Assembly (NCBI GenBank): GCA_030646555.1
Contig: JAUSKP010000048.1
Coordinates: 2,236 to 66,235, forward strand
Direction: 5' to 3'
Source of the DNA: a bacterium
Lineage (GTDB): Bacteria > Patescibacteriota > Minisyncoccia > UBA6257 > 02-FULL-45-10c
Length of the DNA: 64,000 nucleotides
Position 1 is the stretch's first letter; each line of letters starts with the position of its first letter. Below, in pieces: positions 1 to 64,000 of the stretch. The translations under genes were made by a program, and so were the position numbers. The notes under the pieces are model-generated. The model had not been told where the DNA came from and searched no databases. It was given only the letters and a program-made list of their open reading frames with translations.

Positions 1-4
1 TCTT

Positions 5-778
5 TTGGCGGATGTCCGCATCAGGGGCGTAAAAGTGGATGGGCACAAAGTGGTAAATCCGCTGGGATTTAAAGCAAAATCCGTAGAAATATATTTGAGC
101 GAAACTTTCGGTGTCAGGGATTTTATCAGGGGAGTCAGAGAATTAATGCCTTCCAATAAAATTATTTTCGTAAGCGAGGCGGGCACAACGCTGTCCCACA
201 CGCTTCTTAATTCTATAAATGAAAATAAGCCGTTGTTCCTGGTAAATTTATTTCCAAACCAAACCGCCGTCTTTCATGCTTCGGCCGGCCATCTGCGCCA
301 TATAGATAATTTTGCTTGGGGAGGCAATTCCTTGCTGCAAAATTTAAATGATAATTTTAAACTTGACGATGCCGTCTCTAAAACAATGATAGAAATTTAT
401 AATAGAAACGGCGGTTCTCCTCACCTGATTAAAAAATTGGAAAATATTTTTATGGAAGAATGCCAGCTTTTGGCTAATGGAATTGAGTTGTTGGCGCCGG
501 AAACCGGGAAAATATTCATAAATCCATACTTCAATCTTCCTTCTTGCCTGATCTCTGAAAGATTTGAGTCAAAGTTTAATAAAAATTTTAAAGTTGAATT
601 GTTATCCACCGATACAGTTATGAAAAAAACGGGTTTTACGATACAATTTAGTAAGTCTGTTAAAAAAATAAAGAATTTGTCAACGCTATCTTCTGTTCTG
701 TTGGAAATATTTTTGATGCCTAAAAACGAAAAGATCAATTATCTTGCCAATAGAAGGGTAAGGTGGCTTTTATCCTAA
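5..778 (+). CDS. hypothetical protein, 5'-partial at window edge; no family recognised
   Basis: Long ORF running into the window start, upstream of the infA operon. Possibly an actin-fold/FtsA-PilM-like C-terminal region, but no motif confirmed. Confidence 0.45.
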   Translation: MADVRIRGVKVDGHKVVNPLGFKAKSVEIYLSETFGVRDFIRGVRELMPSNKIIFVSEAGTTLSHTLLNSINENKPLFLVNLFPNQTAVFHASAGHLRHIDNFAWGGNSLLQNLNDNFKLDDAVSKTMIEIYNRNGGSPHLIKKLENIFMEECQLLANGIELLAPETGKIFINPYFNLPSCLISERFESKFNKNFKVELLSTDTVMKKTGFTIQFSKSVKKIKNLSTLSSVLLEIFLMPKNEKINYLANRRVRWLLS

Positions 779-791
779 CCAATTATTTTAA

Positions 792-2456
792 ATGAAAAAA
801 ATAAATATCAATAAAAGCGACGAGGCGGCTCTTATTGTTGAAAAAATTATAGAAACCGATTCAGACGAAGTTATTTTAATTATCCCAAGATTTTCTCAAC
901 TAGGGGAGTCTTTGAGCAATTTCCATCTTTTAAAAAGAGAGGCCGACGCTATAAGTAAAAAAATATTAATAGAGTCCGTAGATAACCGCGTTATTGAATT
1001 AGCCGAGCTTGCAGGCATTGAAGCCATAAATCCTTTTTTTGTAAAAAATAAAAGGCAATTTTCAGATATAATCCCTAAAAAAGAAAAAAGCGGGTCAGGT
1101 AAAAAAGATAAACCATCAGTTTCTACCAGAGAGACTTCTCGCGGAGAGGAAGATTGGAAAAAAGAAGAGGAATTTATTAAAAAAATTTCCAGCAATTTAA
1201 GCCTTGAAGAATTTGAAAACAAACAAAGTAGATTTCATAAAAAAGAAAAAGAGGAAAGAGTAGAAGAAGAAAGTAGTGAGGAAGTTGATGGATCTGAAGA
1301 AAAGGAATCTTTCATAAAAAAGATTCCCATTAAAATGGTTGTCGGAGCCGTTGTTTTAGGGTTGGTTGTTTTTGGCGCCGTCACAATACTTCCCAAAGTA
1401 GACATTAAGCTCGTTTCTAAAAAAATAGATTGGTCTTATAACGATTCAGTGATCACCCAAGTAAATGCTAAAGCTGATTACAAGACTGTCACCATTCCTA
1501 ATCAAAAATCTACTTCATCTAAATCTTCCTCTCTGCCATTTCCGGCAACCGGAAAAAAACAAGTTTCCGACAAAGCTTCCGGAAAAATGACGATCTATAA
1601 CAGCTATAGTTCCGATGCTCAAACCTTAGTAAAAGATACCCGTTTTCTTTCTCCCGATGGAAAGATATTTAAATTAGCCAAACAGATCATTGTGCCGGGA
1701 GCTAAAATATCCGAGGGCAAGATACTTCCATCAAGCATTGACGCGGATGTTGTTGCCGAAAAAGCCGGTGAAGAATACAACGTTGGTCCGGTGAAACTTT
1801 TCCAGATTCCAGGATTTAAAGGCACTCCAAAATACGCGGCGTTTTACGGGGAATCAAAAGGCAGTATGGCCGGCGGATTTGTTGGAGAAATTTCTTATCC
1901 AACCACATCCGATATTGCCGCTGCCAAGAAAAAAATGAAAGAAACATTGGAAAGCAGTTTGAAGACGGAGCTTTATTCTAAAATTTCCAGCGATTTTAAA
2001 ATTGTGGAAGGATCCTCGGTTTTTTCAACCACAAAAGAAGAGATAAATGAAACCGTTGATAAGGACGGCAATTTTTCTATTTCATCTGAAGCGCAGATGA
2101 CCGTTATTTCTTTTAAAGAATCCGATTTGATTGATGTATTAAGTCAAAAAGCGAAAGCCGAGAAAGGCGAGAATTATGCCGTTAAAAGCCATAGTTTGGA
2201 ATATGGCATTGCCAGAATGGATGTAGCTTCCGGGAGATTGAGCTTCCCGATGACTTTTAAGGCTGTTTTGAGCTATAAAACAGATATTGAAAAGCTTAAA
2301 AGCGATATTGCCGATATGTCGGATATTAAACTCAGAGAAACGATCTTTTCTCTTCCCAGTATTGATATGGAAAGCCAGAACGTTGTTTCGTTTTGGCCAT
2401 TTTGGGTAAAAACGGTTCCGAACAACCTAAATAAGATAAATATAACGGTTGACTAA
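792..2456 (+). CDS. hypothetical membrane protein: Lys/Glu-rich cytoplasmic N-region, one TM helix, large extracytoplasmic domain
   Basis: 554-aa ORF; TM segment VVGAVVLGLVVFGAVTIL; low-complexity KEEE stretch; no catalytic motif recognised. Confidence 0.55.
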   Translation: MKKININKSDEAALIVEKIIETDSDEVILIIPRFSQLGESLSNFHLLKREADAISKKILIESVDNRVIELAELAGIEAINPFFVKNKRQFSDIIPKKEKSGSGKKDKPSVSTRETSRGEEDWKKEEEFIKKISSNLSLEEFENKQSRFHKKEKEERVEEESSEEVDGSEEKESFIKKIPIKMVVGAVVLGLVVFGAVTILPKVDIKLVSKKIDWSYNDSVITQVNAKADYKTVTIPNQKSTSSKSSSLPFPATGKKQVSDKASGKMTIYNSYSSDAQTLVKDTRFLSPDGKIFKLAKQIIVPGAKISEGKILPSSIDADVVAEKAGEEYNVGPVKLFQIPGFKGTPKYAAFYGESKGSMAGGFVGEISYPTTSDIAAAKKKMKETLESSLKTELYSKISSDFKIVEGSSVFSTTKEEINETVDKDGNFSISSEAQMTVISFKESDLIDVLSQKAKAEKGENYAVKSHSLEYGIARMDVASGRLSFPMTFKAVLSYKTDIEKLKSDIADMSDIKLRETIFSLPSIDMESQNVVSFWPFWVKTVPNNLNKINITVD

Positions 2457-2495
2457 AATATAGCGCCGTGCTATATTTTGCATACCGTTTTTATT

Positions 2496-2708
2496 ATGAA
2501 AGATGACTCAGTAAAGCAGCTGGAAGGCATCGTTGAAGAGGCTCTTCCGGGCACTAATTTTAGAGTAGTAAGTGGAGATAAGAAAATTCTCGCGCATCTT
2601 TCTGGTAAAATGCGCATGAATTATATTAAAATATTACCAGGCGATAAGGTCCTGCTCGATGTCAGCGCTTACGATGAGACTCGGGGAAGAATAACAAGAA
2701 GACTTTAA
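2496..2708 (+). CDS. infA: translation initiation factor IF-1
   Basis: 70-aa S1-like fold sequence (LPGTNFRVV...[20 protein letters not shown]...YD..RGRI). The ATG at 2496 is preferred over the upstream TTG at 2478 given by the ORF track. Confidence 0.85.
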
Positions 2709-2750
2709 AGTAATCAACTAATAGCGAATTAAGTACGAATTTACGAATAA
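2707..2750. repeat. D-family repeat AAGTAATCAACTAATAGCGAATTAAGTACGAATTTACGAATAA immediately after the infA stop
   Basis: See the 54283-54325 feature; both copies begin at the A of the TAA stop. Confidence 0.75.
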
Positions 2751-2754
2751 TACT

Positions 2755-2868
2755 ATGAAGGTAAGAGCTTCGGTAAAAAAAATTTGCAACAGCTGTATAG
2801 TGGTCAGAAGAAAGGGCCGCGTTTGCATTGTTTGCAAAACTAAAAAACATAAACAAAGACAAGGTTAA
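2755..2868 (+). CDS. rpmJ: 50S ribosomal protein L36
   Basis: 37-aa ORF below the track threshold: [37 protein letters not shown], with the Cys-x2-Cys...Cys-x-His zinc-ribbon pattern, in the canonical position between infA and rpsM. Confidence 0.8.
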
Positions 2869-2873
2869 AATTT

Positions 2874-3257
2874 ATGAGACTATTGGGTATAAATATTCCG
2901 GACAATAAAAAAGTAGAAATTTCTCTTATGTATCTTTATGGCATAGGCCGTACTTTGTCGCGCGATATTTTGGAAAAAACTAGAATTGATATGAATAAAA
3001 GAGCGAAAGATCTGACTTCCGATGAACTTAGCAAGCTTAAAGAATATATTGAAAAAAATTATAAAATTGAAGGAGAATTAAAACAGATTATCAAGCAAAA
3101 TATAATGATGCTGAAAGATTTGGGAACTTATAGGGGATCCAGGCATGCCCGCAAACTTCCAGTGCGCGGACAAAGGACAAAAACCAATTCTAGAACCGTT
3201 CGCGGCAATGTCAGAAAAACTGCCGGCAGCGGTAAGAGAAAAACTGACTTAAAATAA
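2874..3257 (+). CDS. rpsM: 30S ribosomal protein S13
   Basis: MRLLGINIP...YLYGIGR; basic C-terminal tail; operon position. Confidence 0.9.
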   Translation: MRLLGINIPDNKKVEISLMYLYGIGRTLSRDILEKTRIDMNKRAKDLTSDELSKLKEYIEKNYKIEGELKQIIKQNIMMLKDLGTYRGSRHARKLPVRGQRTKTNSRTVRGNVRKTAGSGKRKTDLK

Positions 3258-3281
3258 TATATAAATTAATTTCTAAACAAA

Positions 3282-3737
3282 ATGGGAAAAGTTAAGGTGG
3301 CAAAAAACGAAAATAAAGAGGCAGTATTGGAAGGAAAAGACAAGGTTGAAAACGCAGTTGTAAAGACTAGCGCTAAATCAAGCGCTAAAAAAGTTGATAC
3401 CGGCAATGCTTATATAAAAGTTTCATATAATAATACTTTGATTTCGGTTACCGATGAAAAAGGTAATTTGTTAGCCTGGTCTTCAGCCGGCGCCCTTGGC
3501 TTTTCCGGACCTAAAAAGGCCACGCCATTCGCAGCCTCTAAAGTTGTCGCTGCGTTAGCTGAAAAATTAAAAAAGTCAGGTCCAGTCAATTTGCATGTTA
3601 TGGTCAATGGTATCGGCGGGGGCAGGGATTCTTCCATCCGTTCATTTGCCAACCAGGGTTTTAATATCTTATCCGTTAGAGACATTACCCCGATCCCGCA
3701 CAATGGTCCGAAACCAGTTAAAGTCAGAAGAGTTTAA
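3282..3737 (+). CDS. rpsK: 30S ribosomal protein S11
   Basis: YIKVSYNNTLISVTDEKGN...WSSAG..GF.G.KK.TPFAA core, with an N-terminal Lys/Ala extension. Confidence 0.9.
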   Translation: MGKVKVAKNENKEAVLEGKDKVENAVVKTSAKSSAKKVDTGNAYIKVSYNNTLISVTDEKGNLLAWSSAGALGFSGPKKATPFAASKVVAALAEKLKKSGPVNLHVMVNGIGGGRDSSIRSFANQGFNILSVRDITPIPHNGPKPVKVRRV

Positions 3738-3752
3738 TTTTTTAAAATAATT

Positions 3753-4367
3753 ATGTTTGATACTAGAGAAAAAAAGGAACGATCATTGGGCACTAAGCTT
3801 TTTTTGAAAGCCCATCGTTGTAATTCTCCAAAATGCGCCCTTGAAAGAAGGCAGGTCAAGCCGGGAGCTCATGGAGCCAGTAGGAAAGGAAAAAAATCAG
3901 AATATGGAGAGCAGCTCAATGAAAAGCAGAAAGTGCGATTTACTTATGGACTCAGGGAGTCTCAGATTCGCATTATTTTTAAAGCTGCTTCTAAAAAATC
4001 AGGAATTACGGGCAATATGATTATCCAACTCTTAGAAAGACGTCTAGACAATGTCGTTTTTAGGCTTGGATTAGCTCCATCTCGTTCCGTAGCGCGACAA
4101 TTGGTAAATCATGGACATATTATGGTAAACGATAAAAAGGTGACCATTTCTTCGTTTTCCGTGAAAGTAGGAGATAAAATAAGTATTCGTCCGCAATCAA
4201 AAGATCACGTAGTTTTTAAGGATCTGTCCGTTAATTTATTGAAGTATGTCGCTCCTCTTTGGCTCAATTTAAACCCGGAAAAATTAGAAGGAAAGGTAAT
4301 TTCTCTTCCGGCCGATATTGAGTTTCCTTTTGATATTAATATGGTCGTCGATTTTTACTCTAAATAA
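3753..4367 (+). CDS. rpsD: 30S ribosomal protein S4
   Basis: N-terminal C-x-C zinc-finger-like segment CNSPKCALER, S4 RNA-binding domain (ERRLDNVVFRLG). Confidence 0.9.
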   Translation: MFDTREKKERSLGTKLFLKAHRCNSPKCALERRQVKPGAHGASRKGKKSEYGEQLNEKQKVRFTYGLRESQIRIIFKAASKKSGITGNMIIQLLERRLDNVVFRLGLAPSRSVARQLVNHGHIMVNDKKVTISSFSVKVGDKISIRPQSKDHVVFKDLSVNLLKYVAPLWLNLNPEKLEGKVISLPADIEFPFDINMVVDFYSK

Positions 4368-4382
4368 TAATTAAAAAAAACT

Positions 4383-5144
4383 ATGGAATTTACATATTTA
4401 AGCGAGTCAGTAAGCATTAAAAAAATCTCTGAAACTATTACCGATGGCGTTTTTGAAATAGAAGGTCTTTATAACGGATATGGTTTAACGTTAGGAAACG
4501 CCCTAAGAAGAACTTTGTTTTCTTCTTTGCCCGGAGCAGCCATCACGCAAGTTAAAATAAAAGGCGTTGATCATGAATTTTCTACCATTCCGCATGTCTT
4601 AGAGGATATAGTGGAAATTTGCCTTAATCTTAAGAAAATAAGATTTAAGATCCTTGTAGACGAGCCTCAAATTTTAACATTGAAAATAAAAGGCGAGAAA
4701 AAAGTTTTAGCCAGTGATATTAAAGCCGGATCTCAAATTGAGATAATCAGCCCGGATATTCACATTGCTACTTTGTCTTCAAAATCAGCCGATTTAGATA
4801 TGGAATTAACAGTTGAAAAAGGCCTCGGATATGTGCCTGTTGAAGTCAGGAAATTTGAAAAACTCCCTGTCGGCACCATTGCCCTGGATTCATTTTTCTC
4901 CCCGGTTGTTAAAGTTAATTTTACGGTGGAAAATATGCGCGTAGGCGACAGGACCGATTATAATAAATTGAAAATAGAGATCAAGACAGACGGCAGTATT
5001 ACGCCTTCTTCCGCTTTGCATAAAGCCGGAAATATCTTGAAAGATCATTTTGATAAGATCTCAAAAGTAGAGGTATTGGAAATTACATCGGCTGAGACTA
5101 AAAAAGAAGTTAAAATCAAAAAAACAGTCAAAAAGAAGAAATAA
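4383..5144 (+). CDS. rpoA: DNA-directed RNA polymerase alpha subunit, N-terminal domain only (no alpha-CTD)
   Basis: LTLGNALRRTLFSSLPGAAITQVKIKGVDHEFSTIPHV matches the alpha-NTD dimerisation region. The protein is only 253 aa and ends in a Lys-rich tail. Confidence 0.85.
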   Translation: MEFTYLSESVSIKKISETITDGVFEIEGLYNGYGLTLGNALRRTLFSSLPGAAITQVKIKGVDHEFSTIPHVLEDIVEICLNLKKIRFKILVDEPQILTLKIKGEKKVLASDIKAGSQIEIISPDIHIATLSSKSADLDMELTVEKGLGYVPVEVRKFEKLPVGTIALDSFFSPVVKVNFTVENMRVGDRTDYNKLKIEIKTDGSITPSSALHKAGNILKDHFDKISKVEVLEITSAETKKEVKIKKTVKKKK

Positions 5145-5159
5145 TAAAAGCGATTAGTA

Positions 5160-5217
5160 CTTAGCGACTAGCGACTAGTAAAGAAAAAATACTAGGAACT
5201 AGTGGCTAGTGGCTAGT
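5160..5217. repeat. imperfect palindrome AGCGACTAGCGACTAGT...ACTAGTGGCTAGTGGCTAGT upstream of rplQ
   Basis: Tandem CTAGCGA / CTAGTGG units in inverted orientation; related motif at 34190-34215. Confidence 0.6.
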
Positions 5218-5229
5218 CCACTATTCACA

Positions 5230-5562
5230 ATGAGAAAGTTCCACAAGAAAAAGGGTCCGAGAAAGTTGTTTATAAAAACTTTGGCCCACAACTTAATAAT
5301 GAAGGGCAAGATGGAAACCACGGAAGCTAAAGCAAAGGGAATCAGGCCCGTTGTTGAAAAGGCTATGACTTTGGCTAAGAAAAATAATTTGGCCAGCTTG
5401 AGATTGCTTTTATCGAGACTCACCAAAGATTCAGCCAATAAATTATATTACGAATTAGCCCCGAAATATAAAGATAGAACCTCCGGATATTTGCGCATCC
5501 TAAAGATCGGCGGACAAAGAAAACGTGATGCCGCTCAAAAAGCATTAATTGAATTTGTATAA
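5230..5562 (+). CDS. rplQ: 50S ribosomal protein L17
   Basis: MRKFHKKKGPRKLF...LRIL..GGQRKRDAA. The track's GTG start at 5209 lies inside an upstream repeat, so ATG 5230 is preferred. Confidence 0.85.
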   Translation: MRKFHKKKGPRKLFIKTLAHNLIMKGKMETTEAKAKGIRPVVEKAMTLAKKNNLASLRLLLSRLTKDSANKLYYELAPKYKDRTSGYLRILKIGGQRKRDAAQKALIEFV

Positions 5563-5903
5563 TGGAATATATTATTGACGCGACAAATAAAAAATTAGGC
5601 AGAATGGCTTCAGAAATAGCTTCTATTTTGCAAAATAAAAAGAGCGCCTATTATGAGCCAAGGCTCGCCGGCAGTGATAGCGTTCTTGTCAAAAATATTG
5701 ATAAGCTGGATATCGCCGCTAATAAAAGAGAGCAAAAGATATATTATCGCCACACCGGCTATATGGGGCATTTAAAGGAAAAGAAATTAGGAATTGCTTA
5801 TGCTGAAAATCCCGCCAAGGTCTTGAGAAGGACTGTGGAAAGGATGCTACCGAAAAACTTTTTGAAAATGAAAAGATTAAGACGTTTAATTATTGAAAAA
5901 TAA
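5562..5903 (+). CDS. rplM: 50S ribosomal protein L13
   Basis: MEYIIDATNKKLGR.AS.IA..L...K....YYRHTGYMG.LK. Confidence 0.9.
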   Translation: MEYIIDATNKKLGRMASEIASILQNKKSAYYEPRLAGSDSVLVKNIDKLDIAANKREQKIYYRHTGYMGHLKEKKLGIAYAENPAKVLRRTVERMLPKNFLKMKRLRRLIIEK

Positions 5904-5904
5904 T

Positions 5905-6414
5905 ATGATAAAAAAAGCTGTAAAAAAGGAAACAACTAAAAAGGAGCCCGTAGTTAAAAAAGTTGCCATAAAATCAGCGGTTGTTAAACCGGTGATTGTT
6001 AAAAAGGAAGAGAAAGCGGTTTCAAAGGGCAGATATATTGAAACGGTTGGAAGAAGAAAAACTTCCATTGCAAGAGTAAGACTCATGATTAATGAGTCCG
6101 GCATTAAGATCAATGGAAAGGACTATAAAGATTATTTGAGGTTGTTAAAACTCCAAGAGATTATAATCGCGCCTTTAGCGATTTTGGAATTAAGAGATAA
6201 GCATGGGTTTACTGTTGTTGTGAGCGGTGGCGGAATATTTTCACAAGCCGAAGCCATTAGGCACGGAATTACAAGGGCTCTGATCAAATTAAATGCTGAA
6301 TTTAGAAAGAGGCTTAAAAAATACGGCTTTATTACCAGGGATTCAAGAATGGTAGAAAGAAAGAAACCGGGCCTTAAAAAGGCAAGAAAAGCTCCGCAAT
6401 GGGCCAAGAGATAA
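5905..6414 (+). CDS. rpsI: 30S ribosomal protein S9 with Lys-rich N-terminal extension
   Basis: GRRKTSIARVRL...VVVSGGG..QAEAIRHGITRAL...KKPGLKKARKAPQWAKR. ATG 5905 is preferred over the TTG at 5893 that overlaps the rplM stop. Confidence 0.85.
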   Translation: MIKKAVKKETTKKEPVVKKVAIKSAVVKPVIVKKEEKAVSKGRYIETVGRRKTSIARVRLMINESGIKINGKDYKDYLRLLKLQEIIIAPLAILELRDKHGFTVVVSGGGIFSQAEAIRHGITRALIKLNAEFRKRLKKYGFITRDSRMVERKKPGLKKARKAPQWAKR

Positions 6415-6432
6415 GGATTTAGTAAATAAAAA

Positions 6433-6467
6433 CTCCCTCAATCCATCGGATTGAGGGAGTTTTGTTT
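6433..6467. terminator. bidirectional rho-independent terminator
   Basis: 12-bp stem CTCCCTCAATCC/GGATTGAGGGAG with a 3-nt loop, A-run before and TTTTGTTT after; between convergent rpsI and ORF 6466-7863. Confidence 0.75.
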
Positions 6468-7863
6468 ATTGTGCGATCTTATATAGAGATTCGTTCTTGA
6501 TCAGAAATATTGAATTTTCCTGTCCGTCGTAAAAATATTTATCAATGCCGGTATCAATCGTTTGCAGATTTACTGGCTGATCATCATTGATCTCTAAAAA
6601 TTTCAGGGTTGTTTCGGATTTCACAAATAGATAATAGGAATTACCACTCCAAATAAAAGGAAGACTGGTATCTAAAGAGCTTATTTCAAAAGATGAAGTT
6701 CCCATTGATTTTTTGTTGAATAATTCGTAATCATCCCCGATAAAGAATATTTTTATCGTATTATTAGAGACCGTGGCTATTTTTTTACTATCCGGAGAGA
6801 ATTTAAAGAAAGTTGGGTTATCTATCAGGTTTATTAAATTGTTTTCTTTTTTAGATCTGTCTAAAAGTGTCAGCTTGTTATTTTCGGATAAAGCTACGAA
6901 TTGATTATTTGGTGAAATTTCTAAAGAATTAATACCCGCTTGATTTAATAGGGTAGAGGTCTCACCATTGTTTAAATTGTAGAAATATAAAGAATTTGTA
7001 TCGGTAAAAAATATTTCTTCTCCGCTAGCGCTAAAAAGAGTATATTGGCCGGGGTTAATTATTTCCAGGGAGGGCCTATAAAAATCTAAAATGTATAAAT
7101 TTTTATTTGTTGCTAGGATAAGCTTGTTTTTATCAGAGGGATGAGCGATGATTTTTTTAATAGGATTTTTATCGGTAATTATTTTTTGATACTTAAGATT
7201 ATCAAAAAGCAAATTGATATTTAAAGCGGAATTGTTTTGCGCGGGATTGATAATAAGATAATTTTTTGTAATCTCATCGTAAACTAAAGCAGATTTTTTG
7301 CCGGCTAGCCACGTTAAGAATTCGGTTCCCTTGATTATTTTGTCGCCCATTCTCAACTTATTATTTGTATCTTGCCATGCCAGATAGTTAGTATTTGAAA
7401 AAAAATCCCCAACTTTGTTTTTTAAAAGCGTTTCGGCGCTTTTTACGGGAATTAAAATTATTGGATAAATTTGAGTGACTAAAGATGGTTTTATAGCCAA
7501 GTTTTTATTCCATGATTGATACTCGTCTTTTTGTATGGAAATATGATAGGTTTTTGGAAATAGATTAGCTATTAATAAGCCACTTTTCATAAAACTGGAT
7601 TTTATTTCAAAACTTAACTTATCTACTCGGACCGAAGCTTCGGTTGGTTCTACATTCAAATAAAGTCCGCCAAGCTTTACAAAGCTAAGATTGCCAAGAT
7701 CAAAACGCCAGCCATTGGAATAGGGAATAATAAAAAAGGCGAGAATTAAGAAGATTATTATTAGGGCGTAAAATATGAGCCGTCTAATTTTTAGATTCAT
7801 TTTAATTGAGTTATTATGTAAGTAATACTTATTATGAAGTTTATCATTAACGGAGGCAAGCAT
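6466..7863 (-). CDS. membrane-anchored beta-propeller (TolB/PD40-like repeat) protein
   Basis: N-terminal TM helix (LIFYALIIIFLILAFFIIPY), then repeated motifs of the type FSPDSKKIA.., ISPNNQFVAL... Convergent with the ribosomal operon. Confidence 0.55.
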   Translation of the reverse strand: MLASVNDKLHNKYYLHNNSIKMNLKIRRLIFYALIIIFLILAFFIIPYSNGWRFDLGNLSFVKLGGLYLNVEPTEASVRVDKLSFEIKSSFMKSGLLIANLFPKTYHISIQKDEYQSWNKNLAIKPSLVTQIYPIILIPVKSAETLLKNKVGDFFSNTNYLAWQDTNNKLRMGDKIIKGTEFLTWLAGKKSALVYDEITKNYLIINPAQNNSALNINLLFDNLKYQKIITDKNPIKKIIAHPSDKNKLILATNKNLYILDFYRPSLEIINPGQYTLFSASGEEIFFTDTNSLYFYNLNNGETSTLLNQAGINSLEISPNNQFVALSENNKLTLLDRSKKENNLINLIDNPTFFKFSPDSKKIATVSNNTIKIFFIGDDYELFNKKSMGTSSFEISSLDTSLPFIWSGNSYYLFVKSETTLKFLEINDDQPVNLQTIDTGIDKYFYDGQENSIFLIKNESLYKIAQ

Positions 7864-9099
7864 TTAAAAGGCGAGGTGTCCGTGAAGGGATTTAAAAATT
7901 CTGCTACCCCCATTATAGCCGCTACAATTTTAAATACTACCGGTAAAACTATCCTGGAAAACATCCCCAAAATAGGCGATGTTTTGACGATGCTTGATAT
8001 ATTAAAAAGCTGCGGATCCAAACAGAAATGGATAGGCGAATATTCTATTGAAATAGATAATACCGATTTTTCACCTGAGCTCATAGACCACGTTTTGGTT
8101 AAAAAAATAAGGTCATCGGTTCTTTTGGTGGGACCAATGCTTGCCAGATTTAAAAAATTCAAATTAGCCACTCCGGGCGGCTGCCATATCGGCGCCAGAC
8201 CATTAGATACCCACCTTGAAGCATTTAAAGAACTTGGAGTTAAAATTAATTTTGATGAAAAAGCCGGTTTGTATGAATTGTCTTTTAATGAAATAAAGGG
8301 CAATAAAATAATCTTAAAAGAATTAAGCGTCACTGCCACGGAAAATTTATTGATGTTCGCGGCTGACAACAATTTGGAAATAAGGCTGGCCGCGACAGAG
8401 CCGCATGTTTTAGATCTTTCTATTTTTTTGAAAAAGATAGGAGTATCTATTTCCGGACTAGGCACCAATTTTTTATTCGTCAAAAAGAGAGAGAACAGCG
8501 CCAATAAAGAAATAAAACACAGAATAATCAATGATCCTATTGAGGCGGGAACTTTTGCTGTTTTGGCGGCGGCCACGAAGAGCGATATTTTAATTAAGGG
8601 GTGCAACCCCGAATTTTTAGACGCGCCCATTATGAAATTAAGGGATTTTGGAGTATCTTTTGAAATAAGCGATAATAATATCCGTGTAAATGGAAAGGCT
8701 TCGGTATTAAAGGCGGCAAAAATTCAAACGCTTCCTTATCCAGGCTTTCCAACCGACCTTCAGGCTCCATTTGGAGTTTTAGCCACACAGGCCAAGGGCA
8801 GTTCGCTTATTTTTGACATTATGTATGAAGGCAGATTAAAATATATAAATGAATTGAAAAAGATGGGGGCGGATGCAGTTATCCTAGATCCTCATCGGGC
8901 AATTATTACCGGGCCGACAGTTTTGGAAGGAGCAGAGATAGAAAGTTTAGATTTGAGAGCGGGAGCCACGCTCGTGATTGCGGCCTTACTAGCAAAAGGT
9001 AAAAGTGTGATTGGAAATATTGAACAGATAGACAGGGGATACGAAAAACTTGATGAGCGACTAGCGAAACTAGGAGCAGATATAAAAAGAACTAATTAA
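7834..9099 (+). CDS. murA: UDP-N-acetylglucosamine 1-carboxyvinyltransferase
   Basis: MKFIINGGK.L.GEV.V.G.KNSA.PI..A..L; EPSP-synthase fold length 421 aa; GGCHIGARP.D.H. Confidence 0.9.
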   Translation: MKFIINGGKHLKGEVSVKGFKNSATPIIAATILNTTGKTILENIPKIGDVLTMLDILKSCGSKQKWIGEYSIEIDNTDFSPELIDHVLVKKIRSSVLLVGPMLARFKKFKLATPGGCHIGARPLDTHLEAFKELGVKINFDEKAGLYELSFNEIKGNKIILKELSVTATENLLMFAADNNLEIRLAATEPHVLDLSIFLKKIGVSISGLGTNFLFVKKRENSANKEIKHRIINDPIEAGTFAVLAAATKSDILIKGCNPEFLDAPIMKLRDFGVSFEISDNNIRVNGKASVLKAAKIQTLPYPGFPTDLQAPFGVLATQAKGSSLIFDIMYEGRLKYINELKKMGADAVILDPHRAIITGPTVLEGAEIESLDLRAGATLVIAALLAKGKSVIGNIEQIDRGYEKLDERLAKLGADIKRTN

Positions 9100-9117
9100 T
9101 TTTTTAAATATAATAAA

Positions 9118-10125
9118 ATGTTTAATCGTAAAATAGGAATAGATCTTGGGACGGCAAATACAATCGTTTTTGTTTCGGGTAAGGGCTTTATTATTAATGA
9201 GCCTACAATTGTGGCCTTGAGCAAACCAGATAACACTGTTTTGGCTGTCGGCAGGGAAGCAAAAGAAATGATTGGTAGAACACCGGCGGATTTAATGGCG
9301 TATAGGCCGTTAAAAGATGGCGTGATAGCGGATTACTATATCACTAAGGCAATGCTTAGGTATTTTATTTCCAGGGCCAATGGAAGATTTAATCTGTTTA
9401 AACCCGATGTGGTTATATCTTCTCCTGCTGGCATCACCCCGACTGAAAGGAGGGCGGTTATGAACGCCGCGCGTGAAGCGGGCGCCAAAGAGGCATATAT
9501 CGTCAAAGAACCGATTCTGGCGGCATTAGGAGCAGGAATACCTATTAATGCCTATTCCGGAAGCATGATTATTAACATCGGCGGCGGAACATCCGAGGTG
9601 GCCGTTGTTTCTTTAGGGGGTATAGTTTCTTGGTCCAGTCTCCGCATTGCCGGTAATAAATTTGATCAAGTAATTACGGATTATATTAAGAAAAAATATT
9701 CTCTCGCCATTGGCGAACAGACAGCTGAACAGGTTAAGATCCAGATCGGATCGGCTTTGCCGACCAAGGATAAATTAGAATATCAGTTAAGAGGAAGGGA
9801 TCTCATCTCCGGACTTCCAAAAGATATAATTGTAAATTCCAACGAAATAGCGGAAGCTTTGACACCTCATCTTATTGATATAGCCGCTTCCGTTCAAAAT
9901 GTTTTCAACGAAACTCCTCCGGAACTTGTGGCGGATATTATGGAAAAAGGAATTATTGTTTCCGGCGGAGGCGCGATGCTTAGAAATATTGATGAATTTT
10001 TTAAACGAATGACTGGTGTGCAGACATATATCGCTGACGAGCCCTTGTTCTGCGTAGCAAAAGGCGCCGGAATTATCCTGACTCATTTGGATGTTTATAA
10101 GAGAACATTGCTTAATAAAAGATAA
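9118..10125 (+). CDS. mreB: rod shape-determining protein MreB (paralog 1)
   Basis: IGIDLGTANT...NEPTIVA; actin-fold phosphate motifs; GGGTSEVAV; 335 aa. Confidence 0.9.
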   Translation: MFNRKIGIDLGTANTIVFVSGKGFIINEPTIVALSKPDNTVLAVGREAKEMIGRTPADLMAYRPLKDGVIADYYITKAMLRYFISRANGRFNLFKPDVVISSPAGITPTERRAVMNAAREAGAKEAYIVKEPILAALGAGIPINAYSGSMIINIGGGTSEVAVVSLGGIVSWSSLRIAGNKFDQVITDYIKKKYSLAIGEQTAEQVKIQIGSALPTKDKLEYQLRGRDLISGLPKDIIVNSNEIAEALTPHLIDIAASVQNVFNETPPELVADIMEKGIIVSGGGAMLRNIDEFFKRMTGVQTYIADEPLFCVAKGAGIILTHLDVYKRTLLNKR

Positions 10126-10135
10126 AAATTAAGCA

Positions 10136-10951
10136 ATGCTTTGCGGACATAAAGATCTAAAAGAAAGTTTTTTTATTTTAGCTAAAAGGGGGAGTCTCTC
10201 TCACGGCTATATTTTTTTTGGAGAGCCACAAGTTGGTAAATTCAGTTTTGCTCTGTCACTGGCTAATTTTTTGGAAGCTGGCGATTTCAACTCAAAAGGA
10301 AAAATGCTTTCCGAAGTTTTAATCATAAAAGACTCCGGTATTGATTGCGTGAGAGAAATTAAGAATTTTCTGTGGCAAAAACCCCAAAATTCTCAAAAAA
10401 GGACCGTAATTATAGACAATGCGGACTTGTTAACTGCGGAAGCGCAGAGCGCCATTTTAAAAATAACCGAGGAACCCCCAGAACACGCTTTAATAATTTT
10501 GGTTGTCAGCAATCTGAATAATATTTTGCCGCCAATTCTTTCCAGACTGCAAAAAATATATTTCCCAAGAATAAGCAAAAATGAGATTAGTGAGTTTTTG
10601 ATAAAAGATATAGGTGTTAAAAAAGATAAAGCCGAAGAACTAGCAGTTCTTGCTTATGGCAGGCCAGGGAGGGCTATGAACCTGATAAATAACAAAGAAT
10701 TATCAGAAATAGATGAGTTGGCTCAAAAATTTTTAAGATTCACTGGTCTTAACAGATCACAATTCATTAAAAAGTTAGTTGATGATCAAAAAGAAAAACC
10801 GGAAATATTAGATCAATTTTTTGAAAGTCTGATTGTTATATTAAGAAAAGATCCTGTAAAAAATCATCAAATGATTAAGTCGATTTTAAGTAGACTATTT
10901 TTGATAAAAAGTTATAATGTTAACAAACGTTTACAAATTGAAGCAATATAA
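10136..10951 (+). CDS. holB: DNA polymerase III delta-prime-like clamp-loader subunit
   Basis: AAA+ clamp-loader motifs: GYIFFGEPQVGKFSFALSLANFL, VIIDNADLLTAEAQSAILKITEEPPEHALIIL, SRLQKIYF. Confidence 0.7.
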   Translation: MLCGHKDLKESFFILAKRGSLSHGYIFFGEPQVGKFSFALSLANFLEAGDFNSKGKMLSEVLIIKDSGIDCVREIKNFLWQKPQNSQKRTVIIDNADLLTAEAQSAILKITEEPPEHALIILVVSNLNNILPPILSRLQKIYFPRISKNEISEFLIKDIGVKKDKAEELAVLAYGRPGRAMNLINNKELSEIDELAQKFLRFTGLNRSQFIKKLVDDQKEKPEILDQFFESLIVILRKDPVKNHQMIKSILSRLFLIKSYNVNKRLQIEAI

Positions 10952-10962
10952 AATATAAAAAA

Positions 10963-11511
10963 ATGGATATTACTAAAGAATTGGACGCAAAACTTAAGAA
11001 CTTTTTAGAATTTCTTAAAACCGAATTCCAAACTATAAGAAGCAACAGGCCTTCAGCCAGAATGGTTGAGGACATAAAAGTTGAATATTTTGGCCAATTG
11101 ACTCCAATTAAGGCATTGGGTTCTATATCTATAGTTCCGCCGAGAGAAATAAATATTTCGGTTTGGGATGCAACCGTGGCTGGTGCAGTGGCAAAAGCTA
11201 TTGAAAATTCTTCTTTAAAGATTGGGGCCAGTATTACCGGCAATTTAATTAGGGTAAGTTTGCCATCTTTAACAGAAGAGAGAAGAAAAGAATTGGAAAA
11301 AGTTATCAGAAAAATAACAGAGGAAACTAAAATAAAAATTCGTGGCGCTCGAGATGATTCAAATAAGAGTATTAAAAAAATGGAGGACGAGGATGTTTTT
11401 TCAGAAGATGTGGCCTTTAAGAAAAAAGAAGAAGTGCAAAAGATTGTAGACAGATACAACGGGGAAGTAGATAAGGTGCTCGGAGCGAAAATTAAGGAGA
11501 TATTTGAGTAG
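10963..11511 (+). CDS. frr: ribosome recycling factor
   Basis: 182 aa; F..IR.NRPS..M.E.I.V.YFG..TPI...G.I; Lys/Glu-rich C-terminal half. Confidence 0.9.
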   Translation: MDITKELDAKLKNFLEFLKTEFQTIRSNRPSARMVEDIKVEYFGQLTPIKALGSISIVPPREINISVWDATVAGAVAKAIENSSLKIGASITGNLIRVSLPSLTEERRKELEKVIRKITEETKIKIRGARDDSNKSIKKMEDEDVFSEDVAFKKKEEVQKIVDRYNGEVDKVLGAKIKEIFE

Positions 11512-11528
11512 GGTTAAAAATAGTTTTT

Positions 11529-12548
11529 ATGGGAATAATTGTTTTTTTAGGACTTTCTTTTGTTGTTATAGTGCACGAACTTGGGCATTTTTTAATGTCT
11601 AAGTTTTTTGGTGTTGCTGTTGAAGAATTTGGAATAGGTTTTCCGCCCAGAATTTGGAGCAAGAAAATAAAAGAAACAATTTATAGCTTCAATTGGATCT
11701 TGTGGGGAGGCTTTCTCAAAATAAACGGCTTAAGGTCCGAAGTGGAAAGAAAAGATCTTCCGCCTCACACCAGTTTTATGCGTCAGAGTTTTTGGAAAAA
11801 GGCGCTGATAATCGCCGGGGGCGTCATGATAAATTTCTTTTTAGGATGGTTCTTGCTTTTTATAGTTATGACCTTGGGAATCCCGCAGGGTATTTTTGTG
11901 GCGGATATAAAGCCCGAGAGCTTGGCTTACTATTCCGGGTTCCAAAAAGGAGATTTAATATTAAATTTTCAGAATGCCGATGAATTCAATAGTTATTTAA
12001 AGGAAAGCGCCGGAAAAGAAGCAGATTTTAAAGTAAAAAGGGATGGTTCTGAAAAGAATATATCAGTTCTTTTTCCGGAAGAAAGCTCTAAAACAGGAGA
12101 AATATTAGGAATTTATTATAGCGAGACAGGTACGCCAAAAACCGGGATAGTGGAAGGTGTCATTGAAAGTTTTAAAACTGCGTGTGGTTTAGTTATTTCC
12201 TATCTGGGTGGATATATTTCTTTAATTGGCAGATTATTTACGGATTCTTCGGCTATTCAAAGTTTAGTGGGTCCAGTCGGTCTTTTTGCCATGGGATCAT
12301 TAGTTTCTAAAGCGGGACTGGTTTATTTTCTTCAGCTTCTGGCTTTTCTCTCTATAAATCTTGTAATTTTTAATTTTTTGCCATTCCCAATGCTGGATGG
12401 CGGGTGGTTTATAGTGATTTTAATTGAAAAAATAAAAGGTTCTCCTGTAAGCCAAAAAACTGAAATGATAGTGAATGGATTTGGCTTTATTGTTCTTTTT
12501 TCTTTATTTGTATTTACGACAATTAAGGACGTGATCGGTCTTTTTTAG
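11529..12548 (+). CDS. rseP: RIP metalloprotease RseP (site-2 protease, M50)
   Basis: HELGHF zinc motif at the N-terminus, multiple TM segments, central PDZ-like region, C-terminal LDGG motif. Confidence 0.8.
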   Translation: MGIIVFLGLSFVVIVHELGHFLMSKFFGVAVEEFGIGFPPRIWSKKIKETIYSFNWILWGGFLKINGLRSEVERKDLPPHTSFMRQSFWKKALIIAGGVMINFFLGWFLLFIVMTLGIPQGIFVADIKPESLAYYSGFQKGDLILNFQNADEFNSYLKESAGKEADFKVKRDGSEKNISVLFPEESSKTGEILGIYYSETGTPKTGIVEGVIESFKTACGLVISYLGGYISLIGRLFTDSSAIQSLVGPVGLFAMGSLVSKAGLVYFLQLLAFLSINLVIFNFLPFPMLDGGWFIVILIEKIKGSPVSQKTEMIVNGFGFIVLFSLFVFTTIKDVIGLF

Positions 12549-12594
12549 ATTTGTTTTATCACCGTTTTTCGCTTAAAATATTAGTACTAGTAAA

Positions 12595-13851
12595 ATGAAA
12601 CAATCTCAATTATTTGCAAAGACATCGAGGAAACTTTCTGAAAGTGAGGCATCTAAAAATGCCCAATTTTTACTTAGAGGGGGATTCATAGATAAATCTT
12701 CCGCCGGAGTTTATACCCTGCTTCCTTTGGGCTTGAGAGTTTTAGAAAAAATAAATAAGATTATTCGAGAAGAAATAAATGCCATTGGCGCAGAAGAGCT
12801 TTTGATGCCTTCTTTGATCCAGAAAAAATATTGGGAAAAGTCTGGAAGATGGGGAGTGGATGTTATTTACAAAACTTCAACCGGCACAGAAAATAAAGAT
12901 AAAAAAGATTTTGAATATGGCCTTGGCTGGACTCACGAAGAAGTCATCTCGGCCATAGCCGTAAAGTTCATTAATTCTTATAAAGATCTTCCTAAGGCCG
13001 CCTATCAGATTCAAACTAAGTTCAGAGCCGAGGCAAGGCCTCAAGCCGGACTTTTGCGCGGACGCGAATTTTCAATGAAAGACTTGTACAGTTTCCACGA
13101 ATCAAAAGAAGATTTGGATAATTATTATGAAAAAGTTATCAATGCCTACAAAAATATATTTAAGAGACTTGGTCTTAAAACTTTAATTTGTGAAACTGGG
13201 GGCGGGGACTTTACGAAAGAATATACCCATGAATTTCAAGTTCTCAATCCCGCCGGAGAAGATACTATTTTTTATTGCGAAAAGTGCGGTTTCGGCCAAA
13301 ATCAGGAAGTTTATAAGCCCGAAGCTCATAAAAATTGCAAAAATCCAATACAATCTGGCAGAGCTATTGAAGTGGGTAATATTTTCAAGTTGGGAATCAA
13401 GTTTTCCGAAGCTTTTGGAATTTCATTTTTGAATAAAAACGGCGAGAAAAAACCGGTAATAATGGGCTCTTACGGAATTGGACCAACCAGAGTTTTAGGA
13501 ACCATCGTAGAGGAGTTCAGTGATGAATATGGGATTATTTGGCCTGAAACAGTAGCTCCATTTCAAGTTCACTTAGTTGAATTAAGCGGTAAAGATTCGG
13601 ATGGCAAAGTAACTAAGGCAGCTATGGCCTTATATGAAAAACTAGTTAAGAATGATATTGAGGTATTGTATGATGACAGAGACGCTTCAACGGGAGAAAA
13701 ACTTAATGACGCGGATCTGATGGGGATTCCGAATAGGGTGGTAATCAGTGAAAAAACGTTGGCTGCCAAAAAAATTGAATTAAAAATAAGAGGATCCAAA
13801 AAAACTGATCTGATCTCTGAAGCAGAACTAATTAAAATTTTACAAAAATGA
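12595..13851 (+). CDS. proS: proline--tRNA ligase, bacterial type without INS editing domain
   Basis: Class II motif 2 FRAEARPQAGLLRGREFSMKDLYSFH; N-terminal YTLLPLGLRVL; 418 aa. Confidence 0.75.
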   Translation: MKQSQLFAKTSRKLSESEASKNAQFLLRGGFIDKSSAGVYTLLPLGLRVLEKINKIIREEINAIGAEELLMPSLIQKKYWEKSGRWGVDVIYKTSTGTENKDKKDFEYGLGWTHEEVISAIAVKFINSYKDLPKAAYQIQTKFRAEARPQAGLLRGREFSMKDLYSFHESKEDLDNYYEKVINAYKNIFKRLGLKTLICETGGGDFTKEYTHEFQVLNPAGEDTIFYCEKCGFGQNQEVYKPEAHKNCKNPIQSGRAIEVGNIFKLGIKFSEAFGISFLNKNGEKKPVIMGSYGIGPTRVLGTIVEEFSDEYGIIWPETVAPFQVHLVELSGKDSDGKVTKAAMALYEKLVKNDIEVLYDDRDASTGEKLNDADLMGIPNRVVISEKTLAAKKIELKIRGSKKTDLISEAELIKILQK

Positions 13852-14894
13852 AAATTTTCGATTATTTTTCAAAAAATATAGGAATTGATCTCGGCACAGC
13901 TAATTCGCTTATTTATCTGGCCGGCAAAGGCATGGTTATAAACGAGCCTTCAATTGCCGCCATCAATAATAAAACCGGACAAATAGTGGCCATCGGAGAA
14001 GAGGCTAAAAAAATGATTGGCAGAACCCCGCTTCACATTACCGTTATCAGACCGCTTATCAATGGCGTTATTTCTGACTTTGAAATGACCCAAGAAATGC
14101 TCAATTTTTTGCTTAAAAAAGCAGTTGGACCGTCAAATTTTTTAAATTTTAACAAAGCCGTCATAGGCGTACCCAGTAATCTTACTGAAGTTGAGCGTAA
14201 ATCTGTTGAAGATGCGGTGATCGGCGCCGGAGCCAGCAAAGTTTATATCGTTGAAGAGCCACTTTTGGCCGCTTTAGGAGCTAAAATGCCGATAGATGAG
14301 CCAACTTCTAATATGATCATTGATATCGGAGGGGGCACTACTGAAATAGCGGTAATTTCTATGGGCGGCATAGTAAATGCTAAGAGTATTAAAATTGCAG
14401 GTGATAAATTAAATGAAGATATTGTCAGATTTATCCGGGACGAATTTCATTTGGCTATCGGCGAACCTACAGCCGAAGAACTGAAAATAAATATCGGATC
14501 AGCGTTGCCACTAGACCAAAAGATGGACTTGCCCATAAGGGGAAGGGATATGACAACGGGACTTCCAAGAGAAATTATTGTCAGAGATACGCATATCAGA
14601 ATGGCAATTTCTAAATCTTTAAAAATAATCATAGATTCAATAAAAGAAACCATAGAAACGACTCCACCAGAATTAGTCGGAGACGTTCTTAAGAGAGGTA
14701 TCTTTATTTGCGGCGGGGGGAGCTTGTTGAAAGGCATAGATAAATTAGTTGAAAAGGAAATAACTGTAACCACCAGAATCGTTGAGGATCCATTAACCTG
14801 CGTTGCAAGGGGGGCCGGAATGATAGCCGAAAATCTCATTAAATATTCTTACCTGGTAAATAATCCTTTGAGACCCAAAGAGATTAAAATATAA
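13848..14894 (+). CDS. mreB: rod shape-determining protein MreB (paralog 2), first gene of mreBCD-pbp2 cluster
   Basis: IGIDLGTANSLIYL...NEPSIAA; GGGTTEIAV; 348 aa; immediately upstream of mreC. Confidence 0.9.
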   Translation: MKIFDYFSKNIGIDLGTANSLIYLAGKGMVINEPSIAAINNKTGQIVAIGEEAKKMIGRTPLHITVIRPLINGVISDFEMTQEMLNFLLKKAVGPSNFLNFNKAVIGVPSNLTEVERKSVEDAVIGAGASKVYIVEEPLLAALGAKMPIDEPTSNMIIDIGGGTTEIAVISMGGIVNAKSIKIAGDKLNEDIVRFIRDEFHLAIGEPTAEELKINIGSALPLDQKMDLPIRGRDMTTGLPREIIVRDTHIRMAISKSLKIIIDSIKETIETTPPELVGDVLKRGIFICGGGSLLKGIDKLVEKEITVTTRIVEDPLTCVARGAGMIAENLIKYSYLVNNPLRPKEIKI

Positions 14895-14940
14895 GGGCTT
14901 TGTCTGAGTCTTGCGAAGCGAGACGAAGCTACAAAACCTT

Positions 14941-14997
14941 ACCCTGTTAAATAATCCGTCAGTTGACGGATTGCCGCTAGGCGGCATTTAACAGGGT
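14941..14997 (+). other. Y-shaped structured intergenic element (12-bp outer stem closing two inner hairpins)
   Basis: ACCCTGTTAAAT...ATTTAACAGGGT outer stem. Inner hairpins are AATCCGTC-agtt-GACGGATT and GCCGC-tag-GCGGC. Sits between mreB2 and mreC. Confidence 0.5.
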
Positions 14998-15112
14998 GCT
15001 CAAATTTATTAGCCCGCTAAAATAGTTAACTGATTTAGTTAAAAAACAAAAAATCTAGATATTATGTGCTATTATCAAAAATTTATAATTAATTTAGCAG
15101 GATAAATTTGGC

Positions 15113-15799
15113 ATGATCTTTATCCGTTTTGCGATAATTGCGGTCTTGCTGATTTTATTATTCAGTAATAATTTAATTTTTGTTAAAAATTTATTTTCAC
15201 CTTCATTAAACGCTAAAAATGAAATTGAAAGATTGGCGCTAGAAAATGATTCTTTAAAAACAGAGCTTTATATTGCTGAAAATCTAAGCGGAAAAGAGCT
15301 TAGCGACGGCAAATGGGAGTATTTTTATTCAAAGATATTTTCTTCTTATCCGTTCAATGATCAAAATTTGATAGGCATAGCTAGCGGTGAAATAAGCGGC
15401 ATTCAGCAGTATCAAGCCGTTGCTGCCGCCCCAGGTGTTTTATTGGGGCAGATCATAAAAGTTAATAAAAATACCGCTCTAGTCAGAACGATTTTTGATA
15501 AGGATTTCATTGCTGCCGTTAAAATTGGGGAGAATAAAACCGACGCTTTATTGAAAGGAGGCATTCCTCCGACTCTGGAGATGATTGAGAAAAGTAAAAC
15601 CATTAAAAATGGGGAAGTTGTTTATAATGCGGATAAAAATTATCCATATGGCTTTAAGTTAGGTGAGGTTCAAATAGTTGAAAATAAAAATACAGATACT
15701 GCCGGATTATTTCAAAAAGCATATCTAAGAGTCGATTACAGCATCGCCTTGTTAGAAGATGCCTTAATCATAAAAAACTTTGAAGTTCTAAAAAATTAA
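15113..15799 (+). CDS. mreC: rod shape-determining protein MreC
   Basis: N-terminal TM, coiled-coil region (LALENDSLKTELY), beta-rich C-terminal domain with the G.ISG....QY motif; position after mreB. Confidence 0.7.
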   Translation: MIFIRFAIIAVLLILLFSNNLIFVKNLFSPSLNAKNEIERLALENDSLKTELYIAENLSGKELSDGKWEYFYSKIFSSYPFNDQNLIGIASGEISGIQQYQAVAAAPGVLLGQIIKVNKNTALVRTIFDKDFIAAVKIGENKTDALLKGGIPPTLEMIEKSKTIKNGEVVYNADKNYPYGFKLGEVQIVENKNTDTAGLFQKAYLRVDYSIALLEDALIIKNFEVLKN

Positions 15800-15815
15800 T
15801 TTATATTGATCTAGT

Positions 15816-16271
15816 ATGAAAGAGAGGATGGCATTTTTTTTAGACATAACGTTGGTTTCTATGATCGGTTTAGCGCAGAGCGCCTCTCTTATAATTTTTA
15901 GCGGCGTAAAACCCAATCTTATTTTGGCGGTATTGGTTGTTTTGCTCTTTTCCGAAAAAGAATTTTGGAAATACTTAATTTTAGTCTTGGTCTCTTTAAT
16001 TTGTTTAGATTATTCTGTTTTTATCTCAAAAGAAGTGGTTCTTTTTGGAGTAATAATGCTCTCAGCTTTTTATTTTAAAAAATATTTAAGTGAAAATACA
16101 TATTTAAATTTTTTCTTACTCACTTCAATTTTAACAGCAATGCTTTACCTGCTCGTTGATTACAAGTTCATTTTTAACAATTTCGGCTTATTTTTATGGG
16201 AACTATTTTATAATGTATTAATAAGTTTGGCCTTCGGATTTTTGTATAAAGGATTAAATGGCAAAGAATAA
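15816..16271 (+). CDS. mreD: rod shape-determining protein MreD-like polytopic membrane protein
   Basis: 151 aa, about 5 hydrophobic helices, lies between mreC and PBP2; call based on synteny. Confidence 0.5.
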   Translation: MKERMAFFLDITLVSMIGLAQSASLIIFSGVKPNLILAVLVVLLFSEKEFWKYLILVLVSLICLDYSVFISKEVVLFGVIMLSAFYFKKYLSENTYLNFFLLTSILTAMLYLLVDYKFIFNNFGLFLWELFYNVLISLAFGFLYKGLNGKE

Positions 16272-18096
16272 TTTTTCATCAAAGGAAGAAGTTTTTTTTG
16301 AAGAAGCTGTTTTTGACAGCTTTTCTTCGCATAAAAATTTAAATCATTTAGAGCTCCCTGTATCTAAAAAAGCTTTTGCCTTGATCGCTGCGGCGGCAAT
16401 TTTAATAGCCGGGGTAGTTTTTTTGAGGGTGTTGTATTTGAGCTCATTTATGGGGGGATTTTATAGCCTCAGATCGGAAGCCAATGTCGGCAAGGAAATT
16501 TATAATCCGAGCAATAGGGGTATCATTTACGATCGTTATGGAGAACCGTTGGTGGAAAATATTCCGGCTTTTGCTGTTTCTTTAAAAATTAAAGATTTTT
16601 CAGAAAATTCTGAAGCAGAAAAACAAGCCCTTTCCGATATATTAGAGATACCTCTATTAGAAATTGGAAATAAAATTTCCGGTCAGAACATAGAAAGATC
16701 CCCATCTTTTATTTTGGCTAGAGATGTTGATTCAGAAAAAATAATAAGCTTAAAAGCTTTAAATCTAAAAGGCGTTGAAATAATAGACGATTATAAACGC
16801 CAATATATTGACGGACCGGCTTTTTCTCACGTTTTAGGTTATACAGGTATGAGCGATAAAAGCAATGAAATAATAGGAAAAACCGGAATAGAGCTGTCTT
16901 ATGATGATATTTTAAAAGGGACTGACGGCAAAACTATCGTTTATAGAGATGCAAAGGGCAATATTTTTGATAAAAAGATAGTTGAAGAGCCTAAGAATGG
17001 GGAAAGCATAACGCTCACAATAGACGCTGATCTGCAAAATTATTTTTATAATAGCCTCAACCAAGCATTGATAAATTTAGGAAGAAATTCGGCTGTGGGC
17101 CTAGCTATCAATCCCCAAAATGGAGAAGTTCTGTCCCTTATCAGTCTGCCGAGTTTTGACAATAATATTTTTTCCAGATCGAGAAATAACGCGGAAAAAA
17201 ATAGAATTTTAAATTCTGTCTATGCTCCGCTTTTCAATAAAGCTATTTCCGGCGCTTATACGCCGGCTTCAACCATAAAACCAATGGTGGGACTGGCGGC
17301 CTTAGCAGAGGGTCTTATTGATCCAAAAAAACAAATTCTTTCTATTGGCTATATTGAAATACCAAATCCATATGATTCTACAAAGCCAAGCAGATTTTTA
17401 GACTGGAAGGCAAATGGCTGGGTGGATCTTTATTCGGCTCTGGCAAGATCCAGCAACGTTTATTTTTACGAAGTTGGCGGAGGATTTGAAGACCAAAAAG
17501 GCTTGGGAATTGATAAGCTTAAAGAGTATTGGCAAAAATTCGGTTTGGGCAAGAAAACAGGAATTGATTTGCCCAGCGAAGCCGAAGGTTTTTTGCCGGA
17601 TCCGGTTCAAAAAGAAGCCGATAAAAATGATATTTGGAGAATAGGCGATACATATAACGTCAGTATCGGGCAGGGAGATCTGTTGGTTACGCCAATCCAA
17701 TTAATTTCCCAGATTGCGGCCATAGGAAACGGCGGTTATTTTTATAAGCCGCATGTATTAAAAGATGCGGCCAGTGAAACTTTAATAGATTTTAGCAATC
17801 TAGGAAATTATATAAAAGAAATTAAAAGGGGAATGGGCGATGCAGTAAGCAAACATTATGGCACGGCGAATATGCTTAGCAGTATACCAGTGGGCATAGG
17901 CGCTAAAACAGGAAGTTCGCAGGTTTCTAATAATTTGAAAACAAATGCATTTTTTGTAGGATTTATGCCGCTGGAAAATCCGCAAATAGCAATTTTAGTT
18001 TTAATTGAAAATGCGAAAGAAGGCAGTCTGAACGCGGTTCCTGTCGCTAAGGATGTCTTGGAATGGTATTATTGGAACAGAATAGTTAATCTATAA
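16258..18096 (+). CDS. mrdA: penicillin-binding protein 2 (peptidoglycan D,D-transpeptidase)
   Basis: Transpeptidase motifs ASTIKP (SxxK), SNVYF (SxN), KTGS (KTG); N-terminal TM; 612 aa. Confidence 0.85.
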   Translation: MAKNNFSSKEEVFFEEAVFDSFSSHKNLNHLELPVSKKAFALIAAAAILIAGVVFLRVLYLSSFMGGFYSLRSEANVGKEIYNPSNRGIIYDRYGEPLVENIPAFAVSLKIKDFSENSEAEKQALSDILEIPLLEIGNKISGQNIERSPSFILARDVDSEKIISLKALNLKGVEIIDDYKRQYIDGPAFSHVLGYTGMSDKSNEIIGKTGIELSYDDILKGTDGKTIVYRDAKGNIFDKKIVEEPKNGESITLTIDADLQNYFYNSLNQALINLGRNSAVGLAINPQNGEVLSLISLPSFDNNIFSRSRNNAEKNRILNSVYAPLFNKAISGAYTPASTIKPMVGLAALAEGLIDPKKQILSIGYIEIPNPYDSTKPSRFLDWKANGWVDLYSALARSSNVYFYEVGGGFEDQKGLGIDKLKEYWQKFGLGKKTGIDLPSEAEGFLPDPVQKEADKNDIWRIGDTYNVSIGQGDLLVTPIQLISQIAAIGNGGYFYKPHVLKDAASETLIDFSNLGNYIKEIKRGMGDAVSKHYGTANMLSSIPVGIGAKTGSSQVSNNLKTNAFFVGFMPLENPQIAILVLIENAKEGSLNAVPVAKDVLEWYYWNRIVNL

Positions 18097-18100
18097 TAAA

Positions 18101-19525
18101 ATGTTCGATCTCATACCTTTAATTAAAGCAATCGGATATCTCGGTATTTTTATAATTGTTTTTGCCGAATCAGGGCTTTTTATCGGATTTTTTTTGCCGG
18201 GAGACAGCCTGATTTTTACGGCCGGTTTTTTGGCATCCCAAGGATTTTTAAATATTTGGGATCTGATATTTTTAATATTTATCGCTGCCGTTATTGGCGA
18301 TAATTTTGGCTATGCTTTCGGAAAAAAAGTTGGCCCCATGATATTCAAAAGAGAGGATTCATTTTTATTCCATAAAGATAATTTAAACAAAGCTAAGATG
18401 TTTTATGAGAAATATGGCGGAAAGGCGATAATTCTGGCGAGGTTTATGCCAGGCATTAGGACGTTTGCTCCAATTTTAGCTGGAGTCGGAAAAATGCAGT
18501 ACAGCAAATTTTTATCATTCAATATTATTGGCGGAGCTCTTTGGGGCATTGGATTACCTTTGCTTGGATACTATTTAGGGAACGTTATTCCAAATATAGA
18601 CAGGTATATTGTCTTTATAGTTCTTTTAATCATATTTATTTCAGTTTCCCCTATGATTTGGCACGTTGTAAAAGACAAAGCTACCAGGGATCGCATTTTA
18701 AATACTTTGTTAAACGCCCTGCATACTAAAGCAACAAAATATGCGGGCAAATTGGTTGTTTTTAACTGGAAAATGAATCCGGAAACTTTAGAAAGCGCGA
18801 TAGATATGGCAAGAAAAAGTGATCATAAAAATATCGTGGTTGCGCCGCCGTTCGTATTTATTGAAGAAATTGGAAAAATTATTAAAACAGCCAAACTTGG
18901 AGCCCAGGACTTATTTTATAAAAATACAAATGGAGGATCTTTTACGGGGGAAATATCTGCGTCAGAACTTGTTAATTTAGGAGTAAAATATGCAATTATC
19001 GGTCATTCGGAAAGACGGGCTATGGGTGAAAGCGATGAAATAATATCTAAAAAAATAAAAACGGCATTGGATAACGGGCTTATTCCAATACTTTGCGTGG
19101 GCGAATCCAAAAAAGAATCAGGAAGTATGAATAATGAATTAAGCGTTTCATCGAAAGAGTTTGTCAGGGATCAATTAGAAAAAGACCTATTTCTTATTCG
19201 TAATTCATCATTCTCAATTCACAATTCTCTCATCGTCGCCTACGAACCAATTTGGGCAATCGGCACCGGGAATAATTGTTCTCCGGAAGTTGCTCTGGAA
19301 ATGATCAAATTTATTAAAAGTCTTTCCGGGTCATTAGCTCCGGCGCTCGCTAAAAGCGAGGTCGGAGTCCCGACCGCTGAGCGCGTCGGGATTGTTGGTT
19401 GTAGGTTGTTAGTTTTATATGGCGGCTCCGTTAACTCAAAAAATATAAGTGATTTTCTTAAATATAAGGAGATAGATGGAGTTTTGGTTGGGGGAGCAAG
19501 TTTAGATCCAAAACTATTTTTTTGA
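18101..19525 (+). CDS. tpiA: fusion protein: DedA/SNARE-associated membrane domain + triosephosphate isomerase
   Basis: The first ~190 aa carry DedA motifs (FLPGDSLIFTAGFLA..., ILARFMPGIRTFAPILAGVGKM). A TIM barrel follows with NWKMN, IGHSERR, AYEPIWAIGTG, YGGSV. Single uninterrupted frame of 474 aa. Confidence 0.8.
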   Translation: MFDLIPLIKAIGYLGIFIIVFAESGLFIGFFLPGDSLIFTAGFLASQGFLNIWDLIFLIFIAAVIGDNFGYAFGKKVGPMIFKREDSFLFHKDNLNKAKMFYEKYGGKAIILARFMPGIRTFAPILAGVGKMQYSKFLSFNIIGGALWGIGLPLLGYYLGNVIPNIDRYIVFIVLLIIFISVSPMIWHVVKDKATRDRILNTLLNALHTKATKYAGKLVVFNWKMNPETLESAIDMARKSDHKNIVVAPPFVFIEEIGKIIKTAKLGAQDLFYKNTNGGSFTGEISASELVNLGVKYAIIGHSERRAMGESDEIISKKIKTALDNGLIPILCVGESKKESGSMNNELSVSSKEFVRDQLEKDLFLIRNSSFSIHNSLIVAYEPIWAIGTGNNCSPEVALEMIKFIKSLSGSLAPALAKSEVGVPTAERVGIVGCRLLVLYGGSVNSKNISDFLKYKEIDGVLVGGASLDPKLFF

Positions 19526-19569
19526 AAAAATCGAAATCCATATTTTTTAATTTTATTTTTCCTTCCCAT

Positions 19570-19667
19570 CTGTCATTGCGAGGAGTCTGCGACGTGGCAA
19601 TCCAGTTCTTTTTCTAGATTCCAGCCGTAGTTTACCCTCGAGCTACATCGGGGGCTGGAATGACAGA
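19570..19667. repeat. composite palindromic element (B-unit TGTCATTGCGAGGAGTCTGCGACGTGGCAATC + inverted A-like hairpin ...GGCTGGAATGACAGA)
   Basis: Terminal inverted motifs TGTCATTGCG / GGAATGACA. Internal 9-bp stem ATTCCAGCC/GGCTGGAAT. Lies immediately 3' of the dedA-tpiA fusion gene. Confidence 0.8.
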
Positions 19668-19721
19668 AAAATTATATGTTATTATATAATTGTATTGAGT
19701 ATTTAAATATAAATAAAAAAA

Positions 19722-19858
19722 TGGATCCCGCACATAACAAAGATAATTAATTTGTATGTGCAGATTCAAAAATAAAGTAATAAAGTCGTTTAAAATAATA
19801 ATTAATAAAAACAGAGAGTAAGAAAGCTTTGTTTTCAAATCTTTGTTATGTGCGGGAT
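19722..19858. repeat. perfect 20-bp inverted repeat (ATCCCGCACATAACAAAGAT / ATCTTTGTTATGTGCGGGAT) flanking ~97 nt of AT-rich DNA
   Basis: Arms at 19722-19741 and 19839-19858. The right arm overlaps the first possible start codon of the SIMPL gene. Confidence 0.7.
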
Positions 19859-20624
19859 GGATAATAATTTAGAATCATTAAAAAAATATTTTTGGCCTAT
19901 TTTAAACATATTATTAATAGTTTTGGTGATTTTGGGCATATTTTCAGTTAGCGCGTTGCGCCGGTATGTTGATACCACTTCTTCAAATCGCACGATCTCT
20001 GTTTCAGCTGAAGGCAAAACTGTGGTTACTCCGGACATAGCTAAGATTAATTTTTCTGTTGTGACCGAAGGCGCCGATACCGTTAAAATATCCGAAGAAA
20101 ATATTAAGAAAATGAATAAGGCCATTGATTTTGTAAAGTCGCAGGGGATCGGATCAAAAGATATCCAAACGGCAGGATACAGCCTTTCTCCAAAATATGA
20201 ATACAACGAAGATAAGAGGGAAAGTTTCATTAGCGGCTACACATTAACCCAGACCATCTATATTCAGATCCGTGATTTTTCAAAGATTAGCGGCATTTTA
20301 GGCGCGTTGCCCGGACTCGGCGTTAACAACATAAGCTCCCTGTCTTTTGCCATAGAAAACCAAGATGAAGCTTTGAAAGTTGCGCGTGATCAGGCTTTTG
20401 AGAAAGCTTTTGTAAAAGCCAGAGAAATGGCAAAACAAAATGGAGTAAGAATTAAAAGAGTGGTCACTTTTTCCGATTATCAAAACAATTACCCAATCTA
20501 CGCTAAAACAATGAGTTATGGAATCGGTGGAGGAGCGACCGATGAAGCAGTTCGGGCACCATCAATTGAGCCGGGTAGCCAAGAAGTGACCGTAAATGTG
20601 AGCATAACCTACGAAATAGATTAA
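19857..20624 (+). CDS. SIMPL (DUF541) domain periplasmic protein
   Basis: N-terminal TM/signal, then ISVSAEGK..V.PD.A...FSV..E.....A...N...M..A...VK..G....DIQT..YS..P.Y. Start at ATG 19857 because ATG 19848 lies inside the inverted-repeat arm. Confidence 0.65.
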   Translation: MDNNLESLKKYFWPILNILLIVLVILGIFSVSALRRYVDTTSSNRTISVSAEGKTVVTPDIAKINFSVVTEGADTVKISEENIKKMNKAIDFVKSQGIGSKDIQTAGYSLSPKYEYNEDKRESFISGYTLTQTIYIQIRDFSKISGILGALPGLGVNNISSLSFAIENQDEALKVARDQAFEKAFVKAREMAKQNGVRIKRVVTFSDYQNNYPIYAKTMSYGIGGGATDEAVRAPSIEPGSQEVTVNVSITYEID

Positions 20625-20627
20625 AAA

Positions 20628-21083
20628 ATGATAGCAAGATTTAGTAATTTGAAAGAAAGGTATCCTTTTATTCCTCAATTCATCAGATTCTTCCTTGTTG
20701 GAGCTATAAATACCGGAATAGATTTCGCGGTGCTGAATTTTCTTATTTTTTTTACCGAAAAAAGCAGCGGTGTTTACTATCCAGTTTTTAAATTTATTTC
20801 TTTTATGATTGCGGTCACCAATAGCTATTTTATGAATAAATATTGGACTTTCAAGTCCGATGATGCGTGCGGCGCAAAGCCTGGTGAATTTTTGAAGTTT
20901 TTGGGCGTTTATTTGGTTGGCGCAATAGTTAATGTCGGCGTTGCCACATATGTAGTAAATTACATTAGCGCCCCAATCGGATTTTCACCGGTCTTATGGG
21001 CGAATGTAGGGGCCTGTTTTGCAGTAGTGTTTACTCTTACTTGGAATTTCGTAGGTCTTAAATTTATAGTTTTTAAGAAATAA
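20628..21083 (+). CDS. GtrA-family membrane protein (polysaccharide synthesis/translocation associated)
   Basis: FIRFFLVGAINTGIDFAVLNFLIF N-terminal signature; 4 TM helices; 151 aa. Confidence 0.65.
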   Translation: MIARFSNLKERYPFIPQFIRFFLVGAINTGIDFAVLNFLIFFTEKSSGVYYPVFKFISFMIAVTNSYFMNKYWTFKSDDACGAKPGEFLKFLGVYLVGAIVNVGVATYVVNYISAPIGFSPVLWANVGACFAVVFTLTWNFVGLKFIVFKK

Positions 21084-21153
21084 ATTTAAACTTTAGTCCT
21101 TAGAAAATTGGAACGTGTTTTAAGATATATCTTATATGACGTTCTAAATTTGA

Positions 21154-21186
21154 CAAGAATGAGAAAATAGTGTATATTATACACTC
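21154..21186 (+). promoter_or_regulatory. sigma70-type promoter (TTGACA-17-TATATT) with overlapping palindromic operator AGTGTATA-T-TATACACT
   Basis: -35 TTGACA at 21154-21159, 17-nt spacer, -10 TATATT. An 8-bp perfect inverted repeat is centred on the -10. A near-identical module occurs at 29763-29800. Confidence 0.65.
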
Positions 21187-21231
21187 AAGTGAATTGTTCG
21201 TTCCAAATTCAGAAAAAGGAGATAAAAAAGA

Positions 21232-21369
21232 TGTCAGAACCGAAAAAAGAGCTGAGTAGCGAGGATCAGAAAAGCGAGGAGGCTTTTGCCGATCTGGTCT
21301 TTGCTAGCGAAAATGCGGTTATGGACAAAACCGGCTGGTTCGAAGTTCCGGTAAAGGCAGGGGAATAAG
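21232..21369 (+). CDS. small acidic protein (45 aa), hypothetical
   Basis: MSEPKKELSSEDQKSEEAFADLVFASENAVMDKTGWFEVPVKAGE. Strong RBS AAAGGAG 8 nt upstream, consensus promoter before it and a terminator after it. Below the ORF-track length cutoff. Confidence 0.45.
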
Positions 21370-21377
21370 TTTCAATA

Positions 21378-21412
21378 AAAGGGCGGATCTAATATGATTT
21401 CGCCCTTTTTTA
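21378..21412 (+). terminator. rho-independent terminator
   Basis: Stem AAGGGCG/CGCCCTT followed by TTTTTTATTT. Confidence 0.6.
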
Positions 21413-21466
21413 TTTGATGTTTTTAAGTTATAATCTTATTTAAGATTAGTAAAAAGAAAAAATTTA

Positions 21467-21577
21467 TGTCATTCCGGGCTCGACCCGGAATCCAGTCCGT
21501 CATTGCGAGCCCTAAAGGGGCGTGGCAATCTAATGAATTACTAGAGATTGCTTCGTCGCAGACTTCTCGCAATGACG
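21467..21577. repeat. composite palindromic element (A-unit, B-unit, spacer, inverted B-unit)
   Basis: TGTCATTCCGGGCTCGACCCGGAATCC + GTCATTGCGAGCCCTAAAGGGGCGTGGCAATC ... GATTGCTTCGTCGCAGACTTCTCGCAATGACG. Confidence 0.8.
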
Positions 21578-21606
21578 AAGATAATAATTAAAATTAGTAA
21601 AAATAT

Positions 21607-21921
21607 ATGAACTTAGATATTAAGGCAACAAATTTAGAATTAACTCCCGCTATTAAGCAGTATATTGAAACCAAAATTTCCGGGCTTTCCAAATTTTTAG
21701 AGAAATGGGAAAAATCCGGCAAAATAAACGTTAAATTTGAATTGGCCAGAACCACTAACCACCATAGCAAGGGTGAAGTTTTTTACGCTGAAATGAATCT
21801 TAATTTGGGAGAAAAAATGCTCCGCGCCGAACATTCAGCCGAGGATGCGTATAAAGCGATAGATAAAGTGAAAGACATAATGAAAGAAGAAATTATTGAG
21901 TTTAAAGAAAAGTCTGAGTAA
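21607..21921 (+). CDS. hpf: ribosome hibernation promoting factor / RaiA family (short form)
   Basis: MNLDIKATNLELTPAIKQYIETKISGLSKFL...YKAID.V; 104 aa. Confidence 0.85.
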   Translation: MNLDIKATNLELTPAIKQYIETKISGLSKFLEKWEKSGKINVKFELARTTNHHSKGEVFYAEMNLNLGEKMLRAEHSAEDAYKAIDKVKDIMKEEIIEFKEKSE

Positions 21922-21944
21922 AAATATAATACTCGTCATTGCGA

Positions 21945-22007
21945 TTGCCGCTGAAGCAATCTATTTTAATCACGAGATTGCCACGTCGCAGACTCCTCGC
22001 AATGACA
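21945..22007. repeat. composite palindromic element (B-variant + inverted B-unit) between hpf and secA
   Basis: GTCATTGCGATTGCCGCTGAAGCAATC ... GATTGCCACGTCGCAGACTCCTCGCAATGACAGA. Ends 10 nt before the secA ATG. Confidence 0.8.
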
Positions 22008-22016
22008 GAAAAATAA

Positions 22017-24365
22017 ATGTTTAACTTTTTTTCTTTTTTTGATCCGGTCAAGAAGCTTAAACCGGTTATTGAAAAAATAAATGATCTGGAAAAAGAAATA
22101 TCTTCTTTGAGCAATGAACAGCTTTTGGAAGAAAGCAAAAAACTTTTTGAAATAGAAATAGGCGAGAATGAATTGGTAAAAGGTTTTGCTTTAGTCAGAG
22201 AAACTGCCAAGAGAAATCTTGGCCAGCGTCATTTTGATGTCCAGCTGATGGGCGGCTTGGCGCTCCACGAAGGAAGAATTGCTGAAATGGCAACCGGTGA
22301 AGGAAAAACATTGGCTTCCACCGCGCCGATATATTTGAATGCGCTTTCCAAAAAAGGCGTTCACGTGGTAACCGTCAATGAATATTTAGCCAAAAGAGAT
22401 GCTGTTTGGATGGGCCAAATTTATCATGCTTTGGGGCTTTCTGTGGCTTGTTTGATCCACGAAGGCGCTTTGATGTATGACCCAAAATACATCTCTAAAA
22501 ACGCTGAAACGCTCATAGACAGGGAAAGGGACACAACCGGCAGTTTTATGGTGCAAGGCGAGTATTTAAGGCCAATTTCGCGCAAAGAAGCCTATTTAGC
22601 GGACATTACCTATGGCACAAACCATGAATTCGGCTTTGACTACCTAAGGGACAATTTAGCTTATTCTAGCGGAAACCAGGCGCAAAGAGGGCATAATTAT
22701 GTAGTAATTGATGAAATAGACAGCATTTTAATTGATGAAGCTAGGACCCCGCTTATTATTTCTGCTCCGGACGAAGAATCCAGCGATTTTTATAAGCAAT
22801 TTTCGCGCATAGTTTCCATGCTCAAAAAGGACGAGGATTATATAATTGACGAGAAAATGAAGTCGGCCGACATCACCGACGAAGGAATAAATAAAGTTGA
22901 AAAAGCTTTAAAGATAAAAAATCTTTATGATCCGGAAAATCTGAGACTGACCCGATATTTGCAGGAAACCCTGAAAGCTTACGGTTTGTTCAGGCGAGAC
23001 AAAGATTATGTGGTAAAAAATAATGAAGTAATTATCGTTGACCAGTTTACCGGCAGGCTTATGCCGGGCAGAAGATATTCCGGCGGATTGCATCAGGCCT
23101 TGGAGGCGAAAGAAAATGCGCAAGTTCAAAATGAATCCAGGACCTATGCGCAAATTACAATTCAAAATTATTTCAGGCTTTATAAAAAGATTGGGGGTAT
23201 GACCGGCACTGCCAGGACTTCAGCCGAGGAATTTGAAAAAGTATACGGACTGAAAGTTTTAAATATTCCGACCAATAAACCTTTGGCGAGAATTGATCAG
23301 CCAGACTTGATTTATAAAAACGAAGGCGCGAAATACAACGCCATTATTGAAGATGTTAAAGAAAGGCAAAAAATGGGTCAGCCGATACTCATCGGTTCAA
23401 TTTCTATAGAAAAAAATGAAATTTTGTCTAATTTGCTTAATAAATTCGGCGTGAGACACGAAATATTAAATGCTAAAAATCATGAACGTGAGGGCGCCAT
23501 TATTGCCCAGGCAGGAAGAGTCGGGGCCGTGACAGTCGCCACTAATATGGCGGGCCGTGGTGTAGATATTGTTCTTGGCGGCAATCCGGTGGATCCGGTA
23601 GAAAACCAAAAGGTAAAAGAATTGGGCGGACTCCACGTGATCGGCACGGAAAGGCACGAGGCTAGAAGAATTGACTATCAGCTTCAGGGACGAAGCGGAA
23701 GGCAGGGAGATCAAGGCTCATCCCAGTTTTTCCTTTCCTTGGAAGATGATCTTTTGCGTGTTTTTGGCGGAGAAAGAATTAAAAATTTAATGGAAAATTT
23801 TAATATCCCTGAAAATATGCCAATTGAATCGGGGATTGTGTCCAAAGCAGTTTCTCAAGCTCAAACCAAAATTGAAGGATTTAATTTTGACTCAAGAAAA
23901 AATTTGCTTGATTATGACGACATTTTAAATAAACAAAGACTCTCTGTTTATAAGAAACGCCAGGAAATGCTTGAAAAAAGTACTCATCCACAAATACTTT
24001 CTGTTTTAGATCTGTTTTGGATGAATCATTTGGAAAGTATGGAGGCCCTGCGGGAATCTGTGAGAATAAGGGCTTATGGCCAGCATGATCCGCTTGTTGA
24101 ATATCGCCGTGAAAGCCACGTTTTATATAGGCAGATGCTGGAGGGTTTTGAGAAATGGCTTGTTGAAAATAAAGAAAAAATTGAGGAAATGATTAAACAA
24201 CAAGCAGCCTCCTCTGTCATTCCCGCGAAAGCGGGAATCCAGGAAAAGAACTGGATTCCGGGTCAAGCCCGGAATGACAACAAGATGAATGGCCAAAAAG
24301 TTGGCAGAAATGATAATTGTCCATGCGGAAGCGGAAAAAAATACAAAAAGTGCCACGGAAAATAA
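22017..24365 (+). CDS. secA: preprotein translocase ATPase SecA with C-terminal zinc-binding tail and an in-frame repeat-encoded insertion
   Basis: DEAD-like motor motifs (MATGEGKT, VIDEIDSILIDEARTPLIIS), C-terminal CPCGSGKKYKKCHGK. Residues VIPAKAGIQEKNWIPGQARND are encoded by an A-family repeat pair. Confidence 0.9.
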   Translation: MFNFFSFFDPVKKLKPVIEKINDLEKEISSLSNEQLLEESKKLFEIEIGENELVKGFALVRETAKRNLGQRHFDVQLMGGLALHEGRIAEMATGEGKTLASTAPIYLNALSKKGVHVVTVNEYLAKRDAVWMGQIYHALGLSVACLIHEGALMYDPKYISKNAETLIDRERDTTGSFMVQGEYLRPISRKEAYLADITYGTNHEFGFDYLRDNLAYSSGNQAQRGHNYVVIDEIDSILIDEARTPLIISAPDEESSDFYKQFSRIVSMLKKDEDYIIDEKMKSADITDEGINKVEKALKIKNLYDPENLRLTRYLQETLKAYGLFRRDKDYVVKNNEVIIVDQFTGRLMPGRRYSGGLHQALEAKENAQVQNESRTYAQITIQNYFRLYKKIGGMTGTARTSAEEFEKVYGLKVLNIPTNKPLARIDQPDLIYKNEGAKYNAIIEDVKERQKMGQPILIGSISIEKNEILSNLLNKFGVRHEILNAKNHEREGAIIAQAGRVGAVTVATNMAGRGVDIVLGGNPVDPVENQKVKELGGLHVIGTERHEARRIDYQLQGRSGRQGDQGSSQFFLSLEDDLLRVFGGERIKNLMENFNIPENMPIESGIVSKAVSQAQTKIEGFNFDSRKNLLDYDDILNKQRLSVYKKRQEMLEKSTHPQILSVLDLFWMNHLESMEALRESVRIRAYGQHDPLVEYRRESHVLYRQMLEGFEKWLVENKEKIEEMIKQQAASSVIPAKAGIQEKNWIPGQARNDNKMNGQKVGRNDNCPCGSGKKYKKCHGK
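24215..24279. repeat. A-family repeat pair inserted in-frame in the secA 3' end
   Basis: TGTCATTCCCGCGAAAGCGGGAATCCAG...GGATTCCGGGTCAAGCCCGGAATGACA translates in the secA frame as SVIPAKAGIQEKNWIPGQARND. Confidence 0.8.
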
Positions 24366-24391
24366 TTTTAGGAAGTCCGACTTCCTAAATT

Positions 24392-24422
24392 AAAAACCTC
24401 CAAAATTTTGGAGGTTTTTTTG
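24392..24422. terminator. bidirectional rho-independent terminator between secA and the pilin-like gene
   Basis: Palindrome CCTCCAAAATTTTGGAGG followed by TTTTTTT and preceded by AAAAA. An additional hairpin AGGAAGTCCGACTTCCT lies at 24370-24386. Confidence 0.75.
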
Positions 24423-24431
24423 CTTCTAAAC

Positions 24432-26768
24432 TTACCTTATTTTTAATTTCAGTCCAGTAATTTCGGCTCTTAATTCTTCAATCTGTTTCTGCTGGTCTTG
24501 AATAGCGCCGGTCAAAATTGCTTCCATACCGGTTGGATTGTACCAATAGTATCCTTTATCATCTTGCGAGATCATTTCCGGAATAACATTTTTAACCTCT
24601 TGAGCAATAAATCCATACTTCAATCCCGGATTTGTGCCAAACTGGCTGTCGTGAAGCGCGTTCCATCTGTAAGAAACAGGGCGAAGAGCCATTATTTTAT
24701 TAAGAGACTCTCCTTTTAATTCACTATAAACATTTTTCCATCGCTGGTCAGAAGTGCTAGTCCAGGCAGTTCCCGTAGACAATCCGGCTGTTCCGACAAC
24801 ACTAAGCGCGTACGTCCCTGGCGCCGTCGTCCCAATGCCGACTTTGCCGGATGAATTTACCGTCAAAACATCACCCACTGAAGCATCGCTAACAGAAAAA
24901 TAATTCTTTCCTCCATTATAGTTTCCATAAGCGGAAGTTGGAGGCGTAAAATTAGCTGTCCATCTGGCAATCCCTTTGCTTACACGAACCTCATCTATTG
25001 CCCCGGTAAATCTTGACCCAGGGGCAGAGTCTGCGCCAAGGAAAAAGCCGGCGGTGGCGGCGTCATTGGTCGGAACCCCTGTTACGTCTTTAGTGTCTTG
25101 AAGTGCACCATCTATGTATAATTTTAGCGTGTTGCTTTGCCTAATAAAGGCGACGTGGTGCCAAGCATTATCACTGGTGTCCACCGTAGAGGTTACATCG
25201 TAGGCCGTCGCAGAGCTGTTCCAAATATACGCCCATAAATATTTCCCGCCGTAAATTTTCCAACTGGAACCGGCGCCGGTATTGTCTCCATATGCAATTA
25301 TAGGGTTAGTCCATTGACTATCCGTAGTAATCGCGCTTTTGTACCATAGATCTATAGTGAATTCGCCGCTTCCCATTTCATAGTCAACGTTATCCGTTGG
25401 TCCGGCAACATAGTCGCCTGTACCATCAAACAAAATAGAACCTGTCCCAAATTTTTGAAATGCTGTGTCAATTTGAGCGTCTGCTTGGCGCGTCATAGTT
25501 TTACTGGATTCATCGGTTATAGTAGCGGAACCGTCTGTTCCATTGGCATGGATAAGCGTTTTACTATAACTGTCATCCACACCTACTTCCGTAAATAATC
25601 CAGTATCGCGTCCTCTTACGTCAAGTGTTGATTCTGGTGTCGTCGTCCCTATGCCGACTTTGCCGGCAGTTGAAATAAATATCGTTGATGTTCCGACTGC
25701 GGTGTTTGCACTGCTAAAGTATGCAAGCTGGCCGGTAGAACCCGTCAAACTCGCGCTTCCGCCCGCGACACAAGTTCCATTTATGGCAAAACAGCCTCTT
25801 GCAACATCTATTCCGCCAGTTGAAGAAAAAGTAGATGTGGCAGTTGAAAAGTTTATGCCATTAGTATTTCCCACAGAAAACAAACTGCCGGGAGTCGTGG
25901 AGGAAATGCCGACGTTGCCGCCATTAGTGATGATTAAGTTAGTAGCCGTGGAAGAACCAATCACAAAAGCTGGACCGGTAATTCCGTTGGGATTGACAGA
26001 CAAAAGTCCCCATGGAGAAGAAGAGGCGATGCCAGTCTTGCCCTCTATTATCATTCCTGAAGTTGGCGCCGCGATAATGCCGTAAGTTGCTCCGACAGAA
26101 GCGCTGCCAGTTATACCCAGTTTGGACAGGGGCGCCGTATTTCCGATGCCGACACTACCACTTATATAAGCATTATTCCAAGGCAAAGCAGTAGTGCCGA
26201 TATCATAAAAAGTTGCGGCGCCGGGAATAAGATTAGAATCAAAAGTAGCGGCGGACACGCGGGCAATTGCCGAGCTTAAAGTGCGGGAAAAAGCGGATGC
26301 CGGATTAGTGGTGTTGTAGCTCAAAGTCAGATCAATTTGCACGGAATCATGCCCTGAATATCCGGAAACTTTTAAAAAGTTAACTGCGTCGGCAACAACA
26401 CTGCTATTGGTAAGCGGTTGGGGAGTGCCGTTAGCTTCTTCTTTATAAACTATGCCGTTTAAAATATAAAATTCCGTAGGATTTTTGGTATCGTCTTTAA
26501 ATCTCAAAACTAAAGTGGAGGTGGAAGTGCCGGCGTCTATATCAATGACAGAAGAATCCCTAATAGATCTCTGCATATTTTGCAGGGTGAAATTAAGCTG
26601 TTCATTGACTTCTATGACGGCAGTTTGCCTGCTTTTAATTTTTGTAGTGTCAATCAGAACGCCGGATAAAACTGCTCCTGTGGCGCCTAAGATGGCGGTA
26701 TAAATTAAAACTTCCATGAGGGTAAAACCACCTATTTTTTTATTTGTAGTCATAGATATATTATACAA
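24432..26768 (-). CDS. type IV pilin-like protein with tail-fibre-like repeats, LamG-like domain and C-terminal S74 intramolecular-chaperone (auto-cleaving) domain
   Basis: N-terminal class-III signal KKIGG|FTLMEVLI with Glu at +5. Gly/Ser/Thr-rich repeats of the GKVGIGTTTPESTLDVRG type. LamG-like segment (WHHVAFIRQSNTLKLYIDG...AIDEVRVSKGIARW). C-terminal ...STSDQRWKNVYSEL...LRPVSYRWN...GFIAQEVKNVIPEM...IQDQQKQIEELRAEI matches the phage tail-spike/endosialidase chaperone domain. Confidence 0.8.
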   Translation of the reverse strand: MYNISMTTNKKIGGFTLMEVLIYTAILGATGAVLSGVLIDTTKIKSRQTAVIEVNEQLNFTLQNMQRSIRDSSVIDIDAGTSTSTLVLRFKDDTKNPTEFYILNGIVYKEEANGTPQPLTNSSVVADAVNFLKVSGYSGHDSVQIDLTLSYNTTNPASAFSRTLSSAIARVSAATFDSNLIPGAATFYDIGTTALPWNNAYISGSVGIGNTAPLSKLGITGSASVGATYGIIAAPTSGMIIEGKTGIASSSPWGLLSVNPNGITGPAFVIGSSTATNLIITNGGNVGISSTTPGSLFSVGNTNGINFSTATSTFSSTGGIDVARGCFAINGTCVAGGSASLTGSTGQLAYFSSANTAVGTSTIFISTAGKVGIGTTTPESTLDVRGRDTGLFTEVGVDDSYSKTLIHANGTDGSATITDESSKTMTRQADAQIDTAFQKFGTGSILFDGTGDYVAGPTDNVDYEMGSGEFTIDLWYKSAITTDSQWTNPIIAYGDNTGAGSSWKIYGGKYLWAYIWNSSATAYDVTSTVDTSDNAWHHVAFIRQSNTLKLYIDGALQDTKDVTGVPTNDAATAGFFLGADSAPGSRFTGAIDEVRVSKGIARWTANFTPPTSAYGNYNGGKNYFSVSDASVGDVLTVNSSGKVGIGTTAPGTYALSVVGTAGLSTGTAWTSTSDQRWKNVYSELKGESLNKIMALRPVSYRWNALHDSQFGTNPGLKYGFIAQEVKNVIPEMISQDDKGYYWYNPTGMEAILTGAIQDQQKQIEELRAEITGLKLKIR

Positions 26769-26782
26769 TAATATTAGGTTAA

Positions 26783-26836
26783 GGAATATAGAATTTAGAA
26801 TATTGAATATAGAATAGGAATAGAGAATGTTGAATT
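26783..26836. repeat. AT-rich GAATATAGAAT-type low-complexity repeat (inverted copy at 27236-27275; similar motif at 34088-34135)
   Basis: AGAATATTGAATATAGAATA here versus the reverse complement of 27245-27270 (AGAATATTGAATACAGAATA) gives 19/20 identity. The two copies flank the four-helix-bundle gene. Confidence 0.5.
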
Positions 26837-27225
26837 TAAGATTCGTATCTTTTCTGGCGAGTAGCTTGCAATAAGCCTGTAAGAAGTTTATTGGCTATAA
26901 TTGATTGCTCAGCGCATTCGTCAAAATATTCTTTTGATAAATAACCAACATCCTTAGCAATTAAAAGCTGGTTTTGAAGCTCAGTCATTGAACCCTTAGC
27001 GTTGCTGTAGAAATAATGTTTTTCTTTTGAGGACCTTCTGCTAAAACCCTCGGCAATATTAGAAGTAAAAGAAACTACAGCTCTTCTCATTTGATCTGTG
27101 AGTCCATATTTTTCTTCTGAAGGAAAGTTTTTAGTTTCCTTATAAATCATCAAAACTAGTTTGTGTCCTTCCTGCCAAACTAATAAATCGGTAAATCTTT
27201 GAATTTTCTTAATTTCCTTATTCAT
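26836..27225 (-). CDS. four-helix-bundle protein (23S rRNA IVS-protein family, TIGR02436-like)
   Basis: 129 aa; LLVWQ....L...IY..T..FP..E.YGLTDQMRRA..S...NIAEGF.R.S..E...F...A.GS..E; family assignment from memory of the conserved pattern. Confidence 0.6.
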   Translation of the reverse strand: MNKEIKKIQRFTDLLVWQEGHKLVLMIYKETKNFPSEEKYGLTDQMRRAVVSFTSNIAEGFSRRSSKEKHYFYSNAKGSMTELQNQLLIAKDVGYLSKEYFDECAEQSIIANKLLTGLLQATRQKRYES

Positions 27226-27235
27226 AGTTTTAGTT

Positions 27236-27275
27236 TTTTATTCTATATTCTATATTCTGTATTCAATATTCTCAT
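27236..27275. repeat. inverted partner of the 26783-26836 AT-rich repeat
   Basis: TTCTATATTCTATATTCTGTATTCAATATTCTC; see the 26783-26836 feature. Confidence 0.5.
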
Positions 27276-27970
27276 TATACCCCAGAGGGGTCCGTGAAAA
27301 AGATAACCAAAGTTTTAAAAAGAATTTTAATATCTAGCCATAAAGACTGATTTTCCAAATAATATTTGTCGTATTCTAATTCCTTAAGAAAGGGGAGTCC
27401 TGAAGCGCCATTCACTTGAGATAGGCCGGTCAAGCCCGTTTTTGCCGCAAGAAGCTCGCGATATTCTCTGGGGTAAGCAAATAGTTCTTCCGGTTCGTGC
27501 GGCCTTGGGCCGACCAAAGAAAGCTCTCCTTTTAAAACATTTATTAATTGCGGAAGCTCATCTAATCTGAATTTTCTTAAAAACCTGCCAACTTTTGTAA
27601 TGCGGGGATCATTTTTTATCTTAAAGAATGGCCCGTCCTTGCGCTCATTTAAGCTTAATAAATCTTTCTTTTGTTTTTCAGCGCCTAAAACCATGGATCT
27701 GAATTTATACACTTTGATTATTTTTCCTTCGCTTATTCTGTCTAGTTTTATTAAAATCGGACTATTTGTCATTTTTGCGAAAAATCCCCCTTCATCCCCC
27801 TTTATAAAGGGGGAAAGAGGGGGATTAGGATTTGTTAATATTTGGGACATCGGAAGTCCAAGAAAAGAATCCATTTTTATGGCCAGCGCGATGAACGGAA
27901 AGAACGGAAGCAAAATAATTAGACCTATTAATGAGCCAAGTATGTCAATTAGTCTTTTTATGATAAACAT
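27275..27970 (-). CDS. initiating sugar transferase (bacterial sugar transferase / WbaP-WcaJ C-terminal domain family) with in-frame palindrome insertion
   Basis: N-terminal TM, KVYKFRSM, LSLVGPRPHEPEE..., LTGLSQVNG signature. Extra segment FLGLPMSQILTNPNPPLSPFIKGDEGG between the conserved AIK.DS and FF...KFRSM positions. Confidence 0.8.
   Translation of the reverse strand: MFIIKRLIDILGSLIGLIILLPFFPFIALAIKMDSFLGLPMSQILTNPNPPLSPFIKGDEGGFFAKMTNSPILIKLDRISEGKIIKVYKFRSMVLGAEKQKKDLLSLNERKDGPFFKIKNDPRITKVGRFLRKFRLDELPQLINVLKGELSLVGPRPHEPEELFAYPREYRELLAAKTGLTGLSQVNGASGLPFLKELEYDKYYLENQSLWLDIKILFKTLVIFFTDPSGV
27783..27826. repeat. 44-nt nested perfect palindrome inside the sugar transferase coding region
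   Basis: AATCCCCC-ttcat-CCCCCTTTATAAAGGGGG-aaaga-GGGGGATT. The reverse complement translates in-frame to NPPLSPFIKGDEGG. Confidence 0.85.
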
Positions 27971-27992
27971 TTTTTAATTATATACTATTATT

Positions 27993-28192
27993 GTTAATAA
28001 TTTTAAATTACAAATTTTAAATTTTTAATCAATACCCAATTACTAAATTTAAATGAATAAACAAAAACAAGGAAGGGTTTACGGGTCTATGTTATAATTT
28101 TGAAATCAAAAAAGATGAAATAAATGTTAGAACCTGTTTTTAAATTTAGATATTACTGTTTTAAAATTGATTTAAAATTTGTAATTTTAAAT
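27993..28192. repeat. inverted AT-rich repeats (TTTAAATTACAAATTTTAAA / TTTAAAATTTGTAATTTTAAA) bracketing the divergent promoter region between the sugar transferase and GT4 genes
   Basis: Arms at 27993-28013 and 28172-28192. An extended -10 TGTTATAAT at 28091-28099 lies between them. Confidence 0.45.
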
Positions 28193-28206
28193 TTAATATT
28201 TATTAT

Positions 28207-29685
28207 ATGCGCGTTGCAATCATTCACGATTATCTAAATCAATATGGCGGAGCGGAAAGAGTACTTGAAGCTTTTTGCGAGCTTTTTCCTGATGCGCCAA
28301 TCTATACTCTTTTTTACGATGAGGAAAAAACACTCGGGAGATTTAAAGACAAGGATATTAGAACAAGTTTTTTGGATATGAACTGGATTGCCACGTCTCA
28401 CCTGTCCGAAGCTTTACGCGAAGGAGGGTCGCAGGCTTTCCCGATTGCAAAGCAATCGAGGATCCTCGATAAAGTCGGGACTCGCAATGACAGAAAGGGG
28501 GAACTGGATTCCCGCTTTCGCGGGAATGACAGAGAGATTGCTTCGGCGCAGACTTCTCGCAATGACGGAATGGAAGCGGGAATAGTGGAAAAGAAAGGCG
28601 GAATCTTTCATAAATTTGTAATAAATAATCACAGGCTTTTTATCCCGCTAATGCCTATCGCCGCTTCGCTTATGAAAGTTGACGATGACTACGATGTGGT
28701 TTTATCTTCTAGCGCCGGATTCGGAAAGGGGATGAGAGTCGGGAAAAACACTATCCATATTTCTTATTGCCATACGCCCCTGCGTTACGCCTGGGAACAT
28801 TACAAATATTTTAATTGGCAAACTTATTTAAAAATTTTATCTGCCCCGGCTTTTTGGTATTTAAGAATATGGGATAAGTGGGTTGGACGAAAACCGCAAA
28901 AACTAATCGCCAATTCCAAATATATCTCCGAAAAAATAAAAAAATATTATAAAAGAGAGGCGGAAGTAATTTATCCGCCGGTAGATACCGAAAAATTCTG
29001 CGTCAAACCGAAAGTCAAAAAAGGGGATTATTTTTTGGCTGTCGGCAGGCTTATTCACTACAAAAAATTTGACCTGATCATTCGGGCATTCAATAAATTG
29101 AATTTGCCGCTTTTAATAATCGGCAATGGTCCGGAATTGGAAAATTTAAAACAATTAGCTAAATCCCCCCGCCTTCGCCCCGACTTCGCGAATGTTTCGC
29201 CGGGCAAACAAGGCTCCCTCCTTCGCCAAGGCTATGGCGGGCAAGCTGGCGGGCAAAGTAAAATAGAGTTTTTAACTTCCATAACCGATGAGCAATTAAT
29301 TCTTTTATATAATGGCGCGCAAGCTTTTATTTTTCCTCAGGTAGAAGATTTTGGACTGGTGGCCGCTGAAGCGCAGGCTTGCGGAACGCCGGTAATAGCC
29401 CTAAACCAAGGCGGTGGAAGAGAAATAGTTGAAGACGGCAAAACCGGCATTTTGTTTAACAATCAAAATGTAGATGATCTGATTATGGCGGTAAAAAGAT
29501 TCACCCTGTTAAATAATTTCGCTTTTAGAGAAATTCCCGCAAGAGCGGGATTTAACAGGGTAAAAATAAAGCAATTTGACCAAAAATTGATCCGTGAATC
29601 TGCGCTGCGATTTTCTAAAAATAAATTTAAAAAAGCGATATTGAAGGCGGTTTATGAAGCAAGGAATGCGTCATCCCGTACTTGA
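28207..29685 (+). CDS. GT4-family glycosyltransferase carrying repeat-derived in-frame insertions
   Basis: N-terminal MRVAIIHDYLNQYGGAERV, C-terminal GT-B motifs (E..G....EA.ACG.PVIA). Two internal segments and the C-terminal NASSRT-stop are encoded by A/B/C-family repeat units. Confidence 0.8.
   Translation: MRVAIIHDYLNQYGGAERVLEAFCELFPDAPIYTLFYDEEKTLGRFKDKDIRTSFLDMNWIATSHLSEALREGGSQAFPIAKQSRILDKVGTRNDRKGELDSRFRGNDREIASAQTSRNDGMEAGIVEKKGGIFHKFVINNHRLFIPLMPIAASLMKVDDDYDVVLSSSAGFGKGMRVGKNTIHISYCHTPLRYAWEHYKYFNWQTYLKILSAPAFWYLRIWDKWVGRKPQKLIANSKYISEKIKKYYKREAEVIYPPVDTEKFCVKPKVKKGDYFLAVGRLIHYKKFDLIIRAFNKLNLPLLIIGNGPELENLKQLAKSPRLRPDFANVSPGKQGSLLRQGYGGQAGGQSKIEFLTSITDEQLILLYNGAQAFIFPQVEDFGLVAAEAQACGTPVIALNQGGGREIVEDGKTGILFNNQNVDDLIMAVKRFTLLNNFAFREIPARAGFNRVKIKQFDQKLIRESALRFSKNKFKKAILKAVYEARNASSRT
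28385..28585. repeat. tandem B-long, A and B repeat units inserted in-frame in the GT4 gene (about 67 aa)
   Basis: GATTGCCACG...CTCGCAATGACA (109 nt), then GGATTCCCGCTTTCGCGGGAATGACA, then GATTGCTTCGGCGCAGACTTCTCGCAATGACGG. Encodes ...LDSRFRGNDREIASAQTSRNDG.... Confidence 0.85.
29163..29258. repeat. C-family GC-rich hairpin repeat inserted in-frame in GT4 (encodes SPRLRPDFANVSPGKQGSLLRQGYGGQAGGQS)
   Basis: CCGCCTTCGCC...CTCCTTCGCCAAGGCTATGGCGGGCAAGCTGGCGGGCAAAG resembles the 32694-32749 and 33205-33235 units. Interrupts the conserved GT-B region between LKQLAK and KIEFL. Confidence 0.7.
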
Positions 29686-29758
29686 TACGGGATCCAGGTC
29701 GAGGACTGGATTCCAAATCAAGTTTGGAATGACAGAGGGAGAAATGCTCGCAATGACA
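29669..29758. repeat. composite A/A/B-remnant element overlapping the GT4 stop codon
   Basis: GTCATCCCGTACTTGATACGGGATCC (the GT4 TGA stop lies in the hairpin loop) ... GGATTCCAAATCAAGTTTGGAATGACA ... GCTCGCAATGACAGA. Confidence 0.8.
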
Positions 29759-29764
29759 GAAAAT

Positions 29765-29799
29765 TTGACAAATAGGTGAAATTAGTGTATTTTATACAT
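29765..29799 (+). promoter_or_regulatory. sigma70-type promoter with operator-like palindrome, sibling of 21154-21186
   Basis: TTGACAAATAGGTGAAATTAGTGTATTTTATACAT; about 30/38 identity to the 21153 module, including the GTGTAT.TTATACA core. Confidence 0.6.
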
Positions 29800-29827
29800 A
29801 GTTCATTCAACCTTTAGGAGGGGAAAA

Positions 29828-30082
29828 TTGATAGAAACAATAAAAGAAGAAGAGGTAAAGATAAATACCAAGAGCGGGATTGTCGGAAAAACAATAAGCG
29901 AAATTGAGAAAGAATTCCAGGTTTGCATAGTGGAATTAAAAAATCTCAGCGATCGCGCATTCGTGTTTTCGTGGGAGGAAAAACCTGAAAAATCCACAAC
30001 TATCAAACCGGAAGACGAGATAGTTGTTTCCGGAGAACCGTTGAATATCAAGCAGTTTTCCAAGGCCGCCTCTCTGAATTAA
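29828..30082 (+). CDS. stand-alone TrkA-C (RCK C-terminal)-like domain protein, TTG start
   Basis: 84 aa; G.IVGKTISEIE....V.IV.....R.......P...I..GD.I.V.G; RBS AGGAGGGG upstream; followed by a strong terminator. Confidence 0.5.
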   Translation: MIETIKEEEVKINTKSGIVGKTISEIEKEFQVCIVELKNLSDRAFVFSWEEKPEKSTTIKPEDEIVVSGEPLNIKQFSKAASLN

Positions 30083-30088
30083 GAGAAG

Positions 30089-30128
30089 CACCCCCTCACT
30101 CATATAGAGTGAGGGGGTTTTATTTTTA
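30089..30128 (+). terminator. rho-independent terminator
   Basis: CACCCCCTCACTC-atatag-AGTGAGGGGGT followed by TTTATTTTTAT. Confidence 0.8.
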
Positions 30129-30155
30129 TATCATTTTTCTTCCTTTCTGTTTGTT

Positions 30156-30298
30156 TGTCATTCCTGCGAAAGCAGGAATCCATGTTTTTAGTTCATAATC
30201 TCTGGATTCCGGGTCAAGCCCGGAATGACAGATATGAGTAGATTGCTTCCTCCTTCGCATGGCTTCGGACGGACAAGTCGGCGGCACTCGCAATGACG
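30156..30298. repeat. composite palindromic element (A fwd, A rev, B-long rev with internal C hairpin)
   Basis: TGTCATTCCTGCGAAAGCAGGAATCC ... GGATTCCGGGTCAAGCCCGGAATGACA ... GATTGCTTCCTCCTTCGCATGGCTTCGGACGGACAAGTCGGCGGCACTCGCAATGACGG. Confidence 0.8.
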
Positions 30299-30362
30299 GA
30301 AAGACAACAAAAATGACATAGAGAAACTTCATTTTTTGTTCATTTTAAGTTAAAATCTATAA

Positions 30363-32192
30363 ATGTTAGAAAATATCAGAAATTTCTGTATAATCGCGCA
30401 TATTGACCACGGCAAATCCACATTAGCCGATAGACTTTTGGAATTCACCGGCACGATTGAAAAGAGAAAAATGAAAGCCCAATATCTGGACCAAATGGAT
30501 CTTGAAAGAGAACGCGGTATTACCATTAAAATGACACCGGTCCGGATGAAATATAAGTATAATGATACTGAGTACACCCTTAACTTAATTGATACCCCGG
30601 GGCACAGCGATTTTTCCTATGAAGTTTCCCGCGCTTTAGCGGCGGTAGACGGCGCTATTTTACTAGTAGACGCTTCCCAGGGAATACAAGCCCAAACATT
30701 GGCCAACTATAATCATGCTAAAAAAGCAGGACTAAAAATAATCGGCGCCATAAACAAAATAGATCTGAATCCGTACGGGGTGGAAGAAATAGCAAAAAGC
30801 ATCAGTGAATTAACCGGGGAAAATCCGGATGATATCCTAAAAGTTTCGGGTAAAACCGGCCAGGGCGTGGAAGAGCTTTTAAAGGTAGTGATAGAAAAAA
30901 TTCCTGCTCCTAAAAAAGCTTTGATCTCGGAAAAGATCTTTGATAAGGATATTTTTCAGGCTTTGATATTCGATTCTTTTTATCATGAACATAAAGGCAT
31001 CGTTGCCAATGTCAGAGTCTTTAACGGATCCTTAAAAAGAGAAGGCGAGGCATATTTGGTTGCCGCTCAGAATAAATTCAAAGTAAAAGAGCTCGGACAT
31101 TTTTCTCCAGAATTAAAAAATGATGAGATCATAGAAGCCGGACAGATTGGCTATATTGCCACAGGACTTAAAGATCCGGAGATCTTGAAAATAGGCGACA
31201 CTATAATCAGCAGTGATCAGAGGCTAACAGAAGAAGATGTGAGATCACTGGCGCTTTCCGGCTATAAGGACCCTCAGCCGGTTGTTTTCGTGTCTTTCTA
31301 TCCGGACGAAGCTGATGATTACGAAAATTTAAAAACCGCTTTGGGAAAATTGAAACTAAATGATTCCGCGCTTAAATTTGAAGCGGACTTTAATGAATTT
31401 CTGGGAAGGGGATTCAAGGGCGGATTTTTAGGAAGACTTCACTTTGAAATAACCGCCGAAAGACTTGAACGTGAATTTAATTTACGAACCGTAAACAGCT
31501 TTCCATCTGTTTCTTATAAAGTTAAAACCAGGAATGAGAAATGGATAACTGTGGACACGCCCAAAGATTTTCCAGAAGATCACCTAGAAGTATTGGAGCC
31601 TTTGGCAAACATTGAAATAATAACCCCATCAAATTATTTAGGCGCGGTTTTGGGGTTGCAGCAAAGTTTTAAATTAAGAGATATAAACACCCGCTCTCTA
31701 GGAAATTCTGTAATTTTAGACGGGATTTTGCCAGTTGCCGAACTTATCAGGGATTTTGATGACCAATTAAAATCTGTTTCGGCTGGATACGCTTCATTAA
31801 GTTATGAGGTTTCCGGTTATAAAAAAGCTCAAGTGGTAAAACTGGAAATTTTAGTTGCCGAACATAACATTGGCGGACTCACGCGCATTGTTTATAAAGA
31901 TGATATGGATAGGGAAGCCAGAAAAACCGTGGAAAGACTAAAAGAACTTTTGCCCGCTCAACAATTTTCTCAAGCTATACAAGCCACTATCGGAAGCAAA
32001 ATCATTGCCAGAGAAACTATTCCGGCTATGAAAAAAGAGCTTGGTAATTTCGGAAAAAATGGCGGAGACAGGACCAGGAAAATGAAGCTCTGGAAAAAAC
32101 AGCAAAGGGGCAAGGAACGGCTTAAAGAAAGGGGCATTAAGAGTAAAATAGATATTCCGGCTAGGATATTTAAAGAATTACTGAAGAAATAG
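30363..32192 (+). CDS. lepA: elongation factor 4 (LepA)
   Basis: NFCIIAHIDHGKSTLADRLL; G-domain motifs DTPGH, NKID; LepA-specific C-terminal domain; 609 aa. Confidence 0.9.
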   Translation: MLENIRNFCIIAHIDHGKSTLADRLLEFTGTIEKRKMKAQYLDQMDLERERGITIKMTPVRMKYKYNDTEYTLNLIDTPGHSDFSYEVSRALAAVDGAILLVDASQGIQAQTLANYNHAKKAGLKIIGAINKIDLNPYGVEEIAKSISELTGENPDDILKVSGKTGQGVEELLKVVIEKIPAPKKALISEKIFDKDIFQALIFDSFYHEHKGIVANVRVFNGSLKREGEAYLVAAQNKFKVKELGHFSPELKNDEIIEAGQIGYIATGLKDPEILKIGDTIISSDQRLTEEDVRSLALSGYKDPQPVVFVSFYPDEADDYENLKTALGKLKLNDSALKFEADFNEFLGRGFKGGFLGRLHFEITAERLEREFNLRTVNSFPSVSYKVKTRNEKWITVDTPKDFPEDHLEVLEPLANIEIITPSNYLGAVLGLQQSFKLRDINTRSLGNSVILDGILPVAELIRDFDDQLKSVSAGYASLSYEVSGYKKAQVVKLEILVAEHNIGGLTRIVYKDDMDREARKTVERLKELLPAQQFSQAIQATIGSKIIARETIPAMKKELGNFGKNGGDRTRKMKLWKKQQRGKERLKERGIKSKIDIPARIFKELLKK

Positions 32193-32201
32193 TCTTTTTT
32201 C

Positions 32202-32352
32202 TGTCATTCCGCACTTGTCGCCGAAGTCATCGCTATGCGAGATCTGGCGAAGCCAGACAATCTATCTATCTGTCATTGCGAGGGCTTTGGCCCGCGGCAA
32301 TCTATCTTATTATGGATTGGATTGCCACGTCGCGGACTCCTCGCAATGACAG
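32202..32352. repeat. composite palindromic element (A-long, B, inverted B) immediately 3' of lepA
   Basis: TGTCATTCCGCACTTGTCGCCGAAGTCATCGCTATGCGAGATCTGGCGAAGCCAGACAATC, TGTCATTGCGAGGGCTTTGGCCCGCGGCAATC, GATTGCCACGTCGCGGACTCCTCGCAATGACAGA. Confidence 0.8.
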
Positions 32353-32379
32353 AGAATATGATAAAATTAGAGGATAATA

Positions 32380-32670
32380 ATGAAAAATATTATAAATATT
32401 TTATTAATCGCGGTTATAGGTTTTTTAGGCTGGCAGTTTTTTAATTTATACATTAAGAATATTTCTTTAGAAAAATCGTCAAATAAATTAAATGCTGAAA
32501 TTTTTTCAATAAAGGCGGAAAATAAAGATCTCGTTTCAGATACCAACTATTTTTCTAATCCGGAAAATCAGGTGAAAGAAATAAAAAGCCAAACAAATTA
32601 CAAAGACCCAGGAGAAAAAGTGATCATTATAATTCCTCCGGCAACGGCAACGAGTACCGCCAATCAATAG
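32380..32670 (+). CDS. small single-TM protein with coiled-coil (FtsB/DivIC-like septum protein candidate)
   Basis: 96 aa; TM IINILLIAVIGFLGWQFF, then a heptad-like region ...LNAEIFSIKAENKDL. Weak call. Confidence 0.4.
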   Translation: MKNIINILLIAVIGFLGWQFFNLYIKNISLEKSSNKLNAEIFSIKAENKDLVSDTNYFSNPENQVKEIKSQTNYKDPGEKVIIIIPPATATSTANQ

Positions 32671-32693
32671 TAAATGTTAAAATAATTAGTGAT

Positions 32694-32749
32694 CCATCCT
32701 TCGCTGTTTCAGCGGGCTTGCCCGCCGAAGCCAGCTATGGCTGGCAAAG
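32694..32749. repeat. C-family GC-rich hairpin repeat abutting tRNA-Gly
   Basis: CCATCCTTCGCTGTTTCAGCGGGCTTGCCCGCCGAAGCCAGCTATGGCTGGCAAAGGCGGG, with nested stems CCCGCC/GGCGGG and GCCAGC/GCTGGC. Confidence 0.65.
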
Positions 32750-32820
32750 GCGGGATTAGTACAATGGTAGTACGCGACCTTCCCAAGGTTGAGACGCGAG
32801 TTAGATTCTCGTATCCCGCT
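32750..32820 (+). tRNA. tRNA-Gly (anticodon CCC), atypical T-loop
   Basis: Acceptor GCGGGAT/ATCCCGC is a perfect 7 bp; D-arm GTAC-AATGGTA-GTAC; anticodon arm CGACC-TTCCCAA-GGTTG. The T-loop is TTAGATT with A where the conserved C56 should be, so it could be degenerate. Confidence 0.5.
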
Positions 32821-32942
32821 CGCTTTGAGAATAATTCTTCTTTGGTAATGGGACGCTGGTTAAGACAGGGATCCGACCGCGCCCCGCACTCAGCTTCGCT
32901 GTAGTGCTGGGGCTCCCGTTACCCGCTCATAGTTAGATAAAA

Positions 32943-33015
32943 GCCACCTTAGCTCAGCTGGTAGAGCAATGCTTTCGTAAAGCAGAGGTCCCCGGTTCAA
33001 TCCCGGGAGGTGGCT
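32943..33015 (+). tRNA. tRNA-Thr (anticodon CGT)
   Basis: Acceptor GCCACCT/AGGTGGC is a perfect 7 bp; D-arm GCTC-AGCTGGTA-GAGC; anticodon loop TTCGTAA; T-arm CCCGG-TTCAATC-CCGGG; no encoded CCA. Confidence 0.8.
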
Positions 33016-33047
33016 CTGAAAAATGATACTATGAATATATGGCAGTT

Positions 33048-33067
33048 CCCTGCCTGCCGGCAGGCAG
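33048..33067. repeat. perfect 20-nt palindrome CCTGCCTGCCGGCAGGCAGG downstream of tRNA-Thr
   Basis: Self-complementary; possible tRNA 3' processing or terminator hairpin. Confidence 0.5.
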
Positions 33068-33164
33068 GAATTCTGGCAGGGGGCTCCGAAATAAAAAAAC
33101 AAATGACAAATTTCTAATATCTAATCAAATCCAAAATTCAAACAACAAAATTTTTAAACAAGAG

Positions 33165-33257
33165 TGTCATTCCCGCGAAAGCGGGAATCCAGAAAACCTA
33201 GATTCCGCATCCCTCCGCCGCAAGGCTTCGGACGGGCAAGCAAGTGCGGAATGACAG
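33165..33257. repeat. composite palindromic element (A fwd + A-long rev with internal C hairpin) upstream of prfB
   Basis: TGTCATTCCCGCGAAAGCGGGAATCC ... GATTCCGCATCCCTCCGCCGCAAGGCTTCGGACGGGCAAGCAAGTGCGGAATGACAGA. Confidence 0.8.
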
Positions 33258-33344
33258 AATATTTTTTTTAAACATTAGACATTTAATATTAGATATTGAT
33301 TAAAAATTGTAAATTAGAAATTAAAAATTGTTTTAGTAAATTAT

Positions 33345-34088
33345 ATGTTTAACCCATTGCTAGATAAATACGATAAAAAAAACGCCAACATCTCCCTTTT
33401 TCCCGGCGTGGGCGGAGATGATGCAAAAGATTGGGCGATAATGCTTTTGAATATGTACGTTAAATACGCCCAAAAACGAGGCTGGAAAGTGGTTCAAGTT
33501 GACGATAGATCTATAGATATAAGAGGGGAATATGCTTATGGCAATCTGAAAAAAGAAACTGGCGTGCACCGCCTGGTCAGAATATCTCCATTTGATTCCA
33601 AAAAACTCCGGCACACATCTTTTGCTTTAGTTGAAGTTTTGCCGGAAATTCCCGAAATAGAATTAAAGAATATAATAATTCCTTCGGAAGATCTGAAAAT
33701 AGAATTATCAAATTCCAGCGGTCCCGGCGGACAAAACGTGAATAAAAGAGAGACCGCGGTAAGGGCAGTGCATTTGCCGACAGGTCTCGCGGCGGCATCT
33801 CAAGTAGAAAGATCACAGCTTCAAAACAAAGAAAAAGCTTTGGCGTTGTTAAAGGCCAAATTGTTTAAATTGATGGCTGATAAGCAAGAAGGCGAGATAA
33901 AAAATCTTAGAACGCAAGTAAAACCGGAATGGGGCAATCAGATTCGCTCATATGTCCTTCATCCGTACCAACAGGTTAAGGATCATCGCACTGATATGGT
34001 AAGCCATCAGCCGGACAAAGTGTTAAACGGCGATTTGGAAAAATTCATTGAAGCAGAATTGGACACGGCGCCAGAATCTAGAATTTAG
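33345..34088 (+). CDS. prfB: peptide chain release factor 2 lacking N-terminal domain 1
   Basis: SPF tripeptide (RISPFDSKKLRHTSF), GGQ motif (SGPGGQNVNK); 247 aa, aligning from about residue 115 of E. coli RF2. All upstream frames are closed. Confidence 0.8.
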   Translation: MFNPLLDKYDKKNANISLFPGVGGDDAKDWAIMLLNMYVKYAQKRGWKVVQVDDRSIDIRGEYAYGNLKKETGVHRLVRISPFDSKKLRHTSFALVEVLPEIPEIELKNIIIPSEDLKIELSNSSGPGGQNVNKRETAVRAVHLPTGLAAASQVERSQLQNKEKALALLKAKLFKLMADKQEGEIKNLRTQVKPEWGNQIRSYVLHPYQQVKDHRTDMVSHQPDKVLNGDLEKFIEAELDTAPESRI

Positions 34089-34189
34089 AAAATAGAATAT
34101 AGAATAAGAGAAAAAGAATCTAGAAAATAGGATAAGATTGAAAAATTTGATATAATCAAAGTAATTAACGGTTAGTAAGTTTTTTATTT

Positions 34190-34215
34190 CTAATTACTAG
34201 TCGCTAGTGGCTAAC
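34190..34215. repeat. CTAGTCGCTAGTGGCTA motif (related to 5160-5217) upstream of ftsE
   Basis: TTACTAGTCGCTAGTGGCTAACTAC; compare AGCGACTAGCGACTAGT...ACTAGTGGCTAGTGGCTAGT at 5160-5217. Confidence 0.5.
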
Positions 34216-34225
34216 TACTATCTTT

Positions 34226-34909
34226 ATGATCAGTTTTCAAAACATTACAAAAGTATACAATAATAAATCTATTGCCCTGGAAGAGGTTAATTTGACTATA
34301 AAACCAAATGAATTTGTTTCTATAGTCGGTAAAAATGGGGCAGGAAAATCAACATTGATAAAGATCCTCATCGGTGAAGAAAAACCAAGTAAGGGCAGGG
34401 TTATGTTTGGTTCCTATGAGGTAAACAAGATAAGGCCCAGTGAAATCCCTGAATTCAGGCGTAAAATAGGCATAGTTTTTCAAGATTTTAAGCTATTGGC
34501 GACAAAAACCGCCTATGAAAACATAGCATTTGCGTTAGAAGTTGATGGAAAGTCGCAATCCGAGATCCAAGAATTCGTTCCTCAAATATTAGATATGGTT
34601 GGTCTTTCTGATCGCGCTTTTAATTTCCCGCACGAACTTTCCGGCGGAGAAAAACAAAGAGTGGCGATCGCCAGGGCATTAATACATCAACCGATGCTTT
34701 TAATCGCCGATGAGCCAACCGGAAATTTAGACCCGCTGAATTCAGCCGAAATAGTTAAGCTGCTTGTAAAAATCAACGAGCTTGGCACGACCGTTATGCT
34801 TGTTACCCATAATAAAGACATCGTTAATAATCTGCATAAAAGAGTGGTAAGTATGGATAGTGGTAGAATAATAAGAGATGAAGAAAATGGAAAATACGTA
34901 TTAGCATAA
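34226..34909 (+). CDS. ftsE: cell division ATP-binding protein FtsE
   Basis: Walker A GKNGAGKST, ABC signature LSGGEKQRVAIARAL, Walker B LLIADEPTGNLD; 227 aa. Confidence 0.9.
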   Translation: MISFQNITKVYNNKSIALEEVNLTIKPNEFVSIVGKNGAGKSTLIKILIGEEKPSKGRVMFGSYEVNKIRPSEIPEFRRKIGIVFQDFKLLATKTAYENIAFALEVDGKSQSEIQEFVPQILDMVGLSDRAFNFPHELSGGEKQRVAIARALIHQPMLLIADEPTGNLDPLNSAEIVKLLVKINELGTTVMLVTHNKDIVNNLHKRVVSMDSGRIIRDEENGKYVLA

Positions 34910-34925
34910 ATTAATTATCTATAAA

Positions 34926-35834
34926 ATGTTCACCGCCTTATTCAGAATAATAAAATATGGGGTTCAGGGATTTAAAAGAAATAGCTGGCTTTCCGTGACA
35001 ACCATAATAGTAATGACCTTAACTTTACTGGTTTTTGTCGGCCTAATTCTTTTTAGCGTGCTAACAACGGATACGATCAATTTATTAAAAGAAAAAATAG
35101 ATATCAGTGTTTATTTTAAAAATGAAACATCCGAAGACAGTATATTAAAAATTAAGAGATCTTTGGAGAGTTTGTCTGAAGTAAAAATTATAGAATATAT
35201 ATCCCGCGACGAAGCTTTAAAAATATTTAAAGAAAGGCACAAGGAAGACGTAACGATCTCTGAAGCTATAGACGTACTGGAAACAAACCCCCTTTCGGCT
35301 TCTTTAAATATAAAAGCCAAGGATCCAAAGGATTACCCTGTAATCACGGCTTATCTAAACAATGAAAACTTAAAAGAACAGGTGGAACAGGTAAGTTATA
35401 ATCAAAATCAGGTGGTCATTGATAGGCTGGCCACGATTGTAGACACAGTTCAGAAAAGTGGAATGGTTTTGATCTTAATTCTTTCATTGGTGGCTGTTTT
35501 GGTATCTTTAAATGCCATAATGCTGGCAATCCACTCAACACGCGAGGAAATAAGCATTATGAGGCTAGTGGGCGCCACAAACATATTTATAAGGGGACCA
35601 TATATCGTACAAGGAATACTTTATGGATTAATAGCCGGTATTTTAAGCATTGTATTTATCGCCCCATTGATTTATTTTTCTGCTCCCTACATAAAGATGA
35701 TCACTCCGGAAATAAATTTGTGGTCATACTTAATTGCCAATCTTTTTTCTATGACCGCCTATCAAATGCTCTTTGGAATTTTACTTGGCGCCATATCCAG
35801 CTCAATAGCTGTCAGAAAATATCTGAAACAATAG
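34926..35834 (+). CDS. ftsX: cell division permease FtsX
   Basis: N-terminal TM, periplasmic loop, 3 C-terminal TM helices; follows ftsE. Confidence 0.85.
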   Translation: MFTALFRIIKYGVQGFKRNSWLSVTTIIVMTLTLLVFVGLILFSVLTTDTINLLKEKIDISVYFKNETSEDSILKIKRSLESLSEVKIIEYISRDEALKIFKERHKEDVTISEAIDVLETNPLSASLNIKAKDPKDYPVITAYLNNENLKEQVEQVSYNQNQVVIDRLATIVDTVQKSGMVLILILSLVAVLVSLNAIMLAIHSTREEISIMRLVGATNIFIRGPYIVQGILYGLIAGILSIVFIAPLIYFSAPYIKMITPEINLWSYLIANLFSMTAYQMLFGILLGAISSSIAVRKYLKQ

Positions 35835-35853
35835 TTAGCGTCCGCTAAATAAA

Positions 35854-35886
35854 AATACCCCCGCTAATTGGCGGGGGTATTTTTAT
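35854..35886. terminator. bidirectional rho-independent terminator
   Basis: ATACCCCCGC-taatt-GGCGGGGGTAT flanked by AAAAAT and TTTTTAT. Confidence 0.8.
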
Positions 35887-35950
35887 AAACTTTATGAAAT
35901 GGGGCTATAATACTTTTTAAAATGAAGAAAGTGGAAATTCTCAATTGCTG

Positions 35951-36973
35951 CTATAGGTGTGGGGACTTAGAAATGATCTTATAAATTTCTAACAGGGTTA
36001 AATAGAAACTTAGGATTATTGGACCGAATAGCAATCCTAGGGGACCAAACAATGAAAGCCCGCCAAAGACAGCAAAAAGAATAAAAATTGGATGGGCCGA
36101 AACACCCTTCTTATAAATGATTGTTCTTAAAACATTATCTATAGAACCAACGAGGATGGTGCCCCAAATAAATAACCCAAAAGCCGCTAAATAGCTCCCA
36201 TTAATGAATAAATAGGCAATTGCAGGAAGCATAACAAGGGATGTTCCTATGCCGGGAACTAAGGCGACAATCACGCCAATCGTTCCCCAAAAAACTGGAC
36301 TCGGAATTCCAAATACCCAAAATCCAATACCGGCCAACGCGCCCTGTATTACGGCGATTAAAAGAGACCCCTTTACCACGGAATTAACAGCGTTATCAAG
36401 CTTCTCAAGTATTAAATTATCATACTTATCTTCTAATGGACTGATTTCTAATAATAATTTTCTGATTTTTAAATTATCTTTTAAGAAAAAGAATAGCGCC
36501 ACAATTACCAAAAGCAGATCAAACAATATTTGGGTGGTGCTAGAAACCAATGGGCCGATATTGCCCACAAACCAATTAAATAATTTCTGAATGTATAAAC
36601 TTAAATTTATAGAAAAGTCCGGAATCAATCTCTTTAGGGGCCCCTCCAAAAGGGTGTTTATTTTGTCCACATAAACAATTTTATTAGTTACCGCATCTGT
36701 ATATAAAGATTGAGCATCTTTAAGTATTTGCCATCCTAAAAGAATTAACGGAATAATGATAAATATCGCCAAAAGAACAATAACAATCAAAGAAGATAGC
36801 CAATCTACTCTAAATAGGGATTTGATCTTTTCATATGTTGGTTGAAGAGCTAGTGAAAGAATTGCGGCAAGCGCCAAAACACCTATAAATGGATAAAAAA
36901 CCAGTCCCATTAATATCGTGGTAGCTAGTAATAAAAATACGAAGAAATATGTTTGTAGTTTTTGATTATCCAT
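35951..36973 (-). CDS. AI-2E family transporter (UPF0118/PerM-like)
   Basis: 340 aa, about 8 TM helices, conserved ...G.IG...P....I......G..... C-terminal pattern. Confidence 0.7.
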   Translation of the reverse strand: MDNQKLQTYFFVFLLLATTILMGLVFYPFIGVLALAAILSLALQPTYEKIKSLFRVDWLSSLIVIVLLAIFIIIPLILLGWQILKDAQSLYTDAVTNKIVYVDKINTLLEGPLKRLIPDFSINLSLYIQKLFNWFVGNIGPLVSSTTQILFDLLLVIVALFFFLKDNLKIRKLLLEISPLEDKYDNLILEKLDNAVNSVVKGSLLIAVIQGALAGIGFWVFGIPSPVFWGTIGVIVALVPGIGTSLVMLPAIAYLFINGSYLAAFGLFIWGTILVGSIDNVLRTIIYKKGVSAHPIFILFAVFGGLSLFGPLGLLFGPIILSFYLTLLEIYKIISKSPHL

Positions 36974-37148
36974 ACCGGGTCAGTAGAAATTCAATAATTA
37001 TTAAAAAATAAGCGACTTTAAGCTGACTGTTTGTTTTATTACCCAGGTAGTGATTTATTTATCAATTATGTCGCATGGCGACCAATTGAATTTTCACTGC
37101 CCGGCATAATAGTTATTATAGCCTATTTTTATAAAATACAATAAATAA

Positions 37149-37176
37149 AATCCAGCCGCTTGGGCGGCTGGATTTA
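37149..37176 (-). terminator. rho-independent terminator for ORF 37209-37811
   Basis: AATCCAGCCGC-ttgg-GCGGCTGGATT; the minus strand is followed by a T-rich tract. Confidence 0.7.
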
Positions 37177-37208
37177 TATCTGTTTTAAAGTTTTAACTCT
37201 CTAAAAAT

Positions 37209-37811
37209 CTAATAACTCACAAAATAACGGATGGTATTGGCGGCCTTAAGAGAATCAACAAATGTTTTTGATTCAGCATTTAATTTTTGCTGCTTTATTT
37301 CTTGTGTTATCTGGTTATCGTAACTGACTTCTTCGCCTTTTGGAATTTCAATTTTATTATCAGCGATAAACTTTTCTTTATCAGCATCGGTAACTTGTAT
37401 CTTATCGGCAAGAAGCCCTTCTAATTTCTTTTGGATAGCAATTTGTTTTTTAAGGATTTCAAGTGTCATGCCCTGAGACGCAAGAGCTTCTTCCAATGTT
37501 CCGCCCTGGCTCTTAATTTGCGCCTCTGCATTGGCAATTTCAATATTAACTTCATCGTCGGTTACCTTAATATCGTTTTTATTGGCTTCATTATTAATAA
37601 GTTTTTTAACGATAAGACTTTCCAAAGCTGCCTTGCCCGAATTCCTCTCAAGTTCCTGGATAACAGAAAGACGGCTGATAGGAGATCCGTTAACCATGGC
37701 TGCGATGAATAAGCCTTTAATTGCGAAAAGAATAGCTAAAGCAACAATGACTACGCCAACAATGGTCGCTGTTTTTATGCTAATTGTTATTTTTTTATTT
37801 GATGCATCCAT
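37209..37811 (-). CDS. SurA N-terminal-domain-like periplasmic chaperone-related protein, membrane anchored
   Basis: N-terminal TM, then V.G..I.......E...........L..LI...L....A....I.V.D.E....I pattern typical of SurA_N/PpiD N-domains. Confidence 0.5.
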   Translation of the reverse strand: MDASNKKITISIKTATIVGVVIVALAILFAIKGLFIAAMVNGSPISRLSVIQELERNSGKAALESLIVKKLINNEANKNDIKVTDDEVNIEIANAEAQIKSQGGTLEEALASQGMTLEILKKQIAIQKKLEGLLADKIQVTDADKEKFIADNKIEIPKGEEVSYDNQITQEIKQQKLNAESKTFVDSLKAANTIRYFVSY

Positions 37812-37965
37812 AATATTTTTTGTTTATTTTATTAATTATCCCGATATTCTAATCAAGACTGGTTGAATTATAGCGTAAATATAAAAAAGTTAAAAGTGAA
37901 TAACCCTGCATACAACACAAAAACGCTCCTCAATATGGTAATATTTAAATAATATAGTAATTTTT

Positions 37966-39762
37966 ATGGAAACAGGATCTAAAAAATCATATGTTTACGC
38001 GACAATAGGTTTTGCTTTATTTTTGGCATTTTTCTTCGGATATTATTACTCCGATAAATTTTATCCGCGCACGTTCATTGGCGGCGTAGCGGTCAGCGGA
38101 ATGACTTACGCGGAAGCTCAGGCAAAAATAAAAACGGAACTGGAAGACATTGGCGCAAACGGATTTAATTTGGAATTTATCAAAGAAGCCGCCACTCATA
38201 AAGTGAGTGTCCCGGCTTCAATATCTGGGTTTACACCTGACACGGTAGTTGAATATTTTTCTATCAACAATATTGATGAAACCATTAAAAAAGCCTACGA
38301 CCGGGGCAGAGGACCATCATTCGTCCTTCGATGGGGCGAAAGAATATCTTCATTATTTTTCAAAAAAGCATTTACAGTTCCGTATTCCATTCAAAAGGAG
38401 GCAGTCTTTTCCTTATTAGAAAGAGAACTGAACGGATTTTTAAAGGGCCCGCAAACCGCGGAATTCAGTGAAAGCGGAAATAAAATAATTATATCCGAAG
38501 GAAAATTTGGAGCGGATATTGATTATGAAAGGGTAATCAAAGAAATGGACAAAGTGTTATTTAATGCAAGCGCTAAAAGTCTGAGATTTGACGTTAATTT
38601 AATAGCTCCATCCATAACCGCGGAAGATCTTAAATTGAAACTGGATTTTGTGAATGCCCTAATAGGCTCCGTTGATTTGAAATTGTGGAATGATCCATAT
38701 TGGTGGCGCGCGCGCGGGCCTATTTTGGCAACTTGGCTTACCATAAATAAAGATGACGAGGACAAAATAGAAATAAGGAGCGAAAAACTAAAGAATTTTG
38801 TTGAAATAAATACCAATTTATTGATTGACGGAAGGATGGTAAATAGCCGCTTTGAAATGCAAAATGGCAAGCTGGCGGAGATTGTTCCCGGCCAAGCCGG
38901 ACTGGGGGTAAATTTTGATAAATTAAAAGCAGATATAGAGAAGGAATTGCAAAGGATTTATCAAAATTATAATGGTAAAAAAATAAAGCCGGAAACGCTG
39001 GCGGTTAAATTTACCATTGAAAAAGTATTACCAAAAGTTACGAAGGAAACCATTGAACAGTACAAAATAACCAACCTGATCGGTGAAGCAAAAACTAGTT
39101 TTGCCGGAAGTTCTGCTGCTAGAATACATAATATAAAAGTTGGGGTTTTAAAGCTTAACGGAATATTGATAGCTCCAGGGGAAGAATTTTCCACGGTAAA
39201 AGCAATCGGGGAAGTAACTGAGAAAGAAGGATATAAAAAAGAATTTGTAATCAAGCTAGATAAAAGCGTGGAAGAATTCGGGGGCGGACTTTGCCAAATA
39301 GCGACTACATTATTCAGATTAGCGCTTAATACCGGGCTGCCGATCACTGAGAGGCAAAATCATAGCTACGTTGTCGGTTATTACGGACCGGGACTGGACG
39401 CGACAATTTATGGACCGCATCCGGATCTCAGGTTTGTTAACGACACGGGAAATTATGTTTTATTGCAGGGAATGGTAAAAAATAACGATTTAATCTTTGA
39501 GCTTTATGGAAGAAAAGACGGCAGAAAAGTATCAATTTCCGAACCAAGAATACGCGACAGAATATCTCCGCCTGATACAAAATATATTTTAACGGATGCC
39601 CTGCCGCTGGCGCAAAAAAAATGCACCGAGAGGCGCAGAGAGGGACTAACTGCGGAAACTGATTATCGCGTGGAATATGCCGACTCCAGCATTCATGAAC
39701 AAACTTTTTTCAGCGAGTATAAGCCTTGGCAGGAAGTGTGCCTCTTTGGCACACGGTTTTAA
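37966..39762 (+). CDS. VanW-family protein (N-terminal TM, peptidoglycan-associated)
   Basis: VanW domain signature GGGLCQIATTLFRLALNTGLPITERQNHSYVVGYY near the C-terminus; 598 aa. Confidence 0.7.
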   Translation: METGSKKSYVYATIGFALFLAFFFGYYYSDKFYPRTFIGGVAVSGMTYAEAQAKIKTELEDIGANGFNLEFIKEAATHKVSVPASISGFTPDTVVEYFSINNIDETIKKAYDRGRGPSFVLRWGERISSLFFKKAFTVPYSIQKEAVFSLLERELNGFLKGPQTAEFSESGNKIIISEGKFGADIDYERVIKEMDKVLFNASAKSLRFDVNLIAPSITAEDLKLKLDFVNALIGSVDLKLWNDPYWWRARGPILATWLTINKDDEDKIEIRSEKLKNFVEINTNLLIDGRMVNSRFEMQNGKLAEIVPGQAGLGVNFDKLKADIEKELQRIYQNYNGKKIKPETLAVKFTIEKVLPKVTKETIEQYKITNLIGEAKTSFAGSSAARIHNIKVGVLKLNGILIAPGEEFSTVKAIGEVTEKEGYKKEFVIKLDKSVEEFGGGLCQIATTLFRLALNTGLPITERQNHSYVVGYYGPGLDATIYGPHPDLRFVNDTGNYVLLQGMVKNNDLIFELYGRKDGRKVSISEPRIRDRISPPDTKYILTDALPLAQKKCTERRREGLTAETDYRVEYADSSIHEQTFFSEYKPWQEVCLFGTRF

Positions 39763-39774
39763 CCTTTGCGGTCT

Positions 39775-40401
39775 TTAAAGCCGCACCGTAATAAATCTTT
39801 TTTTCCACACCTTAATAAAATCCTGGATGGAAATTTTTTCTCCTGCCGATGTTCCGGCGGGATCATTATAATAAATTGTATCGCCGTCAATGCCGCTTAT
39901 AACCGCGAGGTGAGGTATTGAGCTTTTTAGATCAAATTTATAATGGACCGATGCAATGACGGGACCTTCCTTTAAGGATTTTTTAAATTGAGCGAAGGCG
40001 GCATCCACGCTCAAACTTGAAAGATCATAATTTTCGCCTTTTAGGCCATATTTGCTGGCAAGAAGCGCAAGCTCTCTATGTTTCCATCCCGCATCGTTAA
40101 GATATGCTCCGGCATCAATACCTTCCTTGAGCAGGGTATTAACCGCCACAGTTCCCGGTTTATAAAATTCAATAAGCATCGCCAAGCTTGCTATGCCGCA
40201 ACCCAGTTTTTGCCATTCAACATCATCAATATCGCTAAATTGCGAGTAAAAGAGAACATCGGGAATTTTAGTTTGAACGTTAATAACCATCTCATTTTGA
40301 GAATTATAGCGAGTATCAATCGGAGCATTCAAAGAAACGCCTGAAGCGGCGATTGAAGTACCAACCAAGAAATTTATAAGAAGGTTGAAATATGATGCCA
40401 T
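39775..40401 (-). CDS. secreted C39-like cysteine peptidase-domain protein
   Basis: Signal peptide, QKLGCGIASLAMLIEFY catalytic-Cys context, downstream H (IPHLAVISGID); 208 aa. Confidence 0.55.
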   Translation of the reverse strand: MASYFNLLINFLVGTSIAASGVSLNAPIDTRYNSQNEMVINVQTKIPDVLFYSQFSDIDDVEWQKLGCGIASLAMLIEFYKPGTVAVNTLLKEGIDAGAYLNDAGWKHRELALLASKYGLKGENYDLSSLSVDAAFAQFKKSLKEGPVIASVHYKFDLKSSIPHLAVISGIDGDTIYYNDPAGTSAGEKISIQDFIKVWKKRFITVRL

Positions 40402-40498
40402 GTTTTAAATTATACCATATTTTAACAAATATTGCAAGATAGGGTGATATAACTGCCAACCTTAGGGCAGCTCATCCAAATGAACTTAATAATTATTT

Positions 40499-41986
40499 TT
40501 ATTTCCTTGGAATTTTGGAAAACACTGTGTGTTTTTCAATCCCTGATACGTATTTGAAATAGAAAAGCATATAATACTTGGCCATTCTTAAAAGCCCTTT
40601 CTTACTCGCATTTTTAGCTGTTTTATATCCGTAAAAAGCAAAGTATAGCCAAGTATAAAAATGGGTAAGCGGTTGAGAGATCAAGAATTCCGTGAATGGA
40701 CGCAAAAATGGAAACTGCACAATAATGCCGAATAACTTATGCAAATTGACTATTTTTAATTTTAATTTGGGGTCTCCAAAATTCAAAGCAGAATCGGTCT
40801 TGTTGGAAACATGGATTTTATCAAAATTCTCATCAAACATTCCTTTCTGAATTGCCAGTTTGCCAAGTTCCGTTTCCGGATAAGGATAGAGAATGGAAGA
40901 CCAAGCATAATCCGGTTTAAGTTTAATATTAAAGTCTAGGGTCTCCAAATCCGCTTTCAATGGATCATCCACCGGCAGACCGACTAAATTTTGCGTTAAT
41001 ATTTTAATCTTATATTTATGAAGGATTTCGCAAGCTTTGACAATTTGTTCATTAGGAATATTACGTTTTAGAATTTTAGTTGAAATTTCGTTGTTAGCGC
41101 ACTCTACTCCCAAGCACATAGTTTGGCAGCCCATTTGTTTTAAAAGTTTGCCTATCCTGTCTTCATATATTAAATTTGCTCGTCCATTACAAAAGAGCGG
41201 CAGTCCTATTTCTTTAAGAAATTTCTCGGCAAACTCTTCTAGCCAGCCATTAGGCTTAATAAGAAATGTATCATCGTCAATAAATACACAATCCAAAAAA
41301 TAATTTTGTTTAACTTCTTTAATCTCGGCGATCATATTGTCAACTGAACGCACTCGGAGCATCTTGCCCTTGCCCTCAGTCATTTTGTTGTAAACATGAT
41401 TAAAACAATACGTGCACTGATTTGGACATCCCCGCATAGACATAAACATCTTTTTACCATTGAAGCGCAAAGAAGGATCCGCATCATAGAATAATTTTCT
41501 GTCCGGAAAAGGGAGGCTATTTAAATCTTCAACTAGGGGGCCTATTTCATTTCGGATAATATCGCCATTTGGTTTTTTAAACCAAAAATTTGGAGTGTTA
41601 TAAAAATCCTTACCCTTTTCCATCCGTTCAACCAATTCCAAAAAATAAATATCTCCTTCTCCGCGGCAAATGGCGTCCACCCTATCCTTTTCAACCATTT
41701 CCGGTTTAAACGTAGGGTGAGGTCCGCCAAAGACCGAAAAGCAATCATAGCGATCTCTCACTATCTTATTCAAATCAATATAATAATTGTGTTCACCTGT
41801 AGTAATGCTGTAAGCAAGGATATCTGGTTTGTACTCTTTTATTTTTGCGACACACTCATCCTCACTTAATTCCTCAGTTAATAATAGCCGGACAGAATGG
41901 CCTTTCTGTTTAAGAATGCTTGAAAGCGTCATAATTCCTAATCGCTCGTACATGGTCGTGCTTTTAAGAAAAAATTGGATTTTCAT
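40499..41986 (-). CDS. B12-binding-domain radical SAM protein
   Basis: N-terminal Rossmann-like B12-binding region (ILAYSITTGEH), radical SAM CxxxCxxC cluster site GCPNQCTYC; 495 aa. Confidence 0.8.
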   Translation of the reverse strand: MKIQFFLKSTTMYERLGIMTLSSILKQKGHSVRLLLTEELSEDECVAKIKEYKPDILAYSITTGEHNYYIDLNKIVRDRYDCFSVFGGPHPTFKPEMVEKDRVDAICRGEGDIYFLELVERMEKGKDFYNTPNFWFKKPNGDIIRNEIGPLVEDLNSLPFPDRKLFYDADPSLRFNGKKMFMSMRGCPNQCTYCFNHVYNKMTEGKGKMLRVRSVDNMIAEIKEVKQNYFLDCVFIDDDTFLIKPNGWLEEFAEKFLKEIGLPLFCNGRANLIYEDRIGKLLKQMGCQTMCLGVECANNEISTKILKRNIPNEQIVKACEILHKYKIKILTQNLVGLPVDDPLKADLETLDFNIKLKPDYAWSSILYPYPETELGKLAIQKGMFDENFDKIHVSNKTDSALNFGDPKLKLKIVNLHKLFGIIVQFPFLRPFTEFLISQPLTHFYTWLYFAFYGYKTAKNASKKGLLRMAKYYMLFYFKYVSGIEKHTVFSKIPRK

Positions 41987-42145
41987 TATACGGCTTTATT
42001 TATTAATAAAATAATTGGAACATACCTGGTAAGCTTTTAATCCTTAAAAATTTTACAAGCGATTTACAAATATTGCAAGCCAACTTAGCCGCCAATAAAT
42101 TTTACATGACTCTTATTATTACAATAAATAGAATATAATATTAGT

Positions 42146-43810
42146 GTGAACACTACATTTGAATCCCTCAAGCCTTCTTTTAAAGGTGATGTAGATAATT
42201 CGGAAATGGCTCTTTCTACTTACTCTCATGACGCAAGCTTGTTTGAAATTCGTCCGCGCGCAGTGCTCTATCCAAAAGACGCAGAAGATGTCAAAACCTT
42301 GACGCGCTGGGTTGCGGCAAACAAAAAACAGGATCCATCACTTTCTATAACTGCCCGTTCTGCCGGCACTGATATGTCCGGCGCGGCTATTGGCAGCTCT
42401 ATTATCGTTGACTTCACTAGATATATGAATGAGATCAAAGAAATAGCGCCAGACCACGCCATAGTAATGCCGGGGTGCTATTACAGAGACTTCGATGCCG
42501 CGACTCAAAAAATAAATCGTTTTATGCCTGCTTATACCGCTTCCAGAGAAATAAATGCCATGGGCGGAATGATTGGAAATAATAGCGGCGGTGAAAAAGC
42601 CATTAAATATGGAAAAACCGAGCAATATATAAACTCCCTTAAGATAGTTCTTTCCGATGGCAACGAATATATTATTAAACCGCTGACAAAAACTGAAATC
42701 GAAGAAAAGATTGCTAAAACGCCTAAACCGGAAAATTCTTTTGAGGTTGAACTGTATCAAAAACTGCATAAGCTTATAACTGAAAACTATGATCAAATTA
42801 TGTCCGCAAAGCCCGCTGTTTCCAAAAACTCCGCCGGATACTATCTATGGAATGTGTATAACAAAAACATGGGAACATTTGATCTGTGCCAGCTGATCGT
42901 CGGATCGCAAGGAACGCTGGGCATCGTAACCGAAATTAATTTTAAACTTGCGCCGACCCAGCCATATTCAAATATTCTAGTGGTTTTCTTGCCATCTCTT
43001 GATGCGGTAAGCGATCTTGTTACTGAAATATTGCCTTTCAAACCTGACAGTTTGGAAACATATGATGATAAGAGCATGATGCTGGCAGTAAGATTCTTTT
43101 TTGATTTCTTCAAGCAATTGGGTTTTTGGGGTGCGATCAAACTCGGCCTCCAATTTATTCCCGAAGCTTGGATGATGGCCATCGGCGGCGTGCCAAAACT
43201 TATCCTTATGATTGAATTTACCGGCCAATCCAAAGAAAATGTAAATAAAAAACTGATGGAAGTAGAACAGCATATTAAACACTTCGGCTTTCGCGCACAT
43301 ATTGCCCGATCAAATGCTGAAGCGAATAAATATTGGAAAATCCGGCATGAGAGTTTTAATCTACTCAGAAAACACGTTAAAAACAAGCGAACAGCGCCTT
43401 TTATTGACGATGTCATCGTAAAACCGGAATATTTGCCGGAGTTTCTGCCAAAAATAAAAGTCTTGCTTGATGAATACAAGCTTGACTATACAGTCCAAGG
43501 GCACCTTGGCAATGGAAATTTTCATATCATCCCGCTAATGGATCTCAACTCTCCTTTTTCGGCGGATATCATTATTGATCTTTCGGCCAAGGTATACGCT
43601 CTCGTGCATGAGTATCGTGGTTCAATTACCGCGGAACACAATGATGGAATTATTAGAACGCCATACCTGGCGCAACAATATGGCGCAGAAATAATCTCGC
43701 TTTTTGAGCAGACAAAAAATATATTTGATCCAAACAATATTTTTAATCCCAAAATAAAAGTGGGAGGAACTTTTGAGGATATTAGAAAAGCAATTAAGAA
43801 AAATAACTAA
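42146..43810 (+). CDS. FAD-linked oxidase (FAD_binding_4 / GlcD-like) protein
   Basis: FAD-binding PCMH fold N-terminal half (ARSAGTDMSGAAIG, NAMGGMIGNNSGGEKAIKYG) plus a C-terminal oxidase domain; 554 aa. Confidence 0.75.
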   Translation: MNTTFESLKPSFKGDVDNSEMALSTYSHDASLFEIRPRAVLYPKDAEDVKTLTRWVAANKKQDPSLSITARSAGTDMSGAAIGSSIIVDFTRYMNEIKEIAPDHAIVMPGCYYRDFDAATQKINRFMPAYTASREINAMGGMIGNNSGGEKAIKYGKTEQYINSLKIVLSDGNEYIIKPLTKTEIEEKIAKTPKPENSFEVELYQKLHKLITENYDQIMSAKPAVSKNSAGYYLWNVYNKNMGTFDLCQLIVGSQGTLGIVTEINFKLAPTQPYSNILVVFLPSLDAVSDLVTEILPFKPDSLETYDDKSMMLAVRFFFDFFKQLGFWGAIKLGLQFIPEAWMMAIGGVPKLILMIEFTGQSKENVNKKLMEVEQHIKHFGFRAHIARSNAEANKYWKIRHESFNLLRKHVKNKRTAPFIDDVIVKPEYLPEFLPKIKVLLDEYKLDYTVQGHLGNGNFHIIPLMDLNSPFSADIIIDLSAKVYALVHEYRGSITAEHNDGIIRTPYLAQQYGAEIISLFEQTKNIFDPNNIFNPKIKVGGTFEDIRKAIKKNN

Positions 43811-43828
43811 AAAAAGAGGATGGATTAT

Positions 43829-43902
43829 TGGCTGCCAGACCTGGATTCGAACCAAGATACCCGCCTCCAAAGGGCGGTGTCCTACCATTAGACGATCTGG
43901 CA
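43829..43902 (-). tRNA. tRNA-Gln (anticodon TTG), CCA encoded
   Basis: The reverse complement reads TGCCAGA-TC-GTCT-AATGGTA-GGAC-A-CCGCC-CTTTGGA-GGCGG-GTAT-CTTGG-TTCGAAT-CCAGG-TCTGGCA-G-CCA; all stems are canonical. Confidence 0.85.
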
Positions 43903-43974
43903 ATATTTTATTTATACTATCACGATTTTTTTTAAAATTCCACTTAATTTGTTATAATAAATACCTATTTAAAT

Positions 43975-44451
43975 ATGATTTTATCTATACACGCAATAGT
44001 CGGAGCAGTTTTAGCCTCTAATTCTAATAGTATCGGGCAAGCTATCATATTAGGCCTCGTGAGCCATTATTTTTTGGATTCTATTCCTCATGTTGAATAT
44101 ACAATAAAAAATATTCAAAAAGGGGACTTAAAAACGGCCATTAAGGAATTCGTCAATATTTCCATTGATCTGATTGTCAGTCTTGCGATCCTTTTGTACT
44201 TGATCCAAAATAAAAATTTTGATCAAACAATTTTGATATTAACCGGATCTTTTTTTGCGTTACTTCCTGATGGGCTATACTTTATTGATTGCCTTGTTAA
44301 AAATAAGAATAGGAATATATTTACAAAGTTTCTAAAAATGCATTCTGATTTTCACGCAAAAACACATTCCAATATTGCTTCTTTTAAAATACAGCTTATT
44401 ACGCAGATTATAATAGCCTTAGCCCTGCTTTTCTTTATCCTTTTTAAATAA
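43975..44451 (+). CDS. hypothetical polytopic membrane protein
   Basis: 158 aa, 4-5 hydrophobic helices; no motif recognised. Confidence 0.45.
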   Translation: MILSIHAIVGAVLASNSNSIGQAIILGLVSHYFLDSIPHVEYTIKNIQKGDLKTAIKEFVNISIDLIVSLAILLYLIQNKNFDQTILILTGSFFALLPDGLYFIDCLVKNKNRNIFTKFLKMHSDFHAKTHSNIASFKIQLITQIIIALALLFFILFK

Positions 44452-44455
44452 AAAA

Positions 44456-44478
44456 CGTCCCGATGTTTATCGGGACGC
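44456..44478. terminator. hairpin ACGTCCCGAT-gttt-ATCGGGACG between convergent genes (weak T tract)
   Basis: 9-bp perfect stem; overlaps the stop of the minus-strand L,D-transpeptidase gene. Confidence 0.45.
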
Positions 44479-45207
44479 TTTGCCAAGAATTTTTACCAGA
44501 ACAGGCGGACCATTTATCCGGCCCATTTTCTTTTTGTCGGTCGCCACTATCCACATATAAAGCGTTTTAGCGTCCATTAGCGCGGGCTTTTTCGGATAAC
44601 CGTAATATTTTTTCTGCATTTCCTCATCATATAAACCGATACAGCCGTGCGAAGCGGGTTTTCCGTCCAAGTCCCTGCCATGGATAAAAAAGTTAGTATC
44701 TTTTTTTTCTGACCGAGAAAGCTGCAATGCCCAATCCATAGGATAGGGCCGTGTGGAATTATTTATAAAATAACGGGAAGAACGCTTATTTTTTTCAAAA
44801 TTATAAATATAAAATAATCCAGTTGGCGTAGCAAAGCCTTCTTTTCCGGAGGATATCGGAAAACTAAATTTAAGTCTGCCGTACTGATAAGCTCCTAAAA
44901 ACTGCTTAGAAAGATCAACAACTATCACCTTGGGAACTAGCCTATATTTTTTTAAAGCCATAGGCAGGGGATTATAATGAAAATTCTCCGAATTGAGAGG
45001 AATTTTGACTTTGTATCCCTTGTAAATGTGAACTCTATCTATGCGATTAAATCTTAATATTTCAATCCACGATTCAGGAAAAACTTTTTCTAAATCATTT
45101 TGGCGTTTAAGCGTATACATCCTAAAGTCGGGTTCTTGAGAGAAGACCATTCCCGAACCTGCAAATAAGAAAAAAATGCCTAGCAGCGCCCTATATAACG
45201 CGAACAT
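44467..45207 (-). CDS. L,D-transpeptidase (YkuD domain)
   Basis: Catalytic motif ASHGCIGL preceded by H (FFIHGRD); N-terminal signal/TM. Confidence 0.8.
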   Translation of the reverse strand: MFALYRALLGIFFLFAGSGMVFSQEPDFRMYTLKRQNDLEKVFPESWIEILRFNRIDRVHIYKGYKVKIPLNSENFHYNPLPMALKKYRLVPKVIVVDLSKQFLGAYQYGRLKFSFPISSGKEGFATPTGLFYIYNFEKNKRSSRYFINNSTRPYPMDWALQLSRSEKKDTNFFIHGRDLDGKPASHGCIGLYDEEMQKKYYGYPKKPALMDAKTLYMWIVATDKKKMGRINGPPVLVKILGKASR

Positions 45208-45217
45208 ATTTCCTCCC

Positions 45218-45251
45218 TTTGTCCGCCATAGCTTTATGCGAAGGCGGATTT
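45218..45251. repeat. C-family hairpin; antisense near-copy of the RNase P RNA P3 region
   Basis: TTTGTCCGCCATAGCTTTATGCGAAGGCGGATTT versus the reverse complement of 57958-57986 (TTGTCCGCCATAGCTTTAGCGAAGGCGGATC). Confidence 0.7.
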
Positions 45252-45445
45252 ATTTTAATTTTTAAGAATCTAATATCTAGGTTAGTATTTAATGGCTTGC
45301 ATTACAAGCGCCCTAAAACATTCGCCCTTGGCGGATGTTCGGGCGATCATTTTGCAAAACAAAATGATTTAGCCCTAAAACCAGCACCGTCAAAATTATA
45401 AACATAAACAGTTGTGCAAAGAAAAAATTAAGTTATAATTAAAAC

Positions 45446-45712
45446 ATGGACACTTTAATGAAATCAGAAATATTCTTTTTTATTACATCAATAGCGGTGG
45501 TAATTTTGACAATATTTATAGGAATAGTGGCGGCATATTTAATTAGGATCCTTAGGAATGTTGACAATATTTCTAAAACGGCAAAAGATGAGGCTGCGCT
45601 TATCAAAGAAGATGTTGCGGACCTGCGCCAAAACATCAGGGACGAAGGAATAAAAGTAAAAAGTTTTGTCAGGTTTTTTAATAAATTGAAAGGCCGAAAA
45701 AATAAAAAATAA
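45446..45712 (+). CDS. small single-TM protein (DUF948/YtxH-like), probably leaderless
   Basis: 88 aa; TM FFFITSIAVVILTIFIGIVAAYLI; -10 TATAAT ends 7 nt before the ATG. Confidence 0.5.
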   Translation: MDTLMKSEIFFFITSIAVVILTIFIGIVAAYLIRILRNVDNISKTAKDEAALIKEDVADLRQNIRDEGIKVKSFVRFFNKLKGRKNKK

Positions 45713-45724
45713 TCTTAAATAAAA

Positions 45725-46087
45725 ATGAATAAAAAAACAAAAAGAATAGCAGTTGAAACGGGCATGGGTCTTGCCGCATTAGCCGCAACCGCCGCCGGAG
45801 TATATTTCTTGTCCGGCAAGAAAGGCGCAAAAAACCGCAAAAAGGTTAAAGGCTGGATGCTAAAAGCCAAGGGCGAAGTTCTCCAAGAAATGGAACATAT
45901 GAAAAATATGGGCGAGGGCACTTATCACGATACAATTGATGCTATGTCTGAAAGATATAAAATTCTTAAGAATGTAGATAAAAAAGAGCTTGATAATTTG
46001 GTTAAAGAATTAAAAAGCCATTGGAAACATATTAAAAAGGATCTGAAACCAAAAGCCAGAAAATCTTCCAGCAAGAAAAGAAAGTAA
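45725..46087 (+). CDS. YtxH-like small membrane-associated protein
   Basis: 120 aa; N-terminal GMGLAALAATAAGVYFL glycine-zipper helix, Lys-rich tail. Confidence 0.5.
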   Translation: MNKKTKRIAVETGMGLAALAATAAGVYFLSGKKGAKNRKKVKGWMLKAKGEVLQEMEHMKNMGEGTYHDTIDAMSERYKILKNVDKKELDNLVKELKSHWKHIKKDLKPKARKSSSKKRK

Positions 46088-46097
46088 ACTTAAAAAA

Positions 46098-46140
46098 CAT
46101 CCCCTCACTCTGCAAGAGTGAGGGGATGTTTTTTGTTTTT
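46098..46140. terminator. bidirectional rho-independent terminator
   Basis: CATCCCCTCACTC-tgcaag-AGTGAGGGGATG, then TTTTTTGTTTTT. Shares the CCCTCACTC/GAGTGAGGG core with the 30089 terminator. Confidence 0.8.
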
Positions 46141-47923
46141 AGTTCTTTGCCTTTAAATCCCTCTTTCTAATTCTCAGGCTTTTCGGCGTAACCTCTAAAA
46201 GTTCGTCGTCCCCTAAATATTCTATATGTTGCTCCAAGCTCATTTCTCTTGGGGCGATTAAACCAGCAGTTAAAGCTTCTGTTTTTGCTCTAAAGTTATT
46301 TAATTGCTTTGCTCGACAAACATGTACGGCCAAATCCATAGCTTTAGCATTTTGACCAACTACCTGACCCGCGTATACCTTTACGCCAGGACCAATAAAC
46401 AGTTCGGCACGCTCTTGAGCGATTACCAATCCATAATTAGTGGTCGTGCCAGTTTCGTGGACTATTAAAGATCCGTGTGGATTTGTTTTTATATCTTCAA
46501 CAAAAAGAATATATCCAGAAAACAGGGTATTAATAATACCAGTACCTTTAGTTTCAATCATAAAGTCATTTCTAAATCCTATTAAACCTCTAGTTGGGAT
46601 ATTGAAATGGAATATTGCTATACCATTTTCTACGCCCATATTCTTCATTACACCCTTTCTATTATTCATTCTTTCTATGATTATTCCAGAATATTTTTCC
46701 GGCGCCTCAATCCAAATATCTTCAGCTGGTTCAGTTTTCTTTCCGTTTTCTTCTTTAAAAATAACCTCCGGCTTAGAAACCTGAAATTCATATCCTTCGC
46801 GCCTCATCGTTTCAATTAAAATACCTAAATGGAGCTCTCCGCGTCCACTCACGATAAATTCATCAGTTGATTTTCCTCCCTCAACTCTCAAAGCCACATC
46901 ATTATCTAGTTCCTTTTCCAATCTTTCTTTTAAATTTCTGGAAGTGCAATATTCGCCTTCTTCGCCGGCAAAAGGGGAGTTGTTCACGCTAAAAATCATT
47001 TTAACAGTAGGTTTTTCAATATTAATCGGCGGAAGGGCCATTGGATTATTTAAGTCCGCAATAGTATCACCAATGTTTATATTTTCTATTCCGCTCACGG
47101 CCACAATATCTCCGGCTTCACATTCCGCGGCCTCAACCTTACCTAAACCGACAAAAGTCATAAGACTACTAATTTTGACTGACTTATTTTTTCCCTCCCT
47201 GGAAATATGCATAACTTGCTGAGAATTCTTTATAGTGCCTTGATGGATTCTCCCAATTCCTATTCGGCCCTTATAATTATCGTAGGCGATTGTCACAATC
47301 ATCATTTGCAGAGGAGCTTCTGGATGAAATTCGGGCTGAGGGATATATTTTAAAACAGCGTCAAAAACAGGTCTTATGCCGGTCATACTGGCTAAATCCG
47401 GGATTAACCCCGCTTTTGCAAGTTTAGAAGAAGCATAAATAATAGGAAAATTAAGCTGTTCCTCATTGGCACCAAGCTCAATAAAAAGATCGAGTACTTT
47501 ATCCAATGCGTAATTGATACGGGCGTTCGGTTTATCTATTTTATTTATAACCACGATAACCTTGTGATTGAAGGATAAAGCTTTCTTTAAAACGAATCTT
47601 GTTTGAGGCATTGGGCCTTCCTGTGCATCAACTAAGAGTAAAACTCCGTCCGCCATATTTAAAACACGCTCCACTTCGCCGCCGAAGTCGGCGTGTCCGG
47701 GAGTATCTATAATATTTATTTTTGTATCTCCATAATAAACGGCTGCATTTTTAGAAAATATAGTAATTCCACGCTCTCTTTCAAGATCGTTAAAATCCAT
47801 TATTAATTCCTTATCACTAAGCTTTCCTAAATCAGTGTCTGATTGCTTAAGCAAAGCGTCCACGAGAGTGGATTTCCCATGGTCAACGTGAGCAATGATA
47901 GCTATGTTTCTAATCTTTTTCAT
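46139..47923 (-). CDS. typA: translational GTPase TypA/BipA
   Basis: [42 protein letters not shown]; 594 aa with BipA C-terminal domain. Confidence 0.9.
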
Positions 47924-47995
47924 GAGTTGTTATTTTACAATAAATAAACCAAAAATACAAGTTTTTATATCTAAATTCATTAACAACCGATTTAT

Positions 47996-48024
47996 ACCAC
48001 TATTCCGCGGTCGCGGAATAGTGG
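47996..48024. repeat. 13-bp perfect inverted repeat CCACTATTCCGCG-gt-CGCGGAATAGTGG upstream of typA
   Basis: Self-complementary; the ATTCCGCG arm is reminiscent of the A-family core. Confidence 0.55.
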
Positions 48025-48059
48025 AGTAAAAAATATTTTTTAGAAAAGATAAAAAAGAA

Positions 48060-48092
48060 AAGAGCCCTTTATGCTGAGGGCTCTTTATTATA
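48060..48092 (-). terminator. rho-independent terminator for ORF 48099-48317
   Basis: AGAGCCC-tttatgctg-AGGGCTCT; the minus strand is followed by TTTCTTTTTT. Confidence 0.6.
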
Positions 48093-48098
48093 AGAGTA

Positions 48099-48317
48099 TT
48101 AAGATATCTCTATCTTAACGATATCTTCTTCCTTAATTTCGCCAGGGGAAAGAAGGTAAAGATAAGGAAGCACCACGGTGCGGTTCTTTAAGACAGAGCC
48201 GTCTTTAAGAGTAATGTCGACGACTTGATAGCCCATTCCGCTTTCGGGCATTCTAAGAAGTTTACTTACCCACTTCTCACTTAATTCTAATTGCATAGCG
48301 CCTCCTTCAAAGAACAA
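48099..48317 (-). CDS. hypothetical small protein
   Basis: 72-aa ORF with a downstream terminator; no motif recognised. Confidence 0.35.
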   Translation of the reverse strand: MFFEGGAMQLELSEKWVSKLLRMPESGMGYQVVDITLKDGSVLKNRTVVLPYLYLLSPGEIKEEDIVKIEIS

Positions 48318-48332
48318 TTTTGTTTTGAAAGC

Positions 48333-48620
48333 TTATATCCAAGCCAGCGCAAGCGCCAGCTTTAGCACAAGAGATAAAACCGCCAATAAAAAGAAAACTA
48401 AGGCGATTATCAAGTCACAGCACAGATATCTGCCTATGCGCCTCTTCATTGCTTCAATCTCAAAGATATCAAATTCTTTTTTTATTTCCGGCCGATCCAG
48501 CCTGAAATAAGCGTAGATAGCCTGACCGATAAAGAACAGATAAATAATAAAAAATCCTACCCAGTACCAAATGTGACCGACCAAAAACAGAATGCAGGCA
48601 TTGATAGCTTCCATACTCAC
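48333..48620 (-). CDS. hypothetical small membrane protein (2-3 TM)
   Basis: 95 aa, hydrophobic helices (ILFLVGHIWYWVGFFIIYLFFI; LIIALVFFLLAVLSLVL). Confidence 0.4.
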   Translation of the reverse strand: MSMEAINACILFLVGHIWYWVGFFIIYLFFIGQAIYAYFRLDRPEIKKEFDIFEIEAMKRRIGRYLCCDLIIALVFFLLAVLSLVLKLALALAWI

Positions 48621-48691
48621 CTCCGTTAGATTGTGAAGTTCCTAAGCCGGATTATCGCACAAGCAGCCGAGAGTTGTAAAGAAACCGAAAT

Positions 48692-49792
48692 TTATTTCAA
48701 ATTCTCAATTATAGCAACCTCCAAAGGCGCGATAGGGAACGGGGAATAGCGCATTTCCGAATAAGCGCGTATAAAAGATTTTATGAGATTTATATGTTTC
48801 TCCGGCTTTATCAATGCTGAATGTTTTTTAAGAGTATTTAAATTATCTGAAGTCAACTCTTTTTTATAAAATTCTTCCACTTTAGGGCTTAGATTTAAAG
48901 CTAGCGCGCGCCTCAGATAGTGAATAAGATCTTTTGTCAGTTGGACCAGGTTATATCCTTCTTCGTTTATTTGCGATAAATAAGTTAAAGATTTTTCTAA
49001 ATCTCCAGCCAATATCAAGGCGGCAAGTTCTGCTGTTTTTTTATAGCCGATCTTTCCCACTATCTTTTCAACATCTTTCAGCTCAATACTAGAATCCATT
49101 GAAGCGATCTGATCTAAAAGAGATTCGGCATCCCGGAAACTGCCTTCGCCAAGAGAAGCAATAAGCTCCAAAGCTTCATCGGATATCTTTATTTTCTCGG
49201 TCTTTACTATGCCGTCTAATTTTTTCAAAATATCCCCGATAGCCAACTTTTTAAAATTAAACTTTTGAGTTCGGGAAGAAACTGTGGCTGGAATTTTTTC
49301 ATATTCAGTGGTAGCTAAAATAAATATGGCATGAGCAGGAGGCTCTTCTAGAGTTTTCAAAAGCGCGTTAAAAGCATCGCGGGTGAGCATATGAACTTCG
49401 TCTATGATAAAAACTTTTTTGGATAAATAAATAGGGGACAGCTTGATGCCTTCTTTAAGATCCCTAATCTCATCTATACCTCTATTGGAAGCAGCGTCAA
49501 TTTCCACCACATCCATTGCCTGATTGGCGTCTATTTCGGTACAGGCCCTGCATTCATTGCACGGCTCTCCTTTTTCCATAAACTTTTCATCTTTTATCCT
49601 TTTCTCGCAATTTACCAATTTAGCCAAAAGCCTGGCGGTTGTGGTTTTACCGGAACCCCTGGAACCATAAAATAAATAAGCGTGCGCAAATCTGTTCTGC
49701 CTGGCGGAATTTCTTAATACTTCAATTATATGTTCCTGTCCCAACAATTCGGAAAGTTTTTTAGGACGATATTTTCTGTAGATGGCTAACAT
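48692..49792 (-). CDS. dnaX: DNA polymerase III gamma/tau subunit (short, gamma-like form)
   Basis: Walker A GSRGSGKTT, Zn module CNECRAC, SRT sensor motif (TVSSRTQKF); 366 aa without tau C-terminal domains. Confidence 0.85.
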   Translation of the reverse strand: MLAIYRKYRPKKLSELLGQEHIIEVLRNSARQNRFAHAYLFYGSRGSGKTTTARLLAKLVNCEKRIKDEKFMEKGEPCNECRACTEIDANQAMDVVEIDAASNRGIDEIRDLKEGIKLSPIYLSKKVFIIDEVHMLTRDAFNALLKTLEEPPAHAIFILATTEYEKIPATVSSRTQKFNFKKLAIGDILKKLDGIVKTEKIKISDEALELIASLGEGSFRDAESLLDQIASMDSSIELKDVEKIVGKIGYKKTAELAALILAGDLEKSLTYLSQINEEGYNLVQLTKDLIHYLRRALALNLSPKVEEFYKKELTSDNLNTLKKHSALIKPEKHINLIKSFIRAYSEMRYSPFPIAPLEVAIIENLK

Positions 49793-49898
49793 ATGAATAG
49801 TATATAGCCATTAGAAGTTAGAGACTAGTGTAAAAGTTAAAATTATGTGAATAAGAAAAAACCGCCAAGCTGATAAGCCGGCGGTTTTTAAAGTTTCA

Positions 49899-50480
49899 CT
49901 ATTTTTTAAAACAAAAGAGTTTTTTTAATATCTCCCACCGATTTTCCGATCTTTTGACCCATACAAGAGCATATTCGCTTTCTTTCGCAGCCAAATATGA
50001 AATAAATTTCGGCTTTTCTGAGGTCTGCGGGTTCATAGGAATAACAGTTTCACCGCCCAAACTGATAACGCCGGGAAACTGTACCCATTCGCCGGAGGTT
50101 TTGTAACTTACCCAGTAACCCCTGTTAACATTAAAATATTCTTCAGCGGTTATGGGTCCTTCGTATAGACTATCACTACCGCAACGGAACGCAGACGCCT
50201 TCTTAAAGGTCGCAAGGCATAAGTACAGCCCATCGTTATACCAACGATAGGCAAATTCTATCTCCAACAGCGCGCCTTTAACCATATAGGACTTAACGGC
50301 TTCATATTTCTTCAGTGGCTCTGGTCCGGTCTCAAAATAGATCTGAAAATATAGTTTGTGATTATCCTCTCCCTGTAAGTCGCATTCAAATACTTTTTGA
50401 GTTTTTTGATCCCACGGCTTTATAACAATTTCTGCCCTCGTTACCATATATACGCCGTAAACCATATCCATACGCCCCAC
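49899..50480 (-). CDS. hypothetical cytoplasmic protein, locally higher GC
   Basis: 193 aa, Trp/Tyr-rich; no family recognised. Confidence 0.45.
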   Translation of the reverse strand: MGRMDMVYGVYMVTRAEIVIKPWDQKTQKVFECDLQGEDNHKLYFQIYFETGPEPLKKYEAVKSYMVKGALLEIEFAYRWYNDGLYLCLATFKKASAFRCGSDSLYEGPITAEEYFNVNRGYWVSYKTSGEWVQFPGVISLGGETVIPMNPQTSEKPKFISYLAAKESEYALVWVKRSENRWEILKKLFCFKK

Positions 50481-50611
50481 CTCCTTTTGTTTCTGCTTTA
50501 ATGTGCTGATAGCAGTCTATATCCGAATATAAAACTTTGTCAATTAAAATAATTTACCTTTATTATACTCTGTTAAATGCATAAAAAATCAGATATAATT
50601 ACAGTATAAAA

Positions 50612-51853
50612 ATGCAAAAAGTTATTTATTTTTTTATTTTAATATTCAGCGGCATGGGCCTATTTTTATTTTTTACTTCCAATAACAATTTGAGCCTTTC
50701 CGATATTCCAAAAACAGCCAGCCAAGAAGATGTAGTAGCCGAGAAAAAAATACCCGAACAGGCAAAGCCCGTAGATCCCAAAGCCGACATTGAACCGCAA
50801 AAAAAACTGGAAAATCCTCCGTCTGTAATTAAGGCTATCTATTCAAGCGCCTGGTCAGCCAGCAGCGCTAAAAAAATTGATTATTTTATCAACCTTATTA
50901 AAACCACAGAAGTAAACGCTATTGTTGTTGATATTAAAGATTACACCGGAAATTTGAGCTATAAAAATGATATTGAGTTGGTCAATAAATATGGCGCCAT
51001 AGAAGTGAAAATCACAAAACCAAACGCCTTAATTAAAAAACTGCACGATGAAGGCATATATGTGATAGCCAGAATGGCGGTTTTCCAAGACCCGGCGCTT
51101 GTTAAAGCCAGACCGGACTTAGCATTGCAAAGCATATCCAAAAATAAACCCTGGACGGATTACAAAGGGATCCCTTGGGTGGATACATCTTCAAAAGAAG
51201 TTTGGGACTACAACATTACTATAGCCAAAGACGCGTTAAGCAGGGGATTTGATGAAATAAATTTTGACTACATTAGATTCGCTTCAGACGGAAATATGGC
51301 AGACATCAGATATCCTTTTTATAACTCAAAACTGCAGACAAAGAGACAGGTGATGAACAGCTTTTTTAAATACTTGAGAGAAAATCTGCCTGACGCAAAA
51401 ATGTCCGCTGATTTATTTGGCTACACCACATTGCTTCAGGATGATTTGGGTATCGGACAACATATAGATGATGCTATGCCGTATTTTGATTACATCGCGC
51501 CGATGGTTTACCCATCGCATTACAATAAAGGATTTAACGGCCATACTAATCCGGCGGAATTTCCTTATGACGTAGTTTATACATCTATGTTAAAAGCCGA
51601 GCAACGACTAAATGCTTTTAATGAGTCAACCACGACAATAAAAATAGTTGAATCCAAATTCAGGCCTTGGCTTCAGGATTTTGATTTGGGAGCGGATTAT
51701 GATGCCGCTAAAGTCCGGGCCCAGATTCAGGCGACTTACGACGCGGCCTCCACAACTGAAGCAGGCTCGCCCGCCGAAGCTTCGGCGAAGGCGGGATGGA
51801 TGCTTTGGGCGCCTACAAATATTTATACAAAGGACGCTTTATTAAGCGAGTAA
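50612..51853 (+). CDS. hypothetical secreted protein, possible glycoside-hydrolase-like TIM-barrel (DUF4015-like) fold
   Basis: N-terminal TM/signal; NAIVVDIKDYTGNL...IYVIARMAVFQD...GFDEINFDYIRF pattern. Contains the C-family repeat-encoded segment TEAGSPAEASAKAGW. Confidence 0.5.
   Translation: MQKVIYFFILIFSGMGLFLFFTSNNNLSLSDIPKTASQEDVVAEKKIPEQAKPVDPKADIEPQKKLENPPSVIKAIYSSAWSASSAKKIDYFINLIKTTEVNAIVVDIKDYTGNLSYKNDIELVNKYGAIEVKITKPNALIKKLHDEGIYVIARMAVFQDPALVKARPDLALQSISKNKPWTDYKGIPWVDTSSKEVWDYNITIAKDALSRGFDEINFDYIRFASDGNMADIRYPFYNSKLQTKRQVMNSFFKYLRENLPDAKMSADLFGYTTLLQDDLGIGQHIDDAMPYFDYIAPMVYPSHYNKGFNGHTNPAEFPYDVVYTSMLKAEQRLNAFNESTTTIKIVESKFRPWLQDFDLGADYDAAKVRAQIQATYDAASTTEAGSPAEASAKAGWMLWAPTNIYTKDALLSE
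51764..51799. repeat. C-family palindromic unit inside the coding sequence of ORF 50612-51853
   Basis: GGCTCGCCCGCCGAAGCTTCGGCGAAGGCGGGATGG, containing the perfect palindrome CGCCGAAGCTTCGGCG. Confidence 0.6.
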
Positions 51854-51860
51854 AAGAAAA

Positions 51861-52637
51861 ATGCGATACGAAATAAAATCAGACCAATTCACTGGCCCAC
51901 TGGATAAACTGCTTGAACTGATAGAAGAAAGAAAAATGGAAATAACGGTAGTAAATTTGGCGGAAATTACCAACGATTTCTTAAAATATCTGCAAAGCAT
52001 CAATGAGGAGACAACTCATCCAAGCGTAATTGCTGATTTTATAATAGTCGCCTCAAAACTTTTACTGATAAAATCAAAGGCTCTTTTGCCATCTCTAGAA
52101 CTGACCCCAGAAGAAGAAAACGACATCCAAGATCTTGAGCTTAGATTAAAGATCTATAAAGAATTCTCCGCCAGAGGCGGATCTGCCTTGGGCGGAAAGA
52201 ATGCCGCTCTGAATCTTAAAACTCTGTGGGACAATAAAAAATATTGTTTCGGCAAAGAATTATTCGCTGATTTGCCGCCGATTTTCTATCCGCCCAAAAA
52301 CTTGGAAATTAAAGATCTGATCGGTCCGATAGAAAAAATAATTACTGAGCTTAAAGCTCTTATTCCGGAAAAGAAGACTGTTAAAAAAATAGTCATTTCC
52401 ATTAAAGAAAAAATGGAGGAATTGCTTAACAGATTCAAACAAAAAGCCGAAAATAGCTTTAAAAATGTGGTTGAATCAAAATCAAAGCTTGAAATTATTG
52501 TCTTTTTTCTGGCAATACTACACTTAATACGCGACCGGCTCATCACCTCTACTCAGGAAGACCAATTTTCTGATATAATCATTAAGCAAAAGCCTAAGGA
52601 ATCCGAACCGTTATTAAGCGGAGAACAAAGCATATAA
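51861..52637 (+). CDS. scpA: segregation and condensation protein A
   Basis: F.GPLDLLL.LI......I..V.L..IT..FL.YL N-terminal signature; 258 aa. Confidence 0.8.
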   Translation: MRYEIKSDQFTGPLDKLLELIEERKMEITVVNLAEITNDFLKYLQSINEETTHPSVIADFIIVASKLLLIKSKALLPSLELTPEEENDIQDLELRLKIYKEFSARGGSALGGKNAALNLKTLWDNKKYCFGKELFADLPPIFYPPKNLEIKDLIGPIEKIITELKALIPEKKTVKKIVISIKEKMEELLNRFKQKAENSFKNVVESKSKLEIIVFFLAILHLIRDRLITSTQEDQFSDIIIKQKPKESEPLLSGEQSI

Positions 52638-53227
52638 TGGACAATCTATTATCAAAAATTGAAGCGGTTCTATTTGCCTATGGAGAGCCTATTTCCGTTG
52701 AAAGGCTCGGTAAAATTTTAAAGATAACTTCAGCCGAACTGGAAACAGCCTTAAAAGATCTAGAGATAGAACTAAACAGACAAGAAAGGGGAATTGTCCT
52801 TATTAAAAATGTCGGGAAAATACAGCTCGCAACTAAGCCTGAACTCACCGGTCTTTTGGAAGACATCATAAAACAGGAATTTACCGAAGATCTTACTCCG
52901 GCGGCATTAGAAACCCTTTCTATCATTGCCTATGCCGGTCCTATAAGCCGCGCCGATATTGAATATATCCGCGGAGTTAATTCCAGTTTTACAATGAGGA
53001 ATCTTCTTTTAAGAGGGTTAGTTGAAAGAACAATTGATCCAAAAAGAGCCAATGCGTATATTTATACAGCCAGTTTTGATCTGATCAAAAGATTGGGAAT
53101 TCTAAAAGTAGAAGATCTGCCGGATTATGAAAGATATAAGCAAATGGTAAAAAATCTTCACGAATCATCTCTAAATCCTATCCAGCAAAAAGCCGAGGTT
53201 TTAACCCCCGAAGAACAAAATATTTAA
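52637..53227 (+). CDS. scpB: segregation and condensation protein B
   Basis: IEA.LF..GEP.S...L winged-helix signature, second wHTH (PISRADIE.IRGV); 196 aa. Confidence 0.8.
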   Translation: MDNLLSKIEAVLFAYGEPISVERLGKILKITSAELETALKDLEIELNRQERGIVLIKNVGKIQLATKPELTGLLEDIIKQEFTEDLTPAALETLSIIAYAGPISRADIEYIRGVNSSFTMRNLLLRGLVERTIDPKRANAYIYTASFDLIKRLGILKVEDLPDYERYKQMVKNLHESSLNPIQQKAEVLTPEEQNI

Positions 53228-53229
53228 TT

Positions 53230-54282
53230 ATGCTGTCCCAAACAATAAGATTGTTAATTTTAGCCGGAACCGCTTTTACGGTGGCATTGATATTGACCCC
53301 TGTTTTTATAAAAATACTGGATCGGTTTCATCTCCATAAACAGATTCGCAGCCAAGAATCAGCTCCGGTTTTTTACAGTCTTCATAAACACAAAGAAAAT
53401 ACCCCAACAATGGGCGGGGTGATAATCTGGGTAACTGTTTTAGGGCTAGCTTTTTTAATTTGGATTTTAAGCGATATTTTTGGAGGAGTTTTTGATTATT
53501 TAAATTTTGTTGATAGAGCCCAGACATATCTACCGATAGCGGCCATGCTCATTGCGGCATTGCTAGGCTTGTCAGACGATATATTGGGCGCTCTAAGAAT
53601 AGGGCCGAACGGGGGAGGGCTCAGAATTTCTCAGAAGCTTATTATGTATACTGTTTTGGCCGCCATCGGAGGTTTTTGGTTTTTTTATAGATTAAATTGG
53701 GATGTTTTATATATTCCATTTTGGGGCAATTTAACGATCGGCTGGTGGTACATTCCAATTTTTATATTTGTAATTGTAGCAAGCGCTTTTTCCGCCAATG
53801 AAACCGATGGATTAGACGGACTGGCCGGCGGAGTTATGCTTTTCGCTTTCGTTTCTTTAACGGCTGTGGCTTTTATCTTGGGAAGGTATGATCTGGCAGC
53901 TTTCGGCGCCACGGTCATAGGCGCGCTTTTGGCATTTTTATGGTTTAACATTTATCCGGCAAGATTTTTTATGGGCGACACCGGATCCATGGCTCTGGGA
54001 ATTACAATGGGCGTGATCGCAATGCTCACCAACACGACACTTTTCCTGCCATTATTCGGATTCATTCTGGTAGGAGAATCAATTTCCGTAATAGTCCAAT
54101 TACTAAGCAAGAAAATATTTAAGAGAAAAATATTTTTATCCACGCCGATACACCATCACTTTGAAGCGCTGGGCTGGCACGAAACCAAAGTTACTATGCG
54201 TTTTTGGATCATCTCGGTCATCTCCTGTATTTTAGGCCTGGTGCTTTTTATGATGAGCAAGTTTATGTTTTTAATAAAATAA
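53230..54282 (+). CDS. mraY: phospho-N-acetylmuramoyl-pentapeptide transferase
   Basis: NETDGLDGLAGG and MGDTGSMALG motifs; 10 TM helices; HHHFE. Confidence 0.9.
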   Translation: MLSQTIRLLILAGTAFTVALILTPVFIKILDRFHLHKQIRSQESAPVFYSLHKHKENTPTMGGVIIWVTVLGLAFLIWILSDIFGGVFDYLNFVDRAQTYLPIAAMLIAALLGLSDDILGALRIGPNGGGLRISQKLIMYTVLAAIGGFWFFYRLNWDVLYIPFWGNLTIGWWYIPIFIFVIVASAFSANETDGLDGLAGGVMLFAFVSLTAVAFILGRYDLAAFGATVIGALLAFLWFNIYPARFFMGDTGSMALGITMGVIAMLTNTTLFLPLFGFILVGESISVIVQLLSKKIFKRKIFLSTPIHHHFEALGWHETKVTMRFWIISVISCILGLVLFMMSKFMFLIK

Positions 54283-54325
54283 AAGTAATCAACGAATAGC
54301 GAATTAGTACGAATATACGAATTCC
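54283..54325. repeat. D-family repeat AAGTAATCAACGAATAGCGAATTAGTACGAATATACGAATTCC immediately after the mraY stop
   Basis: About 39/43 identical to 2707-2750, the sequence immediately after the infA stop. Confidence 0.75.
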
Positions 54326-54381
54326 ATCATTGCGAGGCAACTGACTTGTCCGCCATAGCTTCGGCGAAGGTGGAAGCAATC
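54324..54381. repeat. B-family unit with internal C-family hairpin
   Basis: CCATCATTGCGAGGCAACTGACTTGTCCGCCATAGCTTCGGCGAAGGTGGAAGCAATC. Confidence 0.75.
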
Positions 54382-54401
54382 TATAATCCAGTAAATAATT
54401 T

Positions 54402-55484
54402 ATGAAATATCTAAGCAATCTAAACAAAAAGGAACTCAACGGAAAAACCAGTCTTTTAAGAGTGGACTTGAATATTAAATCCCTAAAAGATCATTTTAGA
54501 ATTGATTCGGTTTTGCCAACCATTAAATATCTTCTAAAGAACAGTTCAAAAGTTGTCATATTAAGCCACCGCGGCAGGCCAAATAGTATAGATCCAAAGT
54601 TAAGCCTGCGGCCAATAGCTAAAATAATTTCTCAAAAATTAAAATCAAAGATCAAATTTATTGATTCATTTGCTGACTTTAATTTTTCCACCAGAGGCGG
54701 ATCAGCCTTTGGCTGGAAAAAAATAAAGAAAGAGATCGATTCTGAAAAAAAAGTAAAAGTTTTTGTTTTGGAAAATTTACGATTTCTGTCCGGTGAAGAA
54801 AAAAACAGCAACAACCTGGCTAAAAAACTAGCAAGTCTTGGAGATCTATACATAAATGACGCCTTTGCCGTATCTCACAGAAAAAATGCGTCAGTTTTTG
54901 CGATCACTAAGCACATCAAAAGCTACGCCGGATTACTTATGGAAAAAGAGATAGCGGGACTTACCAAGGCCACAAAAAATCCTAAACAACCATTAATTGT
55001 TGTTCTTGGAGGTACTAAAATAGACACTAAAATAAATATTGTTAAGAATCTAAATTCGCGAACAAAATTCTTTCTTTTAGGGAGTTCTATTTTTAACGAA
55101 ATAAAAAATCCTATAGTTAAAAATATTATTAAAAATAAAAAATGCCTGATACCAATTGATTTTTTTAAAAGAAATGGGAAATTTTTTGATATCGGACCGG
55201 AAACAATTGTCTTATATAAAAAAATAATTTCGGAGGCAAATACTATAATTTGGAACGGACCAGTGGGAATGTTTGAAGATAAAAAATATTCTAAAGGAAC
55301 GGCCAAGATTGCGAGCGCCATAATAAGATCAAAAGCTTTTAAGGTGATCGGCGGGGGAGAAACGGCTAATTTCATCCTAAATAACAAAATGAATAAGAAT
55401 ATAGATCTCCTATCAACCGGGGGCGGAGCTATGCTGGATTTTTTGGCCGGCAAAAAATTGCCAGGCATAGAAGCCTTAAAATAA
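54402..55484 (+). CDS. pgk: phosphoglycerate kinase (divergent)
   Basis: LLRVDLN, VVILSHRGRP, ENLRF...EE, GGGETANF; 360 aa. Confidence 0.75.
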   Translation: MKYLSNLNKKELNGKTSLLRVDLNIKSLKDHFRIDSVLPTIKYLLKNSSKVVILSHRGRPNSIDPKLSLRPIAKIISQKLKSKIKFIDSFADFNFSTRGGSAFGWKKIKKEIDSEKKVKVFVLENLRFLSGEEKNSNNLAKKLASLGDLYINDAFAVSHRKNASVFAITKHIKSYAGLLMEKEIAGLTKATKNPKQPLIVVLGGTKIDTKINIVKNLNSRTKFFLLGSSIFNEIKNPIVKNIIKNKKCLIPIDFFKRNGKFFDIGPETIVLYKKIISEANTIIWNGPVGMFEDKKYSKGTAKIASAIIRSKAFKVIGGGETANFILNNKMNKNIDLLSTGGGAMLDFLAGKKLPGIEALK

Positions 55485-55485
55485 T

Positions 55486-56682
55486 ATGATCAAGTTAAAA
55501 AACACCGATAAGGCCGTCAAAAGACTCATTTTAGCCCTTAAAAATAACGAGAAAATAGGCGTCTGGAGCGACTATGACCCGGACGGTGTATTTGCTTTAA
55601 CCCTAGCCTATGAAGCCCTTTTAAACGCCGGTTTTAAGAAGAATAACCTGGCGCTTTCTTTGCCGAACCAGCATAAATATAGAAGAAGTTTTAATAAATT
55701 TCATTTAAAACTTTTCAAAAAATCAGGCGTCAAATTAATTATCGGCATTGATTTTGGCACAACCGACTTTGAACAGGTCGGCTGGGCAAAAAAAATGGGA
55801 TTTGAAGTGATACTTTTAGACCATCATCGCCAAAGACCGGGCAACTTACCGGCGCTTTTGATAAATCCATACCAAAAAGGAGATGATTCCAAAACTAAAA
55901 ATTGGAGTGGGGCCGGAGTGGCGTATTTATTTTTTGAAAATCTTTATAATTTCTTAAAAATAGATCCCAAAAAACTTGAAAAGAGCATTGATCTAATATT
56001 AATTCCGGCGCTTACCGATTACATACAAATTAATAATGGAAATCTGCCCTATCTTAAAAAAAGTTTGGGAAAAATAAAAGCCGGTGATCGTCCGGGACTC
56101 AATGCTTCTCTAAAACAGATTGGGTTAAATAAAAATCTAGCTATTGAAGATTTTAAGGAAAAAAGGGCTGATTTATGCGATTTTTATGGGACGCTGAATG
56201 GAAATGGAAAACAAAACAACGTTTTTAATTTGCTCTTGTCCAAAAACAAAAAAGACGCTGATAAAATATCGAAACAAATCAAAAAAGATCTTGCGGTTTT
56301 TGAAAAATATATTGATTCAATGGTCGCGCAAGGCATCAAAAAATTCAGATCAGCCAATCAAGCAAAGAAACTTAAATTTATTTTTTGGGGAACAGATAAG
56401 GATATGGGAATGATTGCCACTGGCTCAAAGATAGCCAACAGATTAAATGAATATTTCAGAATTCCAGTTTATTTTTATAACAAAGAAAACAATATTATGA
56501 AAGGTTCGGTTAGAACCAACTATCCCGAAAACTCTGACGCAAATGTGATTGATTCCATGAAAAGTTCCGCTCAATTATTTTTCAGTTTTGGCGGGCATCC
56601 TAGAGCGGCCGGATTCTATATTAAAAAGAAAAACTTGCCATTGTTTGAAAAAGCTTTAAATAAATACTATGGAAACAGTTAA
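55486..56682 (+). CDS. DHH/DHHA1-family phosphoesterase (NrnA/RecJ-like)
   Basis: Motif I VWSDYDPDGV, DHH motif ILLDHHRQRP, DHHA1 GGH motif FSFGGHPRAAGF; 398 aa. Confidence 0.7.
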   Translation: MIKLKNTDKAVKRLILALKNNEKIGVWSDYDPDGVFALTLAYEALLNAGFKKNNLALSLPNQHKYRRSFNKFHLKLFKKSGVKLIIGIDFGTTDFEQVGWAKKMGFEVILLDHHRQRPGNLPALLINPYQKGDDSKTKNWSGAGVAYLFFENLYNFLKIDPKKLEKSIDLILIPALTDYIQINNGNLPYLKKSLGKIKAGDRPGLNASLKQIGLNKNLAIEDFKEKRADLCDFYGTLNGNGKQNNVFNLLLSKNKKDADKISKQIKKDLAVFEKYIDSMVAQGIKKFRSANQAKKLKFIFWGTDKDMGMIATGSKIANRLNEYFRIPVYFYNKENNIMKGSVRTNYPENSDANVIDSMKSSAQLFFSFGGHPRAAGFYIKKKNLPLFEKALNKYYGNS

Positions 56683-57307
56683 ACCGAAAAAATATTACGC
56701 TTATATGCTGACTAACAAAAATCAGTCCGGAATATTGGAAAACTGGAAAGAATGCGAAAAGATTGTTTCCGGAAAAGATGCCAGATATAGAAGCTTCACA
56801 TCCAAGGAAGAAGCTGGAAATTGGCTTAAAAACGGCGCTAACTATGAAGTAAGGCCCTCAAAAAAAATATCTCCCTTCGGGAGACCTCCCGCAGGGAGAG
56901 AAAAGGGGATCTATTTTGATTCCGGCACTGGCCGCAACCAAAAAGTGGAAGTGAGCGTCACCGATGAAAAAGGAAAAGATCTTTTGGACAAGATCAGGCC
57001 AAAAATAAAACTTAACAAATTTGGAAAACATCCGGAGCCTAAAGCTACAAATAATTATGGTGAATTATTAGGCTGTAAATACGCATTACAAATCTCTCTT
57101 AAAGAGAAAAATAAAAAAATATTCGGAGACAGCCAGCTGGTGCTGAACTATTGGTCCAAGGGATTCATAAACAAAAAAGAAATGGATAAAAATACAATCA
57201 AGCTTTCTGAAGATGTGTCAAAATTGCGCAAAAAATTTGAAGAAGCGGGCGGTACGATCGAATTTATTAAAGGTGCCTACAATCCCGCAGATTTGGGTTT
57301 TCATTAA
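56669..57307 (+). CDS. rnhA: ribonuclease HI with N-terminal hybrid-binding (Cauli_VI-like) domain
   Basis: N-domain KKYYAYMLTNKNQSGILENWKECEKIVSGKDARYRSFTSKEEAGNWL; RNase H core GIYFDSGTGRN...NNYGELLG..YAL...GDSQLV. Confidence 0.75.
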   Translation: METVKPKKYYAYMLTNKNQSGILENWKECEKIVSGKDARYRSFTSKEEAGNWLKNGANYEVRPSKKISPFGRPPAGREKGIYFDSGTGRNQKVEVSVTDEKGKDLLDKIRPKIKLNKFGKHPEPKATNNYGELLGCKYALQISLKEKNKKIFGDSQLVLNYWSKGFINKKEMDKNTIKLSEDVSKLRKKFEEAGGTIEFIKGAYNPADLGFH

Positions 57308-57320
57308 ACCATTCAATGGT

Positions 57321-57812
57321 TTATTTGGTAAAAAATTCAAAAAATCGTTCTCGAAAAAAAATAAATAATGTCGCTCCTGACCCAATAATAAAACTTGAAA
57401 CAACCGAGGCGGTATAACCATATTCTCTCGCACACGCCTCAATAAAATACAGTGGCTTGATAAAATCCCTTCCCCTCCAATCAGTTGTTAGAGTGGTATT
57501 TCTATTATTAGCGTCGAGTGGTATGAGTAATTCTTTTTTTATGGCTTTATCAATCAAATCATCTATCTTTTTCCACTGTATTCTAACCAAATTTGTTCCA
57601 TATTCTGTTGCCTGTGTCGGATATTTACCACTTATACATTGATACCATCTGCGTATTGTTGATTTCCAATCTTCATAAAAGTTTTTTTCATGTGCAAGAT
57701 GTATTCTAAAATATGAACGACTTATATTGTCGTTAAACCAATTCGGGGCATTACCATCTTTCGGCCTGTTCGGACGTGTAAAATACCACATTAACCACCA
57801 AAGTTTTATCAT
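57321..57812 (-). CDS. hypothetical protein, AT-rich and Trp-rich
   Basis: 163-aa ORF between rnhA and rnpB; no motif recognised. Confidence 0.4.
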   Translation of the reverse strand: MIKLWWLMWYFTRPNRPKDGNAPNWFNDNISRSYFRIHLAHEKNFYEDWKSTIRRWYQCISGKYPTQATEYGTNLVRIQWKKIDDLIDKAIKKELLIPLDANNRNTTLTTDWRGRDFIKPLYFIEACAREYGYTASVVSSFIIGSGATLFIFFRERFFEFFTK

Positions 57813-57895
57813 AATACTTATTCTACTCCAAAGACATAATTTTTCAATAATTTTTGTATTACTTATGTTTATGGTATAGCCGCTAATTACAATTT

Positions 57896-57924
57896 ATTGA
57901 AATAAACTCCATAATATGTTATAG
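57896..57924 (+). promoter_or_regulatory. sigma70-type promoter for RNase P RNA
   Basis: TTGAAA-17 nt-TATAGT, positioned about 16 nt upstream of the P1 5' strand. Confidence 0.55.
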
Positions 57925-57940
57925 TATTTTTGTTGGCAGT

Positions 57941-58578
57941 TTAGACAGCAGCCGTGATCCGCCTTCGCTAAAGCTATGGCGGACAACGGAGGAAAGTCCG
58001 GACACTCCTCCGATGCAAATCGGAGAGCAGGGTAGCGGGTAACCCCCGTCCAGGACTCTATTTCGATAATAATTCCTAAACGCGTTGCCAGGATAAGTTG
58101 AAAATTTCAAGGCTTGCCGACAAGCCAGTGGATGATTCCACGGCTTGGAGGCATAACACAGAAATTTTCAAGTTAGACCGCAAACCTCCGGGATACAGCC
58201 AATTTTATTTATAACTGCGTTGGTCGTCGGAAATGTAGAATCATCTACTAATTTCCTCCTCCCGCCTGGTTCTAAATAAAATTGGCTAGTATCGCGTTGG
58301 AAACTATTATCGAAATAGAGTCCGATAGTAATATAGAGGTGCGAGCAGAAACGTCTTGTTTTGAAAAGAACAAGGAGACCTGATCTCAAGCTAATCGGTC
58401 TAGTTCAGATATAGAGATAAAAAATCTGAAATGAAACGGCTAAATCCTTACCCGAGTGCAAGGCCGTACTGCGCAAGCAGTGTGCCGCAAGAGCCATTAA
58501 GCAATTAGTGGCCCAGATAAATTGCTGTTATCTATCCGTTAAAAGACAGAACAGAATCCGGCTTATTAGCTGCCAACA
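57941..58578 (+). ncRNA. rnpB: RNase P RNA (bacterial type A) with large internal expansion
   Basis: P4 strands GGAGGAAAGTCCGGAC and ACAGAATCCGGCTTA. P1 pairing GTTGGCAGTT/AGCTGCCAAC. P18-like AGCCATTAAGCAATTAGTGGCCCAGATAAATTGCTG. A ~280-nt AT-rich insertion is closed by the 19-bp helix GGACTCTATTTCGATAATA (58042-58060) / TATTATCGAAATAGAGTCC (58304-58322). Confidence 0.75.
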
Positions 58579-58581
58579 ACA

Positions 58582-58612
58582 AATCCCCTCGCAAGAGGGG
58601 ATTTTGTTTTCT
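58582..58612 (+). terminator. rho-independent terminator after rnpB
   Basis: AATCCCCTC-gcaa-GAGGGGATT followed by TTGTTTTCTT. Confidence 0.75.
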
Positions 58613-58635
58613 TAATTAAAAAGAAAACCCGCTCC

Positions 58636-58845
58636 CTAGTGATAGGGGCGGGTTTTTATCTTTGCCCGGTTTACGAGAATGCTCGCACCGGAATAAAGAA
58701 AGAACAGAGAAATGAGCACTGTATTTATGTTCCGCAGTTCGCGAATGTAAATATGCATTTTAACACCGAGATAAGCCTCTGCCATGAGACCGCACACAGC
58801 GAAGCAGAACAATCCCCAGCAAACATCCTTCTGTTTATTAGACAT
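58636..58845 (-). CDS. hypothetical small membrane protein (2 TM)
   Basis: 69 aa; RBS AGGAGA 5 nt upstream of the ATG; hairpin terminator at 58626-58652 overlapping the stop. Confidence 0.4.
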   Translation of the reverse strand: MSNKQKDVCWGLFCFAVCGLMAEAYLGVKMHIYIRELRNINTVLISLFFLYSGASILVNRAKIKTRPYH

Positions 58846-58913
58846 GAAATTCTCCTAAAGAACAAATTCTTCCGTCTGATAATTCAGACTGAAGTTTTTA
58901 TACTATAACACAC

Positions 58914-60260
58914 TTATTTGTACTTTGTCAAGAGTTCCTGAGAATAGTTGATTATGTCGCCGGCACCCATCATTACGATAGTAACAGGGGACTTATAACC
59001 CCTAATTACCTCAAAAATAGCCTTATTTAAGCCCGTTTTAGGGTTTTCCAGGTATATTGAACCCTTAATATGATTGGCTAGACTTTTAGCATTATATCTA
59101 ATTTCTACCTGATTTTCCCTACCGGCAACCTTATAAATAGGGAACACAATAGTCTTATTGGCATCGGAAAATGCGCGCGTAAAATCTTTAAAAAGCGCTT
59201 TGAGCCGTTTGGCCTGATGAGGCTGAAAAACACATATCAGTTTGTTCTTGGGGTATTTTTCTTTGAGGCCCTGAAGCGTGGCCTTGACTTCATTCGGATG
59301 ATGGGCATAATCGTCAAAAAGAATAATTTTATTTTTTAAACTGTGAAATTTTAATTCGCCCTTATATTCCATTCTTCGCCAAACTCCGTTGAATTTACTT
59401 ATTGAACTTAAAATTATTTTTTCGGAAATATCCAAACCCCTGGCAACGGAGTAGGCGACAAGCGCATTCAATTGGTTGTGTTTTCCGGGAATTTTAAGCA
59501 TCCACCTAATCTCATCTTTAATTTTTGCCGGCACATCCGAAATTGGATATTTCTTCAAAGACGCCGCTTTTGAAACAACTTCGCCAAGAGCTTTATTGAG
59601 ATCATTAAATATTATTTTTGATCCGGCTTTATGATTTGCCAAAAATCTTTGAAAAGACTTTTTAACTCCAGCGAAGTTCTTATAAAAATCCAAATGCTCG
59701 CGATCAATATTGGTGATACCGGAGATAAAGGGATGATAATTCCAGAACGCTCCGCCATATTCATCGGCTTCTAAAACTAAATATTCACTTTTGCCTAATC
59801 GAAAATTGCTGCCATTAAACTCTTTAAGTTTGGTGCCTACTATAACCGTCGGGTCCAAACTGGCGCTTATCATAATTAAAGCCACTAAAGCCGTAGTCGT
59901 GCTTTTTCCGTGCGCGCCGGCAATGGCGACTATCTTGAATTCCTTGGAAAGTTCACCAACAGCTTCGGGATACGACATATGATCCAAACCCATTTTAAGA
60001 ACCTGCTTCATTTCGGAATTATCCAAATTAACCGCCTGACTATGGATGATCAAGGTATTCTTCAAATTTCTTATATTTCCGGCATTATGCCCAATATAGA
60101 CAACCGCCCCTTCTTTTGCCAAATCCCTGATTATAGGGGAGTCAGATAAGTCGGAACCTAATACTTTATACCCCTTAGACAAAAAATAACGCGCCAAGGC
60201 GCTCACGCCTATCCCGCCGATGCCAATGAAATAAATTAATTTATATTTGGCAAAAATCAT
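58914..60260 (-). CDS. murC: UDP-N-acetylmuramate--L-alanine ligase
   Basis: N-terminal Rossmann GIGGIGVSALA, Mur ligase ATP motif GAHGKSTTTA, C-terminal domain; 448 aa. Confidence 0.9.
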   Translation of the reverse strand: MIFAKYKLIYFIGIGGIGVSALARYFLSKGYKVLGSDLSDSPIIRDLAKEGAVVYIGHNAGNIRNLKNTLIIHSQAVNLDNSEMKQVLKMGLDHMSYPEAVGELSKEFKIVAIAGAHGKSTTTALVALIMISASLDPTVIVGTKLKEFNGSNFRLGKSEYLVLEADEYGGAFWNYHPFISGITNIDREHLDFYKNFAGVKKSFQRFLANHKAGSKIIFNDLNKALGEVVSKAASLKKYPISDVPAKIKDEIRWMLKIPGKHNQLNALVAYSVARGLDISEKIILSSISKFNGVWRRMEYKGELKFHSLKNKIILFDDYAHHPNEVKATLQGLKEKYPKNKLICVFQPHQAKRLKALFKDFTRAFSDANKTIVFPIYKVAGRENQVEIRYNAKSLANHIKGSIYLENPKTGLNKAIFEVIRGYKSPVTIVMMGAGDIINYSQELLTKYK

Positions 60261-60402
60261 ATGAGATCAAATTGTTTTGGATTTAAAGTGGCTAGTCTGA
60301 GCGTAGGGGGAAGGGCTCCTTTTTCCTATACTACCTGTCGCACAATATACCTTTTGCGACATGTTATCCTATACACAAAGCTGAAGACGCCCGATAAGCC
60401 AT

Positions 60403-60669
60403 TTAAACACTTTCTGTCATCTTCTTTATTAGCTCTATCAAAAAATTATATGCCAACGAAAAATATTTTATAATAAATTCTGTAAAAACATTTATTATTT
60501 TTTGAATATCAATCCCCAATACATTTCCCAGCCAAACATTCGCGCCGCCCAACAAGTTCCAACCCTGCTTTAAAATCCCTAAAACGTCTTCTTTGCTCTG
60601 TGGAACATACTTGGCAAGCATTGCGCTGGCTGCGTTAAACATATTAAACAATTTAAGCCATATATCCAT
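60403..60669 (-). CDS. hypothetical small protein in the M23-murC intergenic region
   Basis: 88-aa ORF co-directional with flanking genes; no strong RBS. Confidence 0.3.
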   Translation of the reverse strand: MDIWLKLFNMFNAASAMLAKYVPQSKEDVLGILKQGWNLLGGANVWLGNVLGIDIQKIINVFTEFIIKYFSLAYNFLIELIKKMTESV

Positions 60670-60735
60670 TACTTAAGTATAAACCTTATAAATCGTGGCT
60701 TCAAACTCAAAAATCCCTCTTAAAAATAGCTAATT

Positions 60736-61998
60736 TTAGAGGTAATCTTCGGGATTTATTGTAACGCCAACAGGAACCAAGCCTTTTACCGGCGGGAAAT
60801 TCTTAAAAAGTAAACTCGGTGTCCAATAAATGCCAAGATGTAAATGGGGCCCCGTACTATAACCGGAATTACCGACGTATCCGATCAATTCACCGCGTTT
60901 TACAACATCTCCTTTTTTAACCGCCGTGGCTGAAAGATGTGGATATAAAGTACTTAAATTATTAGCGTGCTCTATCATAATATATTGGCCGTATTGATAT
61001 TTCTGCCAATAACTTCTGTCATTATTATCAACCGCGGACACCTTGCCGTCTTCCGCGGCAAAAACAGGCGTACCTATAGCCGCGCCTATATCCAAACCAT
61101 TATGGAAACCATTTTTATACAGCCTAATTGCAGCGGCGGTCCTTCCATATTTTTGAGTGATAATTCCCAAACCGCCATCTTTTTTAAGCTTAACCGGCCA
61201 AGCAAAAACCCCGGGTCTTTTAGACGGCAGTAAATTAGGATCAAAGCTCTCTCTTAATTTAGATTCAACATCGTTTATCTCTTTAGATAGGGCCTCTTGA
61301 TCTTTTTCGAGTTGTTTTATAAGTTGTTGGTATATTTTTTCCTGATTTTTAGTTTGTGTCAGCAAGCTTTGTCTTTCTGTTTTCTGATCCTGTAAAATTA
61401 CTTTTCTGTTCTTTAAATTTTTATTTTCTACTTCAACCTTAGATTTTTTAGTTGATCTATCAGTTAAGTTATTAGAGAGTTTGTCATTGAGAATTTGCAG
61501 ATCACCAACTTGATTAGAAAGCCCTGAATTTATGTCAACAATATTTTGTATTTCATCCATGCTCTCAGCAATACTTTTATTCTTTAAAATAATAACCAAG
61601 GAGTTTTCCATATCTTTTTTTTGCAGTTCCCGTAAAAGTTCGGCTATTGCCAGCTTTTTAACGTCAATCTGGGATTCCGTATCCCCAATATCGTATTTTA
61701 AAGCCTCTATTTCCAGATTAAGTTTTTGTATATTTAATTCGCTTGATTTGACGCTTAAATTAAGCTGATTAATGCTGTAATCTGATTTTTTAAGGTCTTT
61801 TTGAAGGGATTCCCTTTTTCCCTCGGTGGCTTCCAGATCTTCTTTTGTCTCAGTTATTTTTTGATTGACTTCTTGAAGAGCCTGAGTCTTTTCTTCAATG
61901 GCTTTTTTCAGTTCCTCCGGCGTTTCAGCGGCGAAAGAAATGCCTTTAAAAGCAAAATACAGAATAAATATAAAACAGATATAAGATTTCTTTGGCAT
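60736..61998 (-). CDS. M23-family metallopeptidase with N-terminal coiled-coil (EnvC-like)
   Basis: Signal peptide, long Glu/Lys/Gln heptad region, C-terminal HxxxD ... HLHLG (GFHNGLDIGA..., GPHLHLGIY). Confidence 0.8.
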   Translation of the reverse strand: MPKKSYICFIFILYFAFKGISFAAETPEELKKAIEEKTQALQEVNQKITETKEDLEATEGKRESLQKDLKKSDYSINQLNLSVKSSELNIQKLNLEIEALKYDIGDTESQIDVKKLAIAELLRELQKKDMENSLVIILKNKSIAESMDEIQNIVDINSGLSNQVGDLQILNDKLSNNLTDRSTKKSKVEVENKNLKNRKVILQDQKTERQSLLTQTKNQEKIYQQLIKQLEKDQEALSKEINDVESKLRESFDPNLLPSKRPGVFAWPVKLKKDGGLGIITQKYGRTAAAIRLYKNGFHNGLDIGAAIGTPVFAAEDGKVSAVDNNDRSYWQKYQYGQYIMIEHANNLSTLYPHLSATAVKKGDVVKRGELIGYVGNSGYSTGPHLHLGIYWTPSLLFKNFPPVKGLVPVGVTINPEDYL

Positions 61999-63437
61999 TA
62001 TTTCTCAAGCGCAATATTAATGCGCCTGATCGTTTCTTTTTTACCAAGAACGCCCATAATATCAAATGGACCGGGAGACTTATCTTTTCCGGACAAAGAA
62101 ACCCGGAGCGGCCAAAGCACGTCTCCCCTGCCGATCTCATTGGCAAAAGGCATCAGAATAGATTCCAGCTTGGCCTTATTAAAATCATTTTCGTTTATTT
62201 CTGAAATTTTTTCTAAAACTAATTTTAAATTTTCAAAAGATTTTTCAAGCGGAGAATTCTTCCAAACTAAAAGCTGTTTTTCGTAATTAGGCAAATTAAA
62301 GAAAAACTCGTTCATTTCCTTAAAATCAGTCAGTTTCTCCATTCTGTCCCTTGATAGATTGATCAGTTTATCAATCAGATCTTTCTTGATAAAATCGTGT
62401 CCGAAAATGTCTGCTAAAGATTTTTTTAATTCCGAAACTGGGGCTTTTTTAATATATTCTGAATTGAGCCAATTTAATTTTTTAACATCAAAAATAGCCC
62501 CGCCTTTCTGAACTCTGTCCAAGGAAAATTCTTTTATCATTTCCTTAAAACTTAGAACCTCCCGGTCTTCTTTGGGATGCCAGCCCATCAAACCGATAAA
62601 ATTAAGAATTGCTTCCGGTAAATATCCAAGTTGTTTATATTCAAAAACTCCGGTCGCGCCATGACGCTTGGAAAGCTTGGATTTATCCGGAGCAAGGATC
62701 ATCGGCAAATGCGCGAATTTTGGAGCCTCCCAACCGAACATTTTATAAAGAACAAGGTGTTTCGGCGTAGACGGCAGCCACTCCTCGGCGCGGATCACGT
62801 GAGAAATTTTCATTTCACGGTCGTCAATGACATTGGCTAAATGATAAGTCGGATAGCCGTCGGACTTCAAAAGCACCTGGTCGTCTATAAGCGACTGGTC
62901 AAACTCAACATCGCCCCTGATAAGGTCATGAACCGTTATTTTGCCGATTTTGGGCATTTTCATCCTTATCACATACGGCTCTTTACCTTCAACTTCCGAT
63001 ATTTTGATCCCGACTTCACGGCAATGGCCGGAATACATCGGCGGCCTTCCCATTTTCATCTGTTCTTCCTGATCGGCGGCCAATTTTTCTTTGGAACAGA
63101 CACAGACATAGGCATCTTTTTTTTCTAATAATTCTAAGGCGCGTTTTTTATAAATATCAACTCGTTCTGATTGAACCATCACATGACCTTCGTTGTCCAG
63201 TTCCATACCCAGCCATTTAAGAGCGGCTTTGATACGGTCAACTGAACCCGGAACCAGCCTTTCTCTGTCTGTGTCCTCAATTCTTAATAAAAATTTTCCG
63301 CCATTGCGCCTGGCAAAAAGATAATTAAAAAAAGCTGTTCTGGCGCCGCCAATATGAAGCTCTCCTGTCGGACTGGGCGCAAATCTTACTATCACTTTAT
63401 TTTTTCCGCCGAAGATATTTTTTAAAAAACTAAGCAT
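61998..63437 (-). CDS. gltX: glutamate--tRNA ligase
   Basis: Class I HIGH (PSPTGELHIGGARTA) and KMSKS (KLSKRHG) motifs; 479 aa. Confidence 0.9.
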   Translation of the reverse strand: MLSFLKNIFGGKNKVIVRFAPSPTGELHIGGARTAFFNYLFARRNGGKFLLRIEDTDRERLVPGSVDRIKAALKWLGMELDNEGHVMVQSERVDIYKKRALELLEKKDAYVCVCSKEKLAADQEEQMKMGRPPMYSGHCREVGIKISEVEGKEPYVIRMKMPKIGKITVHDLIRGDVEFDQSLIDDQVLLKSDGYPTYHLANVIDDREMKISHVIRAEEWLPSTPKHLVLYKMFGWEAPKFAHLPMILAPDKSKLSKRHGATGVFEYKQLGYLPEAILNFIGLMGWHPKEDREVLSFKEMIKEFSLDRVQKGGAIFDVKKLNWLNSEYIKKAPVSELKKSLADIFGHDFIKKDLIDKLINLSRDRMEKLTDFKEMNEFFFNLPNYEKQLLVWKNSPLEKSFENLKLVLEKISEINENDFNKAKLESILMPFANEIGRGDVLWPLRVSLSGKDKSPGPFDIMGVLGKKETIRRINIALEK

Positions 63438-63440
63438 AAT

Positions 63441-64000
63441 TTATTTTAACAGCGCTTCTTTAATTGGAGCATTATTCGGATAAATATTAAGGCCGCTAAA
63501 AGATAAAAGATGCGCGGCTACGGTTTCGGACGAAAATGGCCTATAAAAAGCCGATGCTGACTTGGACATCGCTTTTAAAACTTCTGCTTTAGAAATTAAA
63601 GTTTCCAGTTGAACCAAAACCAAATGACTCAAGAAGTTTTCCTGTTCAATATCAATTGTGGCGCCCGATTCTTCAAATTCAATAGCATTCAAAACTTGAT
63701 GATCATTGGCCGCGTCCGGAAGTGGAATTAAAATTGAGGGCTTGCCAAAATATGCCAATTCAAAAATAGTGCCGGCTCCGGCGCGGGCCAAGATTATATC
63801 AGCGGCAATATAGGCGCTTTTTAGATTATTTTCAAAATAAGGATAAAATTTATAATTATTTTTTACCGGATCAGGAAGAGTCTTGCTCAAAAAATCGTAA
63901 TCTTTTTTATACTCATCAAAATTGCTTGGCCCGACTTGATGCAAGACCTGAAATTTAACAGAGAGAGTTTCAATGTTTTTAAGCACAAAATCATTAATAA
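63441..64000 (-). CDS. murG: MurG glycosyltransferase, C-terminal part (gene continues beyond the window)
   Basis: GT28 C-terminal domain ...ARAGAGTIFELAYFGKPSILIP.P.A..DHQ..NA; the ORF runs off the 3' window edge. Confidence 0.8.
   Translation of the reverse strand, partial: INDFVLKNIETLSVKFQVLHQVGPSNFDEYKKDYDFLSKTLPDPVKNNYKFYPYFENNLKSAYIAADIILARAGAGTIFELAYFGKPSILIPLPDAANDHQVLNAIEFEESGATIDIEQENFLSHLVLVQLETLISKAEVLKAMSKSASAFYRPFSSETVAAHLLSFSGLNIYPNNAPIKEALLK

Follow-up and report, generated by a model that had tools for sequence, protein, structure and literature searches.

Triosephosphate isomerase (TIM) is an obligate dimer. The link of DedA membrane proteins to the recycling of the peptidoglycan lipid carrier is recent, and debate continues over how they work and in which oligomeric state. 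TIM joined with the product of a neighbouring gene is known from PGK-TIM of Thermotoga (PRK13962), where TIM is C-terminal as in the protein studied here, from TPI-GAPDH of stramenopiles (PMC3527533) and from TIM/PTS-IIB (PRK14905). The partners in these proteins are soluble and either metabolically adjacent or of the PTS.

The DedA proteins of COG0586 (YghB, YqjA and DedA of E. coli, UptA of B. subtilis) are assigned a role in recycling the peptidoglycan lipid carrier undecaprenyl phosphate, driven by the proton-motive force. Four membrane-embedded charged residues, E39, D51, R130 and R136 in YghB, are the hallmark of the putative undecaprenyl phosphate flippases, and only rhodanese and PAP2 fusions are named for this subfamily (PMC10127716). 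By SCAM on E. coli YqjA the C-terminal residue G217C was found to be cytoplasmic, and the C-terminal helix is an oligomer interface (bioRxiv 10.1101/2021.10.18.464800).

In the present work, a COG0586-type DedA domain and a TIM barrel were found joined in a 64-kb stretch of DNA from the ultra-small Patescibacteria (CPR), the whole of which is referred to as the window. The DedA part carries PF09335 and the four charged residues with identical spacing, its gene lies among peptidoglycan genes, and by analogy with the COG0586 proteins its C-terminus would be cytoplasmic; unlike those proteins, it would carry a 260-aa cytoplasmic enzyme there. The TIM part is 30–37% identical to canonical TpiA (PDB 1BTM, 1B9B) and has all the catalytic and phosphate-binding residues, but differs in being fused at its N-terminus to a polytopic membrane protein and in an ~18-aa disordered insert before strand β7. 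In contrast to the soluble partners of the TIM fusions above, the partner here is a putative membrane lipid transporter that shows no obvious metabolic adjacency to TIM. Only positions 397–635 of the bifunctional PGK/TIM model PRK13962 were matched, by the TIM half alone, with 187 vs 883 bits.

Results

The fusion frame and its annotation

One frame of 474 aa was open from ATG to TGA (Table 1), with neither a stop nor a frameshift between the domains, as the first-pass annotation had read it. The DedA domain, extending to about residue 192, is followed by the basic linker and the TIM barrel. The Pfam profiles VTT_dom/DedA (PF09335) and TIM (PF00121) matched aa 32–157 with 62 bits (cut-off 33.9) and aa 218–473 with 207.2 bits (cut-off 20.1), respectively. 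Both domains kept their defining residues, which bears out the union of a DedA domain with a TIM barrel proposed in the same annotation. The predicted full-length structure (AF2) had a pLDDT of 85.9 and an intact barrel. No further TIM or DedA genes were found within the 64-kb window.

The GenBank entry MDO8443106.1 covers only the C-terminal 290 aa, starting at M185, and the full ORF is uncalled. The 474-aa protein was recovered letter for letter from an independent Logan assembly. A database search for the architecture, advised in the first-pass annotation, returned about 23 other DedA-TIM protein clusters, 56–86% identical, whose sequences come from independent assemblies (JGI, ENA, Logan, NCBI). 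These proteins are already in public databases under the labels 'triose-phosphate isomerase' or 'membrane-associated protein'. The full-text literature search retrieved no paper on a DedA-TIM fusion and for this subfamily the DedA survey (PMC10127716) has only the rhodanese and PAP2 fusions, in line with the earlier remark that no described fusion of this kind was known. The architecture is undescribed rather than unseen. The fusion is real and conserved, and apparently undescribed.

Table 1. Coordinates of the fusion, its parts and the neighbouring genes in the window.
Feature	Position	Strand	Remarks
DedA::TIM fusion ORF	18101..19525	+	474 aa plus stop; ATG-to-TGA; DedA and TIM Pfam domains
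DedA (COG0586-type) membrane domain, aa 1-192	18101..18676	+	PF09335; PRK10847; YghB alignment; model
Basic linker, aa 193-216	18677..18748	+	helix aa 193-209 in model
Triosephosphate isomerase domain, aa 217-474	18749..19522	+	PF00121; TIGR00419; model; invariant columns
TIM catalytic codon N222	18764-18766	+	
TIM catalytic codon K224	18770-18772	+	
TIM catalytic codon H302	19004-19006	+	
TIM catalytic codon E382	19244-19246	+	
GC-rich two-hairpin palindromic element, in-frame, aa ~412-433, '..LAPALAKSEVGVPTAERVGIV..'	19336..19398	+	homologue alignment; fold; covariation
mreB	13848-14894	+	
mreC	15113-15799	+	
mreD-like gene	15816-16271	+	
PBP2/MrdA-type transpeptidase	16258..18096	+	Pfam; TIGR03423 pbp2_mrdA, 442 bits
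SIMPL/DUF541 gene	19848-20624	+	downstream of fusion
GtrA-like gene	20628-21083	+	downstream of fusion
mraY	53230-54282		adjoins pgk
pgk	54402..55484	+	separate gene, far from tpiA

The DedA half

The NCBIfam model PRK10847 (E. coli DedA) scored 157.5 bits over aa 14–196, which is below its cut-off of 236, and the UptA models NF052604 and NF052605 scored 55–56 bits, below both of their cut-offs (250–300). The DedA half is thus a member of the family and not an equivalog of the characterised DedA or UptA, and because the scores stay below these cut-offs, its lipid substrate is an extrapolation. In the alignment, E23, D35, R114 and R120 correspond to the four charged residues of YghB; they were nearly invariant among the fused homologues, and the hallmark is present. 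The model of this half was helical, with the final membrane helix at aa 170–191. The N-terminal part would be a COG0586-type transporter that combines the full set of hallmark residues with a pair of re-entrant loops, and by analogy a putative flippase of the undecaprenyl-phosphate type.

The closest DedA relatives of the window protein were DedA-MurB or PAP2-DedA fusions of other Patescibacteria. These, together with DedA-HAD, belong to the same or a close DedA branch, with 55–66% identity over the DedA part and a place as sister groups in the DedA tree, and likewise have a cytoplasmic enzyme appended to DedA. The MurB and PAP2 fusions fit a peptidoglycan or lipid-carrier role for this branch. 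Both enzymes are evidently tied to that cycle, whereas TIM is without such an evident tie.

The TIM half

The equivalog model TIGR00419 scored 134.4 bits against a cut-off of 130.6. The catalytic motifs NWK (N222, K224), IGHSERR (H302) and EPIWAIGTG (E382), listed in the first-pass annotation, were all present, as were the phosphate loops 6 (PIWAIGTG), 7 (YGGS) and 8 (GGASL). Except for parts of loop 6, the catalytic and phosphate-loop residues were invariant in 16 sequences, and they line up with those of solved TIMs. Eight strand/helix units were seen in the AF2 model, with pLDDT mostly above 85. The top 50 Foldseek matches were all TIMs with TM-scores of 0.78–0.85 (0.82–0.85 for solved TIMs). 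Judged by its residues, the TIM domain appears complete and catalytically intact. An insertion of ~35 aa after CVGESKKE had been reported earlier; compared with solved TIMs only ~6+3 extra residues were found there, and they are common to the closest fused homologues, P0001 and P0002.

The linker and possible internal starts

The segment aa 186–222, which includes the linker, contains 7 K/R vs 2 D/E. The linker itself (aa 193–216) derives from the DedA C-terminal tail and the first TIM residues. Linker length and sequence vary among the fused homologues, and in one of them (L025) a mobile 105-nt in-frame insert of 35 aa is tolerated. The K/R-rich linker, the SCAM result on YqjA and the pbp2/mreBCD context would fit a translocator of undecaprenyl phosphate whose C-terminus, and with it TIM, is probably located on the cytoplasmic face. 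The tethering of the enzyme to the membrane, postulated in the first-pass annotation, would be expected to take this form, given the basic linker and the position of YqjA G217C.

Across six fused loci of the window type (type A), no in-frame start codon was conserved in the linker, and in two of them (L002 and L026) the 13–16 codons before NWK contained zero start-like codons. In the window, an in-frame TTG lies 4 codons upstream of N222. M185, from which the GenBank product starts, sits within the last membrane helix, and many homologues have I, T or F in its place. A Shine-Dalgarno-like motif was found in 5/54 window genes vs an in-gene background of 11%; the genome does not use Shine-Dalgarno signals. 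Because the real starts are also without the motif, a linker that lacks it is uninformative on an internal start. The linker of the window also contains an out-of-frame ATG (aaa tAT Gcg), which was weighed as a relic of the old tpiA start but is not claimed as one, the residue after Y being variable among homologues. The promoter and terminator scan of 12500–22100 gave counts equal to the shuffled expectation and no usable signal.

The palindromic element inside the TIM domain

The ~18-aa insertion that separates strand β7 from the helix following loop 6 is specific to the window TIM and missing from its closest homologues. It was the only segment left disordered in the structure prediction (pLDDT <50 at aa 415–432) and is predicted to form a disordered surface loop. 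The underlying DNA is a palindromic element of two adjacent hairpins, about 54 nt, with CCGACG/CGTCGG and a GC content of 52% vs about 33%. Copies were detected at 21 further loci, both genic and intergenic; on other contigs the element lies in-frame within TIM, NusA and uS11 genes. As a repeat within the 64-kb window it was discarded, since blastn-short, pattern and covariance-model searches found one copy, with 62.7 bits in the last of these.

In the alignment A4, 95% of cells were paired and 5 pairs changed on both sides, which was equalled in 0/500 shuffles, much of the 3' core of the element being fixed by the search pattern used. Stems kept by compensatory change were thus found together with a CGTC-tagged hairpin, the combination that marks REP/CGTC-tagged palindromes. 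On 18000–22100, Rfam gave chance-level matches only, and the element corresponds to no described RNA family. Its closest known counterparts are the CGTC-tagged REP palindromes (PMC3733652) and the Rickettsia palindromic elements, which are in-frame selfish DNA. In common with these, the present element is a short GC-rich hairpin with CCGACG/CGTCGG, scattered over many genomes, in-frame in housekeeping genes and with stems preserved by covariation. It differs in having a single copy in this 64-kb window and two adjacent hairpins. REP palindromes are marked by many copies per genome, mostly extragenic, and by an associated RAYT transposase. For CPR genomes, the literature search retrieved no account of palindromic elements that lie in-frame.

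Genomic setting and relatives

The stop codon of pbp2 is 4 nt upstream of the fusion ATG. The elongasome genes mreB, mreC and mreD-like lie upstream of pbp2 and the fusion. The pgk gene was confirmed as separate, at the place given for it in the first-pass annotation (Table 1). The order M50-aaRS-mreB-mreC-mreD-pbp2-[DedA::TIM]-SIMPL-GtrA-HPF-SecA was shared by the window and three other loci (L001, L002 and L017), and four loci with a stand-alone TIM (L006, L008, L010 and L013) kept TIM-SIMPL-GtrA-HPF-SecA. By synteny, the fused TIM is the housekeeping tpiA of the cell, because stand-alone TIM genes of other Patescibacteria occupy the same position ahead of these downstream genes.

The order galT-dedA-tpiA recurred in fused, split and spaced form (L002, L004, L008, L048 and L049). 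The closest stand-alone DedA homologues (P0037, P0043) and a DedA-MurB fusion (P0046) were not beside tpiA and had unrelated contexts, so the dedA-tpiA adjacency is specific to the galT-dedA-tpiA lineages. In Cand. Harrisonbacteria (L004), a separate dedA ends at 8627 and tpiA starts at 8624; a stop codon and the overlapping ATG (4-nt ATGA) thus stand in place of the linker region. This arrangement is likely the pre-fusion state.

The fused TIM domains, without P0021, grouped together in 197/200 bootstraps, with the TIM of L004 outside; a single origin of the type A clade is supported by this TIM tree. In the DedA NJ tree, the fused sequences were monophyletic in 62/200 and, with L004, in 81/200 replicates. 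The DedA tree does not place L004 inside or outside the fused clade. The TIM tree is the main evidence on whether the event was a fusion or, in L004, a secondary fission. A second DedA-TIM fusion (type B, P0182/P0267) has a UptA-like DedA and a TIM closest to stand-alone TIMs, also directly follows a galT-like gene and keeps the ancestral TIM Met. Type B is independent of type A.

Discussion

The reading we favour, with a probability of about 0.72, is that the locus encodes one bifunctional polypeptide, a flippase-type DedA with a membrane-tethered cytoplasmic TIM, most likely born by read-through between neighbouring genes. In this part of the Patescibacteria, dedA and tpiA are neighbours in the conserved envelope cluster mreBCD-pbp2-(galT)-dedA-tpiA-SIMPL-gtrA, and loss of the ATGA overlap with its stop and frame offset would have welded them. 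The envelope-cluster setting and the split overlapping relative argue for such a fusion and against a designed membrane-glycolysis device. In the resulting protein, a short basic helix after the last membrane helix would lead into the complete TIM on the cytoplasmic side. The fusion would give 1:1 co-expression and would place a dimeric TIM at the inner membrane face, beside the helix that is the likely DedA oligomer interface. We infer that the TIM and DedA dimers are compatible and that each activity most probably proceeds on its own; any coupling beyond co-expression would be hypothetical.

The second, independent fusion and the recurrent galT-dedA-tpiA order count against independent activities, since they could mean a functional link. 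Triose-phosphate interconversion at the membrane may feed the DedA lipid pathway or be regulated by it, through DHAP to glycerol-3-phosphate for lipids or teichoic-type polymers, through GAP to isoprenoids or the lipid carrier, or in a glycolytic metabolon at the membrane of these very small cells; alternatively, the TIM dimer may clamp the two DedA subunits together. The appearance of DedA-TIM at least twice on different DedA branches, the persistent linkage of TIM with SIMPL and GtrA, both envelope genes, in many Patescibacteria, and the meeting of an obligate dimer with an oligomer-interface helix are consistent with this proposal. However, no known pathway joins TIM to undecaprenyl-phosphate flipping, and the variable linker with the mobile insert of L025 argues against a fixed domain geometry. 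The same DedA branch is also joined to MurB, HAD and PAP2, its termini thus accepting many partners, and conserved adjacency in streamlined genomes alone can yield recurrent fusions. Functional coupling is considered unlikely.

An internal start at M185 or near NWK, through which the ORF would also or mainly give a free cytosolic TIM, is quite improbable. The GenBank annotation from M185, the TTG before N222, the ancestral Met of type B and a genome in which real starts show no Shine-Dalgarno signal are all compatible with two products, but the six type A loci conserve no start-like codon, L002 and L026 have none, and the non-conserved M185 would give a product whose N-terminus falls within the last membrane helix. 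Joining of separate genes by a chimeric assembly or a sequencing frameshift, feared in the first-pass annotation and hinted at by the stop of L004 and the missed GenBank ORF, is effectively refuted by the ~23 clusters from independent projects with identity down to 56%, the identical Logan protein, visible purifying selection on both halves and the linker, and continuous synteny on both flanks.

For a single bifunctional polypeptide as preferred here, several consequences follow for the family. A C-terminal DedA fusion with an obligate homodimer, conserved in a clade and invented twice, speaks indirectly for a dimeric DedA whose C-terminus is cytoplasmic. TIM, as a rigid and well-behaved fiducial domain, may be a handle for structural work on DedA. 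The fusion is also a testable Rosetta-stone hint. That a recurrent, selected architecture, twice after a galT-like gene, links triose-phosphate metabolism at the membrane surface of Patescibacteria with DedA-mediated transport of lipids or the lipid carrier is distinctly doubtful; if true, DHAP/glycerol-phosphate or GAP would be supplied locally for the synthesis of envelope lipids or polymers, or TIM would be an obligatory dimerisation module. If there is no functional coupling, the locus would still be a clean case of two adjacent genes fusing in streamlined genomes, one in which the overlapping arrangement from before the fusion survives today. For CPR biology, the only tpiA detected in the window is predicted to be membrane-anchored, and the 290-aa annotation conceals that anchor.

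Fusion frame and its occurrence in other genomes

The single 474-aa DedA-TIM frame proposed in the first-pass annotation was borne out, running from ATG to TGA without interruption. The VTT/DedA domain was located by Pfam at aa 32-157 (62 bits, cut-off 33.9) and the TIM domain at aa 218-473 (207 bits, cut-off 20.1). With NCBIfam, aa 14-196 matched the E. coli-type DedA model and the TIM part slightly exceeded the cut-off of the TIGR00419 TIM equivalog; both domains were recognized as members of their families, and the DedA part did not reach the NCBIfam equivalog level of E. coli DedA or UptA. The expected TIM motifs were present as N222-W-K224, I-G-H302-S-E-R-R and E382-P-I-W-A-I-G-T-G. In the alignment with E. 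coli YghB, residues E39, D51, R130 and R136 of the latter corresponded to E23, D35, R114 and R120 of the window DedA. These four charged residues are the hallmark of the COG0586 branch, comprising putative proton-driven undecaprenyl-phosphate flippases (Todor et al., PMC10127716). No second TIM or DedA was detected within the 64-kb window, and pgk was confirmed as a separate gene. The window pgk codes for 360 aa with Pfam PGK matches in two stretches; mraY lies directly upstream, and a DHH/DHHA1 (RecJ-like) gene and an RNase H gene follow.

A search of 5.8 billion proteins resulted in about 23 clusters with both Pfam domains (P0001-P0010, P0012-P0024), which were 436-485 aa long, 56-86% identical to the window protein and derived from JGI, ENA, Logan and NCBI assemblies of Patescibacteria/Minisyncoccota. 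The sharing of the architecture by so many clusters of independent assemblies, together with an identical 474-aa sequence in an independent Logan assembly (P0121), makes a wrong joining of two separate genes extremely improbable. The DedA-TIM fusion is real and conserved. Such proteins are already in databases, but mis-annotated or under-annotated; GenBank MDO8443106.1 from the source contig contains only the last 290 aa, from M185, and is named 'triose-phosphate isomerase'.

Internal initiation yielding a free TIM is improbable as well, since no position-conserved in-frame ATG/GTG/TTG was present in the linker across six fused loci, and M185, which is not conserved in homologues, falls within the last predicted membrane helix. 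As Shine-Dalgarno usage is absent in this genome (5 of 54 genes vs 11% background), the lack of a ribosome-binding site at the junction is evidence neither for nor against an internal start.

Known TIM fusions with soluble partners include PGK-TIM (Thermotoga) and TIM/PTS-IIB. The partner is also soluble in the TPI-GAPDH fusion of stramenopiles (PMC3527533). In contrast to all of these, the window TIM is joined to the membrane protein DedA. In agreement with the first-pass annotation, no DedA-TIM protein was found in a full-text literature search; the COG0586-branch fusions named in a survey of ~6,000 genomes are those with rhodanese and PAP2 (PMC10127716). Patescibacteria DedAs close to that of the window were fused to MurB (594-677 aa), PAP2, HAD phosphatases, DUF192 and an LPG-synthase membrane domain. 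Among these, the joining of DedA to MurB was frequent, and no mention of it was found in the DedA survey (PMC10127716).

Coordinates of the fusion gene, the inserted elements and related features
Feature	Location or proteins	Strand	Remarks
DedA::TIM fusion ORF	window 18101..19525	+	474 codons
Two-hairpin palindromic element	window 19336-19398; L024 768-871; L027-L047	+ (window)	GC-rich, ~54-63 nt
7-nt repeat sites	window 19195-19235; L025/L026 at equivalent of window ~19325-19400		degenerate AATTCAC/AATTCTC...
Linker insert of P0002	L025 806-910		105 nt, in-frame
galT-like gene	L002/L017 6979-7995; L004 6967-8010; L008 5238-6224; L048 3252-4286; L049 6960-7997		HIT-family uridylyltransferase
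Other DedA fusions	P0026, P0029, P0038, P0041, P0042, P0046, P0048, P0051; P0078, P0079, P0090, P0093; P0066, P0096		
Short intergenic repeat copies	window 19569-19604, 21976-22009, 32318-32353, 21554-21576, 28380-28397, 28547-28566		both orientations
mreB-mreC palindrome	window 14938-14997		nested
mraY	window 53230-54282		
pgk	window 54402-55484		
DHH/DHHA1 (RecJ-like) gene	window 55486-56682		
RNase H gene	window 56669-57307		

Genomic setting and origin of the fusion

The gene order in the window was M50 protease - class II aaRS - mreB - mreC - mreD-like - pbp2 (mrdA) - DedA::TIM - SIMPL - GtrA - HPF - SecA, with 4 nt separating the pbp2 stop from the fusion ATG. The same order was determined for the fused loci L001, L002 and L017, the latter two with a galT-like gene between pbp2 and the fusion. 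Stand-alone TIM genes of other Patescibacteria (L006, L008, L010, L013) retained the TIM-SIMPL-GtrA-HPF-SecA order, which identifies the fused TIM as the normal housekeeping tpiA in its ancestral place.

In Candidatus Harrisonbacteria RIFCSPLOWO2_02_FULL_45_10c (L004), with the order pbp2-galT-dedA-tpiA-SIMPL, dedA and tpiA are separate genes with an ATGA overlap (tpiA start 8624, dedA end 8627), and the DedA is 72-74% identical to that of the window. At the corresponding place of L008, a more distant DedA is separated from tpiA by one gene. In the NJ tree, the fused TIM domains, basal P0021 left out, clustered in 197 of 200 bootstraps, and the L004 TIM paired with a stand-alone TIM outside the fused group (141/200); the NJ tree of DedA gave no resolution. 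In the simplest scenario, two adjacent genes with coupled translation fused once and L004 shows the unfused state; a secondary fission in L004 is a conceivable alternative.

When 1.84 billion cluster representatives were searched exhaustively with HMMER, one further DedA+TIM protein emerged, P0182 (462 aa, ~30% identity), to which P0267 from a different project was 85% identical. Their loci (L048/L049) have the order ribosomal operon-SecY-Adk-MAP-GT2-galT-[DedA::TIM]-pgk-PRT, which in L049 runs on into RecJ-RNaseH. The order pgk-PRT-RecJ-RNaseH of L049 resembles the pgk region of the window, yet in L049 the fused tpiA still adjoins pgk. The DedA of these proteins belongs to a different COG0586 branch (UptA-like by NCBIfam), carries an 'IPIPSE' motif, retains one of the two arginines and is 36% identical to the unfused L008 DedA. 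Their TIM is nearest to stand-alone TIMs (~50% identity), and the junction retains the ancestral TIM methionine. The other DedA branch and the affinity of the TIM indicate that the fusion arose at least twice, on each occasion directly 3' of a galT-like gene.

In each fusion type, as well as in unfused relatives, dedA directly follows a galT-like gene, so that a galT-dedA-tpiA triad recurs; the window has no such gene between pbp2 and the fusion.

Linker and predicted structure

The AlphaFold2 model of the window protein (59-sequence alignment, mean pLDDT 85.9) consisted of a helical DedA domain with its last membrane helix at aa 170-191, a linker helix at aa 193-209 and an eight-stranded barrel from aa 218 onward. 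The top 50 PDB matches obtained with Foldseek were all TIMs (TM-score to solved TIMs 0.82-0.85, identity 30-37%). The linker length differed among the fused homologues, and in P0002 the linker is longer by 35 aa owing to an insert bounded by 14-bp terminal inverted repeats (ATCCCGCACCTTCC...GGAAGGTGCGGGAT), so it tolerates large insertions. This insert resembles a MITE-type element.

The tail past the last membrane helix is basic (7 K/R vs 2 D/E), and G217C of E. coli YqjA, close to the C-terminal end, was cytoplasmic by cysteine-accessibility mapping (bioRxiv 10.1101/2021.10.18.464800). On these grounds the TIM domain is expected on the cytoplasmic face. The C-terminal helix of YqjA is an oligomer interface (bioRxiv 10.1101/2021.10.18.464800); a homodimeric TIM on the likely corresponding helix of the window DedA appears sterically plausible.

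Palindromic element in the TIM domain

The ~35-aa insertion claimed after CVGESKKE was not confirmed: compared with solved TIMs, only ~6 extra residues were present there and 3 more slightly further, and the extra residues after CVGESKKE were common to the nearest fused homologues. The true window-specific insertion, ~18 aa long (aa ~412-433, nt ~19336-19398), is placed past the helix that follows loop 6 and before strand beta7, and is the sole region with pLDDT below 50. The GC content of its DNA is 52% vs ~33%, and the ~63 nt form a pair of neighbouring GC-rich hairpins, CTCCGGCG...GTCGGAG and TCCCGACCGC-TGA-GCGCGTCGGGA, with the core CyCCGACG..GTCGGrGTCCCGACC..GCGTCGGGATTG.

A homologous element was found at the identical site of P0056, an unrelated stand-alone TIM (L024), as two tandem 52-nt copies, each in a different reading frame; the sister sequences of the two TIMs are devoid of it. 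Scanning metagenome contigs for the pattern yielded 21 further loci, partly intergenic and partly in-frame within housekeeping genes of CPR-like contigs, namely NusA (L037, L040) and the N-terminus of ribosomal protein uS11 (L028-L030, L043). In NusA and uS11, and likewise in the first L024 copy and the window TIM, the element codes for '..APT..VGVPT..(G)V(G/E)I..'. The stem pairing was kept by compensatory change (95% of cells paired, 5 pairs altered on both sides), and the covariation score was reached by 0 of 500 shuffles, the search pattern itself having fixed much of the 3' core. The covariance model R1 detected no further copy in the window, and there was no Rfam match. Rickettsia palindromic elements are in-frame insertions, and the element is alike in this behaviour. 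It is also similar to CGTC-tagged REP palindromes (PMC3733652). No description of such elements in CPR genomes was found in the literature.

Other repeats were observed in parallel. Degenerate 7-nt repeats occur at two sites of fused TIM genes, right before beta6 and beta7, encoding 'NSSFSIHNS'-like peptides; the two sites are alike within one homologue and unlike between homologues, and the second is where the window has the GC-rich element. A short intergenic repeat (..GTCATTGCGAGGAG..GCGACGTGGCAATCC..) is present at several window sites, one copy being within the 322-nt spacer directly 3' of the fusion gene. In the mreB-mreC spacer, an outer 12-bp stem (ACCCTGTTAAAT/ATTTAACAGGGT) surrounds the hairpins AATCCGTCA..TGACGGATT and GCCGC..GCGGC. 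This palindrome matched R1 weakly (12 bits, E 0.18) and may represent another family of structured intergenic elements.

Proposed function

A functional coupling of DedA and TIM as the cause of the fusion is unlikely, although less so than internal initiation. Coupling is favoured by the repeated appearance of the fusion and of the galT-dedA-tpiA order, but it is backed by no known biochemical link. The variable linker length and the L025 insert speak against an exact spatial arrangement of the two domains. In a compact genome, the conserved neighbourhood of the two genes and the overlap of their stop and start codons probably led to the fusion, which would join two functional proteins of neighbouring genes. 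Close relatives of the same DedA branch are fused to MurB, and others to HAD phosphatase or PAP2; these fusions support a peptidoglycan connection of the DedA and suggest that partners are easily added to its ends. A bifunctional polypeptide with independently acting halves is favoured (probability about 0.7). The DedA half would serve lipid-carrier recycling for the upstream elongasome genes, undecaprenyl phosphate recycling being its likely activity, and the TIM half would perform ordinary triose-phosphate isomerisation at the inner membrane surface.

Follow-up and report, generated by a model that had tools for sequence, protein, structure and literature searches.

The 64-kb stretch of DNA analysed here (the window) carries short palindromic units in both orientations. 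These raise the questions of whether they form a mobile repeat family, which known elements they are related to and what could have moved them.

Tagged hairpin units of the window

The window contains approximately 22 tagged hairpin units grouped as 12 clusters, 11 of which lie within 19.5–33.3 kb. The motif GTCATTSC occurs 24 times where 2.6 occurrences are expected, a count reached in none of 100 shuffles. An earlier sequence-only reading had proposed 12 loci, all of which contain units, with start positions shifted by at most 13 nt (21934 instead of 21945; 29176 instead of 29163). Opposed unit pairs with their tags outward are found in 10 of the 12 clusters. The clusters with tagged units other than the in-frame insertions are as follows, given without strand where units occur in both orientations:

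19569–19667, cluster 1: B1 unit 19571–19604 (+) and long A unit 19615–19665 (−), tags outward
21467–21577, cluster 2: A unit with a 5-nt loop 21467–21494 (+), B2-like unit 21498–21532 (+) and B1 unit 21544–21577 (−)
21934–22007, cluster 3: short B unit (+) and B1 unit (−), occupying the hpf–secA spacer
29669–29760, cluster 7: A' unit 29669–29697 (+; ATCCCG stem), A unit 29707–29734 (−) and truncated B head 29741–29760 (−)
30156–30298, cluster 8: A unit (+), A unit (−) and long B unit (−) with a nested C module
32202–32351, cluster 9: degenerate long A/B chimera 32202–32267 (+), B2 unit 32271–32304 (+) and B1 unit 32318–32351 (−)
33165–33256, cluster 11: A unit 33165–33192 (+; 27/28 match to the NTS consensus) and long A unit (−) with a nested C module
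54325–54383, cluster 12, plus strand: long B unit with head CATC and a nested C module, in the mraY–pgk spacer

Family A units follow the layout YGTC-ATTCC-NNN-loop-NNN-GGAAT-CCAG, and the short ones have an 8-bp stem with a GAAA or CTYGA loop. The conserved termini that had been proposed were retained on alignment, in the form of a GTC tag, an ATTCC/GGAAT or ATTGC/GCAAT outer stem and a C(C/T)AG tail. All 19 aligned A units, and every B unit, carry the same G, T and C in the unpaired 5' tag, preceded by T or C. At the 3' end nearly all A units show the tail C(C/T)AG, and B units show CCAG or CTNN. The distal stem-loop varies in sequence yet keeps its pairing. In family A, 99.3% of stem cells are paired over 19 copies, compensatory changes occur in the inner 3 bp, and folding as ssDNA yields −8.5 to −9 kcal/mol (z −4 to −6).

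The units had been thought to differ in sequence from known elements, which proved incorrect. Three family A units agree with the NTS consensus published for Neisseria, CGTCATTCCCGCGMAVGCGGGAATCYRG, in all but one of its 28 positions (27 of 28), where T replaces C at position 1. They are also exact matches to dRS3 (ATTCCC-N8-GGGAAT). The published SRM pattern is matched four times in the window, compared with 0.08 times in shuffles; most other units fail it, including B units and A units with a 5-nt loop. Elsewhere, family A is found on more than 120 viral contigs with a GC content of 32–72%, and the exact 28-mer is also present in Azospirillum and Sphingopyxis replicons. Judged by sequence, the repeats of the window are real but belong to a known pan-bacterial family, the dRS3/NTS, CGTC-tagged REP and SRM superfamily.

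Family B units have the layout YGTC-ATTGCGAG…GCAATC, in which a 5-bp outer stem encloses an internal loop. The short A units conform to the CGTC-tagged REP layout of an 8–9 bp stem starting with A-T and T-A and a 4–5-nt loop, from which B units and the long units depart, and the inner part of the commonest B variant has no predicted fold (z +0.48). The opposed B pair of cluster 2 folds at −20.4 kcal/mol (z −5.0). Family B was found in over 120 GTDB genomes, which span more than 15 phyla and again have a GC content of 32–72%, and is a sister class of family A.

Family C is specific to this genome: it is a GC-rich module similar to the P3 hairpin of the RNase P RNA that the genome itself encodes. 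It had been described as a third set of hairpins, but its folding is no better than that of shuffled sequence (z +0.36) and it is therefore counted as a sequence module. Beyond the nested copies, C modules were located at the following positions, where the assignment of cluster 10 is weak because it falls below the nhmmer threshold for family C:

32690–32749, cluster 10: degenerate C-like GC-rich module adjoining tRNA-Gly
45219–45260, minus strand: family C copy in the 5' UTR of the YkuD gene, 38/41 identical to the rnpB P3 region
57955–57994, plus strand: C-like module forming the P3 hairpin of the RNase P RNA gene (rnpB, ~57933–58579)

Two other classes of repeat were considered and rejected. 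A CRISPR array, with identical direct repeats at regular intervals and unique spacers, does not accommodate units in both orientations with irregular spacing that are scattered over 12 loci. Correia/NEMIS-type MITEs have ~26-bp terminal inverted repeats, a length of 100–150 bp and a TA duplication, whereas the units are 24–35-nt hairpins whose composites vary in content and show no consistent duplication.

Insertion polymorphism and in-frame copies

The window was compared with five close relatives (L004, L008, L001, L003 and L006) in which gene order is conserved and SecA is 85–92% identical. The number of units per syntenic 22 kb is ~20 in the window, 14 in L004, five in L008, two in L001, two decayed in L003 and none in L006. 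Clean empty sites are seen in relatives, and the same sites are occupied by different families in different genomes. Cluster 1, which begins 45 nt past the stop codon of the VTT-TIM fusion gene, is missing from all five relatives. The hpf–secA spacer filled by cluster 3 is an empty site in L006, where the hpf stop lies only ~6 nt from the start of secA, and in L003 the position holds a decayed A dimer. Cluster 8 lies between lepA and the terminator behind the TrkA-C ORF, a spacer with different units in L004 and L008, while the site of cluster 9, which starts 9 nt past the lepA stop, is empty in L003, L001 and L006 and features a different B pair in L004. In two further genomes (L372 and L374), the site of cluster 12 is empty, with only 1–3 nt separating mraY from pgk.

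Units had been placed mostly next to stop codons. This holds for several clusters at gene ends, but those at 24215, 28385 and 29163 lie in-frame within secA and the gene for a GT4 glycosyltransferase. Cluster 2 ends 30 nt upstream of hpf, and the loop of the cluster 7 A' unit (29669) supplies the GT4 stop codon. The in-frame insertions are:

24215–24279, cluster 4, plus strand: A+/A− dimer in secA, translated as VIPAKAGIQEKNWIPGQARND
28378–28608, cluster 5, minus strand: GT4 insertion a, 77 codons, consisting of a long B unit with nested modules (28383–28492), an A unit (28504–28531) and a B1 unit (28534–28567), all on the minus strand
29170–29259, cluster 6, plus strand: GT4 insertion b, 30 codons, two tandem family C modules
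29503–29562, plus strand: GT4 insertion c, 20 codons, a decayed A-like hairpin, AAATTCCCGCAAGAGCGGGATTT, now without its GTC tag
27760–27850, minus strand: insertion of ~31 aa in the Bac_transf gene, a decayed TGTC-tagged unit (27767–27785) and a G-rich hairpin

Cluster 4, whose unit at 24215–24242 matches the NTS consensus at 27/28 positions, falls in the flexible linker that precedes the C-terminal zinc finger of SecA. This linker has no element in P0004, P0008, P0009 and P0010 and carries B units in P0002 and P0003. The GT4 glycosyltransferase has four insertion sites that together add 130 aa. Site a is empty in L004, L003, L001 and L006, and L008 has a different A+/A− dimer at the same codon. 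Sites b and c are empty in five of five relatives, and insertion b maps to a loop separating aligned blocks on PDB chain 2f9f. The Bac_transf insertion is missing in L003, L006 and L008, and A/B units are found at that site in L004. The coding insertions in secA, the GT4 glycosyltransferase and a sugar transferase had been overlooked in the sequence-only reading.

A consistent target-site duplication was sought in the empty/filled pairs and none was readable. Re-use of sites across genomes could alternatively reflect old insertions remodelled by gene conversion. The proposal of modular REP/BIME- or RPE-like hairpins that behave as a non-autonomous mobile element is supported. Units also occur outside the window, keep their termini and are polymorphic for presence or absence among close relatives, so that none of the refuting conditions set in the sequence-only reading applies.

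A GIY-YIG nuclease gene between opposed units

Whenever two opposed units enclosed a gene, that gene encoded a GIY-YIG protein. This single-domain (Ssn-type) gene of ~95 aa is flanked by both unit classes, with tags outward, in other genomes that include a Parcubacteria MAG. A units bracket it in this manner in L050 and L110, and L011 has an A-unit pair on one side, while B units bracket it in L172, L185, L295 and the 'Ca. Harrisonbacteria' MAG contigs L369 and L370. The A-type proteins share 50% identity with the B-type (E = 9e-31). A GIY-YIG gene is nearby at only 2–5 per 120 randomly sampled unit loci, a co-occurrence that is expected for multi-copy repeats and is weak as statistics.

A family HMM search that recovered all positive controls identified no cd10448-type GIY-YIG gene in the 64-kb window or in 110 kb of syntenic relatives (best E = 0.065), and a Pfam scan of window ORFs at ~18–57 kb returned housekeeping genes. 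Given that there is no GIY-YIG gene within 64 kb, the window units are non-autonomous, and their dimers, which have the cassette structure minus the gene, are MITE-like copies. Characterised Ssn members bind a hairpin in ssDNA and cleave just upstream in a strand-specific manner; the sole characterised partner protein of NTS-type hairpins acts on ssDNA and does not bind RNA, and SsnA has been reported to cleave ssDNA and to modulate transformation (Chenal et al. 2025, PMC11893778).

We favour, as the probable explanation, that the gene-less dimers of these tagged REPs are MITE-like elements mobilised in trans by an Ssn-type nuclease encoded elsewhere in the genome. The analysis itself shows the family to which the A and B units belong, the constraint on the hairpins, the lack of the gene in the window, the insertion polymorphism and the bracketing of the gene in other genomes, Parcubacteria included. 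We infer both the mobilisation by a GIY-YIG enzyme and the encoding of one in this genome. The substrate would be ssDNA exposed at replication or DNA uptake, and new copies would prefer sites beside existing units, gene ends and tolerant protein linkers. Such preferential landing could give rise to the mosaic clusters and to the in-frame insertions in secA, GT4 and Bac_transf. Ssn nucleases are not known to transpose anything.

The hairpins might instead be host RNA elements, a possibility also raised in the sequence-only reading, namely transcribed 3'-UTR stem-loops that are kept for a function in mRNA stability, processing or read-through attenuation. Several clusters (1, 3, 9 and 12) start 9–45 nt past a stop codon on the side of the coding strand, GAAA loops would form GNRA tetraloops once transcribed, and REPs in other bacteria are known to act in this way (background in PMC3733652). 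This explanation is unlikely, as the sites are empty in relatives with 85–92% identical proteins, so the units are dispensable, and several copies are translated within ORFs. In addition, the opposed pairs place units in both orientations, canonical terminators with T-runs exist apart from the units (for example at 24395–24422 and 30086–30130) and Ssn proteins do not bind RNA (PMC11893778). Some sites may have been secondarily co-opted as RNA elements.

It is similarly improbable that no dedicated enzyme is involved and that the units spread by homologous recombination or gene conversion combined with transformation, with the GIY-YIG protein acting as a domesticated ssDNA restriction function that recognises hairpins. 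The role published for SsnA is indeed to modulate transformation, DNA-uptake machinery is typical of Patescibacteria, and gene conversion could yield different families at one site in different genomes. However, a de novo insertion step is needed to explain insertions that all five relatives lack, such as GT4 b and c, and also the one at mraY–pgk. The IS-like cassette, in which units bracket the gene, retains ~70% identity across distant phyla and looks like a horizontally moving element.

Opposed hairpin dimers are also the architecture of REPINs and BIMEs, and dRS3 is a known integration target of Nf phages in Neisseria (work cited in PMC11893778). It is nevertheless very unlikely that the units are REPINs or MITEs moved by a RAYT (an IS200/IS605-type Y1 transposase), or targets of an IS110-family recombinase or an integrating phage. 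CGTC REPs have no associated transposase according to Di Nocera et al. (PMC3733652), the Pfam scan of ORFs at ~18–57 kb contained no Y1, IS110 or integrase match, the tag is CGTC/TGTC rather than GTAG, and each gene enclosed by two opposed units was of the GIY-YIG type. Finally, although the window is drawn from a MAG contig, an assembly or binning artefact is hardly credible when the same unit types occupy syntenic positions in independent assemblies from other samples, ORFs remain open through the insertions and the hairpins covary.

Relation to known repeat systems and wider reading

The dRS3/NTS/SRM–SsnA system shares with the window the family A sequence, an oriented 5' tag, clustering around particular genes and mosaic arrays, as well as the hairpin–GIY-YIG–hairpin cassette, which is found in other genomes and not in the window (PMC11893778). 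It differs in several respects: the host here is a 38% GC Patescibacterium that is absent from that paper, there is no ssn gene in the window, family B (with its ATTGCGAG stem and internal loop) is outside the published SRM pattern, and window copies are often in-frame inside genes, whereas only 2% of N. meningitidis NTS are intragenic (PMC11893778).

The CGTC-1 to CGTC-4 REPs, surveyed in five phyla without Patescibacteria, have in common with the window units the CGTC/TGTC tag, an 8-bp stem starting with AT, a 4- or 5-nt loop and a CCA tail. They likewise form opposed hetero- and homodimers, lie at most ~20 nt from ORF 3' ends and include in-frame intragenic dimers of 20–30 aa, although the nested long units and the 5-bp-stem B class of the window exceed their stated stem and loop ranges (PMC3733652). 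The same study equated the CGTC class with Rickettsia RPE-4 and RPE-6, and found it to be without an associated transposase (Di Nocera et al. 2013, PMC3733652).

Rickettsia RPEs also resemble the window units: they are palindromic repeats lying in-frame in conserved protein genes, their host-dependent genome is small, and relatives have the corresponding empty sites. Here, in contrast, there are up to four insertions per gene and several unit families at shared sites, and RPE-1 is longer and unrelated in sequence. REP/BIME and REPIN–RAYT systems have hairpins of the same design, in which the 5' tag is unpaired; these also form opposed dimers and are presumably recognised as ssDNA. There too, a single-copy gene lies between such hairpins and is outnumbered by non-autonomous copies. 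REPIN–RAYT membership was rejected given the CGTC/TGTC tag in place of GTAG and the lack of a Y1_Tnp Pfam match in ORFs at ~18–57 kb, and the associated gene is a GIY-YIG nuclease rather than a Y1 (HUH) transposase.

A bolder possibility, which we regard as doubtful, is that the cassette represents an unrecognised class of ssDNA transposon that is active today in Patescibacteria. Its gene-less dimers would integrate beside pre-existing hairpins, which would account for the mosaic arrays, would repeatedly add 20–80 aa to essential proteins (SecA, LepA and glycosyltransferases) and would carry family C as a passenger homologous to RNase P P3. If so, a fragment of an essential RNA gene would be undergoing copying around the genome. 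The clade also includes a streamlined genome in which SecA, LepA and glycosyltransferases of the cell envelope have gained peptides from these repeats, which it tolerates or uses.

This clade offers natural before/after pairs, with 0 to ~20 units per same 22 kb at the same gene order and protein identity as above. The near-identical contigs L370 and L369 differ by one extra B unit in L370, which adjoins the tag of an existing unit and is bounded by a 7-nt repeat. Together with the unit-rich and unit-free genomes, such a pair can show where and how the hairpins insert. The units also inflate gene calls and create spurious ORFs in the annotation of CPR MAGs.

Hairpin families A and B and their known relatives

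Repeat finding and a hairpin scan recovered units at all 12 loci listed in the sequence-only reading, with 11 of the 12 clusters lying between 19.5 and 33.3 kb. The 8-mer GTCATTSC is present in 24 copies against 2.6 expected, a count matched by none of 100 dinucleotide shuffles. The repeats are a real feature, of a family type that is already known. The units share an unpaired 5′ YGTC tag, an outer stem (ATTCC/GGAAT in family A, ATTGC/GCAAT in family B), a variable distal part and a C(C/T)AG tail. In a set of 19 family A copies drawn from the window and related genomes, the 8-bp stem is 99.3% base-paired. There is no variation in the tag, outer stem or tail; the inner 3 bp covary, with double changes in four pairs and a covariation score reached by none of 500 shuffles. 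A units have a folding energy of −8.5 to −9 kcal/mol as single-stranded DNA (z −4 to −6), compared with approximately −20 kcal/mol for dimers. In B units the outer stem is 5 bp long and is followed by an internal loop and an inner hairpin that varies; the commonest B variant (inner GAGTCTGCGAC) folds no better than shuffles. At the gathering threshold, Rfam reported three tRNAs only and no family matching the hairpins, and readings of the repeats as CRISPR or as a Correia-type MITE were rejected on membership tests.

Two published repeat classes bear directly on these units. Di Nocera et al. (2013, PMC3733652) described 'CGTC-tagged REPs', whose tag is often TGTC and which have 8–9-bp stems beginning AT, 4–5-nt loops, a CCA tail and an arrangement in opposed dimers. 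These lie ∼20 nt or less from ORF 3′ ends, or in-frame within genes as dimers of 20–30 aa; they were equated with dRS3 and with Rickettsia RPE-4/RPE-6, and no dedicated transposase was reported for them. Chenal et al. (2025, PMC11893778) defined the NTS of Neisseria, CGTCATTCCCGCGMAVGCGGGAATCYRG, an oriented dRS3 extension, as well as a degenerate 'Ssn-related motif' (SRM). The window has three units that agree with the NTS consensus at 27 of 28 positions and four matches to the SRM pattern, against 0.08 expected for the latter. The core of family A was also found in more than 120 viral contigs (GC 32–72%). The exact 28-mer is found in Azospirillum and Sphingopyxis replicons, where one copy lies within ileS. 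The earlier description of the sequence as different from known elements was therefore wrong. Families A and B almost certainly belong to the CGTC-REP/SRM superfamily.

With each GTDB species represented by a single genome, family B was located at a minimum of 120 loci. The matches listed span more than 15 phyla, among them Proteobacteria, Bacteroidota, Chloroflexota, Cyanobacteria, Nitrospirota, Planctomycetota, Firmicutes, Patescibacteria and Campylobacterota, and genomes of 32–72% GC; in these matches the base before the tag is C or T and the tail is most often CAG. The B1 variant of the window is widespread in metagenomes too. No prior description of CGTC-REP or SRM units in the host phylum of the window was found in the literature. 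The analysis adds this host phylum, support for a B-type cassette, and a dense set of in-frame insertions for which matching empty sites are seen.

Filled and empty sites in related genomes

The window SecA has a 100% identical match encoded on a 77-kb contig of an NCBI MAG, and its next relatives are Patescibacteria/Minisyncoccota proteins with 85–92% identity. A Pfam scan of the window ORFs at ∼18–57 kb identified housekeeping genes and no transposase. Five syntenic relatives (loci L001, L003, L004, L006 and L008) formed the comparison set. Over an equivalent 22 kb, the window carries ∼20 units, compared with 14 in L004, five in L008, two in L001, two decayed units in L003 and none in L006. 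Intergenic empty sites are represented by the hpf–secA gap, which is ∼6 nt in L006, and by the mraY–pgk gap, which is 1–3 nt in contigs L372 and L374. Equivalent junctions also hold different families in different genomes, as seen at the secA linker, hpf–secA, site a of the GT4 glycosyltransferase gene, TrkA_C–lepA and lepA–DivIC. Apart from a frequent YTC preceding the tag, no consistent target-site duplication or target motif was detected. There is good support for mobility of the A and B units within this clade. L004 and L005 differ by 100 nt at one place, which was rejected as a fresh insertion because it is actually a scaffold gap (Ns) within an AT-rich tandem repeat.

The sequence-only reading overlooked in-frame insertions into the coding sequences of secA, GT4 and Bac_transf. 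The secA cluster (24215–24279) is in-frame in the linker preceding the C-terminal zinc finger, with the translation …SSVIPAKAGIQEKNWIPGQARNDN…. Among close homologues, proteins P0004, P0008, P0009 and P0010 have no unit in this linker; P0002 and P0003 have B-type units there, and P0007 has A-type units. The GT4 glycosyltransferase is 492 aa long in the window versus 362–397 aa in relatives; four unit-derived additions account for 77, 30, 20 and 3 codons. A hairpin loop supplies the stop codon of the gene. Four relatives have nothing inserted at site a, where L008 has an A dimer distinct from the window insertion, and none of the five has an insertion at site b or c. When aligned with a solved GT4 domain, site b lies in the interval separating matched blocks. 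L004, the relative with 92% SecA identity, features insertions of its own: an in-frame A+/A− dimer in the GTPase domain of LepA (19090–19157; 640 aa versus 609 aa), and unit-derived insertions in Bac_transf (15606–16343) and in the linker of a VTT-TIM fusion (6228–7685). When the translated SecA dimer was compared with 1.84 billion representative proteins, only 54 matches were returned, a number that is no measure of true in-frame insertions because the five matches inspected were mostly ORFs called across unit arrays in other organisms. Nothing relevant to the translated peptides (VIPAKAGIQ and similar) was found in the literature.

Short AT-rich arrays of TACGAAT/ACGAAT were also observed in intergenic spacers of the window (54290–54322), L004 (9790–9890) and L008 (9895–9990), sometimes adjoining hairpin units.

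Association with GIY-YIG nucleases

SsnA, a 94-aa GIY-YIG protein (cd10448), binds the hairpin as single-stranded DNA and cuts upstream of it, is inactive on double-stranded DNA, RNA and the reverse strand, and has been reported in NTS–ssnA–NTS cassettes across phyla (PMC11893778). At every locus where a gene lies between two opposed units, that gene encodes a GIY-YIG protein. It is bracketed by A-type units at loci L050 and L110 and by B-type units at L172, L185 and L295, while L011 has two opposed A units that are both on one side of the gene. L369, a contig from a 'Ca. Harrisonbacteria' (Parcubacteria) MAG, also has a B-type cassette. The B dimers of the window have inner ends identical to the cassette ends (…GCAATCTC / GAGATTGC…). 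A-type proteins share 50% identity with B-type ones, and the B-type family is ∼70% identical among Brocadiales, Deferribacter, Thermodesulfovibrio, Harrisonbacteria and a Nanoarchaeota MAG, which points to horizontal spread. Neither tblastn nor the family HMM detected a GIY-YIG gene in the window, with positive controls recovered, and no family member is encoded in the syntenic loci of the relatives; the window copies are therefore non-autonomous.

L369 and a near-identical contig, L370, differ by one extra B unit in the latter (L370 680–790 versus L369 1172–1215). The additional unit adjoins the tag of the unit flanking the GIY-YIG gene, is bounded by the 7-nt repeat GAACGGA, and is a candidate fresh insertion. 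Its placement hints at attraction of new units by those already present, a behaviour that would account for the unit arrays and their local clustering. Overall, we consider it fairly probable that an Ssn-type nuclease mobilises the A and B units and that the genome of the window encodes one. A rival account, considered unlikely, gives the units a primary function as RNA. Another, also unlikely, would have the units spread by recombination or transformation with the nuclease domesticated. Involvement of RAYT or IS110 is a further, improbable alternative; no transposase was among the ORFs scanned at ∼18–57 kb, and the RAYT/REPIN reading was rejected on membership tests. An assembly artefact was rejected.

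A third type of tagged hairpin, CGTC-ATGCTGRAC…GTYCAGCAT, flanks the GIY-YIG gene of L285, a contig with 29.5% GC (2547–2989). The glycosyltransferase gene beside it (1164–2504) features in-frame units of two types.

Family C, the RNase P RNA gene and other loci

The GC-rich family C, with six to eight copies in the window, had been described as hairpins; with folding no better than that of shuffled sequence (z +0.36), it does not qualify as a hairpin family. It was also rejected as a widespread element, with one match in viral contigs, no copies in 110 kb of the syntenic loci of relatives and no excess folding. One copy is the P3 hairpin (57955–57994) of a type A RNase P RNA gene, rnpB (57933–58579, + strand), which is missed by the Rfam gathering threshold and of which the 3′ part alone scores (48 bits). 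This P3 copy is identical at 25 of 29 positions to the copy at 54345 (54340–54376) and at 38 of 41 to the 45219–45260 copy in the YkuD 5′ UTR. A further homologous module was recorded:

29214–29250, family C module homologous to rnpB P3

When a family C model was trained without the rnpB copy, that copy was the best non-training match, albeit a weak one (E = 0.023). A C-like P3 is also present in the closest relative, L372; in the more distant contigs L373 and L374, P3 is short and unrelated. The window rnpB additionally contains an insertion of ∼337 nt (58054–58390), closed by a helix of ∼20 bp (fold −137.5 kcal/mol, z −10.5), that is absent in L372 and L374; L373 has a different insertion of ∼120 nt elsewhere in the RNA.

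Several other loci were noted. A gene for a 129-aa '23S rRNA intervening sequence protein' (26784–27271, − strand; PF05635, E = 7e-35) is flanked by imperfect 52-nt inverted repeats. It looks like another small mobile cassette, since L004 and L008 have it at another position and L001, L003 and L006 lack it. Cumulative GC skew peaks at ∼39–40 kb, where gene orientation changes from mostly + to mostly − (window about 36–40 kb); this peak may be the replication terminus, and the hairpin-rich region lies 6–20 kb to its left. Finally, two MreB-like ORFs (9118–10125 and 13848–14894) lie 4.7 kb apart; stretches of 75–78% DNA identity between them (repeat families D17 and D19) suggest that they are paralogues.

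Follow-up and report, generated by a model that had tools for sequence, protein, structure and literature searches.

Genes and features at the two sites

We analysed two short promoter-like sites, site 1 and site 2, in the window, by which we mean the whole 64-kb stretch of DNA under study; it belongs to an ultra-small groundwater bacterium of the Patescibacteria (Parcubacteria group). At site 1, a GtrA-family gene stands upstream and a 45-aa open reading frame (ORF) downstream, with an HPF gene and secA after it. Site 2 has a GT4 glycosyltransferase gene upstream and a gene for an 84-aa TrkA_C protein downstream, which is followed by lepA. Both gene orders, GtrA-peptide-HPF-SecA and GT4-TrkA_C-LepA, were kept in relatives, and the closest relatives of both small genes came from Hainich groundwater 0.1-0.2 µm filter fractions. 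An earlier note on this DNA had quoted one 38-nt string for each site; both strings are present in the window, although at shifted coordinates. The features of the two loci are listed below, with labels beginning with L denoting orthologous loci.

21108..21147, + strand: hairpin separating the GtrA gene from the site 1 promoter (-13.5 kcal/mol, z -3.0)
21146..21183, + strand: site 1 shared block AAATTTGACAAGAATGAGAAAATAGTGTATATTATACA, predicted promoter of the 45-aa gene, with the top promoter score in the window
21149-21186, + strand: site 1 string of the earlier note, TTTGACAAGAATGAGAAAATAGTGTATATTATACACTC, which had been placed at 21153-21190
21150..21155, + strand: site 1 -35 hexamer TTGACA, 6/6 to consensus, invariant in L001-L006, L190 and L228
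21169..21185, + strand: perfect 8-1-8 palindrome AGTGTATA-T-TATACACT, spanning the -10 and the probable start region
21173..21178, + strand: site 1 -10 hexamer TATATT, after a 17-bp spacer and preceded by GTG (TG at -14/-13)
21216..21221, + strand: Shine-Dalgarno (SD) sequence AAGGAG of the 45-aa gene, read from the sequence and kept in orthologues
21231..21368, + strand: 45-aa acidic peptide gene (MSEPKKELSSEDQKSEEAFADLVFASENAVMDKTGWFEVPVKAGE), with no Pfam family, found in a narrow clade only
21377..21415, + strand: intrinsic terminator of the 45-aa gene, a stem with a U-run (-16.4 kcal/mol, z -4.4)
29665..29760, + strand: REP-like repeat cluster upstream of site 2 (families D9 and D18), overlapping the 3' end of the GT4 gene
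29761..29798, + strand: site 2 shared block AAATTTGACAAATAGGTGAAATTAGTGTATTTTATACA, predicted promoter of the TrkA_C gene, with the second promoter score in the window
29764-29801, + strand: site 2 string of the earlier note, TTTGACAAATAGGTGAAATTAGTGTATTTTATACATAG, which had been placed at 29763-29800
29765..29770, + strand: site 2 -35 hexamer TTGACA, 6/6, kept in orthologues except L013 (TTGACC) and L014 (TGGACA)
29786..29798, + strand: partial dyad TGTAT-TTT-ATACA, whose right arm is specific to this genome
29788..29793, + strand: site 2 -10 hexamer TATTTT, after a 17-bp spacer and preceded by GTG
29816..29821, + strand: SD sequence AGGAGG of the TrkA_C gene, read from the sequence and conserved
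29828..30082, + strand: 84-aa single-domain TrkA_C (RCK C-terminal) protein, PF02080 (E 8.2e-9), with a TTG start
30090..30118, + strand: intrinsic terminator of the TrkA_C gene, a 12-bp stem with 8 GC pairs and a U-run (-26.1 kcal/mol, z -6.8)

The 45-aa ORF is apparently a genuine gene, as its C-terminal motif, VFASE..AV...TG.FE.PVK, was retained in a 35-aa orthologue (P0011, at locus L228) and in L190. The peptide contains 11 D/E compared to 5 K, and a remote homologue search with it returned nothing beyond P0011 and one further protein, P0010. The latter is a 592-aa protein with six tandem repeats in which DKTGKFEVPVP recurs, and we took this match as a short-motif coincidence rather than homology. 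We also considered a secM-like arrest peptide upstream of secA, which was rejected because the peptide lacks a signal sequence and is separated from secA by a strong terminator and hpf. Orthologues of the TrkA_C protein begin with TTG, GTG or ATG at the matching position. The composition of the peptide, the PF02080 match and the folding scores of the terminators (z -4.4 and -6.8) bore out the earlier description of two short ORFs, a 45-aa acidic peptide and an 84-aa TrkA_C protein, each ending in a strong terminator.

Both sites had also been said to follow repeat clusters, which holds for site 2, directly behind the REP-like cluster at 29665-29760, but not for site 1, which follows a simple hairpin; the REP cluster at that locus lies downstream of the small gene (21466-21592). 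The hairpin at 21108-21147 probably marks where the upstream transcription unit ends. Its counterpart upstream of site 1 in L005 has different arms, yet it forms a perfect palindrome about the same AAGATATATCTT centre. Since orthologues carry other elements or none at the position of the REP-like cluster, the cluster is not part of the site 2 promoter, and a promoter brought in by REP-like elements was rejected, as these elements are present, absent or different beside the orthologous promoters. An Rfam scan of the whole window returned three tRNAs only, with no match at site 1 or site 2. Folding of the 5' leaders of both genes gave no structure above shuffles (z +0.4), and neither leader is therefore riboswitch- or attenuator-like.

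Sites 1 and 2 were the two top-scoring sigma-70/sigma-A promoter matches of the whole window. Site 1 matches the consensus at 11/12 positions and site 2 at 10/12, with the -10 hexamers TATATT and TATTTT contributing 5/6 and 4/6, respectively. Both sites are intergenic and oriented towards their genes, whose ORFs have SD sequences, and the distance from the end of the -10 to the start codon is 53 nt at site 1 and 35 nt at site 2. The canonical extended -10 arrangement, TG at -15/-14 or TRTG at -17 to -14, was found at neither site; at both, T-A-G-T-G abuts the -10 hexamer, which places the TG at -14/-13. A divergent minus-strand promoter within the site 1 palindrome (TATAAT) was considered and discarded, as its best -35 is TTGGAA at 19-bp spacing and no gene lies in that direction. 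The claim that promoter modules drive two small, separately terminated genes was supported.

A third unit of the same kind lies elsewhere in the window, on the other strand.

58897..58931, - strand: predicted consensus promoter TTGACA-18-TATAGT, with a canonical TGTGT (-16 region)
58845-58636, - strand: 69-aa hydrophobic ORF driven by this predicted promoter, with no Pfam family and a terminator at its end

The three units are alike in design, each having a consensus promoter, a leader, a strong SD sequence, an ORF of 45-84 aa and an intrinsic terminator. Their products, an acidic peptide, a TrkA_C domain protein and a hydrophobic peptide, are mutually unrelated.

Similarity of the two promoters

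The two sites had been described as about 80% identical over 38 nt. Identity was 29/38 (76%) in the frame of the earlier note and 32/38 (84%) in the best frame, 21146-21183 against 29761-29798, which a repeat finder recovered independently (family D20). As a null, we took 120 unselected TTGACA-N17-TAnnnT sites from 1.38 Mb of unrelated bacterial loci and summarised them as a position-specific profile; all sites were anchored on their hexamers. Outside the fixed hexamer bases, sites 1 and 2 matched at 23/32 positions, with P ~1e-5 under a profile that treats positions as independent, whereas strong promoters tend to be near-optimal everywhere. The likeness therefore does reach past the -35/-10 hexamers, as had been claimed, and at this P it goes beyond chance and needs explaining. 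Individual unrelated promoters reached 17-21/32 against site 1 or site 2, and neither site matched any of these 120 promoters (maxima 17 and 21) as well as it matched the other.

Pairs drawn from the two families of orthologues, one member from each, scored 14-21/32, and distant orthologues within the site 1 family scored 17-21/32. The window pair is extreme because of five derived substitutions at this genome's site 2 that none of the site 2 orthologues carries. Three lie in the spacer, where CC[CA] became GTG, and two behind the -10, where GT became AC; when these changes were discounted, the score was 19-20/32. Four of the five derived bases are those found in site 1, and these changes create the partial dyad. 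The chance of such a coincidence is about 0.045, and we treat it as a weak signal.

Beyond this genome, the pattern TTGACAA-N12-AGTGTATNTTAT gave at least 120 matches in a scan of species genomes. Those listed came from Firmicutes (Clostridia), Synergistetes (Synergistaceae), Lentisphaerae (Victivallaceae), Planctomycetes/Planctomycetota, Saccharimonadales, Moraniibacteriota and others, and their flanks were promoter-like, A-tracts preceding the match and RNA genes or SD-ATG following it. A stricter pattern, TTGACAA-N7-AAAWTRGTGTATWTTAT, was found in 93 metagenome stretches (gut, rumen, marine and sediment), with A-tracts upstream, SD-ATG downstream and many unrelated genes following; it also recovered the orthologues L150, L172, L189, L190 and L200. 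In the profile of unselected strong promoters, A,A follows the -35, the spacer is A-rich, and T-R-T-G-n comes next. TG stood at -14/-13 in 22/186 unselected sites (~12%), compared to 6/186 at a mid-spacer control position and 26% at the canonical position, and TAGTG was among the commonest pentamers before the -10.

Conservation among orthologous promoters

Thirteen orthologous promoters were compared, belonging to site 1 (L001-L003, L005, L006, L190 and L228) or site 2 (L007, L008, L012-L014 and L200); L004 was left out, its upstream region being unalignable and its contig short and of low coverage. All 13 retained the TG at -14/-13, the -10 (TATWTT) and the A that follows it (-6). Nearly all had TTGACAA and the A-rich AAAWT at about -22 to -18, with single-base exceptions in L013, L014 and L200. 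Upstream of the -35, the orthologues carried unrelated sequence, including REP insertions and other hairpins. The -10 hexamer and the TG were retained in every site 1 orthologue, including L228, where they read GATGTATATT. The site 2 orthologues encode proteins 61-89% identical to the TrkA_C protein of the window and share the conserved block TTGACAA..CC.AAATT[AGC]GTGTATTTTA; the start of their leader, AGTTCATTCAA, is also conserved, and GTGTATTTT at the -10 did not vary among 7 aligned orthologue sequences.

The two arms of the dyad followed a different course from the positions above. At site 1, close relatives have it intact, L190 has one mismatch (TATACAT) and L006 has two, which break it (TATTTAC). 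In L228, the most distant syntenic orthologue, the dyad is gone (ATGTATATTATATAA; it reads GATGTATATTATATAA): both outer arms have changed with no compensation, and the TG beside the -10, the AAAAT block and both hexamers are kept. At site 2, the right arm is the least conserved stretch, with orthologues reading ATGTAT, ATGTGT, AATAAG, AATATA or ATAGGC where the window reads ATACAT. The positions fixed across orthologues are the predicted RNA polymerase contacts, not a dyad.

Operator or by-product of the -10

The earlier note had reported an inverted repeat at both sites. It is perfect at site 1, but site 2 has only TGTAT-N3-ATACA (5-3-5). Known operators include the E. coli-type LexA site CTGT-N8-ACAG, the Gram-positive Cheo box GAAC-N4-GTTC, the NrdR box ACAC..GTGT, the 7-1-7 boxes of Fur, PerR and Zur, and CIRCE. 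The sequence does not appear to fit any of these types, and in the case of NrdR the arm polarity is opposite. Site 1 resembles Fur-family 7-1-7 and LexA operators in its geometry (7-1-7/8-1-8) over the -10 and the start site, and in being AT-rich inside with G/C at outer positions. Unlike them, it has an apparently different sequence, its half-sites are not co-conserved and no regulator was found in the window; site 2 has only 5+5 bases, specific to this genome. The literature searched contained no usable Patescibacteria promoter or start-site study and no usable Patescibacteria LexA motif. The only regulator trace in the window was a sub-threshold MarR_2 match inside ScpB.

On the operator reading, a dimeric DNA-binding protein would bind (A)GTGTAT-N3-ATACAC(T) over the -10 and start site and co-repress both small genes, which adjoin translation- and secretion-related genes (HPF-SecA and LepA). 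Several counts are in its favour: GTGTAT-N1-3-ATACAC, like the perfect 8-1-8 palindrome that contains it, occurs once in the window, at site 1; TGTAT-N1-5-ATACA occurs at sites 1 and 2 only, with 0.18 expected and a count of 2 reached in 2/100 shuffles; and TTGACA-17-GTGTATNTT was found at these two loci only in ~95 kb of lineage sequence scanned, a frequency compatible with a small regulon. A location over the -10/+1 region is typical of repressors, the full dyad is kept by close site 1 relatives, and derived substitutions built the right arm of this genome's site 2. If a dimeric repressor bound the dyad, however, the half-sites should be conserved, and the orthologues show otherwise. The right arm of site 2 is missing from every orthologue, including L172, which shares a sample with a site 1 locus (L005/L150) whose dyad is intact, and at site 1 L006 has a broken dyad and L228 retains neither side of it, with the RNA polymerase contact positions remaining fixed. 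Moreover, the dyad is largely the self-complementary TATA core of the -10, and TATACA after the -10 was not clearly enriched in promoters across phyla, with ~7/118 against ~4 expected from base composition by our own estimate. A search for the cognate DNA-binding regulator found no HTH, wHTH, RHH or other regulator domain among the ~70 ORFs of the 64-kb window. The repressor-controlled promoter of the earlier note did not hold up against this lack of co-conservation and of a regulator domain in the window, and we regard the co-repression of the two genes as very improbable. The comparison instead indicates that the palindrome at sites 1 and 2 is not a conserved protein-binding dyad. It would be a by-product of the self-complementary, AT-rich -10 (TATA-TATA) with GTG on its left and, in some lineages only, CAC or CAT on its right.

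Common descent or a shared optimum

The earlier note had also taken the module to be duplicated. Common descent would mean that the second gene acquired a copy of a single promoter cassette, by ancient duplication or by short, patchy gene conversion between the two sites in this genome, and perhaps with the aid of the REP-like elements that insert beside both promoters. The 32/38 identity and its improbability under the generic promoter null speak for this, as do TTGACAAATAG, common to L228 of the site 1 family and to the site 2 family, and the derived site 2 changes that match site 1. A REP-like cluster adjoins the -35 of site 2 in the window and that of site 1 in L002, L003 and L006, and a Y1 transposase gene lies near the L005 locus. 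Against it, identity breaks off sharply near -41 and +5, the functional edges of a promoter, and the flanks, leaders and genes beyond are unrelated. Each promoter is old and syntenic in its own gene context, the REP elements come and go independently of it, and the similarity across the two orthologue families (14-21/32 non-hexamer positions) is within the range of unrelated promoters of other phyla. A single gene-conversion tract is excluded, since positions between the two derived patches still differ. A duplicated promoter is contradicted by this confinement of the identity and by the scores between families, and we hold common descent to be very improbable.

The remaining alternative is an extended consensus specific to Parcubacteria, in which the RNA polymerase alpha subunit lacks its C-terminal domain, so that strong promoters would rely on the spacer AAAWT and the TG at -14/-13. 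RpoA in the window has 253 aa and N-terminal domains only, and its best 120 homologues, of 243-270 aa, have the same two domains and no PF03118; the named sources of these best homologues are Patescibacteria, Wolfe-, Pace- and Harrisonbacteria. Because RpoA is without the C-terminal domain, UP elements are unlikely to contribute, and strong promoters may rely more on core and spacer contacts. AAAWT and TG are also present in nearly all orthologues of both families, even at ~61-65% protein identity, and the similarity between the families equals that between distant true orthologues. However, the extended pattern is common in phyla whose alpha is presumed to be full length, and most other promoters in the window do not have it. 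Many of them look -10-only or leaderless: the other window genes have mostly weak or -10-only signals, with several TATAAT-like hexamers ending 5-8 nt before the start codon. Three strong promoters from the clade are also too few for a consensus. A clade-specific consensus of this kind therefore seems doubtful to us. Its fuller form, a Parcubacteria grammar of TTGACAA, N7, AAAWT, N, R-TG, TATWTT and A that replaces UP contacts, together with a start-site dyad (TGTAT-N3-ATACA) that is evolving at the two loci into the target of a factor coupling the small genes beside hpf-secA and lepA, we judge improbable.

Two probable independent strong promoters

We consider it likely that sites 1 and 2 are two independent near-consensus housekeeping (sigma-70/sigma-A) promoters, each heading a compact small-gene unit. 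Such a unit would run from promoter through a 35-53 nt leader and a strong SD sequence to a small ORF and an intrinsic terminator. Sigma region 4 would contact the -35 TTGACA, which is perfect and followed by an A, and sigma region 2 the -10 (TATWTT), with the adjacent TG providing an extended -10-like contact one base off the canonical -15/-14. The 17-bp spacer, A-rich in its promoter-proximal half (AAAWT), would help as it does in other bacteria. We infer promoter activity, high expression and the contact of sigma with the TG from sequence and conservation. The two sites would be far more alike than two average promoters because both are near the optimum at the extra positions as well as in the hexamers.

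Described promoter elements include TGn at -15 to -13, the Gram-positive TRTG -16 region at -17 to -14, and UP elements, which the alpha C-terminal domain recognises (PMC2613000). The two sites resemble extended -10 promoters (PMC2613000) in having TTGACA, a 17-bp spacer, a -10 with A-11 and T-7, T-R-x-T-G before the -10, an A-rich spacer, an SD-led gene, and conservation of the positions contacted by RNA polymerase. They differ in the TG at -14/-13, one base nearer the -10 than the canonical TGn. They also differ from UP-element promoters, as the host alpha apparently has no C-terminal domain and the A/T-rich stretch upstream of the -35 is no classical UP element. A study of bacterial core promoters reports a spacer composition that is shared among phyla and under selection for promoter strength (PMC12641261), and the proximal spacer here was likewise kept across orthologues and matched the cross-phylum profile. 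That study does not mention Patescibacteria in its text, and the likeness here is one of sequence.

As predicted promoters, then, sites 1 and 2 are ordinary near-consensus ones, further instances of a well-known kind, and the finding on its own matters little. It does illustrate that two promoters near the polymerase optimum can be enough to produce a striking 38-nt twin with a perfect palindrome, and that orthologue comparison quickly settles the question. Were the improbable Parcubacteria grammar with its nascent dyad site true, it would be the first look at how promoters are built, and at a mini-regulon, in an ultra-small bacterium that is uncultivated. As by-products, the analysis points to three candidate highly expressed small-protein genes in one Patescibacteria genome, and it gives evidence of which spacer positions are constrained in a clade where the alpha subunit of RNA polymerase appears to have no C-terminal domain.

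Sequence changes around the two promoters

The promoter at site 1, which precedes the 45-aa acidic peptide gene, is separated from the GtrA gene by a hairpin that has a counterpart at 1707-1737 of L005, a related locus with an orthologous site 1 region.

21108-21147, +, hairpin

Its centre, AAGATATATCTT, is conserved between these relatives, and the arms vary with complementarity retained. In L005 the hairpin forms a palindrome of 28 nt with no mismatch, and the last bases of its right arm, TAGTGTATAC, resemble TAGTGTATAT of the promoter. At site 2, the promoter of the TrkA_C gene, five substitutions (29776-29778 and 29796-29797) distinguish the window's genome from every orthologue. The four that agree with site 1 jointly create the partial dyad TGTAT-TTT-ATACA (29786-29798).

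Palindromic units of several REP-like families (GTCATTCC[CG]G..GGAATC; GATTGC..CTCGCAATGAC; CTGGATTCCGGGTCAAGCCCGGAATGACA) are grouped in intergenic regions of the window.

REP-like clusters: 21466-21592, 21976-22010, 24215-24279, 28536-28570, 29170-29245, 29665-29760, 30156-30310, 32320-32355, 33165-33240

One cluster sits in frame within the GT4 glycosyltransferase gene (28207-29685), and the units at 33165-33240 fill the region upstream of a release-factor gene. In L005, a Y1 transposase gene (PF01797) directly follows secA.

33345-34088, +, release factor, 247 aa, RF2-like with SPF and GGQ motifs

With its start just ahead of the PCRF core, this short release factor is missing domain 1.

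Gene calls and neighboring genes

In some assemblies of relatives, the 45-aa peptide gene carries homopolymer-length frameshifts, which are probably assembly errors. The related loci L150 and L189, from two samples, differ at one homopolymer (A6 and A7, respectively) in an otherwise identical sequence, and at 9830-9990 of a further locus, L190, the conserved C-terminal motif is retained only with a change of frame. Such frameshifts affect calls of this gene; P0002, one of the related products, is a mis-called 55-aa protein.

Elsewhere in the window, two genes on the same strand adjoin each other.

24432-26768, -, 777-aa protein with Laminin_G_3 and Peptidase_S74 domains (endosialidase chaperone, tail-fibre-like)
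26836-27225, -, 23S rRNA intervening-sequence protein, bAvd-like

Transcription units and RNA polymerase

A third stand-alone unit comprises a promoter (TTGACA-18-TATAGT with TGTGT), AGGAG, an ORF, and a terminator. No Pfam family was found for its hydrophobic product.

58931-58620, -, third unit
58845-58636, -, predicted 69-aa hydrophobic ORF

At nine genes in the window, the best -10-like hexamer ends just 5-8 nt 5' of the start codon. This spacing suggests that, unlike the SD-led small genes, a good share of genes may have leaderless or near-leaderless mRNAs.

Starts with a proximal -10-like hexamer: 27970(-), 30363(+), 37966(+), 40401(-), 47923(-), 49792(-), 57812(-), 60260(-), 60669(-)

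The alpha C-terminal domain of RNA polymerase reads UP elements and is the contact for class I activators. None is present in the window's RpoA, whose gene ends 64 nt before the rplQ start.

4383-5144, +, RpoA, 253 aa, N-terminal domains PF01000 and PF01193 only

All of the best 120 homologues (Patescibacteria/Parcubacteria) are 243-270 aa long with the identical domain pair. Judged from these short two-domain proteins, the RNA polymerase of this clade seems to have no alpha C-terminal domain.
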